This document shows positions 1 to 64,000 of a DNA stretch of 64,000 nucleotides, one piece after another. Position numbers and translations under genes: made by a program. The DNA comes from an uncultured Campylobacter sp. (GTDB taxonomy: Bacteria > Campylobacterota > Campylobacteria > Campylobacterales > Campylobacteraceae), in the NCBI GenBank assembly GCA_963529625.1, contig CAURZM010000007.1, forward strand, positions 25,715-89,714, in the 5' to 3' direction. Position 1 is the first letter of the stretch; each line of letters opens with the position of its first letter. The notes under the pieces were generated by a model that did no database searches, was not told where the DNA came from, and worked only from the letters and a program-made list of their open reading frames with translations.

Positions 1-1002
1 CGAAGGCGAGATTTCTACCTTGCGCCCTGCGACGCCAAAAAGCGGAATGCTCTCATCAAAATCCGAAAGTGCGCGGCGCGAGCGGATCCACACATCGGGC
101 GCGCGCAGCTTTAGATTTCGCGGCGCGGTACACGACGTGTTTATCAGCTTGTCGGTACTGTTTGTTAAAGTACCAATTTCGCCGAGTTTAGCGACGCGAG
201 TATCTAGCAATGGCTTATCGACGCTGCCCACCAAAGCGCTAATTTCGTCAAATTTAGCCGCACGCACGTCCAGCGTCGGTCTGTCGGCGCGCACGGTCTG
301 CCCGCCCACGCCTACGTAATCGCATACGCCACGCAGCTCGTGCACGAACGCGCGCTGCTTCTCACTGCCGATCCGCCCATGCACCGCGCCGTTTAGCGTG
401 GCGTTGATTTTGATGAAACAAAAACCGCTCGCGCGCGCCAGATAAAACGGCTCCGCAAGCTCCGCCGCCGCGGCATGGCAAACGTCAAATTTCACCTCTA
501 TGCCCCCGCGGCGTAAAATTTCCGCGCCTCCCGCGGCCTGCGCGTTCGTATCGCGCGCGCCGATTACCACGCGCGATAGCCCGAGCTCCGCCAAAAGCTC
601 GGCGCAAGACGGCGTCCTGCCGCGGTGCGCGCAGGGCTCGAGCGTGACGTAGGCGCAAGCGCCGCGCAAAAGCCCGCCGTGGCGGTTTAAGATGAAATCA
701 TAAGTAAAGCTCGGCTGCAAGAGTGCGCTTTTTAGAGCCTCTAAGTTTTGAAATTTTACGCCGAATTTGCGGGCGTATTCGCGAGCGAAATCCTGCGCGA
801 AATGTGCGTCCAGATCGCACAGCGCGGCGAAAACGGCGTTTGCCTCGGAGTGCAAAAAGCCCGCCTTTTTGTGTGCGCCTATGCCAAGAACCCTGCCGCT
901 CTTATCCAGAAGCACGCAGCCCACGGCGGGGTTGGGTAGCGTCAGAGCTTGATAGCGCCACGCAGCCCGCAGCGCCAAATCCATGTAAAATTCGTCGTTC
1001 AT
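1..1002 (-). CDS. ribD: Riboflavin biosynthesis bifunctional deaminase/reductase RibD (3' end runs off the window)
   Basis: Not in the ORF track; translated by hand from ATG at 1002. It reads MNDEFYMDLALRAAWRYQALTLPNPAVGCV...HSEANA...YVTLEPCAHRGRTPSC (Zn deaminase motifs), followed by reductase motifs (VGVGGQTVRADRP). It lies downstream of rimP, as is usual in Campylobacter. Confidence 0.93.
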   Translation of the reverse strand, partial: MNDEFYMDLALRAAWRYQALTLPNPAVGCVLLDKSGRVLGIGAHKKAGFLHSEANAVFAALCDLDAHFAQDFAREYARKFGVKFQNLEALKSALLQPSFTYDFILNRHGGLLRGACAYVTLEPCAHRGRTPSCAELLAELGLSRVVIGARDTNAQAAGGAEILRRGGIEVKFDVCHAAAAELAEPFYLARASGFCFIKINATLNGAVHGRIGSEKQRAFVHELRGVCDYVGVGGQTVRADRPTLDVRAAKFDEISALVGSVDKPLLDTRVAKLGEIGTLTNSTDKLINTSCTAPRNLKLRAPDVWIRSRRALSDFDESIPLFGVAGRKVEISPS

Positions 1003-1493
1003 ACAAAATCCAAAAATTTAAATTGTCCCGCTCCGCCGCGATCTCTTAGCCGATTTTGCGGATAGTCAGCAACCTAGTCTGCCCGCAACGGATTACGCCT
1101 AGGATGCAATAAAGCCCGCCTACGCTCGCCCGTGCCGTACCGGTTCGCCGACTCACGTTCCAAATACATTTGCTGCTACAAGCCTCGCTTTTAAGCGCCA
1201 AATAAATTTATCGGAACTTGCAAGCCGCGCGCCGTATGCATAGGAGCAAAATTCCGCGCGGGAACAAAACTGAGAAATCTTACCACAGGTTTTAGAATTT
1301 TATCCTAAATCGTAAATTTTGCGGCGTCCTTTTCGCGCGCCAAAATTTTCGCCTATCGCGCAAACGAGCGTCTACCGATAGCGCGCAAACACGGATTTTG
1401 CGAAGTAAATTTTAATGGAGCGCTGGGGCAAAACCGCAATCGAGCGCGAATATGAAATTTCAAAAGGCGTGGCTTGATTTCAGCTCAAATTCA

Positions 1494-1508
1494 GGGGGGG
1501 GGTAGAAT
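1494..1508 (+). promoter_or_regulatory. G9 homopolymer immediately followed by a TAGAAT -10 box
   Basis: GGGGGGGGG at 1494-1502, then TAGAAT at 1503-1508. An AAAGGA RBS precedes the ATG at 1536. Confidence 0.6.
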
Positions 1509-1535
1509 TACACGAATTTTCTTCAAAGGATCAAA

Positions 1536-1790
1536 ATGTCTGAACAACCGACCGTTCAACCCCAATCAAACGTGCTTGGGATACTCTCCATAGTCTTCGC
1601 GATTTTAGGGATCTTTTTCCTAGGGATCGTTTTCGTTCCGCTTGCGTTTTTGTGCGCGATCGCTGCGACCTATCAAGCCGTCAAAAAGCAAGCCTCGCTC
1701 GTAATAGCGATATTAGCGTGGATTCTTACGATCGTGGGACTCATGACCTCGCCCGTGCTGCTAGCCACAATCGGCATCTCTGCTTCGTAG
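1536..1790 (+). CDS. Small multi-pass membrane protein (DUF4190-like)
   Basis: 84 aa with an RBS and 2-3 hydrophobic helices (GILSIVFAILGIFFLGIVFVPLAFLCAIAA). It is inserted antisense between rimP and ribD. Confidence 0.75.
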   Translation: MSEQPTVQPQSNVLGILSIVFAILGIFFLGIVFVPLAFLCAIAATYQAVKKQASLVIAILAWILTIVGLMTSPVLLATIGISAS

Positions 1791-2368
1791 CCGCAAATAT
1801 CCGCGCCGCTTGGCGGAATTTTAATTATCCGATGAACGGCGCGCAAACCTCCGCCCGCAGAGTTTTAAAGCGTAAATTTATGGGCGGAATTTTGTCTTAA
1901 AATTCTACAGATAAAATTTTAAGGCGAAATTTAGCGCAGGAATTTTGTATCAAAAATTTACGGGCGGAATTTCAGCGTGGAATTTTACCGCATCTAAAAC
2001 AGCGCGTAAATTTTAAAATTTAGCCGCTTTCGGGCGCGACGTGAAATTCTAAAGCAACGCGCAATCGTCACGCAAAACTTATCTTTTAGCGACGCAGCGT
2101 GAAATTTCAAAGCGCCGCTCGGTGGCGTAAAAAATTACTTTTTAGCGGCGCGATCTGAAATTTCAAAACAGGCGAGCGGCACTGGAATTTTAAAATTTTG
2201 CGCCGAGCGCCGCGAGCCGCGCATCGCTCGCGATAGAAGCGTCACTTAAAAGCGCGCGAGCAAGGCAAATGCAAATTAACTTCGTCGCTTTAGCTTGAAA
2301 TTTAAGTCTATGCTTCTCAAACACCATACCCTAAAGCCCTACATGCAAAATTTTAAAAATCTCTACCG

Positions 2369-2788
2369 CTACCACTGCACGTAGGTTCGCGCCTTTTTGA
2401 TCTCGTCAAGTCGCACGCTTACCTCGCCGCCGTCCGTGCGCAGTCTAAGCACGCCGCCTTCGCAGCCGAGCACCTCGCCGCTTAGCTTCTGCCCGTCCGT
2501 GCAGCTTAGGCGCACCAGCTCGCCCACGGAGTTTGCGAAATGCTGTGGCTTGCTTAGCTTGCGCTCAAGCCCGGGCGAGCCGACCTCCAGCGTCCACTCG
2601 CCCTCAAGCGGCGGCTCCACGTCGAAAATCGGCGAAAGTAGCCGCGATAGCCGCTCGCAGTCGTCCAGCCCCACGCCGCCCGCTTTCGTGATGCTGATGC
2701 GATAGATCGTTTTGCCGTTTTCGCTCACCGTCTCCACGTCGTAAAGCTGCACGCCGCACTCGCGCGCCAAAGCCTCTAAATCAACCAT
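2369..2788 (-). CDS. rimP: Ribosome maturation factor RimP
   Basis: LDDCERLSRLLSPIFDVE and LEVGSPGLERKL motifs; overlaps the end of rbfA. Confidence 0.95.
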   Translation of the reverse strand: MVDLEALARECGVQLYDVETVSENGKTIYRISITKAGGVGLDDCERLSRLLSPIFDVEPPLEGEWTLEVGSPGLERKLSKPQHFANSVGELVRLSCTDGQKLSGEVLGCEGGVLRLRTDGGEVSVRLDEIKKARTYVQW

Positions 2789-3146
2789 TTTTGCGCAGCT
2801 CCTCCTCTATTTTGTCAAAAAGATCGTCCATTTTGTTTTGATACTCCAAGCGATCGTCAAATTTGAAGTGAAATGCGGGGCAGCGGTACCAGCCCTCCGC
2901 CTCGGCGCAGAAGTTTTGCAAATATCTTGCCACGCGGCCGAGCTTTTCGAGCACGAATTCCCGCTCACGCTCGCTGGAGGCGTTTTTATCCAGATACACG
3001 AACGCGTCGTAGCGCCCGCGCTTGCACTCCACGTCGGTGACGCACAGCCCGCGCAAAAGCTCGTCCTCAAGGCTTGCGAGCGCTTCGGGGATGAGCTGCT
3101 TTAGCACGCTTTGCGTGCGCAGTCTTCTGAGTTCGGTCGGATTCAT
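2781..3146 (-). CDS. rbfA: 30S ribosome-binding factor RbfA
   Basis: LCVTDVECKRGRYDAFVYL and GWYRCPAFHFKFD; downstream of infB. Confidence 0.95.
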   Translation of the reverse strand: MNPTELRRLRTQSVLKQLIPEALASLEDELLRGLCVTDVECKRGRYDAFVYLDKNASSEREREFVLEKLGRVARYLQNFCAEAEGWYRCPAFHFKFDDRLEYQNKMDDLFDKIEEELRKNG

Positions 3147-3372
3147 CTTTACCTCGCTATCTTAAATCGCCGCAGATTGCGCGGCGATGGAATTTTATTT
3201 CGCGTCTTGCGATGACGGAATTTTATTGCTTTGTCGCAGCGGAGCGTCCGTCTTGCGGCGACATAGAATTTTATCTCGCGTCCATCTTATGGCGACGCGG
3301 AATTCTATTTCGCATCGGCGCGGCGGAATATCCGTCCTGCGGCGGCACGGTCTGCTTAAATTTGACGCGGCT

Positions 3373-3448
3373 TGCGATGCGCCGGAGCGTCCGTTTAAAT
3401 TCTGAGCGGCATGCGATGCGCCGGAACGTCCGTTTAAATTCTGAGCGG
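3373..3448. repeat. Two 37-bp direct repeats with 39-bp period in the infB-rbfA spacer
   Basis: TGCGATGCGCCGGA(G/A)CGTCCGTTTAAATTCTGAGCGG at 3373-3409 and 3412-3448, one mismatch. Confidence 0.85.
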
Positions 3449-4305
3449 TTTACTGCGCGCAGATATTGCAAGCGACGCCGTGCTCTTGAAATTTCGCTTT
3501 TAAATTTTAAAAAGCGAGCTCAGCTTTGAAATTTTGTTTTTAAATTCTAGTCCGCGCGCTTTTGCGCTTAAATTTTAAACGCAGATCGCACGAAAATTTC
3601 ATAGCTCGCATACAAAAGCTCGTCGCGTAATTGCGCCGCTACGCAGCAATATTTCCGCGCCAAGACGCGGTGCTATTCTGCGCCGTGCTCTGCTCGCCAC
3701 GGGCGCTATACCGCTACCGCGCTGCCATTTTGGCGGCGCAATAATACAGCGCGCGGCAGCACTCTCTTTGCGCTATGCTCGCTTACTGCGTCGCTATTTA
3801 CGATATCCGCTGCTGTCTTTTGGCAGCGCCGCAATGACACCGCACGCCGTTGCAACATCATTTTTAAATCGCACTGCCCGCTGCGTCGCCGTTTTGTCAC
3901 GCACTGCGCCGCTGTGGAATTTATCTTAAATTTTAAAAGCGCTTCGATGCTACGCGAAATCTAAATTTTGCCGCTTTAAAATTTCAACTTTGCGATTAAA
4001 TTTAAAATTTAAATCGCACGGAAAATCGGCTATCAGCAAACGGCGTAAATTTAAAATTTGATCGCAAAGTCGCGCCGCAGGAAAAATCTAAACATTAAAA
4101 TTTCAAAACTGACGCTACGCGACAAAGCCTCGCGCAGAAACCGACAAAATTTAAAGCCTTGCTCGCGCGCTCTACCATTAAATTTAAAAGGAGAAATTTC
4201 ACGCCCAAATTCTGCGAGCATAAAATTTCAAAGCGCGATCGAGGCTTAAAATTTAGCCGCAAGCCGTGCAAACGAAGCGAATGCTCACGCGGAATTCCGC
4301 GGGCA

Positions 4306-7014
4306 TTAGTCGATCGTAGCCTGCTCCTCTTTTCGCTTGTAGCTTTCGATAAAATCGCCCACGCGCATATCGTCGTAACCCTCGATGCCTACGCCGCACT
4401 CGAAGCCTTTGGCGACTTCCTTGGCGTCGTCTTTGAAGCGTTTGAGCGAGCTGACGTTGCCCTCGAAAACGATGACGCCCTCTCTGATGACGCGGATCTT
4501 CGCGCCGCGAGCGATAAGCCCGTCGGTAACCATGCAGCCAGCGATCTGCCCGATCTTAGGCACGTTGATAACCTGCCTGATCTCGGCTTGACCCAAGGCC
4601 TCCTCGCTGATGATCGGGCTCATAAGACCGCCCAAAAGCGCCTTGATATCGTCGATTAGATTGTAGATGACGTTGTAGGTCTTAATCTGCGCGCCGCGCT
4701 CCTTGGCAAGCTCTTTGATCTCACCCGTAGGACGGACGTTGAAGCCCAAGATCACGCAGTTTTCGCTGGCGCTTGCTAAGGCGATGTCGTTTTGCGTGAT
4801 ACCGCCGATGCCACTGTGGATGATATCGACCTTGACTTCGTCGTTGCGGAGCTTTTCAAGGCTCGCTTTGATAGCCTCCAGCGAGCCCGCAACGTCGGCC
4901 TTTACGATCACGGGTAGGCTTTTTAGCGAGCCTTCGGCGATCTTGGCGCTTAACTCGTCGATAGTGACCTTGGTCGATTTGCTAAGCTCTTTTTGGCGCT
5001 GATGCTCGTAAATTTTACTCGCGTACTCGCGCGCTTCCTTATCGCTTGAAACGCCGATCAACGTCTCGCCGGCGCCCGGAACCTCGCTAAGGCCTATGAT
5101 GACGCCGCATTCGCCCGGTAAAATTTGCTTTAGCGCCCTGCCTTTATCGTCGCTAAGTGCGCGCACCTTGCCGTACGCGATACCCGCTACGACGGTGTCT
5201 CCAACGCGTAGAGTGCCGTTTTGCACGATGACAGTGGCAACGGCACCGCGCCCTTTTTGAAGGGAGCTTTCGATGATGGTTGCCTTAGCTTGCTTGCTAG
5301 GATCTGCTTTGAGCTCCAAAAGATCGGCTTGCAAAAGCACGATCTCTAATAAATTTTCGATCCCGTCGCCCGTTTTTGCGGAGATCGGCACGAACTCATA
5401 GCTGCCGCCCCACTCGGTAGGCATGATGTCAAGCTCTGCAAGCCCAGTTTTTACGAGATCGGGATTAGCATTAGGCTTGTCCATTTTATTTATCGCGATG
5501 ATGATCGGCACGTTTGCCGCCTTAGCGTGCGCTATAGCCTCCTTAGTCTGAGGCTTGACGCCGTCGTCTGCGGCCACTACGATGATTACGATATCGGTAA
5601 CCTCGGCTCCGCGCGCTCTCATCGAAGTAAAGGCCTCGTGGCCCGGAGTGTCGATAAAGGTGATCTTCCTGCCGTTTTTCTCGACCATATACGCACCTAC
5701 GTGCTGCGTGATACCGCCCGCTTCGCTGCTTGCGACGCGAGAGTTTCGGATATAATCGAGCAGGCTCGTTTTGCCGTGATCGACGTGCCCCATGATGGTA
5801 ATGACAGGCGCTCTAGCGATTAAATTTTCTTCGCCTTCGCTGTCCTCGTAAGCCTTGATATAATCAAACTCCTGCGCCTCATCGATGATGTTTACTTCAA
5901 TGCCAAATTCGCTTGCTAAAATTTCTATCGCGTCCTCGTCTAAAAAGTCGTTTTTCGTCGTCATCATTCCAAGCGCAAATAGCTTGCCGATGATCTCGCT
6001 AGGCTGCTTTTTGATCTTATCGGCGAACTCATAGACGCGAATCTCTTTTGGGATATTTACAGAGCTTACGATTTCGCTACCCTGCTCGCGAGAGGCTTTT
6101 TTATGCTTTTTGCGACCGCCGCGACTTATGCCGCCCTCACTGCTAAAAATTTGATTCTGCGAGGCGCGGTAAATATTAGGTTGGTTTTTACTTTTGGTGC
6201 GGTTTTCGGTTTGGATCGGTTTGACGGTGAAATCGGGCATTACCACGACGTCTTCGTCCTCGATGACGATATCCGCCATCTCGTGATCAGGAATGATGTC
6301 GATTTTAAGGGCGTCCTCTTTTTTAGCGGCGGGAGCTTTTTTCTTTTCGATCTTTTTCTTTTTCAAATTTAGTTCAGCGTTTGAAAAGATCGCCTCTAGG
6401 CTTGCACTTATCTTTTCGCGCCTAGGCTCGGTTCTATCTTGTGCTGCCGGAGCTTGAACTTCCTTTTTCTTTTTGACGATGACTAAGCCGCGGCGCTTTT
6501 GCAAGCTCTCGCTAGCGATACTATCGCCGCTGTTTATCTGCACTGGCGCAGGCTTTGAGGCGGCGTTTTGCTTCTCCTCTTTCTCCTGCGGGGCGGAGGA
6601 AATTTCTTCTTTTTGATTTTGAGATTTTTCGGTTTTTGCCTCGGGCTCTTGCGTACGCGCTTTTTCTTTGCTAGGCTCTTTGGCGCTCTGCGCAGACTCT
6701 TTGAATTCAGAAGCTTTTAAGCTTTCCGCCTTTTTAGGGCTCTCTTTTTTAGCGGTTTTTTTAGTTTCGCTCTGTTTTTTAGCGGGCTTATTCTCGTCTT
6801 CTTGCGCTTTTTCGGAGCTTTTTTTCGCAGGCTTTGACTTTTTCCCCGGCAAAATTCCCGTCTGAATATAATCATAAATAGCGGCAGCTTCTTCCTCGCT
6901 TACTTTATTCGACGCGGTTTTTACCCTCTTAAAGCCCATCTCCTGCGCTTTTTCGATTATCTCTTTGCTTGCGTATCCAAGCTCGTCCGCGATATCTTTA
7001 ATCAGAACACCCAT
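4306..7014 (-). CDS. infB: Translation initiation factor IF-2
   Basis: [20 protein letters not shown] and NKMD GTPase motifs; typical IF2 C-terminus. Confidence 0.99.
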
Positions 7015-7225
7015 TTAAAACCCTCTCCTTGATATGTCCCAAATCTGCGCTAGACGCAAATTTAGATAGATATTTTGAAATTTTCTCTTTTTGATTTATG
7101 CAACCGTCGCAAATATAAAATTGTCTGTTTGAGCTTATATTTTTAAAATTTTGCAAAAAGGCGTGGAGCTCGCGCTTGGCGAAGCGCCCCCTGCAAATAA
7201 CGCACATCCTAATCGGTTCGCTCAT
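6998..7225 (-). CDS. DUF448/YlxR family RNA-binding protein
   Basis: [12 protein letters not shown]...FYICDGC; directly upstream of infB. Confidence 0.85.
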
Positions 7226-7246
7226 GCGATTATATCTTTATTTTTC

Positions 7247-8128
7247 TTAGTCAATATTAAAGCCGCCATTGTCGATCTCTAAAATTTCGACGCGGAAGTT
7301 TTTAAAATTTTCGCTAAGGCAGGCTTTAAGCTTTGCGGCGTCGGATCTGTAGACTAAATTTAAAAAGCTTGAGCCGCTTCCCGAGAGCGAGCTCATAAGC
7401 GCGCCGTTATCATAGGCGATCTCGCGCACCCCAAAAAGCTGCGGAAGCACGCCCATGCGCATCTGCTCGTGCATCTTATCGATACAGGCGTAGCGCAAGC
7501 TGTCGTAGTCGCGCCGCATAAAGCAAGCGGTTAGAAACGCCGCGTGCGAGAGGTTGCTAACGCAATCTTTGATCGAAAAGCTCTTAGGCAGCTTGCCGCG
7601 CGATTCGTTCGTAGGCATCGGCGTATCGGGAATAACGACGACGGCTTGCAGATCTTGCGAAATTTCGCATTTTTGCGTGCGAACCGTCTTGCCGTCCACG
7701 ACGCTGCTGACAAAGCCGCCAAGCGTCGCGGGTGCGATATTATCGGGGTGATTTTCATATTCCAGCGCCGTGTTTAAAATTTTAGCGCGATCAATCTCAA
7801 AGCCGCAAATTTTATAAGCGCTTGCAATAGCGCCTACGATCACGGCAGAGCTGCTGCCCAGCCCGCGCGAAAACGGTATGTTGTTGTGAAAGGCGAATTT
7901 AAAATTTAACTCTTGCCCGCCGCCTAGTTTTCTGTAAATTTCATTGAAAATATTCAAAAAAGCGTTGCCCTTCTTAAGCCACGCTCTGTCGCTACCCTCG
8001 CCGCTAAGCGATACGCAAAAAAACTTCTGCTCGGTAATCTCTACTTCGTTAAATAGCCCTAGGCTAAGGCCGAGCGCGTCGAAACCGGGGCCTAAATTTG
8101 CGCTCGTCGCAGGAATTCTTATAATCAA
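7247..8128 (-). CDS. thrB: Homoserine kinase
   Basis: PATSANLGPGFD, PFSRGLGSSSA, HPDNIAPA and SGSGS GHMP-kinase motifs. Confidence 0.97.
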   Translation of the reverse strand: MIIRIPATSANLGPGFDALGLSLGLFNEVEITEQKFFCVSLSGEGSDRAWLKKGNAFLNIFNEIYRKLGGGQELNFKFAFHNNIPFSRGLGSSSAVIVGAIASAYKICGFEIDRAKILNTALEYENHPDNIAPATLGGFVSSVVDGKTVRTQKCEISQDLQAVVVIPDTPMPTNESRGKLPKSFSIKDCVSNLSHAAFLTACFMRRDYDSLRYACIDKMHEQMRMGVLPQLFGVREIAYDNGALMSSLSGSGSSFLNLVYRSDAAKLKACLSENFKNFRVEILEIDNGGFNID

Positions 8129-8136
8129 ATTTTCTC

Positions 8137-8535
8137 CTAAACCGCTTCTATGATGTAATTTGGAAGTATATCATCGCTTTTATTTAAAACCGATAAATCC
8201 TGCGGCAAAGATAGCACGGCGGGGGCGCATTTTTTCATCCTCACTTCGCCGCGATCGTAAACGTAGCTGAAGTTTTTATTCGCCCTGATCGGCCCGAAGC
8301 CGCTTAGCTCAAAGCCGCTGATTGCGTATAGCGGCACATCAAGAGCGATGTTAAGCGTGCGCAATATCACGTAGCTTACCTTCATGCCCATAAAGCTGCC
8401 GGGAGTATTTGCGTAGATGAGCTCTTTGATTTTATAAGTTTTTAGAATTTCGCTAAATTTAGCGACCAGAAATTTATCGGCTTTTTCGCCCTCGGCACTT
8501 GAAAATTCCGCTATCTTAGCGCTGTTTTCATACAC
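8137..8535 (-). CDS. TsaB-like glycoprotease family protein (start uncertain)
   Basis: YANTPGSFMGMKVSY resembles the TsaB GPGSFTG motif; lpxC-glycoprotease-thrB order is typical of Campylobacter. Confidence 0.8.
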   Translation of the reverse strand: MYENSAKIAEFSSAEGEKADKFLVAKFSEILKTYKIKELIYANTPGSFMGMKVSYVILRTLNIALDVPLYAISGFELSGFGPIRANKNFSYVYDRGEVRMKKCAPAVLSLPQDLSVLNKSDDILPNYIIEAV

Positions 8536-8598
8536 GCCGATCAGGCACGGAGCGCTAAGAGCGGCAATTAAAATTTGAACTTCTTTGATTTTGCAGCC

Positions 8599-9483
8599 TT
8601 AAGCAAAGACTTTTTGATATTCGCGCACAACCTCGGCGGTAAGATCTACTAGCTCGAAATTTTTCGCATCGGCAAGGACTGCCAAAGTGAGCTTATGATT
8701 TAGATCGTGGCTTCCCGCAAACGCCGTATAATCGCCCAAAATCGGAGCGCCCACGAGCGCAAGATCGCCAATCGCGTCTAAAATTTTATGACGGACGAAC
8801 TCGTTTTCAAAGCGCAAACCCTCCGGGTTTAAAATTTTATTCTCATCGATTACGACGGCGTTTTCCAAGCTGCCGCCTAGAGCCAGCCCCATGGAGCGTA
8901 GTGCTTGCACATCTTTTAAAAATCCAAATGTGCGCGCCCGAGAAATTTCTTTAAGATAGGCTTTTTTACTAAATTCAAAAACATGGTGCTGAGTACCGAT
9001 GAGTGGATGGCTAAATTTAATAGTATAATCAAATTTCGGACTCTTGCTAGGACTTAGCCGTACGAGCTTATCGCCCTCACGAATCTCCACGGCACGCTTG
9101 ATAATGAGAGCTTTTTTATTAGCGTCGAGCTCTCTTACTCCCGCTTCATCCAAAAGCATACAAAAGCTCGCGGAGCTTCCGTCCATTACAGGAATTTCGT
9201 TAGCATCGACGATGATACGGATATTATCGATGCCATAGGCATTAATGGCGCTCATTAGGTGCTCTATTGTTGATATATAGCCCTTCTCGCTTCCTACGAC
9301 GGTCGCCATCTGCGTATTTATGACGTTTTTTGGCTCGGCTTTAAAACTAAAGCCAAGATCACTTCTATAAAATACGATTCCACTGCCTGCCTCTAAAGGC
9401 TCTAACGTAAGTCTGATAGGCTCACCTTTGTGCAGCCCGATGCCGACGTTATGGACTTTCTTAGCTATCGTTGTCTGTCTCAT
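8599..9483 (-). CDS. lpxC: UDP-3-O-acyl-GlcNAc deacetylase
   Basis: GIGLHKG, STIEHLMSA, ISRARTFGF and HKILDAIGDL motifs. Start placed at MRQTTI (9483), with a minus-strand TATAAT at 9512-9517. Confidence 0.97.
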   Translation of the reverse strand: MRQTTIAKKVHNVGIGLHKGEPIRLTLEPLEAGSGIVFYRSDLGFSFKAEPKNVINTQMATVVGSEKGYISTIEHLMSAINAYGIDNIRIIVDANEIPVMDGSSASFCMLLDEAGVRELDANKKALIIKRAVEIREGDKLVRLSPSKSPKFDYTIKFSHPLIGTQHHVFEFSKKAYLKEISRARTFGFLKDVQALRSMGLALGGSLENAVVIDENKILNPEGLRFENEFVRHKILDAIGDLALVGAPILGDYTAFAGSHDLNHKLTLAVLADAKNFELVDLTAEVVREYQKVFA

Positions 9484-9533
9484 TTCTATCCTCGTTTTCA
9501 TTAACCCGCGCATTATAGCGAAAATTTTAAAAT

Positions 9534-10913
9534 TTACTTACCTTTTTCTATTACTTTTTTGGACGATTCTAAGACGTCGGTAATGTTATCTTTCATCCAC
9601 TTAGGATCCATCCACTCCTCGGGTCTTACGTCCACGCCCTGAACTACGATGCCAAAATGCAGATGATCTCCGAAAGCAAAGCCGCTTGAGCCCGTCTGTG
9701 CTAGAATGTCGCCCGGCTTTACATCGCTGCCCACACTTAACTGCGTCGTCGAGCAGTGTCCGTAGATGCCGTATAATCCAAAGCCATAGTAAATTCCTAA
9801 ATTTAATCCGAAAATTCCATTTTCCTGCGCGAAAACCACTTTGCCGTAGTTGCTCTCTTTGATATCGGCATTTGCGACGCTTGCTAGATCAAGCCCCATA
9901 TGCCATGACTCACTTACCTGTTCGTCATTCATAAAAAATATCCGATGATCGGCAAAGCTCGCCACCGCTGCGCCTTTAGCAAGCGGATAAAAAGGCTTTA
10001 GCTCAAATCCATTTATTTTATCCTCGTGCACCGCGCTAGTAGCGGCGTGCAGGTCATCTCCGTTTTTCTTACGCAGAGTCTCGTTTACGAATTTAAATTT
10101 TTCCAGATCGCTCATCGAGTTAAAATTCTGCGCATATTGGCTAGCCAGATCACTTACCTTGCCGTTAATAAAACCTGGATTTAGCTTGATAGTAGAGACT
10201 TTATATTTTTTGTCCTGATAAAAATACTTGATCTGCGAAATGCTTTCGTTGCCTGCACGATCGGTGGCGACCGCTTCTGCGCGAAATTCCTCTAAATTTG
10301 CAGGCCACGCTACGAGAGATGCATAATAGCCCTCTTTTACGAAAGGAATCGCTTTAAAAATTTTGCCATAGTTGGTTTTGACATAGACTTCATTTAGGCG
10401 CTCGTCTTTAGCCGAAAATACAACCACGGCGCTACCGCCTTTGGTAATTTTATAGGATTGATTGATGATATTTATGATGGGCTTTTTGTCGTCTATTATT
10501 ATATTTGCCGTTTTTGCGCTCTTATTTCCTTGCGCAAAATTCCACGAACTAATGTCGTTTGCAAAAACCTCAAGCTTGTAGTTTTTATCTTTATTAAGCA
10601 TCAAATTTTTAGGAAATTGCACGGCAAGCTCTAGCGTAGTTTGCGGAACGTTCAGCTCCTCATTTAGTAGAGGTATCGTGCTGGCTCCGTCGTTTAAATT
10701 AACGCGAACGAGCTTAATGCCGGTATCGTCTGAAATTTTAATCTTCAAAGGCGAGGTTAAATTCCAATAAATTTCATTTTCCAGCGCAATTTGCGGAGGA
10801 TTTTTTTCAAATTTCGGCGAGGTGAAAATTCTAAAAATTCCATAAACCAAAGCGCATATTATAATAAGAAATATTAAAATTTTAAGCTTCGTTCCATTGC
10901 CATTTCTACGCAT
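9534..10913 (-). CDS. M23 family metallopeptidase, membrane-anchored
   Basis: N-terminal TM helix; HMGLD, YGH and GDHLHF LytM/M23 motifs. Confidence 0.92.
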   Translation of the reverse strand: MRRNGNGTKLKILIFLIIICALVYGIFRIFTSPKFEKNPPQIALENEIYWNLTSPLKIKISDDTGIKLVRVNLNDGASTIPLLNEELNVPQTTLELAVQFPKNLMLNKDKNYKLEVFANDISSWNFAQGNKSAKTANIIIDDKKPIINIINQSYKITKGGSAVVVFSAKDERLNEVYVKTNYGKIFKAIPFVKEGYYASLVAWPANLEEFRAEAVATDRAGNESISQIKYFYQDKKYKVSTIKLNPGFINGKVSDLASQYAQNFNSMSDLEKFKFVNETLRKKNGDDLHAATSAVHEDKINGFELKPFYPLAKGAAVASFADHRIFFMNDEQVSESWHMGLDLASVANADIKESNYGKVVFAQENGIFGLNLGIYYGFGLYGIYGHCSTTQLSVGSDVKPGDILAQTGSSGFAFGDHLHFGIVVQGVDVRPEEWMDPKWMKDNITDVLESSKKVIEKGK

Positions 10914-11410
10914 AAAAGAGCCTTTGATATGATTTTAGAGCGCGATTTTACAAGCTTAACTTAAATTATCGGTAAAGCGAGGCAAAATTTAACGCAAATG
11001 TTTAGCGATTTACGAGGCGATTTCAGATTTTAAATTCTAGCAATTTTAGAATATAAAAATTTATGAGCTTTAAAATTCGGTGGCGCGCTAAATCCTATAC
11101 AGTGAAGTTCCGCGCGCAATAAAGCGGCGTTTATCGTCTATATCGTAATCTTTAAAATTTCAATATAGAATTTCTTTAAATTATACTAATGACTTGTATT
11201 GATTTTTTAGAACACTTAACCTAAAATTTTGCTAGACGAATGAAATTTTAAACTATTTTGATAAAAGAAATTTTAAAAAATCTAAAGCAAGTTATGTGCT
11301 TAAATTTTATCCTAAGCCGGGCAGAATTTTTAGCTCAACCCGCCTACAATAATTCGGCTGCAAATTAGCGCGACACAAAAAGCTAAAATTGCGAGCATTA
11401 TTAAATTTAA

Positions 11411-11438
11411 GGCGTGCGGTAGAAATTCTACGCACGCC
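11411..11438 (-). terminator. Stem-loop downstream of bamA
   Basis: GGCGTGCG-G-TAGAA-A-TTCTA-CGCACGCC inverted repeat about 25 nt past the bamA stop. Confidence 0.55.
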
Positions 11439-11461
11439 ACAGTGCTCGCAAGTCGCCGCGT

Positions 11462-13717
11462 TTAATTAAATCTAGCACCGATGCTAAATTCGAAGCTGTT
11501 TGTGTCGTCGTGCGGTTTTTTATTAAGCGGCTTAACGAAGTATAACTGCAAAGGCCCCATCGGCGTCATCCACTCGATACCAGCACCCGTGCTATAGCGC
11601 TCCTCCTCATTCCAGTCATGATCGCCGATCATTCCGTAGTCAAAAAACGTTACAAAGCGCATTTTAAGCCTATCAACTACCGGAAAGCTTAGCTCAAAAG
11701 AGTTATTAAAACTCTGCATACCGCCCGTTTCGATATAGCGGCAATTATTTGCATTTAAGCAGATCTCTTTTTTCGGGATACTGCGACCTTCGTAGCCTCT
11801 AATGCTTTTCATTCCGCCTAGGAATAGCTTTTCGTTGATTGGGATTTTTTTATTGCCTTCCCACATATAGCCCGTTGCAGCTTTGTATCTAAAGATAATG
11901 TCGTGATCGATATAATCTCGCAAGCCAAAGTAGTAGTTAAACGATCCTCGCGCCTTGGTGTAGTCCATATCGCCACCAAGACCCGCGTATTCTAAGCTAG
12001 CACTTGCGATCATACCGCTTCTTGGCAAGTAATAATCATCGGTGCTGTTGTATGTAATAGACGGGATGATCGAGCTTTTTAAATTCTTGCCATCTAGATA
12101 GCCTGCTTTAGCGTAATATTCGTTTAAGCCCTTAATCTCGCTTTTTTCGAGATAATATGTAAGGCTTACATCGGTATTGCGCCCGATTTTGCGACCGCCC
12201 GTGATTGAAAATCCGTAAGATTTCTCATCGTAATCGTCCCAGTCGTAATCGTTGGCAAAGATCGATCCGCCCAAGCTATACTCAGAATCAAACACTCTAG
12301 GATTGGTTAAGCTCAAGCGTCCGCTTAACTGATCGTCGCTCTTTTCGACCGAGAACGCGCCGTGAAGACCGGTGCCAAATACGTTACGATCGCTAATACC
12401 GCCGCTAAGTAAAATTCCATCCTCACTGCCATATCCGATACCACCCGTGATAGAGCCTGTAGGAGCTTCTTTGACTGCGACTTCAAGATCGATCTGATCG
12501 TTAGAAACGCGGTTTTCTTTAATCTCCACCTCATCAAAATACCCCGTGCGTTTTAAAGAATTTAACGAATCGTTGTAGTCGGTTTTGCTATATAAATTTC
12601 CCTCGGTCAGATACATCTCGCGGCGGATGACCTTATCCTCGGTCTTATCGTTGCCTGAGATCGTTACGTTTCTAATATAGACTTTATCCTCAGGGATGAC
12701 TTGATACGTGATAGCGACCGTGCGGGCTTCTTTGTCCTGCTTAGTCTTAGGCACGATGCGCACATAGGCGTATCCCTGATCCGCGACTAAAGTCTCTAGC
12801 GTATTCATATCGCGGCGCAAACGCTCGGAATTCATTGTATCGCCCTTTTGAAGCTTAAAATCGTCCAAAACCTTTTCTTTATCAAGCTTGATTATATCTG
12901 CAGGATACTCGATATCTATGGAGCTTACAGTGTATTGCTCGCCCTCTTTTATATAATAAGTCAAATCAGCAGTGTAATTATCCATATCGGCATTAAGTAG
13001 CGGCGCCGAAACCTGCGCGTCTAAGTAGCCTTTTTTATAATATTCTTCTTGAATTCTATTTGCGTCGTTAGGAAGCTCGGCGGTTTTTACCTTGCCGTCG
13101 TTAAAGCCCCACATCCAGCCCAGCATCTCGCGTTCTTTATTGGCGACGGATGGCTCTATATCGTCATAGTCGAGTTTGTCTGCGCCTACTAAATTTACCT
13201 TATCTATGATGATATTTTCGCCGCGATTTACCTCGATCGTTAATAATATGACCGATTTATCGTCGTTTATCGGCTTTGGATAAAATTCCACCACGGTGTC
13301 GAAAAAGCCCTTGACTTCGTAGTATTGCTTGATGCGGGTCTCTGCTTTTTTAGCAGCCACCTCGTCGTAAACCTGACCCGGACGCAAACCGATGAGCTCA
13401 TTTATCTTATCGCGGTCGTTGGTAACTACGTTTTTGATCTCGACCTTAGCGATAGTCGGCTTTTCGGTTACGTTGATAGTGACCGCACCGCCTTGTTCGC
13501 TGATATAAACGTCGCTGAAATAGCCCTGCTCAAATAGTTTTGAAATCGCAGCATTGGTGTTTTCGCCGTTAAGCTCATCGCCTACCTTAAGCCCCGAAAT
13601 TTGCTGTGCGACCTGTGGAGAAAGATGCCTTAGCCCTTCAAATTTAATGGATTTGATCTGTGCGGCGCACGCCACGGAAATCCCGCCTACTAAGAGTAAA
13701 AAAACGCTTTTTTTCAT
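11462..13717 (-). CDS. bamA: Outer membrane protein assembly factor BamA
   Basis: Signal peptide, POTRA repeats, IRGY motif and C-terminal FEFSIGARFN. Confidence 0.97.
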   Translation of the reverse strand: MKKSVFLLLVGGISVACAAQIKSIKFEGLRHLSPQVAQQISGLKVGDELNGENTNAAISKLFEQGYFSDVYISEQGGAVTINVTEKPTIAKVEIKNVVTNDRDKINELIGLRPGQVYDEVAAKKAETRIKQYYEVKGFFDTVVEFYPKPINDDKSVILLTIEVNRGENIIIDKVNLVGADKLDYDDIEPSVANKEREMLGWMWGFNDGKVKTAELPNDANRIQEEYYKKGYLDAQVSAPLLNADMDNYTADLTYYIKEGEQYTVSSIDIEYPADIIKLDKEKVLDDFKLQKGDTMNSERLRRDMNTLETLVADQGYAYVRIVPKTKQDKEARTVAITYQVIPEDKVYIRNVTISGNDKTEDKVIRREMYLTEGNLYSKTDYNDSLNSLKRTGYFDEVEIKENRVSNDQIDLEVAVKEAPTGSITGGIGYGSEDGILLSGGISDRNVFGTGLHGAFSVEKSDDQLSGRLSLTNPRVFDSEYSLGGSIFANDYDWDDYDEKSYGFSITGGRKIGRNTDVSLTYYLEKSEIKGLNEYYAKAGYLDGKNLKSSIIPSITYNSTDDYYLPRSGMIASASLEYAGLGGDMDYTKARGSFNYYFGLRDYIDHDIIFRYKAATGYMWEGNKKIPINEKLFLGGMKSIRGYEGRSIPKKEICLNANNCRYIETGGMQSFNNSFELSFPVVDRLKMRFVTFFDYGMIGDHDWNEEERYSTGAGIEWMTPMGPLQLYFVKPLNKKPHDDTNSFEFSIGARFN

Positions 13718-13798
13718 AAAATTTTACCTAAAAACGAAAATAATTTGCGTATAATACCACATTAAAATTAAAACTTACATATATCAAAAGGGAATTTT

Positions 13799-14629
13799 AT
13801 GAAGATAGGAATTATCGGTCTGGGTCTCATCGGCGGCTCGCTGGGGCTATGTCTAAAAAGCACCAAAATCATTAGCGCCGTCTACGGCTACGACATCAGC
13901 CGCGAAAACGAAAAAGAAGCTCTGCGACTCGGACTCGTGCATGAAATTTTAAGCCTGGAGCAGATGAAGCAAAGCTGCGATGCGATCTTTCTCGCAATCC
14001 CCGTGGAGGCAATTATTGAGACGTTGCAAAAACTAAGCGACTGCAGAAGTGAAACGACGATCATCGATCTGGGAAGCACAAAATTTAAAATTTTGCAAAA
14101 CTGCCCTCCACAGATCAGACGAAATTTCATCGCAGCTCACCCAATGGCTGGTACCGAAAATTCCGGCCCGCAAGCGGCATTTAAAGAGCTTTTAAACGGC
14201 GCAGTAGTCGTCATCTGCGACGATCACGGTGCGGATGAAGTGCATATCAAACGAGCGGTCGAAATTTTTTCGTTCGCGGGGATGAAGATCGTATTTATGG
14301 ACGCAAAAAGCCACGATCACCACGTGGCGCTCATCTCGCACCTGCCGCATGCGATCAGCTACTCGCTCGTAAATAGCGTGCTAAAAGAGGAAAATCGTCG
14401 CAATATCATAAATTTAGCCGGCGGTAGCTTTTCGGGCATGAGCCGTATCGCCAAAAGCTCGCCGCAGATGTGGGTCGATATTTTCAAACAAAACCGCACG
14501 AACCTGCTGGGCGCTATCGATGCTTTTAAAAACGAGCTGGATCTTTGCGTGCAGATGATTCGTGACGAGCGCTGGGATGAGCTTGAGGCGTGGATGTATG
14601 AAGCGCGCAAGCTAAGGGATATTATTTAA
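13799..14629 (+). CDS. tyrA: Prephenate dehydrogenase
   Basis: GLGLIGGS, DLGSTK, HPMAGTE and HDHHVALISHLPH motifs; TATAAT at 13750-13755. Confidence 0.95.
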   Translation: MKIGIIGLGLIGGSLGLCLKSTKIISAVYGYDISRENEKEALRLGLVHEILSLEQMKQSCDAIFLAIPVEAIIETLQKLSDCRSETTIIDLGSTKFKILQNCPPQIRRNFIAAHPMAGTENSGPQAAFKELLNGAVVVICDDHGADEVHIKRAVEIFSFAGMKIVFMDAKSHDHHVALISHLPHAISYSLVNSVLKEENRRNIINLAGGSFSGMSRIAKSSPQMWVDIFKQNRTNLLGAIDAFKNELDLCVQMIRDERWDELEAWMYEARKLRDII

Positions 14630-14752
14630 AATTTCAGCGCGGCTAGACTACGCGACGGACGCTGCAAGAGTACGCCTTTAAATTCTAAAAATTTCGCCTT
14701 CAAACAGCCCGCGTAAATTTAAATTTTAATACGTGCGAGCCCGGATACAAAC

Positions 14753-15484
14753 TTAAAAATCTATGCATTCTTGCGTGAAAATTTTCTTTGAGGGAAACTC
14801 CAACGCGCAAAGCCTCGCCTTCTCGCCCCAGTGCTTTTTATAAACACAGCCCAGATCGATATTTGCGCTAAATTCCGTAATGACGGGCTTTTTCACCGGC
14901 GTGTGCCCGTAGACGTTAAAAATCCCGTCATTCGCGCTATCGTCGCCACGCCCGCTTAGCACGTGAGCTGCGAAGCTTTTTGCGCGCTCGGCATCGTGTC
15001 TGATCCCCCACGCGCGACCCACTGCGGAGTGCGATACGACGAGCGCGCGACCGCTTTCATCACGCAAATCATACTCCAGGTAAATCGGCAGCCGCGAGAC
15101 AAACCGCAGATGCTCCTTGCATTGCTTCACGCCTCCGTGACGATAATACGACGCTAGCGTCGCCTCACCGCCATTATTAAACAGCCAGCTTTCGTCCAGG
15201 CTAAAAAATGCGTAAGGGTCGTTTGAACTCGTAAATTTGCCCGTCTTTGCACACCTCAGAGCGGTTTTTGCATTGCCCACAAAGCGCTTTTCGTGATTGC
15301 CCATCACCGCGTCATATCCGCGGACGCGCACAAATTCAACTACATCCGAGATCGCAGGACCTCGGTCGATCAGATCGCCCACGAAGCAAATTTTACTATC
15401 AAATTTACGCGGAAGCTGCTCTATCAAAGCTAAAAGCGACTTGTAGCAGCCATGCACATCGCCTATGATGTAGATATTTTGCAT
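14753..15484 (-). CDS. Calcineurin-like metallophosphoesterase (PPP/ApaH-like)
   Basis: GDVHG, GDLIDRG, GNHE, GHTP and IDLGC motifs. Confidence 0.9.
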   Translation of the reverse strand: MQNIYIIGDVHGCYKSLLALIEQLPRKFDSKICFVGDLIDRGPAISDVVEFVRVRGYDAVMGNHEKRFVGNAKTALRCAKTGKFTSSNDPYAFFSLDESWLFNNGGEATLASYYRHGGVKQCKEHLRFVSRLPIYLEYDLRDESGRALVVSHSAVGRAWGIRHDAERAKSFAAHVLSGRGDDSANDGIFNVYGHTPVKKPVITEFSANIDLGCVYKKHWGEKARLCALEFPSKKIFTQECIDF

Positions 15485-15596
15485 AATTTCTCCTTAAATT
15501 TTAACGCCCTCGCCTTTTAACGCGCGGGCTGTGATTATAGGCGGCAGGCGAGAATTTCGCGGCAGAGCTCTGCGCTAAATTTTAAAATTTCGCGCG

Positions 15597-16034
15597 CTAG
15601 GACTTGGACGGATAAATCTGCTTTAGGACCTCGGCTACGACGATCATAAAAAGAACGATAAATATTAATGCGCTAAGTAATGAGGAATAAAACGTGGCAA
15701 GATGCAAATCTGAAACAATCAGCGCTACAATCACCATCCCTAAAAATGGCGATAGTATCCAAACCGCTGCTGTAGGCAAAAATAAATTTACGAAAAAATC
15801 CGTGAGCTTACCAAAATCCTTTAGCTTTGCGGCAAGCACCGCACAAACCCCGCAGAAAAATATCCACAAAAATAGGAAATATACGCACTTCTGCTGTAGC
15901 CATTCTAAGGGATCGTCAAACCGGACGCTAGATGTGTCAAAAATCTGCCCTATAAAAAAACCCATTAAACTTGAAATGCACATCAAGCAAAAACCCATCG
16001 AAAACGCGCAGGCTATAATTTTTAAAATAATCAT
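15597..16034 (-). CDS. Hypothetical membrane protein (about 4 TM helices)
   Basis: Hydrophobic 145-aa ORF with an AGGAG RBS, directly downstream of dusB. Confidence 0.7.
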   Translation of the reverse strand: MIILKIIACAFSMGFCLMCISSLMGFFIGQIFDTSSVRFDDPLEWLQQKCVYFLFLWIFFCGVCAVLAAKLKDFGKLTDFFVNLFLPTAAVWILSPFLGMVIVALIVSDLHLATFYSSLLSALIFIVLFMIVVAEVLKQIYPSKS

Positions 16035-16056
16035 CTGGGCTCCTAAAATTCTAAAT

Positions 16057-16983
16057 TTAGCTAAAAAATTCCTCGATCAGCCGCGCCATCTCGCTCTCGG
16101 CGGCGACATGGTTGATCTGCTCGCGAAAGCTTGCGGCGTTTTCGCGCCCCTTGGAGTATTCGTGCAGATGCTTGCGAAATATCGCCACGCCGTGGCTACC
16201 GTAATGGCTTAGCATTTGGGAGAAATGATAGAGCACGACCTCTCTTTTTAGCGCGTCGCTTGCCTGCTCGCCCGTTTTGATCTCGCGAAAGATCCACGGC
16301 CTGCCGACGACCGCGCGACCGATCATCAGCGCGTCTGCGCCGCTAAGGTCTCGCACTGCGGGTGCATTGGCGGAGTTTATGTCGCCGTTTGCGATCACGG
16401 GGATTTGCAGCGCACGTTTAGCTCTTGCGATCGCGCCGTAATCCACCGCCGCGCTGTATCCGCCCGCTCTGGTGCGCCCGTGAATCGCGATAAAATCGGC
16501 TCCTGCGCTTTGTACGGCGCGCGCGATATTTTCGATATCCACGACGCCGAAGCCCAGCCGCACCTTCGCGCTCGTAAATTTTTTGTTCGAATACTTTTTG
16601 ATAGTCTCAACAAGGCGCGATAGACGGGGCAGATCAAGCAGCAGCGCCGAGCCAGCTCCCTGCTTTACGACCTTGGGAACAGGGCAGCCGCAGTTTAGAT
16701 CGATGCCGTCGATGCCGTCAAATTTATTGATGAGCAAAACCGCCTTTTTGATAATTTCCGCTTCGCTGCCTGCGATCTGCACGAAAAAAGGGGTTTCGAC
16801 GGCGTTTTTTTCGAGCATCTTTAGCGTCTTTTCGCCCTCGAAAACAAGGGCGTTTGCGCTTATCATCTCGCTTACAGTCGCGTCGCAGCCGAATTTTTTT
16901 ACTACGCCCCGCAGCGGCGGATCCGAAAAGCCCGCTAAAGGCGCCAAAAATAGAGGGTCCCTTTTAAAAAAATCTTTCGTCAT
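16057..16983 (-). CDS. dusB: tRNA-dihydrouridine synthase (DusB type)
   Basis: LAPLAG, DLNCGCP, IHGRTR, ANGDI and MIGRA motifs. Confidence 0.93.
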   Translation of the reverse strand: MTKDFFKRDPLFLAPLAGFSDPPLRGVVKKFGCDATVSEMISANALVFEGEKTLKMLEKNAVETPFFVQIAGSEAEIIKKAVLLINKFDGIDGIDLNCGCPVPKVVKQGAGSALLLDLPRLSRLVETIKKYSNKKFTSAKVRLGFGVVDIENIARAVQSAGADFIAIHGRTRAGGYSAAVDYGAIARAKRALQIPVIANGDINSANAPAVRDLSGADALMIGRAVVGRPWIFREIKTGEQASDALKREVVLYHFSQMLSHYGSHGVAIFRKHLHEYSKGRENAASFREQINHVAAESEMARLIEEFFS

Positions 16984-17523
16984 TTTAAATTTCTCATTTT
17001 AATTTCGTTTGAATTTAAACCTTTAAATTTAATACCGCAGCGCTTGCAGCGGGCTTTGCCGCGAGCTTTAAAATTTTAAATTTCATAGGCTACGGTATTC
17101 GCATTTAGGCGCGAATTTTATTTTTAAGCTTGGCTAATTTGCATGGCGGCAAAACGGCAGAAAGAATGATCGCCGCTAAATTTTATTTGCGCGGCAAACC
17201 CGGCAAGCAGCTTGCAAAACGCCGCACGAATTTTAAAATTTCAGCACTTTATTCGGCTAGCAAGTCTTGCGCTTTACGTTTAAATTTTAAATCTCATCGC
17301 ATAAATGCAAAATCCGTTTACGCGCACACTACACAAACAAATCTTTTAAATTTTACCGCTTGTGCGCATTAATTTTTTCGATAAATTCTAAAATTTTAAA
17401 TTTGCGCGAGTTAAAATTTTATCCGCACTTTAAATTTTATCGCGCAGGCTGTATTTGATAGTCGCACAGAGCGTAAAAGCAGCCTCTCTTACCCGCATAA
17501 AACGAACTCGTAAAATTACCGAG

Positions 17524-18525
17524 CTAAAATAACAGCGACGCGGGGACGTTTTTGCCGTTGTCTCGCAAAAATAGCAGAATTTTAAACTTCTCAAACTCGT
17601 CGCCGTCAGCAAGGCTTAGCTGCTCTCTAAACTCGTCGATCATGCCAAGCTCATATAGCGCGTACAGATATGCCTCGGTCGCTTCTTGATTCTCGTTTTT
17701 GAGCCGCTCGAAAAAGGCTTTGTATTGCTCTGGAGCGAGATGATTTTTTAGCTTTTTGGCAAAGCCGATAAAATCCTTCTCGCTAAATTTTTCATTATTT
17801 ACGAGATCGAAAAGCTCCTCGCTGCTGATCTCAAAGCTCGTGTCATTTACCGCGCGATCCACTAAAATATTTACCTCGGCTATATCTTGAGGAATTTTAT
17901 AGGCCTTGATCTTATCGTAGCTTCCTTTGGCAAGCGCTACGGCATAGGCTTTTTTAGTAATATTTTCGCTATAAACGCCTTTGGTTTTTAAAATTTCATA
18001 CGCATACGCAGGCTCAGCGTCTAGGCGGTTGAGCTCGTTTTGCAAAAATAGCCCGTTATCTTTAGGGAGTTTATATTTTCGCAGATCCGCCACTTCGCCA
18101 TTTTTAACCTTCTCGATAACACCTATGACCTCTTTTAGATCCTCATTTTTGACATCTATTCCGGTGCTATCATACCACGGAGATAAAATTTTAGTAAGCT
18201 CGCTCGGGTCTTTAAAATACTCGGTTTTAAAGTCTTTATTGGTATCAAGGCCCAGTAAAACCTCTTTGCTCATCGCATCGTATGCACTTAGATCCTTTGC
18301 GATCGCCCTTTTTGTGCGGTAAAACGCGAAGCTGTGAAAAACGATATGAAAAATCGCTAAAATCATATATAAAATTAACGGCAGCACGATCCACACTGCC
18401 ACAGGAAGCGTAAGAGTAAAACCGAAAAGCTCCAGCGTATAGCTACTGCTTTGCTGCGTAAAGACCAAAATCGCGACGATTGCGATATAGACGATCGAAT
18501 ATAAAAAGAATTGCTTGGTTTTCAT
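17524..18525 (-). CDS. Conserved Campylobacter membrane protein (LapA-like N-terminus)
   Basis: Two N-terminal TM helices (TLPVAVWIVLP) followed by a helical soluble domain; 2 nt downstream of dksA. Confidence 0.75.
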   Translation of the reverse strand: MKTKQFFLYSIVYIAIVAILVFTQQSSSYTLELFGFTLTLPVAVWIVLPLILYMILAIFHIVFHSFAFYRTKRAIAKDLSAYDAMSKEVLLGLDTNKDFKTEYFKDPSELTKILSPWYDSTGIDVKNEDLKEVIGVIEKVKNGEVADLRKYKLPKDNGLFLQNELNRLDAEPAYAYEILKTKGVYSENITKKAYAVALAKGSYDKIKAYKIPQDIAEVNILVDRAVNDTSFEISSEELFDLVNNEKFSEKDFIGFAKKLKNHLAPEQYKAFFERLKNENQEATEAYLYALYELGMIDEFREQLSLADGDEFEKFKILLFLRDNGKNVPASLLF

Positions 18526-18527
18526 AG

Positions 18528-18884
18528 CTAACTCCTATTTTGCTTTTCCGCCTGTTCCTTGCACGAAATGCACAATCTCGCCTCCGGATTTACTTTAAGG
18601 CGCTCTAAGCTTATCTGCTCGCCGCAGCTCTCGCAAAGCCCATAAGTGCCGTTTTCGATGCGCTTAAGCGCGCTTTCGATCTCTAAAAACGCCTTTTGTT
18701 GATTAACATTGAGCGAGTATTCGATGCTTAAATCAGTATTCATACTCGCTACGTCAAAATCATCCGCAGCTTTATTTTCGCGCAATTCCGAAATTTCATT
18801 TACAGAGCTATTAATATTGGCGATGAGTTGCTCTCTTTTTTCTTCTAAAATTTTCTTGTAAAATTTCAACTCGTTTTTCTTCAT
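18528..18884 (-). CDS. dksA: RNA polymerase-binding protein DksA
   Basis: YGLCESCGEQISLERL...PEARLCISCKE zinc finger. Confidence 0.93.
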   Translation of the reverse strand: MKKNELKFYKKILEEKREQLIANINSSVNEISELRENKAADDFDVASMNTDLSIEYSLNVNQQKAFLEIESALKRIENGTYGLCESCGEQISLERLKVNPEARLCISCKEQAEKQNRS

Positions 18885-18893
18885 TACTTCCCT

Positions 18894-19346
18894 TTATTTG
18901 TGATATGGATGGTTTGCGTTAATGCACAGTGCGCGAAAAATTTGCTCAAAGAGCAAAAGTTTAGCGATTTTATGCGCTAACGTAAGCCTGCTAAGACTGA
19001 TTATTTTATCGGCTTTTGCCTTAAAATTTTCACTAAGCCCGTAAGCGCCGCCGATGAAAAACGACACGGCGCTTTTATCTTTTAGCATACTCGCAAATTC
19101 CATACTATCTAGCTCCTGTCCGCGCTCATCCAAAGCTACGACGTATCCGCTAAGGCGCGGTAGATAAGCTTCATCGTACGCCATAAGTGCGAGCTCGCGA
19201 GACGCTGCTTGGGCACGAGCAATGCTAGCGTTAAAAAAGGTCTGCTCTCGCACTTCGGCAAATTTAGCCGCCATTTTTTTATAATCGCTTATTGCGCCTG
19301 CGAACTCGTCCGCGCCCTTTTGGATGGAATTTACCGTTATCTGCAC
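18894..19346 (-). CDS. rlmH: 23S rRNA pseudouridine-1915 N3-methyltransferase
   Basis: [22 protein letters not shown] and EQIFRA...HPYHK motifs. Confidence 0.95.
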
Positions 19347-20245
19347 TACTCTTCGCTTCCCTCTTCGTGCAGCGATTTGTCACTCGTGTCGTCAATCTGC
19401 ACGGCATTTTTGCTAAGCACGTTGATTATATCGCTTAAATACTGCCTCATCTCGGCTCTAGGCACGATCGCATCAATTAGTCCGTGCTCGAGCAGAAATT
19501 CCGATCTTTGAAAGCCTTCCGGCAGATCAGCTCCGATGGTTTGCTTGATGACGCGCTGCCCGGCAAAGCCGATAAGAGCGCCGGGCTCTGCAATGATGAT
19601 ATCTCCCAGCCACGCAAAGGACGCACTCACGCCGCCCATCGTAGGATCGGTAAGAACAGAGATGAAAGGAATTTTATGCTCGGATAAAATTTTAAGCGCG
19701 GCGGAGGTTTTGCTCATCTGCATCAGCGAAAAGGTGCTTTCTTGCATCCTAGCACCACCGCTTGCGCTTACGATGATTAGCGGCTCGTTTTTATCCAGAC
19801 TGCGTTTTACGGCGCGCACGATCTTCTCGCCCTCTACAGAACCCAGGCTTCCGCCCATGAAGTTAAAATCAAACACCACGAGCTGAATTTTTTGGCGACT
19901 TATCGCACCCTCGCCCGCGATCACCGCGCTAAACCTGCCCGTTTTTTCCTTGCTCTCGGCAATACGCTTTTTATAGGATTTTTTATCGACGAATTTTAGA
20001 GGATCGACGGGCTGCAAATTTTGATCGTACTCCACGAAAGAGCCCTCGTCGCAGATCAGATCGATGCGAGCCTGCGCGTCAAAACGAAGGTGATAGTTAC
20101 ACTTGGGGCAAACGCTATGATTTTGCTCGACCTCTTTGCTATACATCAGCGCGCCGCATCCTGGGCACTTTATCCAGTGCGTAGGAGCTTCGCTCGGCGC
20201 AGGTTGCGTCCTACGTATTTTTGAAAATAGATCTCCAAAATTCAT
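19346..20245 (-). CDS. accD: Acetyl-CoA carboxylase carboxyltransferase beta subunit
   Basis: WIKCPGC zinc finger, [15 protein letters not shown] and GFAGQRVI motifs. Confidence 0.98.
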
Positions 20246-20338
20246 ATGATTTCCTTTAAATTCTATGAAATGAAACTTCTGATTATAACCTAAAATTCTT
20301 TATTTAAATTTATATGTGAATTTCGCTAAAATAGGAAA

Positions 20339-20953
20339 ATGCAAGGATTTATATTAAAAACGACCAAGGTTAGGGATGAGGACTGCATCGTAGACGTGCT
20401 AAGCGAAAGTGCGCTCGTGCGTGCGTACCGCTTTTACGGCGCGCGCCACTCAAACATCATCCAGGGCTATAAAATCGACTTCGAGCTCTCGCAAAATCAA
20501 AGCTTCCTGCCGCGCCTTAGCGGCGTGATGCATTTGGGATACGCGTGGCTCGGAAACCGCGAGAAGCTGCTATTTTGGCAGCAGTTTATGCGGCTTTTGC
20601 ACGCACATCTAAAAGATGCCGAGCATCTGGATGAATTCTATTACGAGCTGCTAAACCGAGCTGCTATGCGCTTCGGCAAACAAAATCCGCGTCGCATAAT
20701 CGTAGAAAGCTACGCCGAAATTTTAAAATTTGAGGGGCGGTTGCACGACGAGCCGTATTGTTTTTTATGCGACGAAGAAATTTCGGAAAATATCGCGCTA
20801 TGCCGCGGCTTTTTGCCTGCGCACGAGCATTGCGCGCAAAGAGCGGGCTTTGCGCAGGATGAAATTTTAGAATTTTTACGAAGCAAAAAGACGCTAAATT
20901 TAAACGACGAAACAGTAGGATATCTTTACGACATTGTAGCAGAGGGATTTTAA
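20339..20953 (+). CDS. recO: Epsilonproteobacterial recombination protein RecO
   Basis: MQGFIL...RDEDCIV...YRFYGARHS...GYKIDFE and the C-x2-C...H-x2-C zinc motif. Confidence 0.88.
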   Translation: MQGFILKTTKVRDEDCIVDVLSESALVRAYRFYGARHSNIIQGYKIDFELSQNQSFLPRLSGVMHLGYAWLGNREKLLFWQQFMRLLHAHLKDAEHLDEFYYELLNRAAMRFGKQNPRRIIVESYAEILKFEGRLHDEPYCFLCDEEISENIALCRGFLPAHEHCAQRAGFAQDEILEFLRSKKTLNLNDETVGYLYDIVAEGF

Positions 20954-21008
20954 TCTCAAAAAAAAGCAAACTAGTACTGAATTTTAAAATACATAATCTA
21001 ATCAAATT

Positions 21009-21977
21009 TTAAAATTTAAACTTTCTAAATTCTATCTTTTCATTAAAGATTGACATCGTGCGAGCTAGATTGCTTATATCTTTTTGCATCGTCTGCATAA
21101 AATAATCTCTCAGCTGCAGATATTCCTCTTTATTTGCCATCAAGATATTTAGTATCTCGACCTCAGCGTTTTCCTTATAAAGCACGAGCTGATCATGGAG
21201 ACCGAAAAAGCCGAGGCTACCGTTGCGTAGATGCATAATAGCCTTTGCTCCGAAAATTCCTGATGCGGCTAAAACAAAAATACACAATATATCAGTTATG
21301 CTTTCGCCGATTGTCATATCGTATGCATCGGCGGCAAAAATTAATAAAATCCAAAGAAGTAGTGCTATTTTTATAAACCAATTTATCCTTTGCCGCATAC
21401 TGTGTCTGCAATCAAAGCTAATTATCATCGCACCTATACTATTTAATTCGAAAATTTTATGGATTTTGTTTTTATAATAATACAGAATTTTATCATTTTT
21501 AAACTCAAAATACATGCCGTCCTTATCTCTAATTACGGTCAACAATGAAACCAATATAGATGGAAGCATTCGAAAAGTCTTAAGACTAACTGGATTTACT
21601 ATGGTGGCAAAAGTCAAAAATATAATGAAGCCTATCAGTAGCGCCGGAAATTGATAAATCATAAATTCGTAATAAGTATGATCTTTGATGATTATCGGCT
21701 CTTTGTCGTAGTCTCTAGTTTTGGAATTTTCCTGCAAGGCGCCGCTACCATCCGAAATAAAATTTTGCGGCTCTGCGTTGTTTACACAGGCGGGATTCTG
21801 AGCCGCTTCGGTTTCTGATTCGGTTTCTAAATTTAAAGCGTCAGGATCGGAATTTTTGGTTTCAGAATTCGGGGCTTTAAAATTTTCGCCGTTAAAATTT
21901 TGTTTCAAGCCCCGCTTCGGCTCTTGATGCCGCTTTTGTAGTAGCTTTTTTAATTCCTCAAGCCTGCTTTGATCCAT
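21009..21977 (-). CDS. RDYDK-family variable membrane protein, copy A (with MDQSRLEEL leader)
   Basis: ATG at 21977 after AGGTGG. Low-complexity leader, then RDYDKEPIIIKD, then TM helices. Paralogous to the genes at 31826 and 52779. Confidence 0.8.
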   Translation of the reverse strand: MDQSRLEELKKLLQKRHQEPKRGLKQNFNGENFKAPNSETKNSDPDALNLETESETEAAQNPACVNNAEPQNFISDGSGALQENSKTRDYDKEPIIIKDHTYYEFMIYQFPALLIGFIIFLTFATIVNPVSLKTFRMLPSILVSLLTVIRDKDGMYFEFKNDKILYYYKNKIHKIFELNSIGAMIISFDCRHSMRQRINWFIKIALLLWILLIFAADAYDMTIGESITDILCIFVLAASGIFGAKAIMHLRNGSLGFFGLHDQLVLYKENAEVEILNILMANKEEYLQLRDYFMQTMQKDISNLARTMSIFNEKIEFRKFKF

Positions 21978-21998
21978 TCTTGCCACCTATAAGGCGCT

Positions 21999-24845
21999 TT
22001 AACCTCGCTTATTTTTGCTCGCACTTTTCATCGCCGTTAGCTCCTGCGCCAAAAATTCCCCCGTATAGCTACTCGTCTTTTTAAAATCTTTCGCGAGCTT
22101 TTCTGGGGTGCCGCAAGCGACGATCTGTCCGCCGCCTTCGCCGCCTTCGGGCCCCATGTCGATGATGTAATCGCAGTTTTTAATGACGTCCAGATTGTGC
22201 TCGATCACAAAGACGGAATTTCCCAGATCGACCAAATGATGTAACACCGCCACCAAGCGATCTACGTCTGCAAAATGTAGCCCCGTCGTGGGCTCGTCCA
22301 GGATATATAGCGTGTTGCCCGTATCGGTGCGGCTTAGCTCCTTGGCGAGCTTGACGCGCTGTGCCTCGCCGCCGCTAAGCGTCGTGGCGGGCTGGCCTAG
22401 CGAAACGTAGCCAAGGCCGACATCCGCGAGCGTCTTTAGCTTTTGATAAATTTTAGGCACGGCTTTGAAAAACTCGAGCGCCTCGTCGATGCTCATCGCC
22501 AAAACGTCGGCTATGCTTTTGTTTTTGTATAAAATTTCAAGCGTCTGCGCGTTGTATCTCGTGCCGTGACACACGTCGCAAACGACGCTGATATCGGGCA
22601 GGAAGTGCATCTCGATCGTGATCTCGCCCTCGCCCGCGCATTTTTCGCAGCGCCCGCCCTTGACGTTGAAGCTGAAGCGGCCGATCTTGTATCCGCGCAG
22701 CTGCGCTTCCTTCGTCGCGGCAAAAAGCGCGCGGATCTCGTCCATCACCCCCGTGTAGGTCGCGGGATTGCTGCGCGGGGTGCGTCCGATCGGGGTTTGA
22801 TCCAGATAGATCACTTTATCCAGGCTCTCAAGCCCGGAAATTTTAGCGCCCTTTACCGCATGCACTTTCCTAGCGCGATTTAGCTCCTCAAGCGCCGTCG
22901 GCAGGATGGTTTGCAACACCAGCGAGCTCTTGCCGCTGCCGCTAACGCCCGTGATGCCGACTAGATTTCGTAGCGGAAATTTTGCGCAAAGGCCGTGGAT
23001 GTTATTGATATTTACGTTTTTGATACTTAGCCAAAGCTCCTGCTTGCGGTGCTTTTGGTAATTTATCTCCTTTTGGTTGTTCAGATACAGCGCGGTTTGC
23101 GTATTGCTTTTAAGCAAGTGCGCGACGTCTCCTGCGAATACGACCTCGCCGCCTAGATTGCCCGCCCCCGGACCGATATCTACGACGAAGTCCGCCGCCT
23201 CGATCGTCTTTTTATCGTGCTCGACGACGATTACGGAATTTCCTTTTTCTTGCAAGCTTCGCAGCGTCTTGATAAGCTTTTGCGTATCGCGCTCGTGAAG
23301 CCCAATGCTAGGCTCATCAAGCACGTACATCACGCCGCTAAGACCAGAGCCGATCTGGCTTGCGATACGGATACGCTGCGCTTCGCCGCCGCTGATGGTG
23401 CGCGCATCTCGCCCCAGCGTGAGGTATCCAAGCCCCACGTCCTTTAAGAAAAACAGCCTCTCGTTGATCTCTTTTAGGATCGGCGCCGCGATCTGTGCGT
23501 CCTTTTCGCTTAAATTTGAAAACCGCTTTTCATCGCTGAAAAATTCCACGCAGTCTGCGATACTCATATTTATCACGTCTCCGATGCCCTTATTTGCGAC
23601 CTTTACGGCTAGGCTTTCTGGGCGCAGGCGCAGCCCGCCGCAGTCGGGGCAAATTTTTTCGCTCATATAATCGTCCAGATCGCTTTCGTTTTTGAGCAGA
23701 TCGTAGGCGTATTTGATCGCACCCTCAAATTTACGCACGAGCTTATGCTTTTTCCAGTAAAAATCGATCTCTTTGACGCTACCGTAGAGGATCAGCTTTT
23801 TTTGCTCCTCGCTTAAGTTTGCGTACGGGATTTTGACGTTTATGCCGTTTGCTTCGCAAAATCCGAGTAGAAATTTATAATAATAGCTCTTATTAAAGCC
23901 CGACATCACCTTGATCGCACCGCCCTCGATCGAGGCGTTTTCGTTGATGATCTTGCCCAGATCGAGGCTAAATTTTATCCCAAGCCCGTCGCAGCTCTCG
24001 CACGCGCCCTTTGGGGAGTTGAAACTAAACGCGAGCGGCTCGAGCGGCTTGAATGAAATTTTACAATCAAAGCACGCCATATGCTCGCTGTAGTGGATCA
24101 GGCTCTGCGCAAGCCCCAGCTCGGCGGCGTTTGCGATCTCCACCTCAAGCTCGCCGAAGCTAAGCTTGAGCGCCTTTTCGACGTCGCTTGCGATACGGAT
24201 GGAATTTTCCTCGTCGATGATCGTGCGGTCGATGATAACCTTGATCGAGTGCTTTTTCGTCTTGCTTAGCTCGATCTCCTCATCCAGCCGCACCAGTACG
24301 CCGTCGATCTGAGCGCGTACGTAGCCCTGCTCGCGCAAGCTTTGCAACATATCGGCGAAGCTACCCTTTTTCTCGCGCACCAATGGCGCTCCCAAGATCA
24401 CCTTTGCACCGCGCGGCAGCTTCATAATTTCGGCGATGATGTCGCTGGAGCTCATCTTTGAGATCGGTTTGCCGCATTTATGGCAGTGCTGCACCCCCAC
24501 GCGCGCATAAAGCAGCCTCAGATAGTCGTAAATTTCGGTGATCGTGCCCACTGTCGAGCGCGGGTTTTTCGACGTCGTTTTTTGATCGATCGCGATCGCA
24601 GGCGTCAGACCGTCGATCTTATCGACGTCGGGCTTGCCTATGCGGTCTAAAAACTGCCTCGCGTAGCTGCTTAGGCTCTCGACGTATCTGCGCTGCCCCT
24701 CAGCATATAGCGTATCAAACGCCAGCGTGCTCTTGCCGCTGCCGCTAAGACCGGTAAAAACGACGAGTTTATCCTTTGGAATTTGCAAATTTATATTTTT
24801 CAGATTGTGCTCGCGCGCGCCCGTGATGGTGATGAGATCGTTCAT
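21999..24845 (-). CDS. uvrA: Excinuclease ABC subunit A
   Basis: GLSGSGKS and GVSGSGKS Walker A motifs, two (L/I)SGGEAQR signatures and zinc fingers. Start MNDLITITG at 24845, with a minus-strand TATAAT at 24876-24881. Confidence 0.99.
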
Positions 24846-24920
24846 TTTCGCCCTTTTGTGCCAAATTAATCTTACATTATAGCTCAAATTGTTAAAATTG
24901 TGCTTTTGAAAGGGGCGGCG

Positions 24921-26129
24921 ATGATACTAATCTGTACGGCTTTGCGCTGCGAAGCCCAAGCGATAATCGAGAGTTTTAAACTTACTCGCTACGGCGATCT
25001 GTTCGCAGGCGAGCAGATGCTTCTATACATCTGTGGCATGAGGTTTGGGGCTAAATTTGAAGTGGGCGCTGCAGGCGGTATAGAATTTGAGCGCGGGCTT
25101 AGCGCAAACACAGAGTTTGCGAGCGGCGCAGAAATAGAATTTCAGAGCGAGCCCGGCGCAGAATTTATTCGCCGTGCCGATACAGACGCGGAATTCGGGT
25201 GCGAGCTTCGTAAGGATCGGCGCGGTGCGGACGCGAAATTTAAGCACCGTTCGGATGCGGACGCGCTCTGCAGCGGCGATGTAGAGACCGACTTCGCGCA
25301 AAATGCGACCAAAAATTTTGAAATTTCAGATTTTGGCTCCGCGCGAAATTCAGAGCGTTTTGGTGAAATTTTACTTTCGCGGCGCGTGGACTTTGCGCTA
25401 AACATAGGCGTCTGCGGCTGCGCGGATAAAGGCGTGCAAATCGGCGAGGCGTTTTACTTTGACGGCACGGCGACGCAGGAATTTTGCGGCGAGGACGGAT
25501 TGGAATTTTATAACTCGCAGGCGATGGGGCGCGGCGCGCGGGCTCCGAAATTTCAAAACGTTTGCGAGCGTGAATTTTGCGGTGCGAGTTTAGACGGCGG
25601 GCTGCGGGCAAATTTAATCTGCGTAAGCGAGCCTAAAATTTTAAACGTAGCGGAGCGGACCCGTGGGGCAAATGTCGCAGCGATTGAAGCGTGCGGCAAG
25701 ACAAGCTCACAAGCCCTAACGCAAGGGACTAACGGCGCGGCAGATACAAAAAATTTCACGCGCGACGCAGTGCAAGCCGCAACACAAAGCGCGACGCAGG
25801 TCGAGGCGCAAAATTTAGCGAGCGCAAAACCCTCACAAATCGCGGTAGGCGGGCACAGCGTCGCGACGAATACCGCAGCACGAGCAATACAAAATACGCT
25901 GTGCACGGTAAAAGACGCTACCTGCGGGCGCGCAAATCGCGGCATCAGGCTTTACGATATGGAGAGCGCGCTTTTTGTGAACGCTTGCGAGCGTGCGGGC
26001 GTGCCGTGGGCGATGATGAAGATCGTAAGCGATCATTTGGGCGGCGAGCGGCTTTGCAAAAGCTTCGTCTATGAGCTCGTAAAGGCGCGCCTGTCGCAAA
26101 TCCGCGCCGCGGTAAAGAGTAAAATTTAA
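24921..26129 (+). CDS. Nucleoside phosphorylase/MTA-SAH nucleosidase-fold protein with large low-complexity insertions
   Basis: PNP_UDP_1-type motifs in order (ICTALRCEAQAII, ALNIGVCG, LYDMESALF, KIVSDHL), separated by long insertions. Confidence 0.72.
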   Translation: MILICTALRCEAQAIIESFKLTRYGDLFAGEQMLLYICGMRFGAKFEVGAAGGIEFERGLSANTEFASGAEIEFQSEPGAEFIRRADTDAEFGCELRKDRRGADAKFKHRSDADALCSGDVETDFAQNATKNFEISDFGSARNSERFGEILLSRRVDFALNIGVCGCADKGVQIGEAFYFDGTATQEFCGEDGLEFYNSQAMGRGARAPKFQNVCEREFCGASLDGGLRANLICVSEPKILNVAERTRGANVAAIEACGKTSSQALTQGTNGAADTKNFTRDAVQAATQSATQVEAQNLASAKPSQIAVGGHSVATNTAARAIQNTLCTVKDATCGRANRGIRLYDMESALFVNACERAGVPWAMMKIVSDHLGGERLCKSFVYELVKARLSQIRAAVKSKI

Positions 26130-26233
26130 CTACTAGAGCGTATGCAAAAAACCGAGCCGAGAGATGAAATTTTAGCTTCATATGCCGAATACGTCGTGGA
26201 ATTAGAAAGTATTGCATAGTCACAGGAGAAACG

Positions 26234-26707
26234 ATGAAAATAAAAGGCTCTTATCTATGTTTCGCTCTCTTGGCGTGCGCGTGCGTCGCGGCCTGCGCGT
26301 ATGCCGTGGCGGATATGTTCGCGGATCCGCCTTTGTTGGTCTTTTTAGCTCTTTTGCTAGTATTTTTCTGTATCGGGCTATGGTTAAAAGATGCCCTAAT
26401 AGGCGTGCGCTACCTAATTTATTGCGTCTGCGTGCAGCTACTTTTTGCAGCAGCCATATTCGCCGCTCATAAATTCCCCGCCATGGCGCAGTTTGTGCGC
26501 AGTGCCGAGATAGGCGTCGGCGGCGTGCCGCTAGGTATCGCTCTGCTCGTGCTACCCGCGTTTTTCTGCGCCCTGCCGTATTACTACCGAACGGGCGTCA
26601 AAAAAATTCCGCAAAAGCTCATACTCGGCGGAATTTTGATCCTAAACGTCGCTATTACGCTAGCTTACGCCTTCTATTTCGAACGACTATTCTGCGGCGC
26701 GATCTGA
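26234..26707 (+). CDS. Hypothetical membrane protein (about 5 TM helices)
   Basis: AGGAG RBS; highly hydrophobic 157-aa ORF. Confidence 0.7.
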   Translation: MKIKGSYLCFALLACACVAACAYAVADMFADPPLLVFLALLLVFFCIGLWLKDALIGVRYLIYCVCVQLLFAAAIFAAHKFPAMAQFVRSAEIGVGGVPLGIALLVLPAFFCALPYYYRTGVKKIPQKLILGGILILNVAITLAYAFYFERLFCGAI

Positions 26708-26780
26708 AATTTCAACGATTTTCAGTGACGGCGCGCGAAATTTAAGTATAATTTGCAAAATTTAAACGAAGCGGAGCAAG

Positions 26781-28055
26781 ATGACGGAGGCGAAAAAAGA
26801 GCCAGATGCGCAGTTTGGCGTGAATCTAGGCGAGCGATCAAGCGCGTTTTTGGGCGCGCTATTTGATAAATTTCACTTTTCATTTCAGCAACGAAAGCAG
26901 CTTGCGGAGTTTGCGAGCGATTTTGAGGCGTGGGATGAGACCCCCGTTTATGAGCTGCTTGCGGACGGGCAGTGCGGGTTAAATTTTAATAAAGCCAAAT
27001 TTAATAAAGTAGGAAAAGTCCCAAACGGCGAGCAAATTTTTAATTTCGTGCGCGAAGCCTGGCTTGAGCTTAAGTCGCGCCCACACTCATACGCGAGCTT
27101 CAAAAGCGATTACGCGCCGAAAAAATTTGAAATTTCCTCCTTTCGCGCAGAGCGCATCGCTTTGGGCCGCTGTCCGGTGGCGAGTGAAAACACCCGCTGC
27201 TGCAATCTGCTGACGCTTGATGCCGTTAATTCGTGCGGCTTTGACTGCTCCTATTGCGCGATCGGCTCCTTTTACAAGCAGGGGAAAATCGGCTTTGACG
27301 AGAATTTTGCGGCAAATTTGGCGCGGCTGCGGCTCGATCCCGCGCGCAGCTACCACATCGGCACGGGTCAGAGCTCCGACTCGCTCATGTGGGGCGATCG
27401 CTTCGGCATTTTAAGCGCGCTATGCGATTTTGCGGCGCGGCATCAAAACGTGATTTTGGAGCTTAAAAGCAAGTCGAACAATATTAAGTTTTTCCTGCAG
27501 CACGAGATCCCGCGCAACCTAATCGTCACCTTTTCGCTAAATACGCCCGCGATCATAGCGAACGAGGAGCATCTAAGCGCGAGCCTGGATGCGCGGCTGG
27601 CGGCAGCGGAGGCGCTCGCGGCGCGCGGCATTTTGGTGGGTTTTCACCTCCACCCGATGGTTTGGTACGAGGGGTGGCGGAGTGATTACGGCGCGCTTTT
27701 TGAACGGCTGCTACGCTGCTTCGATCCAAGCAGCGTCGCGATGGTCTCGCTCGGCACGCTTACCTTCATCAAACCCGTCGTAAAAAAGCTGCGCTCGCGC
27801 GGGCTTAGGAGTAAAATTCTGCAGATGCCCCTTGCGGACGCGAACGGCAAGCTGTCCTATCCGCTGCAGATCAAACGCGAGCTTTTTAAATTTGCCGCAG
27901 GCGCGCTTTCGCCGTGGCGCGAGCGGGTGTTTTTCTACCTCTGCATGGAGGACGCGAGCCTGTGGCGCGAGGTTTTGGGGCACGAGTACGAAAGCAACGA
28001 CGCATTTGAGGAGGCGATGAAGGCGGCGTATTTTGCAAAGATACGGCAGTGCTAG
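26781..28055 (+). CDS. Spore photoproduct lyase-like radical SAM protein
   Basis: CGFDCSYC (CxxxCxxC), IGTGQSSDSL, LELKSKS, FSLN, VGFHLHP and YLCME motifs. TATAAT at 26747-26752 and a GGAG RBS. Confidence 0.85.
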   Translation: MTEAKKEPDAQFGVNLGERSSAFLGALFDKFHFSFQQRKQLAEFASDFEAWDETPVYELLADGQCGLNFNKAKFNKVGKVPNGEQIFNFVREAWLELKSRPHSYASFKSDYAPKKFEISSFRAERIALGRCPVASENTRCCNLLTLDAVNSCGFDCSYCAIGSFYKQGKIGFDENFAANLARLRLDPARSYHIGTGQSSDSLMWGDRFGILSALCDFAARHQNVILELKSKSNNIKFFLQHEIPRNLIVTFSLNTPAIIANEEHLSASLDARLAAAEALAARGILVGFHLHPMVWYEGWRSDYGALFERLLRCFDPSSVAMVSLGTLTFIKPVVKKLRSRGLRSKILQMPLADANGKLSYPLQIKRELFKFAAGALSPWRERVFFYLCMEDASLWREVLGHEYESNDAFEEAMKAAYFAKIRQC

Positions 28056-28419
28056 ACACGCTGTTTACCGCAGACGTCGCGGTCTGTGCCGGCTCGTATG
28101 CGACGTCAAAGACATGGCGCGAAATTTAGCGGCGAGCGAGTGGTTAAAATTTAGCGGTGCGCCGAGTTTTATAAAATTAAATTTTATAAATCGTGCGGGG
28201 CGGGCACAGAGAGCGGCGATGAAATTTTACAAAGCGGCGGCACAGCAAAACGCCCGCGGGCTAAATTTAAAATTTTACCCAGCGCAGGTCGCGGCGCGGA
28301 TTGTCCAATCGCGCAAATTTAGCGGCAAATACAGCGGGTAATAAATTTAGCGCAGCGAAATTTGCATAGCGCGCTAAGCTTAACGCGCCGAAGCGGCATG
28401 AAAATTTAAAGGAGAAAAG

Positions 28420-29088
28420 ATGAAAGCATTGATCACGGGCGCAAGCGGCGGTATCGGCAGCGCGGTTGCGGAGCTTTTGCGACAAAACGGCTATGAAATT
28501 TTAACGCTAAGCTCGCGCTTTGAGGATACGGACGCGCTAGCGAAGGAGTGCCGCGCGCTGGCTGCGGCGTGTGAGATTGACGCACTGATTTTGTGCGCGG
28601 GTACGGCGAAATTTGCGCCGCTTGAGTCGATGAGCGAGGGCGAAATTTTAAAAATTTTAAACGTAAATCTTGCCGCAAACATCATCATCGCGCGCACGCT
28701 TTTGCCGAATTTAAAGCGCAACCGCGCCCATATCATCGGCATTAGCTCGATCGAGGCGCTGCGGGCGAGCCGCTTTAGCGCGGTTTATAGCGCGAGCAAG
28801 GCGGGGCTGCGGGCGTTTCTGCTCTGTCTTTTCGAGGAGGCGCGCAAGCAGATTAGAGTAAGCTGCATCAACCCGGGCATCACTAAAACGCCGTTTTACG
28901 AGGATTTGAACTTCGAGCCCGCAGATGATGAAGCAAGCTTCGTGGACGCTGAGGAGATCGCAAATTTTACGCTGCAAATTTTACGCACGAAGTCCAACGT
29001 AAGCGAGTTTACGATCCGCCCGCAGATCGTAAATCTGCGGAAAAAATCAAAATTTAATCGCGAAGGAGGCGAGCTTGAAAATCGGTAA
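28420..29088 (+). CDS. Short-chain dehydrogenase/reductase
   Basis: TGASGGIG, ISS, YSASK and INPG motifs; AGGAG RBS. Confidence 0.93.
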   Translation: MKALITGASGGIGSAVAELLRQNGYEILTLSSRFEDTDALAKECRALAAACEIDALILCAGTAKFAPLESMSEGEILKILNVNLAANIIIARTLLPNLKRNRAHIIGISSIEALRASRFSAVYSASKAGLRAFLLCLFEEARKQIRVSCINPGITKTPFYEDLNFEPADDEASFVDAEEIANFTLQILRTKSNVSEFTIRPQIVNLRKKSKFNREGGELENR

Positions 29089-29581
29089 AAGTCATGTTTT
29101 TGTGCTAGCCGTGGCGCTTCTTATTATTTATGCCGTGTTTGTAAGCGGTAGCGGCGGGTATTGTAGCGCGAGAGAATTTTTTTCAGGCAGGCATGATGAA
29201 GAAGATGATGCCTGCATCGCCAAGCTGGTAAAGCGAGCGGACGCGGGTAATATATATGCGGCAAATCGGCTAAGATATCCGCACGAGGCGTATATCAAGC
29301 GCACATGCAAAAAGGAAGTGGAAAGCTTGGGTGAGCGCGAGAGATATTATTTTGAGCTCTACATCCAAAATCGCTGCGAAGCTTGGGGCTTTGAAACGCC
29401 CAAATCAAAGGGCGGCGAAGCAAATACGACGAGCGGCGGCGGTAATTTAGCGCGAGGCGATATGAACGCGACTGACGGCGAGGGAAATTTAACGCGCGAG
29501 AGTGCGAATATAATCCGCAATGAAATAGGCACAATCAAACGCGATATGAATTCTACGGGAGGATTAAATGTCGGGCGATAA
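29075..29581 (+). CDS. Membrane-anchored Cys-containing protein, tandem paralog 1
   Basis: TTG start with GGAGG RBS, N-terminal TM helix, and the core EEDDACIAKLVKRADAG...RLRYP...LGERERYYF. Confidence 0.8.
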   Translation: MKIGKSHVFVLAVALLIIYAVFVSGSGGYCSAREFFSGRHDEEDDACIAKLVKRADAGNIYAANRLRYPHEAYIKRTCKKEVESLGERERYYFELYIQNRCEAWGFETPKSKGGEANTTSGGGNLARGDMNATDGEGNLTRESANIIRNEIGTIKRDMNSTGGLNVGR

Positions 29582-30109
29582 AGCGAAATTGAAAGCTAGT
29601 AAAAGTCAAATTTTTTTGTTAATCGTAGGGGGGTTGTTATTCTGTGCGCCCTATATATAAAAATCAGCGGCTCGTGTTGCAATGTGAGAGAGGTATTTTT
29701 GGGCTATGGCGAAGAAGACGATGCCTGCATCGCTAAGTTAGTAAAGCAAGCGGATGCCGGCGATATCCTAGCGGCAAACAGACTAAGGTATCCGCATGAG
29801 GCGTATATTAAGCGAGTGTGCGAAAAAGGGGTGGAAAGCTTAGGCGAGCGCGAGAGATATTATTTCCAAGATTTTCGAGGAGATCGCTGTGAGAATTTTG
29901 GCTTTAAAACGCCCAAATCAAAGGGCGGCGAAGCAAATACGACGAGTGGTGGCGGTAATTTAACGCGAGGCGATACGAACGTAACGGACGGCGGAGTAAA
30001 TTTAATGCGCGCCGAGGCAAATAACGGCGAAGCCCGCACTACAGGTAGCAAGGCGGACAAAATGAAGCGCGAAGGAAATTCTACGGAAGAACAAAATGCT
30101 GGGCGATAA
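29568..30109 (+). pseudogene. Tandem paralog 2, frameshifted at or near the G6 tract at 29628-29633
   Basis: The 5' frame (ATG 29568 or TTG 29589; KASKSQIFLLIVGG) stops at 29660. The core domain lies in another frame (29684-30109), which is open upstream through VVILCALYIKISGSCCN. One extra base joins the two frames. Confidence 0.75.
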
Positions 30110-30197
30110 GATTAGCCTTGAAGGCGATATCGTAAATTTTATGTCGTTGGTCAAATCTATGAAAAAATGAGTTAAAATTTATTACTCAAGGAAAAAC

Positions 30198-30713
30198 ATG
30201 GTAAAAAAGAGATCTTTAAAAATAAAAGGAAGCATATCGATTGCCATAATCCTGCTTTGGGTTTATTTTTTGATTACGGCGCTGAGCGGTGATAGATACT
30301 GCGGCATATGGGATTATATCGCAAATAGTGAAGAGGATGACGCCTGCATCGCTAAGCTGATAAAGCGCGCAGACGCGGGTAGTGAATTGGCGCTCAATCG
30401 GCTTAGATATCCTAGCAAGGCGTATATCAAGCGCGTATGCGAAAGGGGAGTGGAAAACTTAGGTGAGCGGGAGAGATATTATTTTGAACGTTTAGGCGTA
30501 GGTCGTTGCGAAGCTTTAAATTTTAAAGATAACGAAGCAAATACGACAAGTAGCGGCGGTAATTTAGCGCGAGGCGATACAAACGCAACGAGCGGCGAGG
30601 GAAATTTAACGCGCGCCGAGGCAAATAACGGCGAAGCCCACACTACAGGTAGCAAGGCGGATACGACGAAGCGCGAAGGAAATTCTACGGAAGAGCAAAA
30701 TGCTAGGCGATGA
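30198..30713 (+). CDS. Membrane-anchored Cys-containing protein, tandem paralog 3
   Basis: AAGGA RBS and TM helix; same EEDDACIAKL...GERERYYF core and sequon-rich tail. Confidence 0.8.
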   Translation: MVKKRSLKIKGSISIAIILLWVYFLITALSGDRYCGIWDYIANSEEDDACIAKLIKRADAGSELALNRLRYPSKAYIKRVCERGVENLGERERYYFERLGVGRCEALNFKDNEANTTSSGGNLARGDTNATSGEGNLTRAEANNGEAHTTGSKADTTKREGNSTEEQNARR

Positions 30714-31725
30714 AAATTTAGAAAAATTTTTCTCAAAAATCGACGCGGCGGAGTTTGGAATTTCGGCAGGTTCAAAGCTTGCTTCAAAAAATCCCAAACT
30801 TGCAGAAAGCACTAGAGATGGGAGCGGCGACAAGCCCTTAAAATCACAAGGCGACGCGGAATTTCGCGGCGGACAGCCATATTCTAACGGCGCGCAGCAA
30901 GCTAAAATTTTAAAATTTAATACCGAGCCGCCGTTTGACGCCGAGCAAGCGCGTCTTGATACGGAGCAAGCATACTTAAAATTTAACGTCCGTCCATCGC
31001 AGGCAGGGCTAAGTGTCCATCCGCCGCAGGCACAGTTTGACGCCGAGCGAGCGCAGGCAAAGATCCAAAATTTCATGCGCGATCTGCTGCAAAACTATGT
31101 GCTTTGCGTAAGCGGCGCGGAATTCGCCTTCGCGGAGATCGAGGCGTATTTCACGGGCGCGGATCGAAACACCTACAAGCGCGCGTCGCGGGCGGGCGAG
31201 ATATTTTTTCACAATTTCGGCTTTGACATTTCGTTTCGCAGCGTCCCGCAAAGCGGCGGCGGGATTTTGGTGCGAAGCCTGCGCGTTCTAAGCGGTGCAG
31301 AGCTTTTGGCGGGAGGCTTACCGGTTTTGGCGGGCTGCTTACCCGGCTCGGCAGGCGGCTTGCACGGCTTGGCGGAGAGCGGTTCGTTTGGCTCTGCCGC
31401 CCCGCTCATACAAAACGGCGATTTTATCGCGGGTCCGCGCAAATGCATGGGTAAAATTTTAAATCTGCAAACGCAAAATTTAAACTTCTCTTTAAAGCGT
31501 ATGCCGCAAATAGCGCGTGCAGCGAGCTTTAGCAACCGAATCCGACGGGGTGAAATCGTAAATGAAACGAATCTGGACGCAAATACGCCAAGCGGCGCAG
31601 CGGGCGCGACGAAGCTTGCGAATGAGCCGCGCAGGCTTACCAGCGAGGAGTTTGAGGCATATCTGAGCGTGGGCTACACTGCCGCGAAAACATATAAAAA
31701 ATCACTGCAAAGATATGGGGGCTAA
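30700..31725 (+). CDS. Hypothetical protein, possibly distant AAG/MPG (3-methyladenine DNA glycosylase)-like, with low-complexity insertions
   Basis: FAEIEAYF..D, FFHNFGFDISF, GGILVRSL and IAGPRKC follow the order of the AAG motifs (ETEAY, AVLIRA, GPGKL). Recognised by eye only. Confidence 0.45.
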   Translation: MLGDENLEKFFSKIDAAEFGISAGSKLASKNPKLAESTRDGSGDKPLKSQGDAEFRGGQPYSNGAQQAKILKFNTEPPFDAEQARLDTEQAYLKFNVRPSQAGLSVHPPQAQFDAERAQAKIQNFMRDLLQNYVLCVSGAEFAFAEIEAYFTGADRNTYKRASRAGEIFFHNFGFDISFRSVPQSGGGILVRSLRVLSGAELLAGGLPVLAGCLPGSAGGLHGLAESGSFGSAAPLIQNGDFIAGPRKCMGKILNLQTQNLNFSLKRMPQIARAASFSNRIRRGEIVNETNLDANTPSGAAGATKLANEPRRLTSEEFEAYLSVGYTAAKTYKKSLQRYGG

Positions 31726-31752
31726 ATTTTGATCAAACGGCGCGCAGCGCAC

Positions 31753-31860
31753 GAGCGGTAAAATTTACTGAGCTTTAAGTAGTGGGGGTATAAAATGGCG
31801 CGTCCATCAAATTTAAAGGCGGCGAATGGATCAAAGCAGGCTTGAGGAATTAAGAAAGCT
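31753..31860 (+). repeat. Promoter plus 5' leader module, duplicated at about 52514-52621
   Basis: GAGCG.TAAAATTTACTGAGCTTTAAGT....TATAAAATGG.GCGTCCATCAAATTTAAAGGCG....ATGGATCAAAGCAGGCTTGAGGAATTAAGAAAGCT occurs at both loci and contains a TAAAAT -10-like box. Confidence 0.9.
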
Positions 31861-32902
31861 ACTACAAAAGCGGCATCAAGAGCCAAAGCAGAGCTCGGAA
31901 CAAAATTCTAACGATGAAAATTTTAAAGCCCCGAATTCTGAAACCAAAAATTTCAGAGTCTCAAATTTTGAAGTTTCGAATTCTGAATTCCTGAATTTTA
32001 AATCCCAGAATTCCAAAGTCTCAAATTATAAATTCTTGAATTATAAATCTTCAAATTTCGAAGTTTCAAATTCTGAAACCAAAAAATCCGATCCTAGCGC
32101 TTTAAATTTAAAAGCCGAAGCGGATCAGAATTCCGCCTGCGAAAACAGCGCAGAGCAGCAAAATTTTATCTTGGATGGCAGCGGCGCCTTATCGCAGAAT
32201 TCTAAAGCTAGGGATTACGATAACGGGCCGATAATAATCAAAAATTATGAAAGATTTTTTGTATATTCGTTTTTAGTCCTATTATTGCCGATCTCTACGC
32301 TACATGCATTTTTAATTATAGATTTTATAAATCATGAAGATATTGATATAGTTCAGTATTTCGCTATTTTATTCATTATTTTACTATCTACAGTTATAAT
32401 ATCCATATTTACCGTAATCCGCCCTAGACAAGAGATAAAATTCACAAACAATTATATAGAATTTATTAGCGACGACTTAGTTGAAAAACGCTGCAAAATT
32501 GACGAAAACGCTTTATCTTTAAATTTCTCTATCGGAATTTTGGCAAGTTTATATGAGATAGGAAAATCTGAAAAGATATTTTTGTACTTTATCGCTATTT
32601 TTATATGCGTAATATGGTGGGATATATTTTTTATAGCAGTATTTTTTACATATTTATTCGGATTTTTATTAAATTTAATACTTTATCTGTTTATAAATAG
32701 GAATTTAAAAGGGTTTAGGGCTCTGCCATTTATTAGGATCGCACGCCCCTCATATGGCAGATGGTTTAGGAACAAGCCCGTTTATCCAAGATATTATCTC
32801 GTTTACGTCTATAATAAAAAAATTTATGATGAAATTAAAGAATATTTTTTGCTGAAAAACGTAAATATAAATAACGTTAAGAAAGATTACTTGTTTATCT
32901 AA
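31826..32902 (+). CDS. RDYDK-family variable membrane protein, copy B (leader with pentapeptide expansion)
   Basis: MDQSRLEELRKLLQKRHQEPK leader, RDYDNGPIIIKNY anchor and TM helices; AT-rich 3' part. Confidence 0.82.
   Translation: MDQSRLEELRKLLQKRHQEPKQSSEQNSNDENFKAPNSETKNFRVSNFEVSNSEFLNFKSQNSKVSNYKFLNYKSSNFEVSNSETKKSDPSALNLKAEADQNSACENSAEQQNFILDGSGALSQNSKARDYDNGPIIIKNYERFFVYSFLVLLLPISTLHAFLIIDFINHEDIDIVQYFAILFIILLSTVIISIFTVIRPRQEIKFTNNYIEFISDDLVEKRCKIDENALSLNFSIGILASLYEIGKSEKIFLYFIAIFICVIWWDIFFIAVFFTYLFGFLLNLILYLFINRNLKGFRALPFIRIARPSYGRWFRNKPVYPRYYLVYVYNKKIYDEIKEYFLLKNVNINNVKKDYLFI
31934..32085 (+). repeat. In-frame 15-bp-period tandem repeat (135-bp expansion)
   Basis: AATTCTGAAACCAAAAA at 31934 and 32069 (135 bp = 9 x 15). 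Encodes SNFEV/SNSEF/LNFKS/QNSKV/SNYKF units and is absent from copy A. Confidence 0.85.
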
Positions 32903-33025
32903 TGAGGAGGATAAAATGACGAAGGAAGAGGTCGCGAAGAAAGAGTCAGACAACGCGTATAAAAGGTTTTCATCAAATTAAGTTATTATAAATTTAGATC
33001 TATTTTTTAAAAGGTGCTTGAAATA

Positions 33026-33770
33026 ATGGAAAATTATAATGAACAAAAAGCCAGAGACTACGACAAAGAGCCGATAATAGTAAAAAATTATGAGAGGCTG
33101 CTAATATCTACAATTACGTTTTTATATATGCCTATGATTTTGGGCGGATATATTCTAAGCATATGGGATTTAATTTTTTTCAAAACACCATATATCGATG
33201 ATGGAAATAGGCTCTAGCGTTATATTTGGAATTTTTATAGCGATAGTATTGAGACTTATTTATAGCTGCTGCGTAAGCAATAATAATCGAAAAATCTACT
33301 TTATGAATAATTCTATAGATTTCTATAACAATGGCGAGCCTGAGAGAAGGACGAACAATATTCATTTAAATGATGTGATAGGCAGACCATTTTGGGGATA
33401 TTGCAACGACGATAAAGTTCGTCGCCTCATTTATAATATTATTATAATTTTTTCTATTGCAGCCCTATCGTTTCTATCATCGCAAATTTTATTATTCTTC
33501 ATTTTTTCAATACTTTCTGCAATCTTTTTGAAAATATTTTTTCACTTTTTAATTGTAGGCAATTTTAAGAATTTTTCATTCTTTTCTGCAATCATAGTGG
33601 ATTATCCGTACTATGAGCAGGAAAATACTTATTATTTAAGCTCTATTTTATCGGCAAAAAATTATTTAGTTTGCGTATATGATACAGAAAGGCTAAACGA
33701 AATAAAAGAATGGTTTTTAGTTCGAAAAAATATCAATATAGATAAAATAGAAAAATATTATCTTAGCTAA
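33026..33770 (+). pseudogene. RDYDK-family copy C, frameshifted at or near the T7 tract at 33174-33180
   Basis: The 5' ORF (RDYDKEPIIVKNY) ends at 33217 and the 3' ORF at 33198-33770 is in another frame. Deleting one base restores WDLIFSKHHISMMEIG. Confidence 0.78.
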
Positions 33771-33781
33771 AGCGGGCGGTT

Positions 33782-34501
33782 ATGGATACAAGAAACAAAG
33801 AGATTGGGTTTAGAGATTACGACAAAAATCCGATAGTCGTAAAAAAGATGGACGATCTGTTTTGGCTGATAGCTCTTGGAATTTTGTTAATTTGTTCTTT
33901 GACCTATCATTTTAGCAGTGAGTATAAATTTAGGTTTTATATGAAAATATTGCTAGGTTATGGCACCGCATTTTTCTTTATATACGCAGCGAGCTTTATA
34001 AATAGCAAAAAAACGATAACCTTTATGAAGGACAAAATAGAATTTAAAAATAAAACAAAATGCGAAAAAGAGATGGCGTTAAAAAATATCTCCGTTTACA
34101 GATATGCTTATATGATTCCCAATTTTGCGCCCTTTGATGTGAAAATTAAATTTTCTGTTTTAGTTTTATTTATAATGATCGTCGTGGCATTATACAACTT
34201 TAAATTTTATATGTTTATTTTTATAATTATGGGCTTGTCGCTTATGCCTATTATTAAATTTCTCTACTATATTCTGTTTGAGAAAACCGTTAGGTTCTTG
34301 CTTTGTGATAAATTATTGATATGCAATGGCTCCGATTCCGAAGTATTTACGATCAATAATAAAAATGAGCTTGGCGAGCTGCAAAAATATTTCTTGGATA
34401 CGCTAAATATAGATATTACAGAGGGATATTTATTTTGGAAACCGCCTTATAATATTGCAAAAATAATAGTGAATAAAATGAACAAATTTATGAAATTCTA
34501 A
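33782..34501 (+). CDS. RDYDK-family variable membrane protein, copy D
   Basis: RDYDKNPIVVKK anchor, TM helices and ELQKYFL near the C-terminus; AT-rich. Confidence 0.8.
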   Translation: MDTRNKEIGFRDYDKNPIVVKKMDDLFWLIALGILLICSLTYHFSSEYKFRFYMKILLGYGTAFFFIYAASFINSKKTITFMKDKIEFKNKTKCEKEMALKNISVYRYAYMIPNFAPFDVKIKFSVLVLFIMIVVALYNFKFYMFIFIIMGLSLMPIIKFLYYILFEKTVRFLLCDKLLICNGSDSEVFTINNKNELGELQKYFLDTLNIDITEGYLFWKPPYNIAKIIVNKMNKFMKF

Positions 34502-34662
34502 AAACAAAAGATAAGGTTTAAAAAATATATAAACGATACATAATTAGCGCACCGCTGGATAAACAATTTAATTCGCAGAATATTGATCTTTAATGAAAAA
34601 TAGAATTTAGAAAATTTAAATTTTAACGTTCCGCTTGAAATTTTGCCTTTAAAATTTACGCG

Positions 34663-35055
34663 CTAATCTTCGCCGCTTTCATATACGCCGAGCTCTACGA
34701 GATTGCCGTCAGGATCGCGCAGATAGATACTTTGCATAGCGCCGCGCGTGCCGTTGCGAGGTACGACGCCAAGCTCTATTTGTGCCCCTTTGCTTTCCAG
34801 CTCCGTTTTGAGCTGCTGTGCGCTTTGATCTTCGCAGATGAGGCAAAAGTCCGCCGAGCCCGTGCTAGGACGCGCCGCAAACGGCGCAAACTCGCCCGCG
34901 CGGGTGTGAATATTGATCTTTGAGGAGCCGAAACGCAGGCTGTGTTTGTCGCCCTCGCAAACATACTCTAGCCCTAAAATTCTTTCATAAAATTCCACGC
35001 ATTTTTGCAAATCGTCCGTAACTAGGACGAAGTGATCGATCTTTGCGATTTTCAT
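34663..35055 (-). CDS. VOC/glyoxalase family protein
   Basis: KIDHFVL...FYERILG...SIYLRDPDGNLVEL. Start MKIAKIDH follows AGGAGG. Confidence 0.9.
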   Translation of the reverse strand: MKIAKIDHFVLVTDDLQKCVEFYERILGLEYVCEGDKHSLRFGSSKINIHTRAGEFAPFAARPSTGSADFCLICEDQSAQQLKTELESKGAQIELGVVPRNGTRGAMQSIYLRDPDGNLVELGVYESGED

Positions 35056-35288
35056 TTTGCCTCCTTGCACGCTCGCAAGTCGCAAAATTTTTACGCCTCG
35101 CGGTGCAATCTTGGAATTCTGCCGTGGAATTTTGCGACAAAATTCCAAATGCTCGTAGCGAGAAATCAAAATTTCGCAACGTAAATTTTAAAATTCTAAA
35201 ATTTTGCTTAAGCAAAATATGGTGCAGCAAAACCTAATTTTAGTAAAATTTGACCCGACGAAATTCCGTCTAGCTAGCGCCGCAAATT

Positions 35289-36551
35289 CTAATCTCGCGA
35301 TTTCAAAACTAGCGATTTTAAAATTCTCTTGCCTACCTCGACGCCCGGCTGATCGTAAGTGCTGACGCCCAGTATCGCTCCAGTAGCGCTGGTTAGCAGC
35401 TCAAAGTAGTAAAATAGCTCGCCCACGCTCTGTTCACAAAGCCGCGAAACCTCGATAAGATCGACGCTGATGCCCTCATTTAGTACGGCTTGCAGCGTAG
35501 CATCGCATTGAAGATTTAGTACCTCATCCAGTCGCATGCCGTTTACGAAGTCGCAGCCTTCAAGGCCTTGCAGACTGATACCAGGTACCGCATCCGCAGT
35601 GCCGTTGTCCGTGAGCTTTAAGAAAGTCACGGTCTTATCCTTTACGCCGTCCATTATGAGCTGAAGGAAGCTGTGCTGATCGCGCGAGCCTACAAGCCCT
35701 ACAGGAGTAAGTCCCTCGCGGCTAAAGCCGATCTTTTTACCTAGGCTTTCCGCCCATAGCTGTACGTACCACTCGCCGAAGCCGCGCAGCGCGTCGCCAT
35801 AGCTAAAAAGGACGTTGATTTTCGCACTTTTGTGCGTGGCGTAGTGATGGGCTTTTCGTAGAATTTTATTCTCCGCGATTTTAGCGGGATCGCCTGCTAA
35901 AATTTCATCCAGATACCGCTCTTTTGCGGCGGCAGCTCCGCGTAGCATCGCGCTTGCATCAAGACCTAGCCCAACTGCGGGCACTAGCCCTACCGCACTT
36001 AACACGCTAAAACGGCCGCCTACGTTAGCGGGCATATTTATCACGCAGGCGCCGTGCTCGCGCGCGAAGATATCAAGTGGCGAGCCTGCATCAGTGATGA
36101 AGATGAAATTTTTTGCTAGCGCTTTTAAATTTGAAATTCCAAAACGCTGCAAAACGACCTTAAAAAGCGAGATCGTCTCGATCGTACTGCCCGATTTGGA
36201 GGATACGATGAAGATCGTGCTAGCAAAATTTAACCCTTCAAGCGCGCGGTTTACGCTGTGCCCGTCGAGATTATCCAAAATTTCAAAGCGCAAATTCTTT
36301 CTTACGCGCGGACGTAGTATCTCATAAAGCGCCCGCACGCCCACGCTGGAGCCGCCGATACCCAAAAGCACGATCTCGTCGTAGCTTCGCGCGCTAAAAA
36401 ATTCCTGCGCCTGCGCTATTTCGTTTGCGCCTTGCTGCGGCAGGTGGTAGTAGCCTATCTCTCCGCTTTCGTATTCGGCGCGGATCTTTGCCGCTACCTC
36501 CTCTAGTGCGCCCTCTTTTGCCAGCGGGAAAAACAGCTCATTTTTTACCAT
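35289..36551 (-). CDS. pgi: Glucose-6-phosphate isomerase
   Basis: GIGGS, SKSGSTIET, VGGRFSVLS, QLWAESLGK and DQPGVEVGK motifs. Confidence 0.96.
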   Translation of the reverse strand: MVKNELFFPLAKEGALEEVAAKIRAEYESGEIGYYHLPQQGANEIAQAQEFFSARSYDEIVLLGIGGSSVGVRALYEILRPRVRKNLRFEILDNLDGHSVNRALEGLNFASTIFIVSSKSGSTIETISLFKVVLQRFGISNLKALAKNFIFITDAGSPLDIFAREHGACVINMPANVGGRFSVLSAVGLVPAVGLGLDASAMLRGAAAAKERYLDEILAGDPAKIAENKILRKAHHYATHKSAKINVLFSYGDALRGFGEWYVQLWAESLGKKIGFSREGLTPVGLVGSRDQHSFLQLIMDGVKDKTVTFLKLTDNGTADAVPGISLQGLEGCDFVNGMRLDEVLNLQCDATLQAVLNEGISVDLIEVSRLCEQSVGELFYYFELLTSATGAILGVSTYDQPGVEVGKRILKSLVLKSRD

Positions 36552-37374
36552 CGCCGAATTCTCGCTCGTAGAAATATTTGATCGCCTCCACATAGCCTTT
36601 TACCGAGCCGCAGTCGAAGCGAGTGCCTTTAAATTTATACGCGATCACCACGCCGTTTTGAGCCTGTTTTAAAAGCGCGTCGGTGATCTGCACCTCGCCG
36701 TTTTTGCCCGGCGCCGTCTGCTCGATGAGATCGAAAATATTAGGCGTTAGGATGTAGCGTCCGATGATGGCTAGGCTCGACGGAGCCTCGCTAGGTTCAG
36801 GCTTTTCAATCATATCCGAGACCATTATCAGATCGTCGCTGATGCTTTTTCCTGCGATGATGCCGTATTTGTTTACGTCCTGCGGCGGCACCTCCATTAC
36901 TGCAACGACGCTGCAGCGGTATTTTTCGTAAATTTTAACCATCTGCGTAAGCACGCCCTCGCCGTTTTCGTTCACGCACAGATCGTCTGCGAGCACCACG
37001 CCGAAAGGCTCGTCGCGGATTAAAATTTTACCCGTATAAATCGCGTTGCCGAGCCCCTTCATCTGCTCTTGGCGCGTGAAAGAGAAGGTGCAGCGCTTCA
37101 TAAGCGCCCTGATCTCGTCGAGCAGATACTCCTTGCTGCTGCCTGAAATTTGATCCTCCAGCTCGTAACTGCGGTCGAAATAATCCTCCAGCGCGCGCTT
37201 GCCGCGACCCGTGACGAAAGCCATATTGTCCATGCCCGCCTCCAGCGCCTCGTCCACGCCGTAGTGAATGAGCGGCTTGGTAAGGATCGGAAGCATCTCT
37301 TTAGGTAGCGATTTGGTCGCGGGCAAAAAGCGCGTACCGTAGCCCGCCGCGGGAAATAAACAAGTCTGGATCAT
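36538..37374 (-). CDS. galU: UTP-glucose-1-phosphate uridylyltransferase
   Basis: FPAAGYGTRFLPATKSLPKEMLP and GEVQITDA motifs; start MIQTCL follows AAGGAG. Confidence 0.97.
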   Translation of the reverse strand: MIQTCLFPAAGYGTRFLPATKSLPKEMLPILTKPLIHYGVDEALEAGMDNMAFVTGRGKRALEDYFDRSYELEDQISGSSKEYLLDEIRALMKRCTFSFTRQEQMKGLGNAIYTGKILIRDEPFGVVLADDLCVNENGEGVLTQMVKIYEKYRCSVVAVMEVPPQDVNKYGIIAGKSISDDLIMVSDMIEKPEPSEAPSSLAIIGRYILTPNIFDLIEQTAPGKNGEVQITDALLKQAQNGVVIAYKFKGTRFDCGSVKGYVEAIKYFYEREFGDGKK

Positions 37375-37444
37375 GAAGCTCCTTTGATCTTTTTTTGAAC
37401 TTTTATTATAATGCAAAAAAGATAAAATTCCGCAAAGGAAAGCC

Positions 37445-38053
37445 TTGAAAACGATTGAAAAAGAGATCAGCGCCGCGCAGGAGATCAAAAAATCAAGCTT
37501 CATCGCCTATCTCGCGCCGATAGCGAGCTTTGAGGCGCTGCGTGCGCAGTTGCGGCAGCAGCATCCCAAGGCGCGGCATATCGTCTGGGCGTATCGCGCG
37601 CTGAACGAGCCCGGGCAGATCGTAGAAAACTCAAGCGACGACGGCGAGCCCAAATCGACCGCGGGCGCGCCGTGCCTAAACGCGCTTCGCGGCGCCAGTC
37701 TGATTAACGCCGCGGTGCTCGTGGTGCGCTACTTCGGCGGCATCAAGCTAGGCACTGGCGGGCTGGTGCGAGCATACGCCAGTAGCGCAAATGCCGTGAT
37801 AGACGCCGCTGCGGATGCCGCAGAGTTAGTGGAATTCGTGTTGCGTAAGAAGTGCGCGTTTTTCGTGCCGTTTGCAGCGGTGGCTAAATTTGAACATTTT
37901 TTAAAAAAATCGGGTTTTGTTTATGAAGCGAGCTTCGGTGCTGCAGGAGCGGAGTTTAGCGCAGAGCTTAGCGTGGAGGAATTTGAAAAATTTAAAGGCT
38001 TTGCAGACGCTCTCGCGCCGGCTCTTAAAATGCTGCACGAGCCGGAATTTTAA
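37445..38053 (+). CDS. yigZ: YigZ/IMPACT family protein
   Basis: IKKSSF, HIVWAY, SDDGEP and VVRYFGGIKLGTGGLVRAY motifs. Confidence 0.92.
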   Translation: MKTIEKEISAAQEIKKSSFIAYLAPIASFEALRAQLRQQHPKARHIVWAYRALNEPGQIVENSSDDGEPKSTAGAPCLNALRGASLINAAVLVVRYFGGIKLGTGGLVRAYASSANAVIDAAADAAELVEFVLRKKCAFFVPFAAVAKFEHFLKKSGFVYEASFGAAGAEFSAELSVEEFEKFKGFADALAPALKMLHEPEF

Positions 38054-38274
38054 AATTTCAAAATTCTATAAAATTTAAAAGCTCGTTTCGGCTAAATTTG
38101 AAAGCATAAGCGGATTTTGCATTTTATCGTAGCGGAATTTTAAAGCTAAAGTGAAATTTCATCGTGCGAAACATAAAATCCGATAAATTTTAAAATTTTC
38201 AAAATTCTGTCGTAATTTAGCTTGCAAAATTTCACGAAAATTCCGTCCGTAAATTTCAAAATCCCATAAAATTT

Positions 38275-39483
38275 TTAAAATTTCACGTGCTTCATCTTAG
38301 CTTCACGCACAGGCAGGCTTAGCAGAGCTGCAATAGCCGCTAGCGTCATATCCAAATACCACATATAATCATACGCGCCGTATGCCCGCACCGCAAGACC
38401 TCCGATATATGCGCCAAAAAATCCGCCGATTTGATGCGAAAGCATCGTAAATCCAAATAGGCTTGCTAAATATCGTGTCCCTAATAGCTTACCAACGGCA
38501 GCCGCAGTAGGCGGTACGGTCGCTAACCAGGTAAATCCTAATCCCACGCTGAAGATATAAAATGTAAGGCTATCTTTGGGCGAGAGCACATAAGCACCAA
38601 TAAGAGCGATACGCAGGGCATATATGCAAAATAAAATGACTTTACATCGCACTTTGGAAACACACCAACCTACGAATAAGCTGCCTACGATGTTAGCGAT
38701 ACCAATCAGTGCGAGCGAAAAGGACGCTACCTGCGCGCCATGCCCACTTAGTGCTACTTCGCTAGGCAGATGCGTCACTAAAAACGCTACGTGAAAACCG
38801 CACGTAGCAAAGCTTAAATTTATCAAAATATAGCTTTTATCGCGCAGCGCTAAACGCAGCACTTCGCCTAAGCTGCGCTTATCTTCTTCATGCAGGCTGG
38901 TCTGTTCGCCAAATAGAATTTTACCGCCTGCCAAAAGTCTCGCAAGCGGCAGAATTAGCAAGCTAAGCCCTGCGAGCGTAAAAAATGCGCCGCCGTATCC
39001 TAAAGCAGGCGTTGCGATACAAAACCCAATCATAGGCGCAAATAAAAACTGCCCGAACGAGCCGCCTGCATTTAGCACTCCGCTAGCAACCGAGCGGATA
39101 GAAAATGGCAGGCGTTTTGCCATTAGGCTCATTAGAATCGGAAAACTACCCGCGCCAAGCCCCAGTGCAAGCCCAAAGCCCATCGTTAATACAAGCGAGC
39201 TTTCACTACTAAATAACGGCACAAGAGCGCAGCTAATCGCCAGAAGCACGCTGCCCCAAAATAGCACGACGTAGGCACCGAGCTTGTCTGCAAGTATCCC
39301 GCTAAGCGGTTGCGAAAAGCCCCATACCAGCTGCGTAGTTGCCATCGCAAAGCTTACTTGCGCGATGGATAGGGAATTTGCTTGCATTATAGGCTGCACG
39401 AAAAGACCTAATGACATACGAATGCCCATCGTAATCATCAAAATAGCTGCGGCGCATAGGATCATTATCCAAACTGATTTCAT
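38275..39483 (-). CDS. MFS transporter
   Basis: About 12 TM helices; GILADKLG motif A, CGFH and HQIGGFFGA. Confidence 0.92.
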   Translation of the reverse strand: MKSVWIMILCAAAILMITMGIRMSLGLFVQPIMQANSLSIAQVSFAMATTQLVWGFSQPLSGILADKLGAYVVLFWGSVLLAISCALVPLFSSESSLVLTMGFGLALGLGAGSFPILMSLMAKRLPFSIRSVASGVLNAGGSFGQFLFAPMIGFCIATPALGYGGAFFTLAGLSLLILPLARLLAGGKILFGEQTSLHEEDKRSLGEVLRLALRDKSYILINLSFATCGFHVAFLVTHLPSEVALSGHGAQVASFSLALIGIANIVGSLFVGWCVSKVRCKVILFCIYALRIALIGAYVLSPKDSLTFYIFSVGLGFTWLATVPPTAAAVGKLLGTRYLASLFGFTMLSHQIGGFFGAYIGGLAVRAYGAYDYMWYLDMTLAAIAALLSLPVREAKMKHVKF

Positions 39484-39645
39484 ATATATTCCTTTTAAAA
39501 AATAGAATTATAGCATAAAAATCGCGAATATATCGAGATTTTATAGATATATTTAATTAATGTATTTTAGTATATTATTTATGTAAAAGGAATTTACCGA
39601 GCTTTAATGGGCTTTGCATTAAAATTCTCTTTTCAAGGAGAGGCA

Positions 39646-40017
39646 ATGATTTACGAAGATGAGATGATTTATGTGGAGCGCGAGGAGCACGAAGTGCCGT
39701 GGGTAAAGGTCTTTACGAAGGCGAAATTTAAAGAGCTTAGCGACTGCGACGAGGCGACGCTGGCGCATCTGTGGCGCGCCGTACTTCAGTGCGAAAAGAG
39801 CCTGCGGGAGTTTTATGCGCCCGATAAGATCAACATCGCAAGCTTCGCCAACTACGTGCCGCGCGTGCATTTTCACGTCCAAGCGCGCTTTAAAAACGAC
39901 AGCTTTTTCCCGGAGTCCGTCTGGGGAAAAAAGATGCGCAACGGCAAGCTAAATCTGCCGGAATTTAGCGAATTTGCAGAAATTTTAGCGGCAAATTTAA
40001 AGATGGAATTCAGATGA
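39646..40017 (+). CDS. HIT family protein
   Basis: PDKINIASFANYVPRVHFHV histidine-triad-like motif; AAGGAG RBS before ATG 39646. Confidence 0.88.
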   Translation: MIYEDEMIYVEREEHEVPWVKVFTKAKFKELSDCDEATLAHLWRAVLQCEKSLREFYAPDKINIASFANYVPRVHFHVQARFKNDSFFPESVWGKKMRNGKLNLPEFSEFAEILAANLKMEFR

Positions 40018-40832
40018 TAGGCGCGCGATCCAAAAAATACCTAAGCCTTTTCGCGCTTGCTTGTTGCGGCGCCACCTTTGCATTTTATCTGCGCTTTAAA
40101 AGCGAGGAAAATGAGATAAAAATCAAGCAGCAGTTCGATTTTAGCGCGAGCTTGTTTGAAAAGATCGTGGACGAAGAGAAGCTAAACGCCTTTGCGATCT
40201 CGCTGATTTTGTCGCAGAACAGCGACGTGGTGCGCTGTTTCGAGAGCGGCAAACACGGCGAGTGCATGGACGTGACGAAAAAATACAAAGACATCTTAAG
40301 CGCGGTGCCCTTTTACACGGGCGTGAAGATACATTTTCACACGCAAAACATCAGAAGTCTGGCTAGAAGCTGGAGCGACGAATTTTACAACGACGATCTG
40401 AGCTCGTTTCGCCATTCGCTTTTGCAGATCCGCCAGAGCTTGCTTCCAAAAGCGCTTGTGGAGATGGGGCGGTGCGGGGTTTTCATGCGCGGAATTTCGC
40501 CGGTTTTTAGCGACGGTAAATTTATCGGAAGCGCCGAGATAATGCTCGATTTCGAGCACGTCATCGCGCAGATCAACCGTATGGGAAACGATATTTTTAT
40601 CCTCGTAGATAAGAGGTTCGAGACCGACTGCTTCTATGATAAAATAGGCGTTATCAAGGACTTTATCGTCGTAAACAGCGCGCCGGATTACGACGTTTTG
40701 TCGATTTTGGCGACGCTTGATTTTGGGGCGCAGAGCTTTATCAAAAAGGACGGGCATTATTTTTACGTGCGGGCATTTTCGGACGAAAACGGCACGAAGC
40801 TGGGCTATATAATTCTGCACCGCGAAGGCTAG
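40014..40832 (+). CDS. Stand-alone Cache (dCache_3-like) sensor-domain protein
   Basis: One N-terminal TM helix; IHFHT...SLARSW...DDLSSFR...EMGRCG...RGISPV...IGSAE motif series. No output domain. Confidence 0.75.
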   Translation: MIGARSKKYLSLFALACCGATFAFYLRFKSEENEIKIKQQFDFSASLFEKIVDEEKLNAFAISLILSQNSDVVRCFESGKHGECMDVTKKYKDILSAVPFYTGVKIHFHTQNIRSLARSWSDEFYNDDLSSFRHSLLQIRQSLLPKALVEMGRCGVFMRGISPVFSDGKFIGSAEIMLDFEHVIAQINRMGNDIFILVDKRFETDCFYDKIGVIKDFIVVNSAPDYDVLSILATLDFGAQSFIKKDGHYFYVRAFSDENGTKLGYIILHREG

Positions 40833-41001
40833 CGGACGAATGGGCCAATCGTAAGCCTCATCAAAAGTGAAAATAACAGAAATATGATCGAAAGGTGACG
40901 TGCAAAATTTCTTGAGAAAGGCTAGAAATTTTAGGTTTAAGTAAATTTTTATAGTGATAGTTTTATAATCCGCGCTAAGGGATAGCAAGAAAAGGACTGA
41001 T

Positions 41002-52004: not shown

Positions 52005-52586
52005 TTTGACTGACACGGACGCAAATTAAAATTCCGCGGAATTGGTTGGAATTTTACCTCGAAAATTCCATGACATAATAAAATTATAAAATGCGAAATT
52101 TAGTCAAAATTCCGCGGAAATTTCTTAAATTTGAAATATAGAATTTAATAAAAATTCTTTAAAGATTATATTTTAGATTTCTTATATATATTTTACACCT
52201 AGTAGTATCACACCGGTTGTTTCTACATCTAAAATTCCTGATGCGTATTTAGCGCAGCTCTGTGGAGCGCTAGAAAGTAACTTACGACAGGGTATCGAGC
52301 TATATAGCTACTTAATATAAGAAAGAGGTGATTTGCTAAGAGAGAAATTTACCATAAGACACGAGGGTTGCTTTAAAATTTAAAAAGTTGAGTATAAGGC
52401 GGATTTAAAAATAAGGGAATTTATACGCTTAATTAGAATTTTTTGGATTTATGGTAGATTTTACGTATAGTTTAAAATTTCTAGAGTCTTTGCCTTATTG
52501 TAGGACAGCGAATGAGCGATAAAATTTACTGAGCTTTAAGTGATGAGAATATAAAATGGTGCGTCCATCAAATTTAAAGGCGATAA

Positions 52587-52763
52587 ATGGATCAAAGCAG
52601 GCTTGAGGAATTAAGAAAGCTCCTAAATAATCAGCACAGCGATGCAAAGCAAAATCTAACAGAAGGTCTTTATCCCAAAAATTTTAACGCTTTCGACTTC
52701 AAAAATTTAAAATTAGAAGATGCGAGCTCTAAGACTTTAAATTCCGATGATACCGCTTTTTAA
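52587..52763 (+). CDS. Orphan MDQSRLEEL leader ORF (58 aa), in frame with the downstream copy E
   Basis: Translated by hand as MDQSRLEELRKLLNNQHSDAKQNL...DDTAF*. The TAA at 52761-52763 is in the same frame as 52767/52779. Confidence 0.6.
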   Translation: MDQSRLEELRKLLNNQHSDAKQNLTEGLYPKNFNAFDFKNLKLEDASSKTLNSDDTAF

Positions 52764-52778
52764 AAGGTGCTTGAAATA

Positions 52779-53513
52779 ATGGAAAATTATAATGAACAAA
52801 AAGCCAGAGACTACGACAAAAATCCGATAGTAATAAAAGACTATGCTTTTTACGACTATATGAAATATTCCACGATTGCTACGCTTATAGGATGCTTATT
52901 CTTCATCTCGGTCGTTACCGTAGTAAACCCCATTGAGCCCAAAAATTTTAGATTACTTCCTTTCGCTTTGGTAATGTTTTTTATCAGGCGAAAGCAACAA
53001 AAGGGCGTCTATTTCGTATTTAACGATTCGGATATCAAATATTACAAAGAAGATAAAGCTTATAAATCTTTGAAACTTGAACAAATCGGCGCCGTTGCGA
53101 TCAGTTTTGATCCGCGCTGGGACCGGCAGCAGAGGATAAGTATACCCGAAATGCTGTTTTTGTCGCTTTGGCCTTTGGGCGCATACGTTATGCGCGGAAT
53201 GCATGCGATGATCGCGCTAATTTCGATGATAGCAATTAGCCTATTCGGAGCGAGCATATTGATGCATCTTAAAAATGGCAGTTTCAGATGCTTAGGCATC
53301 TATGACCGGCTTGTGATATACGGCGAAACGGGCGATCTTAGAATTATAAATGTTTTGATTTATAGCGAAAAAGAGTATCTGGAATTAAAAGAGTATTTTA
53401 TGCGCAAAACGCATATAGATTTAGATACCGTCCCTCGCACCTTGTCGGTATTTAGCAAAAAGGTAAAATTTAGAAAATTTAAATTTAGAAAGAGATATCA
53501 TAAGGCGAATTAA
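52779..53513 (+). CDS. RDYDK-family variable membrane protein, copy E
   Basis: MENYNEQKARDYDKNPIVIKDY start. The body resembles copy A (TVVNP, HLKNGS, EYLELKEYFM, FRKFKF). Alternative GTG start at 52767. Confidence 0.82.
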   Translation: MENYNEQKARDYDKNPIVIKDYAFYDYMKYSTIATLIGCLFFISVVTVVNPIEPKNFRLLPFALVMFFIRRKQQKGVYFVFNDSDIKYYKEDKAYKSLKLEQIGAVAISFDPRWDRQQRISIPEMLFLSLWPLGAYVMRGMHAMIALISMIAISLFGASILMHLKNGSFRCLGIYDRLVIYGETGDLRIINVLIYSEKEYLELKEYFMRKTHIDLDTVPRTLSVFSKKVKFRKFKFRKRYHKAN

Positions 53514-53554
53514 AAAGTAAGGAAATAAGCTGATTTTATAAAAAGTACTGATAA

Positions 53555-54295
53555 ATGGAAAATTTTAATAAACAGCAAACAAGAGATTACGACAAAGATC
53601 CGATAATTCTTAAAAACTACGAATATCTATATCAAAAGCTATTAATGGTTTTCTCTCTTTTTATGGGCGGCGTATTTGCCATAATCGTAAATTTTGATTG
53701 GAAAGCCAGCGGCGCAGCGAATTATAGCGCCAATGACGGTATATGCATGATTTTGTTTCTATCATTTTTATCGCTATTCATTATATTGCCGGAGCTTATA
53801 GATTATAGAAAAGAGAGACCGACGATACGGCTTAAAAACAACCAAATAGAATTTTACGAAAAAGATAAAATCGCGTATGTCGAGCAATGTGAAAATTTAC
53901 AGCATAATATGGATTGGTCCTTTTTTATAGGAAATTTTAAAGGAAAAAGAGGATTGCTATATATGTTTATGGCGGTATTGCTATGCTTGGTTTTCATGAC
54001 GATTGATCTCGTGGTTGCTCGTTGGTTTTTGAGCTTTGCTTTGTTTCAGTTTGCGGGCAATATATTAGTAAAATTTATCTTTTGTCTTGTTTTGGGAAAG
54101 AGCGGTGATAGGAGATTTTCGCTTTTTCCTGCATTGAGAGTTGGCGAACCGCATTATGGACATATCGGCTTATTTGCTTGCTCTAGATATTATTTAATAC
54201 CGATATTTAAAAATTCGATATATTTTGAATTGAAAGAGTATTTCTTAGCTAGACACAATATAAATATCAACGATGTAGATAAAATTTATTTCTAG
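53555..54295 (+). CDS. RDYDK-family variable membrane protein, copy F
   Basis: RDYDKDPIILKNY anchor; C-terminus resembles copies B and C (RYYL...ELKEYFL...NINI..V.K.Y). Confidence 0.82.
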   Translation: MENFNKQQTRDYDKDPIILKNYEYLYQKLLMVFSLFMGGVFAIIVNFDWKASGAANYSANDGICMILFLSFLSLFIILPELIDYRKERPTIRLKNNQIEFYEKDKIAYVEQCENLQHNMDWSFFIGNFKGKRGLLYMFMAVLLCLVFMTIDLVVARWFLSFALFQFAGNILVKFIFCLVLGKSGDRRFSLFPALRVGEPHYGHIGLFACSRYYLIPIFKNSIYFELKEYFLARHNININDVDKIYF

Positions 54296-54350
54296 CTATA
54301 AGTGACACAAAAATTTTATCAAAATGTATGGTGCAGAATTTTTCATGCAA

Positions 54351-54386
54351 CAAATTCCATCCCGCGATACGGCGGAATGGAATTTG
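54351..54386. terminator. Hairpin between convergent genes
   Basis: CAAATTCCAT-C-CCGC...GCGG-A-ATGGAATTTG inverted repeat. Confidence 0.6.
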
Positions 54387-54448
54387 AAAGCAGCTCATTC
54401 GTAGCGAGTAAATCTAAACAGAATTTTAAAATTTAAATCCCAAAAACG

Positions 54449-54886
54449 CTAGCCATTGTATCCTAAGCGGCGCATATTTGCGCACGCGTCCTTGTAGCCG
54501 TAATAGCACGAGATGCGGTATAGATCAATGGCGTTGAATTTATTTTGCTCCACACCCTCACCTTTTTCAAACATCGCTGCGAGCTTCTGGCAAGCAGGAA
54601 AGTTTTGAGAGAGCGTGCACGCGGCGTTGTAGGCATTGGCGGCGGAAGCATAGTCGCGCTTGGAATACATAGAATCGGCGAAATTTAAACACATTGCGCC
54701 ATTGCCGTTTTTGCACGCATCGCTTTGCACGACGCTGCCTTGTAGGTTCATCGCACGGATACCATCTTGAACGTCGGCGAAAGAATATTTGCCGCTCTTT
54801 GGCGCATCGACTGCGCTCTTTGGCGCGTTGCTAACGCAGCCTGCTAAAAATACTCCGGCGGCAATCAAAGCTAGAATTTTTTTCAT
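54449..54886 (-). CDS. Sel1-like repeat lipoprotein
   Basis: Lipobox FLAGC; Cys-paired SLR motifs (ACQKLAAMFEKGEGV, SCYYGYKDAC). Confidence 0.88.
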   Translation of the reverse strand: MKKILALIAAGVFLAGCVSNAPKSAVDAPKSGKYSFADVQDGIRAMNLQGSVVQSDACKNGNGAMCLNFADSMYSKRDYASAANAYNAACTLSQNFPACQKLAAMFEKGEGVEQNKFNAIDLYRISCYYGYKDACANMRRLGYNG

Positions 54887-54896
54887 ATTTTGCTCC

Positions 54897-55232
54897 TTAA
54901 TTTTTTGAAATTTGGCGACCTAAAACGTAATAGGTCTCTTTGCCCGCGACCTTTTGCAGCTTGAGCTTAAATTTTTCCGACCAAGCGCTGATAATCTGTT
55001 CCACAGCGGTCTTGCGCTCCTCGTTAGTAGCGTCATTTTTTATCTTAAAATACGGGTTTGAATTCGACATCGCCACGTGCGCACCGTAAATTTTAAGCTT
55101 ATCATTCAGCCCTACAATGCGATCAAGCTCGTTATCCTCAAAATCGCACTTCGATAAAATTCCTCGTAGCTGCGCGACCGTCGCGTCGTTTACGCTATAT
55201 CCTAGCGCTAGCAAAATTCCATCTTCACTCAT
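54897..55232 (-). CDS. Conserved hypothetical protein downstream of prfB
   Basis: 113-aa ORF in the track. Start placed at MSEDG after AAAGGA; HVAMSNSNPYFKIK...KETYYVLG. Confidence 0.75.
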   Translation of the reverse strand: MSEDGILLALGYSVNDATVAQLRGILSKCDFEDNELDRIVGLNDKLKIYGAHVAMSNSNPYFKIKNDATNEERKTAVEQIISAWSEKFKLKLQKVAGKETYYVLGRQISKN

Positions 55233-55253
55233 TCTCATCCTTTCGAAAAAAAT

Positions 55254-56351
55254 TTATCTGTTCGCTTGTGAAATCAAAACACCTTCGATTATGCTTTTTA
55301 TATCGCCGTCTAAAATCGCATCGGTTTGGCTATAAGCCTCGCCGCTGCGATTATCCTTAACCTGCTGATACGGGAAAAGCACGTAGGAGCGGATCTGATG
55401 CCCCCAGCCGATCTCGCTTTTAGGCACGTTCTCGTCCTTCTCGCGCTGTTTCATCAGCTCCAGCTCGTAAAGGCGCGACTTTAACACCTTCATCGCCGTT
55501 TCTTTGTTTTTGTGCTGGCTTCTGTCGTTTTGGCAGTTTACTACGATGCCCGTCGGGATGTGCGTGATACGCACAGCGCTTTCGGTTTTATTGATATGCT
55601 GCCCGCCTGCGCCGCTTGCGCGAAACACGTCGACGCGAATATCCTTCTCTTCGATATTTATTTCTATATCATCATTTAGCTCGGGGCTTACCATTACGCT
55701 TGAAAAGCTCGTATGTCTGCGCCCTGCGCTATCAAATGGGCTTACGCGCACCAGGCGGTGGATGCCGTTTTCGGCTTTCAGATACCCGTAGGCGTTCTCG
55801 CCGCGCACGATGAAGCTAACGTCCTTAAGACCCGCTTCCTCGCCCTCTTGAAAGTCTAAAACCTCGATCTTAAAGCCCTCTCGCTCGCAAAAGCGCAGAT
55901 ACATGCGGTATAGCATACTCGCCCAGTCGTTGCTCTCCGTACCGCCCGCGCCCGGATGAATGCTGACGATAGCGTTTTTATCGTCGTTTTCGCCGCCAAG
56001 CATCATAGAAATTTCTAAATTTATGATTTTGTCCTCTAACTCACCCGCCTCGGCAAAAAGCGAGTTTATCGTCTCCTCGTCATTTTCCGAGTTTGCCAGC
56101 TCATATAGAGCCTTTGCGTCATCTACGGCGTTTTTAGCGTTTAGAAATTTATTTAAGATATTTGAAATTTTAGTTTTTTCCTTGCCGATGGCGCCTGCTT
56201 TTGCAACGTCCTGCCAGAGATTTTGATCGTTTTCAAGCTCCTCGATCTCTTTTAGGCGCGCTTTAATGTTCTCCGGTTTTACGACGCCCGCAATATTTTC
56301 GACTTTAGTATTTAGGGTTTTTAAAAGTTCCGTGTATTCGTAATTATCCAA
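55254..56351 (-). CDS. prfB: Peptide chain release factor 2
   Basis: SPF anticodon-mimic motif and GAGGQ motif; single continuous ORF. Confidence 0.98.
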
Positions 56352-56409
56352 AATTTAAGACCTTTTTATGCTTTTGGCGTGATTATAACATATTTTGGAT
56401 TAAGGTTGT

Positions 56410-56634
56410 TTATAAAATTTTATTTAAGGCGGGCATTATGAAGCATTTGTCTATTAGGGATATCAAAACCTGCTTAATATTGCCATGATTAATCAGTTTA
56501 AGCTCCGTCGAGAGATCGGGCAAAGGGTCGTTTAGTAGCAGCTTTAGCTTTGCTTCTTCTAGCTTCAACTTTTTGCAATCGGCTTTTTTGTCTTCAAGCA
56601 TAGACACCACTAGTCTTAGCTTTTCTTTTGTCAT
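56410..56634 (-). CDS. Small hypothetical protein, third gene of the DUF883 operon
   Basis: ATGA overlap with the upstream gene. Confidence 0.6.
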   Translation of the reverse strand: MTKEKLRLVVSMLEDKKADCKKLKLEEAKLKLLLNDPLPDLSTELKLINHGNIKQVLISLIDKCFIMPALNKIL

Positions 56635-56906
56635 TTCGCTTTGCACGAAAGCACCTTATATACGATAATAGAGCATAAAAAAGCTGCAACAGAGCAAGCA
56701 AAATACGCCCAAATTTCTCCGATAGTTTTTTCAAGAAGCGCGTGCAGTCCTAGCAAAAAGAATACTAAGCCTATAACGCAAATCACACCCGTAATTATAT
56801 TTAGTAAAACCGAATTGGCGCTCTTTAAAAAAGAGCGCCTGATATCGCTAGCTTGAGCGTCTACGAGCTCTACTACCGAAACTATAAATTCAGATATGCC
56901 GGCCAT
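56631..56906 (-). CDS. Two-TM YqjE/phage-holin-family-like membrane protein
   Basis: TAATG coupling to the DUF883 gene; two TM helices. Confidence 0.65.
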   Translation of the reverse strand: MAGISEFIVSVVELVDAQASDIRRSFLKSANSVLLNIITGVICVIGLVFFLLGLHALLEKTIGEIWAYFACSVAAFLCSIIVYKVLSCKAK

Positions 56907-57205
56907 TATTTTTTCAGCAACCAAGCGAGCAAAAATCCGACGCCGGCAGCGATAGCAATGCTTTTTATCGGATCTTGTTTTATCGTGTCATTCACGCTTT
57001 CTATGCCGTCTTTGCCTTTGAGCCTTAGATCATCTATATATTTTTTGATCTCATTGCTGTTTAGCTGATCTAAAATTTTATCTTTAGCAGACTCTGCACG
57101 CTCTGCGCCTATATTTTTGATGGACTTCATAATCTCTTTAAAATCCGCTTTTAAAGAGTCGATATCCTTTTTCAAAGAATCTAAATTTGTCTCTTGAGTA
57201 GCCAT
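56906..57205 (-). CDS. DUF883/YqjD/ElaB family tail-anchored protein
   Basis: Coiled N-terminus and C-terminal IKQDPIKSIAIAAGVGFLLAWLLKK. Confidence 0.88.
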   Translation of the reverse strand: MATQETNLDSLKKDIDSLKADFKEIMKSIKNIGAERAESAKDKILDQLNSNEIKKYIDDLRLKGKDGIESVNDTIKQDPIKSIAIAAGVGFLLAWLLKK

Positions 57206-57370
57206 TTTCGCTCCTTTTCAAGTTTATTTTAGAGCTAAAGCTCGTGATAGATTTTAGTACTCATTGATTAACGCTCGCTAAATAGACCGCCCTTTCGCGC
57301 TTAATTTATACCTTTAATATTTTTTGATATAATTGCCGGCCTTAATATTTTATATTGAAAAGAGAGAATA

Positions 57371-58192
57371 ATGCAAATTATTAGAAGCGTAGAGGAGCTA
57401 AAAAGCTTCAGAGCATCAGCAAGCGGCAGCGTGGGCTTCGTGCCTACGATGGGGGCTTTGCACGCGGGGCATGCGAGCCTCATAAAAAGAGCGCGAAACG
57501 AAAACGACATCGTAATCGTCTCCGCATTCCTCAATCCGGCGCAGTTTTTGCCCGGCGAGGATCTAAATAGCTACCCAAAAAACGAAGCGGGCGATATTAA
57601 AATTTGCGAGAGCCTCGATGTGAACGCGCTTTTTATCCCGAGCACGGATGAAATTTACGGCACGGAGGAGCCAGCGATCATAGCGCCTAAGCCAATAAGT
57701 GAAATTTTAGAAGGCAAAACGCGCCCTGGGCACTTCGACGGCGTACTTAAGGTGCTAAATAAGCTTTTTAATCTAACTCGTCCTAGCAACGTTTATATGG
57801 GCAAAAAGGACACCCAGCAGCTTTTCATCGTGCAGAAGATGGTAAAGAGCTTTTTTATGCCTATAAGTATCATCCCTTGTGAGATCGTGCGCGAAAGTGA
57901 TGGGCTCGCGCTTAGCTCGCGCAACGCTTATTTGGACGAGGAGGGCAAGCTTATGGCGCTTAAGCTTTCGCGCTCCTTGCTAAATGCCAGCTCGCTTATT
58001 AAAAAAGGTGAGATCAGCCTAAATATCATCCGCGAAAAGATGCTTAGCGTGCTTGAGCCGCTGGCGGTCGATTATATAGCGTTCGTGGATTATAAATTTA
58101 ATGAAATTTCGCAGATCAAGCAAGGCGATACGATAATCCTGCTTGCCGCCAAAGTCGGCACGACCCGCCTGATCGATAATATCTGGCTGTAA
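57371..58192 (+). CDS. panC: Pantoate-beta-alanine ligase
   Basis: [38 protein letters not shown] and RLIDN motifs. Confidence 0.98.
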
Positions 58193-58193
58193 A

Positions 58194-59510
58194 ATGGCAA
58201 AACTCCATCTCGTCTCGCTGGGCTGCAATAAAAATTTAGTCGATAGCGAGATCATGCTCGGACGTTTGCAAAACTACGAGCTCACGGATGAGCCTGCGAG
58301 TGCGGATGTGATGATCGTAAATACCTGCGGCTTCATCGCAAGCGCCAAGCAGGAGAGTATCCGCACGATTTTGAAGCTTAGCGAGCAGAAAAAAGACGGC
58401 GCGCTGCTGGTCGTCACGGGTTGCCTCATGCAGCGCTACAAAGACGAGCTTATGCGCGAACTGCCCGAGGTCGATATTTTTAGCGGCGTTGGCGACTACG
58501 ATAAAATCGATGAGATGATTTTAAAAAAGCAGAATTTATTCAGCCCGCAAACCTATCTGCAAAGCCCCGCGCTTACCTCTTCGCGCGTGATAACGGGCTC
58601 AAACTACCACGCTTACGTTAAAATTTCGGAGGGCTGTAATCAAAAATGCAGCTTCTGCGCGATCCCGACCTTTAAGGGCAAGCTAAAATCCCGCTCGCTC
58701 GAAAATATTGTAAGCGAAGTAGAGAAGCTCGTAAAAAAGGGCTACTACGACTTTAGCTTCCTCTCGCAGGATAGCAGCTCGTATATGCGCGATCACGCGG
58801 TTAGCGACGGGCTCATCTCTCTCATCGACGCGGTCGAGAAGATAGAGGGCGTCAAAACCGCGCGCATACTTTATCTCTATCCGAGCACGACTTCAAACGC
58901 GCTAGTGGGGCGCATCATCGCCTCGCCCGTGTTTGTGAACTACTTTGATATGCCGATCCAGCACGCAAGCGATAAAATGCTAAAAATCATGAGGCGCGGA
59001 AGCGGCGCGGTGCGGATCAAAGAGCTTTTAAATTTGATGAAAAGAGCGCCCGATGCGTTTTTGCGAACGGGCGTTATCGTCGGACATCCAGGCGAGAGCG
59101 AAGCGGAATTTGACGAGCTTTGCGCGTTTTTGCAGGAGTTTAAATTTGACCGCGTTTCGGCGTTTGCATATTCGAAAGAGGAGGACACGCTCTCATACGA
59201 GATGGAGCAGGTGCCTGCCAAAATCATCTCAAAGCGCTTAAGCAAAATAGAAAAGATCACCCGCGCCGCGATCGAAGCGAGCTTCGCGCAGGAGCTGGGC
59301 AAGAAATTTATCGTTTCGCTAGAGGGCGAAAGCAGCGAGGGCGAGATGTTTTACGCCGCGAAAAAGGCGATCTGGGATAAGGACATCGACGGCGAAATTT
59401 TGATCAACGAAAGCGACGTGGAGCAGCTAGAAACCGGCGGTCGCTACTGGTGCGAGATCACGCAGGTAGCGGGCAGCCAGGCGCTAGGCAAGATCACGGC
59501 AAAGGCCTAA
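58194..59510 (+). CDS. rimO: Ribosomal protein S12 methylthiotransferase
   Basis: [18 protein letters not shown] and [13 protein letters not shown] motifs. Confidence 0.96.
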
Positions 59511-59511
59511 A

Positions 59512-60498
59512 ATGCTAAGCGCGCCCGTTTTGCATAAGCTAAAATCGGGACGAAATCTGCTTGCTTTTTCGCACGGCGTCGATAGTACGGCGCTTTTTTA
59601 CCTTTTAGACGAGGCGGGCGTGAAATTTGACCTTGCGATCGTGGATTATAACGTCCGCGCGCAAAGCAAGGACGAAGTCGCCTCGGCAAGGCATTTGGCG
59701 GTCAAATTTAACAAACGAATCTACGTAAAAAGCGTGCGTCTGGGTGCGTCGAATTTCGAGCACGAGGCGCGTGCGGCCAGATATGAGTTTTTCGCCGAGA
59801 TTTGCCGCGAGCAGGGATATGAAAATTTGATCTTGGCGCATCAGTTTGACGATAAATTCGAGTGGTTTTTGATGCAGCTTGGGCGCGGCGCGGGAATTAG
59901 CGAGCTACTAGGCATGCAGGAGATCGAAGCCCGCGAGGACTACGTGATCGCTCGTCCGCTTCTAGGCGTGCGAAAGTGCGAGCTGGAGCGGTTTTTGCGT
60001 GAGCGAAACCTAAAATACTTCACCGACGAGACGAATTTGACGGACCGGTTTAAACGCGGCTTTATTCGCGCGAAATTTAGCGAGCCGTTTTTAAACGAGT
60101 ACTTTAGCGGCGTAAAAAAGAGCTTTGAGTTTTTGGCGGTCGATGCGTTAAATTTGGCTCCCGAGATTTTTAATCCCGCGGCAAAAATTTATCTCGTAAA
60201 ACGCGGTCTTGGCGAGCTTCGCGGCGTGGATCAGGCGTGCAAGCGGCTAGGACTCGTATTAAGCTCGGCGCAGCGAAACGAATGCGCTCGCTGCCTAGAA
60301 AACGGCGCAGGCTGCGTGCTAGGCGGCAAGGTAGCCGTGGGGGCGGGCAAAAATTTTATTCTCGTAACGCCATATATCAAAGCGGCGATGGACAAGAAAT
60401 TTAAAGAAGCGTGCCGCACCCTAAAAATCCCTCCGATAAACCGCGGATTTTTATTTACCGCGGGCGCGGATCTTGCGCTATTTGAGGAGCTTTTATGA
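59512..60498 (+). CDS. tilS: tRNA(Ile)-lysidine synthetase
   Basis: AFSHGVDS PP-loop, EHEARAARY, LAHQFDD and RPLL motifs. Confidence 0.93.
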   Translation: MLSAPVLHKLKSGRNLLAFSHGVDSTALFYLLDEAGVKFDLAIVDYNVRAQSKDEVASARHLAVKFNKRIYVKSVRLGASNFEHEARAARYEFFAEICREQGYENLILAHQFDDKFEWFLMQLGRGAGISELLGMQEIEAREDYVIARPLLGVRKCELERFLRERNLKYFTDETNLTDRFKRGFIRAKFSEPFLNEYFSGVKKSFEFLAVDALNLAPEIFNPAAKIYLVKRGLGELRGVDQACKRLGLVLSSAQRNECARCLENGAGCVLGGKVAVGAGKNFILVTPYIKAAMDKKFKEACRTLKIPPINRGFLFTAGADLALFEELL

Positions 60499-61151
60499 GC
60501 GTTTATTTTACCTCCGATCTGCACTTCGGCCACGAGCTGGTACTGAAAAAATACCCGAATTTTAGAAAAGGCGCGAACGTGGCCGAGATGGATGAAAATC
60601 TCATTGCCGCTTGGAATGCGCTCGTTACGCCCGAGGATCTCGTCTATAATCTCGGCGATGTGTCCTTTCACAAGGATATTGCGCACACTTGCGAGTTACT
60701 TCGCAGACTAAACGGGCGACATTTTTTAGTGCTCGGTAACCACGACGGGCGCATCGCCGCGATGAAAAACGAACTGCTAAGCCAACACAAGGCGGACGGT
60801 AATTTTATGTTTGAGCAGATCGTGGGCTACGCCTTTGTGCGCCTATCGCATAAGAGAGCGGCTCTGTCTCACTACCCGATGATCGAGTGGGCAAACTGCC
60901 ATTATGGCGCACTGATGCTCTACGGTCACCTGCACGCAGATATGGCTGAAGTTTCGGGCAGGGCGCTAAACGTGGGCTTTGATCTGCACGGCAAAATTTT
61001 AAGCGAGGACGAGGTGTGGTCGTATCTGAAAGATATCCCGCCCAAGGCTCATCACGCAAGTGAGCTAGAGGGCATTAGCGATAGTGACGATGTGGAGCAA
61101 AGGCGGGCTTTGATAGAAAATTTTTTACGCAAAATTAATCGGGATTCGTGA
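60495..61151 (+). CDS. Calcineurin-like metallophosphoesterase
   Basis: FTSDLHFGH, LGD, GNHD, SHYP, GHLH and NVGFD motifs. Confidence 0.9.
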   Translation: MSVYFTSDLHFGHELVLKKYPNFRKGANVAEMDENLIAAWNALVTPEDLVYNLGDVSFHKDIAHTCELLRRLNGRHFLVLGNHDGRIAAMKNELLSQHKADGNFMFEQIVGYAFVRLSHKRAALSHYPMIEWANCHYGALMLYGHLHADMAEVSGRALNVGFDLHGKILSEDEVWSYLKDIPPKAHHASELEGISDSDDVEQRRALIENFLRKINRDS

Positions 61152-61381
61152 AAAAATAGAATTTACGGCGCAAGACGGATCTTTGCGGCAAATGAGCTTA
61201 AATTTAAAATCGAGCTGATTTAAATACGAATGATTTTACCCAGCCAAAATCCATTATGTAACGCGAGATAAAATTTAATAAAATGCGGCGCAAACAGGCA
61301 ACTAAATCGTATCAAGCAAACGCAATACTGCAAAGATAAAATTTTCAAATTCTGCCTAGGTGCCAGAGCGAAAAATTTGAT

Positions 61382-62137
61382 CTAGCGGGCTTCCAGCATC
61401 GCGATTTTGTTGATGTAATCGGCGAAATTTAGATTTATCAGATTTGTTTTGATGAAGATGCGCGTGAAAATCACATAACCAATCTCGTTGCTAAGCGTGC
61501 CGTCTGAGTAGATGAAAACATTAGTGAGAAACTCGCTATTTTCGGATTTGTAGAAGGTCTCGATCTGGAAATTCAAAAGCTCGTAAAATAGCTCGTCAGT
61601 ATCGCTCATCGCCGCCTGCATCTCCTCATCGATACGCATTATATCGGCGTAGAGCACACGCTCTTGGTTGGCGACGACGAAACATGCGCGGTTATTAAAT
61701 TTCAGCGCAAACATCGCCATGTTTTCAAAATCGCTTTGATTTTTTAGCAAGAAGTATAAAATTTTAAATAAACTAGCGTGCGAGCTAAATTCTATTCCAA
61801 AAGTCTCATCCGCCGCCTGTGCACTTGCGCGAGGAAATTCCACTATGAAGCTATCATCGACTTTTTGATAAATGCTATTTTCTTTAATCATATAATCCTC
61901 GTTAAAATGCACCCTTTGATTTTCGTCGTCTATCAGCACGCAAGAGATTAAATTTTTATCACTCAGATCCGCAAAGCCCGCCAGCGAGGTAGCCAAATCG
62001 TTTTCTTGCGCGATAGGAAAGCGATCGGATTTCTCATCCAAAATTCTTTTGCCAAAGCCCAATTTTCTATAAAAAAACTCGCATGCGTCGGCACTTTTAG
62101 CGACGCCGAGGAATGATTTTGCTTTAAATAGTGCCAT
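61382..62137 (-). CDS. Hypothetical protein
   Basis: 251-aa ORF with an AGGAG RBS; no motif recognised. Confidence 0.75.
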   Translation of the reverse strand: MALFKAKSFLGVAKSADACEFFYRKLGFGKRILDEKSDRFPIAQENDLATSLAGFADLSDKNLISCVLIDDENQRVHFNEDYMIKENSIYQKVDDSFIVEFPRASAQAADETFGIEFSSHASLFKILYFLLKNQSDFENMAMFALKFNNRACFVVANQERVLYADIMRIDEEMQAAMSDTDELFYELLNFQIETFYKSENSEFLTNVFIYSDGTLSNEIGYVIFTRIFIKTNLINLNFADYINKIAMLEAR

Positions 62138-62183
62138 TTTTTCTCCTAAAATTGCAATTATACCGAAACACTATTATTTCAAA

Positions 62184-62834
62184 CTAAAATTTAGCGTCCT
62201 TCTCGGCGCTTGCAAAAAGCAGTTGCCTGATCGCCTCTTTGCCCGCTTCAAGGTCAAGCCCGGCTAAGCTTAGCGGCGCGCTGAGGCTGTAATTTATGCG
62301 CGAAAACGGCTTTGGCAATACCATCTCATCCCAGCTACGAAATTTCCAAAAACTGCTCGCTTCATAATTTAGCGCGTAAATGTCTAAGTTTAGCCGCTGC
62401 GCAAGGATCACGGCACCGTCGGCGACGCTGTGAAGCGGACCGCGCGGGCCATCGGGAGTGATGATAACGTCGGTGCCGCTTTTTATCTCTTTGATCGCAC
62501 CCATAAGTGCGCGCGCGCCGCCCTTAAAGCTACTACCGCGGATCGCACCGATGCCAAAATGCGAGATCACGCGCGTAATTATCTCGCCGTCTTTGTGATC
62601 GCTGATGATGACCTTGGCGCGCCTCTTGCCGAAATCCCGCAGCCACCAGCGCCTATAAGCAAAGCTCATCATCGCTAATCTTCCATGCCAAAACACGACG
62701 ACGCAGGGCTTTTCGGGCAGCTTCGTGGGGGTAAATTTAACCCTGCACGTTAAAAAAATACACCAAGTCAGAATAAAAATGAGATATTCAGAGGCGCGGA
62801 AAAACAGCCGCTTTTTAAGCGATAACTTGTCCAT
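62184..62834 (-). CDS. DUF374 lysophospholipid acyltransferase family (LpxJ-like)
   Basis: [25 protein letters not shown] and SWD..LPKPF motifs. Confidence 0.9.
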
Positions 62835-64000
62835 AAAGCGTCATTCTGGCGGTCTTTTCGATACGTACTCTGCGAGTTGTGCCTAGCAGCTCCTCGCCGC
62901 CTCCCGCGCAGATTAAAAAATTTGAAAAGCTTCTACCGCACGCGGTGCCGCCCTCGCGCAGCTCCTCGAAATATACATCGAAAATTTTATCTTTTTGCGC
63001 TTTTGCGATCTCGTCTAAAATTTTAGTATGAGCGCTTTGCAGCCTGTTTAGCCTTTCGCTTGAAATTTCATCATCCAGCGGCTTTAAATTTGCTGCCGGC
63101 GTGAGCGGTCGCGGGCTAAATTTAAAGGAAAAAATCTGCTCAAATCTCACCGCCTTTAATACTTCCATCGTCTCGGCAAAATCCTCCTCGCTCTCGCTCG
63201 GATAGCCCACGATGATGTCGGTGCTAATCGCCACGCCCGGACAGCTTTGGCGCAGTTTAAGCGCGCGATCCAGATACCACTGCTTGGTATATCCGCGCTT
63301 CATATCGCGCAAAACCTTGCTGGAGCCGCTTTGCAAGGGCATATGCATCGATTTGCAAATTTTAGGATTATTGCAAAAAACGTCCAAAAATTTATCGTCC
63401 ATATGCAGCGGATGCGGGCTGGTAAAGCGGATGCGCTCGATGCCATCTATCTCGCTAAGCCGCACGAGCAGGTCGCTGAAGTCAATTTTTTCGTGCGCAT
63501 TAGAAAAGCGCTTGCCGTAATTATTGACGTTTTGGCCGAGCAAAAATATCTCTTTAGCGCCGCGAGCTGCGGATCTTTCGGCCTCGCGCAAAATGATTTG
63601 AGTGGGGATCGAAATTTCATCGCCTCTAGTTTGCGGCACGATGCAGTAGGAGCACTTTTTGTCGCAGCCGATCATTATGTTTATGAAGGATTTATATGGC
63701 GAGCTCGCAAAATCTCCGAAGGCAAACTCGCTCTCGTCGTAATTTATGTCTGTGCTGATAAATTTAGGCGTACGTACGGCTTGTGAAATTTTAGATACGT
63801 TTCTGGCACCGAGCACGAAATCCACAAAGGGCGCGCGCTTAAAAATTTCTCCGCCCAGATGGCTTGCGGTGCAGCCGCAAACGCCGATTTTGGAGCCCTT
63901 TTTTCTAGCTTTATCAAATGCTCCGATCTCGCTGAAGAGCTTATGCACGGGCTTTTCGCGTACGGAGCAGGTGTTTATTAAGATCAGATCCGCAATATTT
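62815..64000 (-). CDS. miaB: tRNA-2-methylthio-N6-dimethylallyladenosine synthase MiaB (5' end outside the window)
   Basis: [29 protein letters not shown] and RIRFTSPHP motifs. Confidence 0.96.

Follow-up and report, generated by a model that had tools for sequence, protein, structure and literature searches.

Candidate orphan immunity genes of a family linked to an N-terminal domain of RTX proteins and T6SS effectors are reshuffled at a conserved anchor in an uncultured Campylobacter sp.

Introduction

Polymorphic toxin systems such as CDI, Rhs and MafB have in common with the RDYDK genes described here a carrier with an exchangeable domain, an immunity gene next to it, spare cassettes in arrays and a conserved recombination junction (PMC3482391, PMC5472700). 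The order, however, is reversed. Here the variable domain is N-terminal while the putative immunity gene and the spare cassettes lie upstream, so that the classical form, with a C-terminal toxin and downstream immunity, does not apply. Unlike in CDI, Rhs and MafB, the recombination anchor lies inside the putative immunity gene itself.

FrpC/FrpD and Smlt3024/Smlt3025 resemble the present case in that a partner gene precedes the gene of an RTX protein whose N-terminus is variable and which carries an Asp-Pro self-processing module. Neisseria FrpC and FrpD have been hypothesised to be toxin and immunity protein (PMC5472700, PMC3034196, PMC6759196), and for the Stenotrophomonas pair antibacterial activity of the RTX-like N-terminal domain has been shown, along with an immunity protein that resembles FrpD (PMC6759196). 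RTX proteins of the FrpC type that carry self-processing modules tend to be listed among host virulence factors (PMC3758288). The partners FrpD and Smlt3025 are beta-rich and of lipoprotein type, whereas RDYDK proteins are predicted to be four-TM, split-PH proteins and the N-terminal domain linked to them is helical and hydrophobic.

The RTX operons of Xylella fastidiosa resemble RDYDK arrays in their hypervariable RTX N-termini, which end at DPL(V/A)LDLD, and in the tandem modules found upstream, each made up of an N-terminal repeat and an unknown ORF, at low GC (PMC5935956). In its available part, that paper interprets the modules as a mobile element, treats the partner ORFs as ORFans and proposes no toxin-immunity role; the likeness is one of layout and no kinship is claimed. 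AID and rAID clusters of Bacteroidales contain orphan immunity genes without toxins in mucosal commensals, as here (10.1101/471110). In contrast to these clusters, RDYDK genes form a single family, scattered in arrays of one to three genes at housekeeping sites, and no integrase or recombinase family was found among the 59 window ORFs scanned. Finally, WHIX T6SS effectors have toxic domains at both ends and immunity genes both upstream and downstream (PMC12135965), an arrangement also seen at the vgrG loci of genomes G403, G453 and G208. WHIX N-domains mostly target peptidoglycan, whereas the one linked to RDYDK genes looks membrane-active. From the comparisons presented below we consider it likely that RDYDK genes encode inner-membrane immunity proteins, kept as orphans, of a polymorphic toxin system in mirror image, with the toxin N-terminal and immunity upstream.

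Results

The window analysed is a 64,000-nt stretch from the genome of an uncultured Campylobacter sp. (G000). A preliminary description had reported a six-gene RDYDK family there. All six anchors were found, but one gene, C, is frameshifted, leaving five intact genes (A, B, D, E and F), and the family is far larger, with 22 profile matches in the genome that amount to some 17 genes and pseudogenes, spread over roughly 12 sites. The relevant features of the window are the following.

21009..21977 (-): gene A, intact, 322 aa; long MDQSRLEEL leader; anchor at 21716 (-); between uvrA and recO
31740..31825 (+): upstream stretch with TATAAAAT, common to the E locus (~52500-52586)
31826..32902 (+): gene B, intact, 358 aa; long low-complexity leader; anchor at 32210
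32916..32981 (+): stub of 21 codons, preceded by an RBS, similar to the beginning of the RTX N-terminal domain
33004..33067 (+): 64 nt that recur unchanged at 52757-52820; comprises spacer, short leader and anchor
33026..33770 (+): gene C, frameshifted pseudogene; T-run at 33174-33180; anchor at 33053
33782..34501 (+): gene D, intact, 239 aa; anchor at 33812
41002-41823 (+): different partner gene, not RDYDK, 38% identical to a partner in the G292 array
41898-44297 (+): truncated RTX-type N-terminal cassette, 55% identical to an N-cassette of the G292 array
52587..52763 (+): short MDQSRLEEL leader, 58 aa then TAA, in frame with E
52779..53513 (+): gene E, intact, 244 aa; anchor at 52806
53555..54295 (+): gene F, intact, 246 aa; anchor at 53582

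The AT-richness noted for the bodies is borne out by a GC content of 28-38% for the RDYDK genes, against 46% for the window. The T-run in C has seven Ts, while five of six intact relatives have six Ts and the sixth has five Ts and an extra C. The stretch common to the B and E loci is likely a shared promoter/RBS head; it was not flagged by the sigma-70 scan. The promoter/terminator scan gave 20 matches where chance would give 16.7. The identity of C and E at their 5′ ends covers exactly 64 nt, as described. A and B do have the long MDQSRLEEL leader in common. The E locus also carries an MDQSRLEEL leader, a short one that the preliminary description does not mention. In relatives, this short leader is joined to body E or F, and its end here is overwritten by the B/C spacer.

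The RDYDK family comprises 368 clusters at 50% identity and is present in 77 of 78 genomes of the genus; it is hyperdiverse and has no name. In line with the preliminary description, A, B, D, E and F belong to no Pfam, NCBIfam or PADLOC family (B gave just two Pfam matches, both sub-threshold), no Pfam family is common to more than three of 124 aligned members, and the family has no PDB sequence match. F is absent from the plasmid records searched. The titles, abstract openings and passages of open-access papers that were covered contain no description of the family; the supplements of PMC9676060 cover genes adjoining Campylobacter vgrG, and the family may figure there as hypothetical proteins.

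The model of F (pLDDT 88) shows 2+2 long helices, at residues 23-52, 59-87, 131-150 and 152-180, as anticipated from the sequence. Many PH domains align to the model over about 85-100 residues spanning 9-243 (rmsd 3-4.5, Z 3.7-5.2; Foldseek E > 0.2, with nothing at E <= 0.001). The predicted fold is one of four membrane helices placed on a tentatively PH-like, split domain, whose first strand would be the anchor; this structural role would account for the conservation of the anchor. A beta-sheet lipoprotein of the FrpD type was rejected in view of the four-TM model and the lack of a PDB sequence match. The bodies are predicted to be inner-membrane proteins without signal peptide.

Comparison of strains, many of the rearranged loci coming from metagenome-assembled genomes, revealed leader/body swaps, cassette deletions and inversions, all at the anchor. 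This agrees with the proposal that the genes are reshuffled by recombination at this site. The body likenesses that had been pointed out amount to 40% identity between A and E, 30% between B and F and 28% between B and an intact C. The 5′ modules had been thought to assort independently of the bodies; instead, they follow array position. At the loci examined, A and B always have a long leader, while a short leader moves together with the cassette that precedes it, making the leader mostly a passenger of array position. In shufflons and other site-specific inversion systems the crossover sites do not vary and a site-specific recombinase is linked to them. Here, several positions of the anchor DNA vary and no recombinase came up among the window ORFs scanned, and this type of system was rejected.

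Intact copies make up 82 of 87 distinct RDYDK copies, and bodies A to F are under purifying selection (dN/dS 0.09-0.28), in a range that overlaps that of flanking genes (0.01-0.20). These values bear on two alternatives. One is that toxin islands have decayed and left the window copies behind as neutral relics, passively shuffled via a common repeat. Frameshifted C, the several copies broken elsewhere in G000 and its relatives, and the clear decay of toxin stubs would all fit; yet the genes have stayed intact next to toxin genes reduced to stubs and are constrained much as their neighbours are, which makes this reading very improbable. The second alternative, raised in part by the preliminary description, sees cassettes for antigenic variation, or for phage receptors or defence, that have nothing to do with toxins, since swaps behind a common 5′ head resemble variation loci. 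A polytopic inner-membrane fold lacking a signal peptide is predicted, however, selection within each body is purifying and not diversifying, PADLOC gave no match, and the 35/35 linkage set out below would be left unexplained. We find such cassettes scarcely credible.

Outside the window, an RDYDK gene lies directly upstream in all 35 distinct matches to a hydrophobic N-terminal domain (N-domain) that have at least 500 nt of upstream DNA; 12 seed N-domains were picked from RDYDK/N-domain pairs and the others came from genome searches. The N-domain heads full RTX proteins of 2551, 2786, 2906 and 3466 aa, paired with intact RDYDK genes. RTX repeats behind it match PF00353/PF06594, and the cleavage motif of the four proteins is D-P in G012 and G471 and S-P in G017 and G483. 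The module of these carriers, recognised by motifs and not by a named profile, is presumably of the FrpC self-processing type. The RTX pairs of G017 and G483 adjoin an HlyB-type ABC exporter gene (hlyB), and that of G017 also adjoins HlyD and an integrase, the latter being present only at producer loci. T6SS effectors encoded behind vgrG carry the N-domain as well, ahead of muramidase or Tlde1 domains, with the RDYDK link kept. The link also holds in two other families (G307, G289), and spare toxin/immunity cassette arrays occur in G006, G292, G471 and G289. The search for linked toxin genes elsewhere that had been suggested thus turned up adjoining, toxin-like RTX and T6SS effector genes, strengthening the earlier comparison with polymorphic-toxin immunity arrays.

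An N-domain start or stub follows 84 of 300 family ORFs vs 0 of 1168 controls; at loci fetched without an N-domain query the count is 41 of 240. Neither N-domain nor stub follows 216 of the 300 ORFs, or 60 of 94 body clusters. Among the window genes only B is followed by a stub, which scores 11.3 bits on the N-domain-start profile, whereas none of the 1168 control ORF ends scores as much as 8 bits; this stub is probably a relic of the former toxin gene of B.

Partner and N-domain co-diverge (15 pairs; Mantel, Spearman 0.47, p 1e-4), as do seven paralog pairs within G006 (0.87, p 6e-4), a pattern that also follows from co-duplication of neighbours. Co-divergence and the strict upstream position would fit equally well if the RDYDK protein were no antidote but a dedicated chaperone or anchor, holding the N-domain before export or retaining it afterwards; FrpD, which binds the FrpC N-terminus, has been read as an adhesin anchor (PMC5472700). 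We hold this unlikely. Several RDYDK paralogs are stacked before a single effector, intact copies are under purifying selection in genomes without exporter or carrier, and in the same arrays RTX proteins headed by a lipase or a lysozyme are preceded by partners of other kinds, the slot before one lysozyme-headed RTX being taken by an LprI lysozyme inhibitor.

Comparison of the N-domain with Pfam, PDB sequences and known folds gave no match. The model obtained for it is poor (pLDDT 50), with nothing at E <= 0.001 in Foldseek, and likeness to a colicin-type pore-forming domain is just an Atlas lead (0.87). Peak hydropathy is 1.15-1.95 in 14 of 15 N-domains. The domain, of about 170 aa and with hydrophobic helices, is probably membrane-damaging. 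Such helices, and the fact that RTX proteins include pore-forming cytotoxins (PMC3034196), would also suit a host-directed cytolysin or adhesin, with RDYDK proteins only protecting or assisting the producer and orphans being leftovers. This is highly improbable, however, as the N-domain alternates with lipase and lysozyme heads in front of the same RTX/SPM carrier and is also borne by T6SS effectors whose tails cleave peptidoglycan, while orphans are under selection in non-producers.

G000 holds immunity-like genes without cognate toxin or exporter. In this 99.95% complete genome we found no VgrG, no T1SS membrane-fusion protein over the cut-off and one RTX repeat match only, with no full RTX. 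Between an orphan RDYDK gene on C3 of this genome and the RTX partner in G483, which is of another genus, identity reaches 91.5%. The nearest producer-linked partners of A, B, D, E and F are 23-39% identical, the highest value being that of F with G471. Since these partners are so distant and only B has a stub, the cognate toxins of the window genes were not found.

Discussion

Most likely, RDYDK genes would represent spare antidotes, kept and reshuffled against toxins exported by relatives. Each protein would neutralise one version of the N-domain, which other Campylobacterales would deploy either on T6SS effectors or on large RTX proteins that leave the cell by type I secretion and have an FrpC-type self-processing module. 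In producers, spare immunity/N-domain cassettes would come first, followed by the immunity gene and then the toxin gene, whereas G000 would be a non-producer keeping orphan copies at housekeeping sites. Homologous recombination within the anchor of about 30 nt and the leader, the pathway that we infer, would delete, swap or invert anchor-to-anchor cassettes, altering the immunities held and which cassette stands first behind the promoter.

We lean, with modest confidence, towards a wider picture in which oral and gut Campylobacterales are at war via mirror-image polymorphic toxins. A new membrane-active N-domain, freed from type I-secreted RTX carriers by an FrpC-type module or delivered on double-headed T6SS effectors, would be blocked by a new split-PH, four-TM immunity family; non-producers would keep 10-25 orphans per genome, gained across genera, with the anchor strand as a built-in recombination site that reorders them behind shared promoters. 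Both protein families, partner and N-domain, appear to be without a name. If true, this would assign a role to an unnamed gene family that is among the most expanded in these Campylobacter genomes, and provide a tractable toxin/immunity pair for the question of what FrpC-type RTX proteins with self-processing modules do. It would also extend orphan-immunity hoarding, so far mainly a matter of T6SS in Bacteroidales, to type I-secreted toxins.

The window segment at 41002..44297, with its different partner gene and truncated N-terminal cassette, belongs to the same array system as the RDYDK genes.

Organization and shuffling of the RDYDK genes

A check of the sequence placed the six anchors (the conserved RDYD(K/N)xPI motif) where the preliminary description had put them (gene A, 21009-21977, reverse strand; B, C and D, 31826-34501; E and F, 52779-54295), and the feature is real. 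Gene C carries a frameshift in a run of T; the other five genes are intact. The identity between the 5′ ends of C and E is exact over 64 nt. The assortment of leaders (5′ modules preceding the anchor) needs one amendment: E also has an MDQSRLEEL leader upstream, in frame and ended by one stop, which had been overlooked. A family size of six proved a large underestimate, as the profile gives 22 matches in the source genome (G000) alone. The same profile finds RDYDK matches in 77 of the 78 genomes of the genus, usually 10-25 per genome in the close clade. In the phylum sample, 60 of 401 genomes have matches, other families included and some of them weak. The family comprises 368 clusters at 50% identity; the named records containing it are Campylobacter. 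It has no match among Pfam, NCBIfam, PADLOC or PDB-sequence families, and no description of it or of the N-domain family (below) was found in the literature searched. Two distant G000 members without the RDYDK motif (contig C1, L001:4513-5202; contig C3, L003:5503-6252) have the average GC content of the genome (49-53%) and are perhaps old domesticated copies.

The leaders found on 75 database relatives of F include the 66-aa type (25 relatives), a long type (about 30), the short leader of F itself (10), that of D (1) and another type (2). Assemblies differ in gene content (some contigs were entered twice under two ids): between the 30700 gene and the glyoxalase gene they have B-C-D, B-E, B-D, C-E or a single B or E, and at the PAS-Sel1 site either E-F or a solitary F. 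As had been proposed, reshuffling occurs at the anchor: between-strain switches fall within its approximately 30 nt, themselves polymorphic. In three loci (L040, L054, L066) the uvrA-leader runs straight into F-Sel1, as it would if the 32 kb separating the A and F anchors had been inverted; in L034 the E locus is joined to the glyoxalase side. In contigs from an independent run, the sequence passes from anchor B into anchor C, and likewise from C into D. These rearrangements are differences between strains, mostly from metagenome assemblies. A short leader is the end of the cassette that precedes it; thus, the moving unit runs from anchor to anchor. No recombinase was found among the 59 window ORFs scanned, from which we infer that ordinary homologous recombination drives the shuffling. 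The RDYDK arrays of the window lack the recombinase feature of rAID and do not fit a shufflon.

The long leader (31826-32209, forward strand) is a low-complexity Asn/Ser/Glu/Phe repeat varying from about 83 to 138 aa among strains. Directly 5′ of the B array lies a 341-aa ORF (30700-31725, forward strand) that matches nothing in Pfam, NCBIfam or PADLOC.

RDYDK genes precede N-terminal domains of toxin-like proteins

The linked toxin genes that the preliminary description had suggested seeking have toxin-like candidates in other genomes: RDYDK genes lie directly before an approximately 170-aa hydrophobic N-terminal domain (N-domain) of RTX proteins and T6SS effectors, in 35 of 35 distinct hits with enough upstream DNA. 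The N-domain profile has hits in 22 of 401 genomes of the class (including one false positive, a flagellar hit), in 10 of the 142 from a second genus and in 40 of the 78 from the genus itself. In G000, outside the window, two RDYDK genes stand 21-27 nt before truncated RTX-type genes; inside it, a 21-codon stub of the same start follows B.

Four complete RTX proteins (2551-3466 aa) are headed by the N-domain. Those of G017 and G483 adjoin an HlyB-type exporter gene, to which G017 adds HlyD and an integrase; the RDYDK genes directly upstream of them (their partners) start with a sequence homologous to the long leader. These element-like regions (L279:1727-19966 and L283) combine an integrase, the RDYDK gene, the complete RTX gene and hlyB in divergent orientation, plus hlyD in G017. 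A full 3466-aa RTX in G012 (L277-L278) occupies the place of a 242-aa remnant in G000 (contig C13). Elsewhere, arrays of partner and truncated N-cassette have other heads mixed in, lipases included (G006, G292, G289); RDYDK genes and stubs are stacked ahead of a full RTX (G471); or an RDYDK/N-domain cassette is followed by an LprI inhibitor and a lysozyme-headed RTX (G307). One RDYDK gene (L008:7147-7968) has as its "leader" an RTX N-domain start fused in frame to the anchor, which shows how toxin stubs can give rise to leaders.

The N-domain also heads T6SS effectors in five second-genus genomes, with RDYDK genes upstream, and the effectors of G403, G453 and G208 have a muramidase or Tlde1 domain at the C-terminus. 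The preceding gene is identified by Pfam as VgrG in G453; in G222, G272 and G208 it is a similar ORF of about 950-1075 aa. The Pfam-confirmed VgrG at L189:1128-4220 and similar ORFs in the same position (L234:3539-6760, L235:10531-13377) have differing N-terminal extensions and a gene upstream, which suggests that VgrG may also carry N-terminal toxin heads.

Partner and N-domain distances correlate (r 0.47, p 1e-4 over 15 pairs; r 0.87, p 6e-4 within one genome), a relationship that co-duplication alone could explain. The N-domain has hydrophobic Gly/Ala-rich helices; it gave no family or fold match and no usable structure model, and its resemblance to colicins is a weak lead.

A probable orphan immunity repertoire

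G000 has nothing matching HlyD or the RTX C-terminal part, no VgrG and a single RTX repeat hit. No type I membrane-fusion protein scored over the cut-off in G000, G004 or G010, whereas such hits exist in G006 and G075. The bodies (the divergent parts after the anchor) of A-F nonetheless have dN/dS of 0.09-0.28 versus 0.01-0.20 for flanking genes, and intact reading frames are kept in 82 of 87 distinct copies. An orphan on G000 contig C3 is 91.5% identical to the partner of the G483 RTX, from another genus. The window genes reach only 23-39% identity with the partners known from producers; their cognates were therefore not found. No N-domain or stub is detectable after 216 of 300 family ORFs.

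Producer loci share the layout of frpDC and of Xylella RTX operons (PMC5935956). In Stenotrophomonas an RTX-like N-terminal domain has been shown to be antibacterial, and the authors hypothesize that FrpC/FrpD are toxin and immunity protein (PMC6759196). WHIX effectors have an N-terminal toxin with upstream immunity (PMC12135965), a colicin-like effector is reported to be countered by an immunity protein with 4 TM helices (10.64898/2026.08.24.746647), and orphan immunity arrays are known as AID (10.1101/471110). The RDYDK system resembles a polymorphic toxin immunity repertoire in its workings; its loci differ from the classical orientation and its predicted protein from the FrpD fold. We consider it probable that the RDYDK genes are an orphan inner-membrane immunity repertoire of a mirror-image polymorphic toxin system.

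Predicted structure

The model of F, built from 124 sequences, is confident (pLDDT 88, pTM 0.84). It runs from a strand (17-20) through two helices, a beta segment, two helices and strands to a final helix, and many PH domains align to about 90 residues spread over its whole length (Z ~4-5). This is suggestive of a PH-like domain into which two membrane hairpins are inserted, the anchor being its first predicted strand and the "Y.ELKEYF" tail its last helix. Such a reading would explain why conservation is restricted to the two ends of the protein.

Other features

41002-44297, forward strand, partner gene (38% identity) and 799-aa RTX-type N-terminal cassette (55%), each compared with its counterpart in a pair of the G292 array; unmatched at the site in several relatives
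29075-30713, forward strand, tandem set of three small paralogs, each with a hydrophobic stretch at the N-terminus and without a match in Pfam; other runs differ in copy number (joint 29277-29804)
26781-28055, forward strand, spore-photoproduct-lyase-like radical SAM gene near uvrA
47699-49963, reverse strand, molybdopterin oxidoreductase of a polysulfide-reductase-type operon, apparently broken into two ORFs (84 and 609 aa); 4Fe-4S and NrfD genes adjoin it
G000 contig C19, ~25940-27500, forward strand, 518-aa ORF that combines a self-processing-module motif with another type of N-terminal domain

The pair at 41002-44297 represents a putative second, unnamed partner/N-domain family of the same array system.
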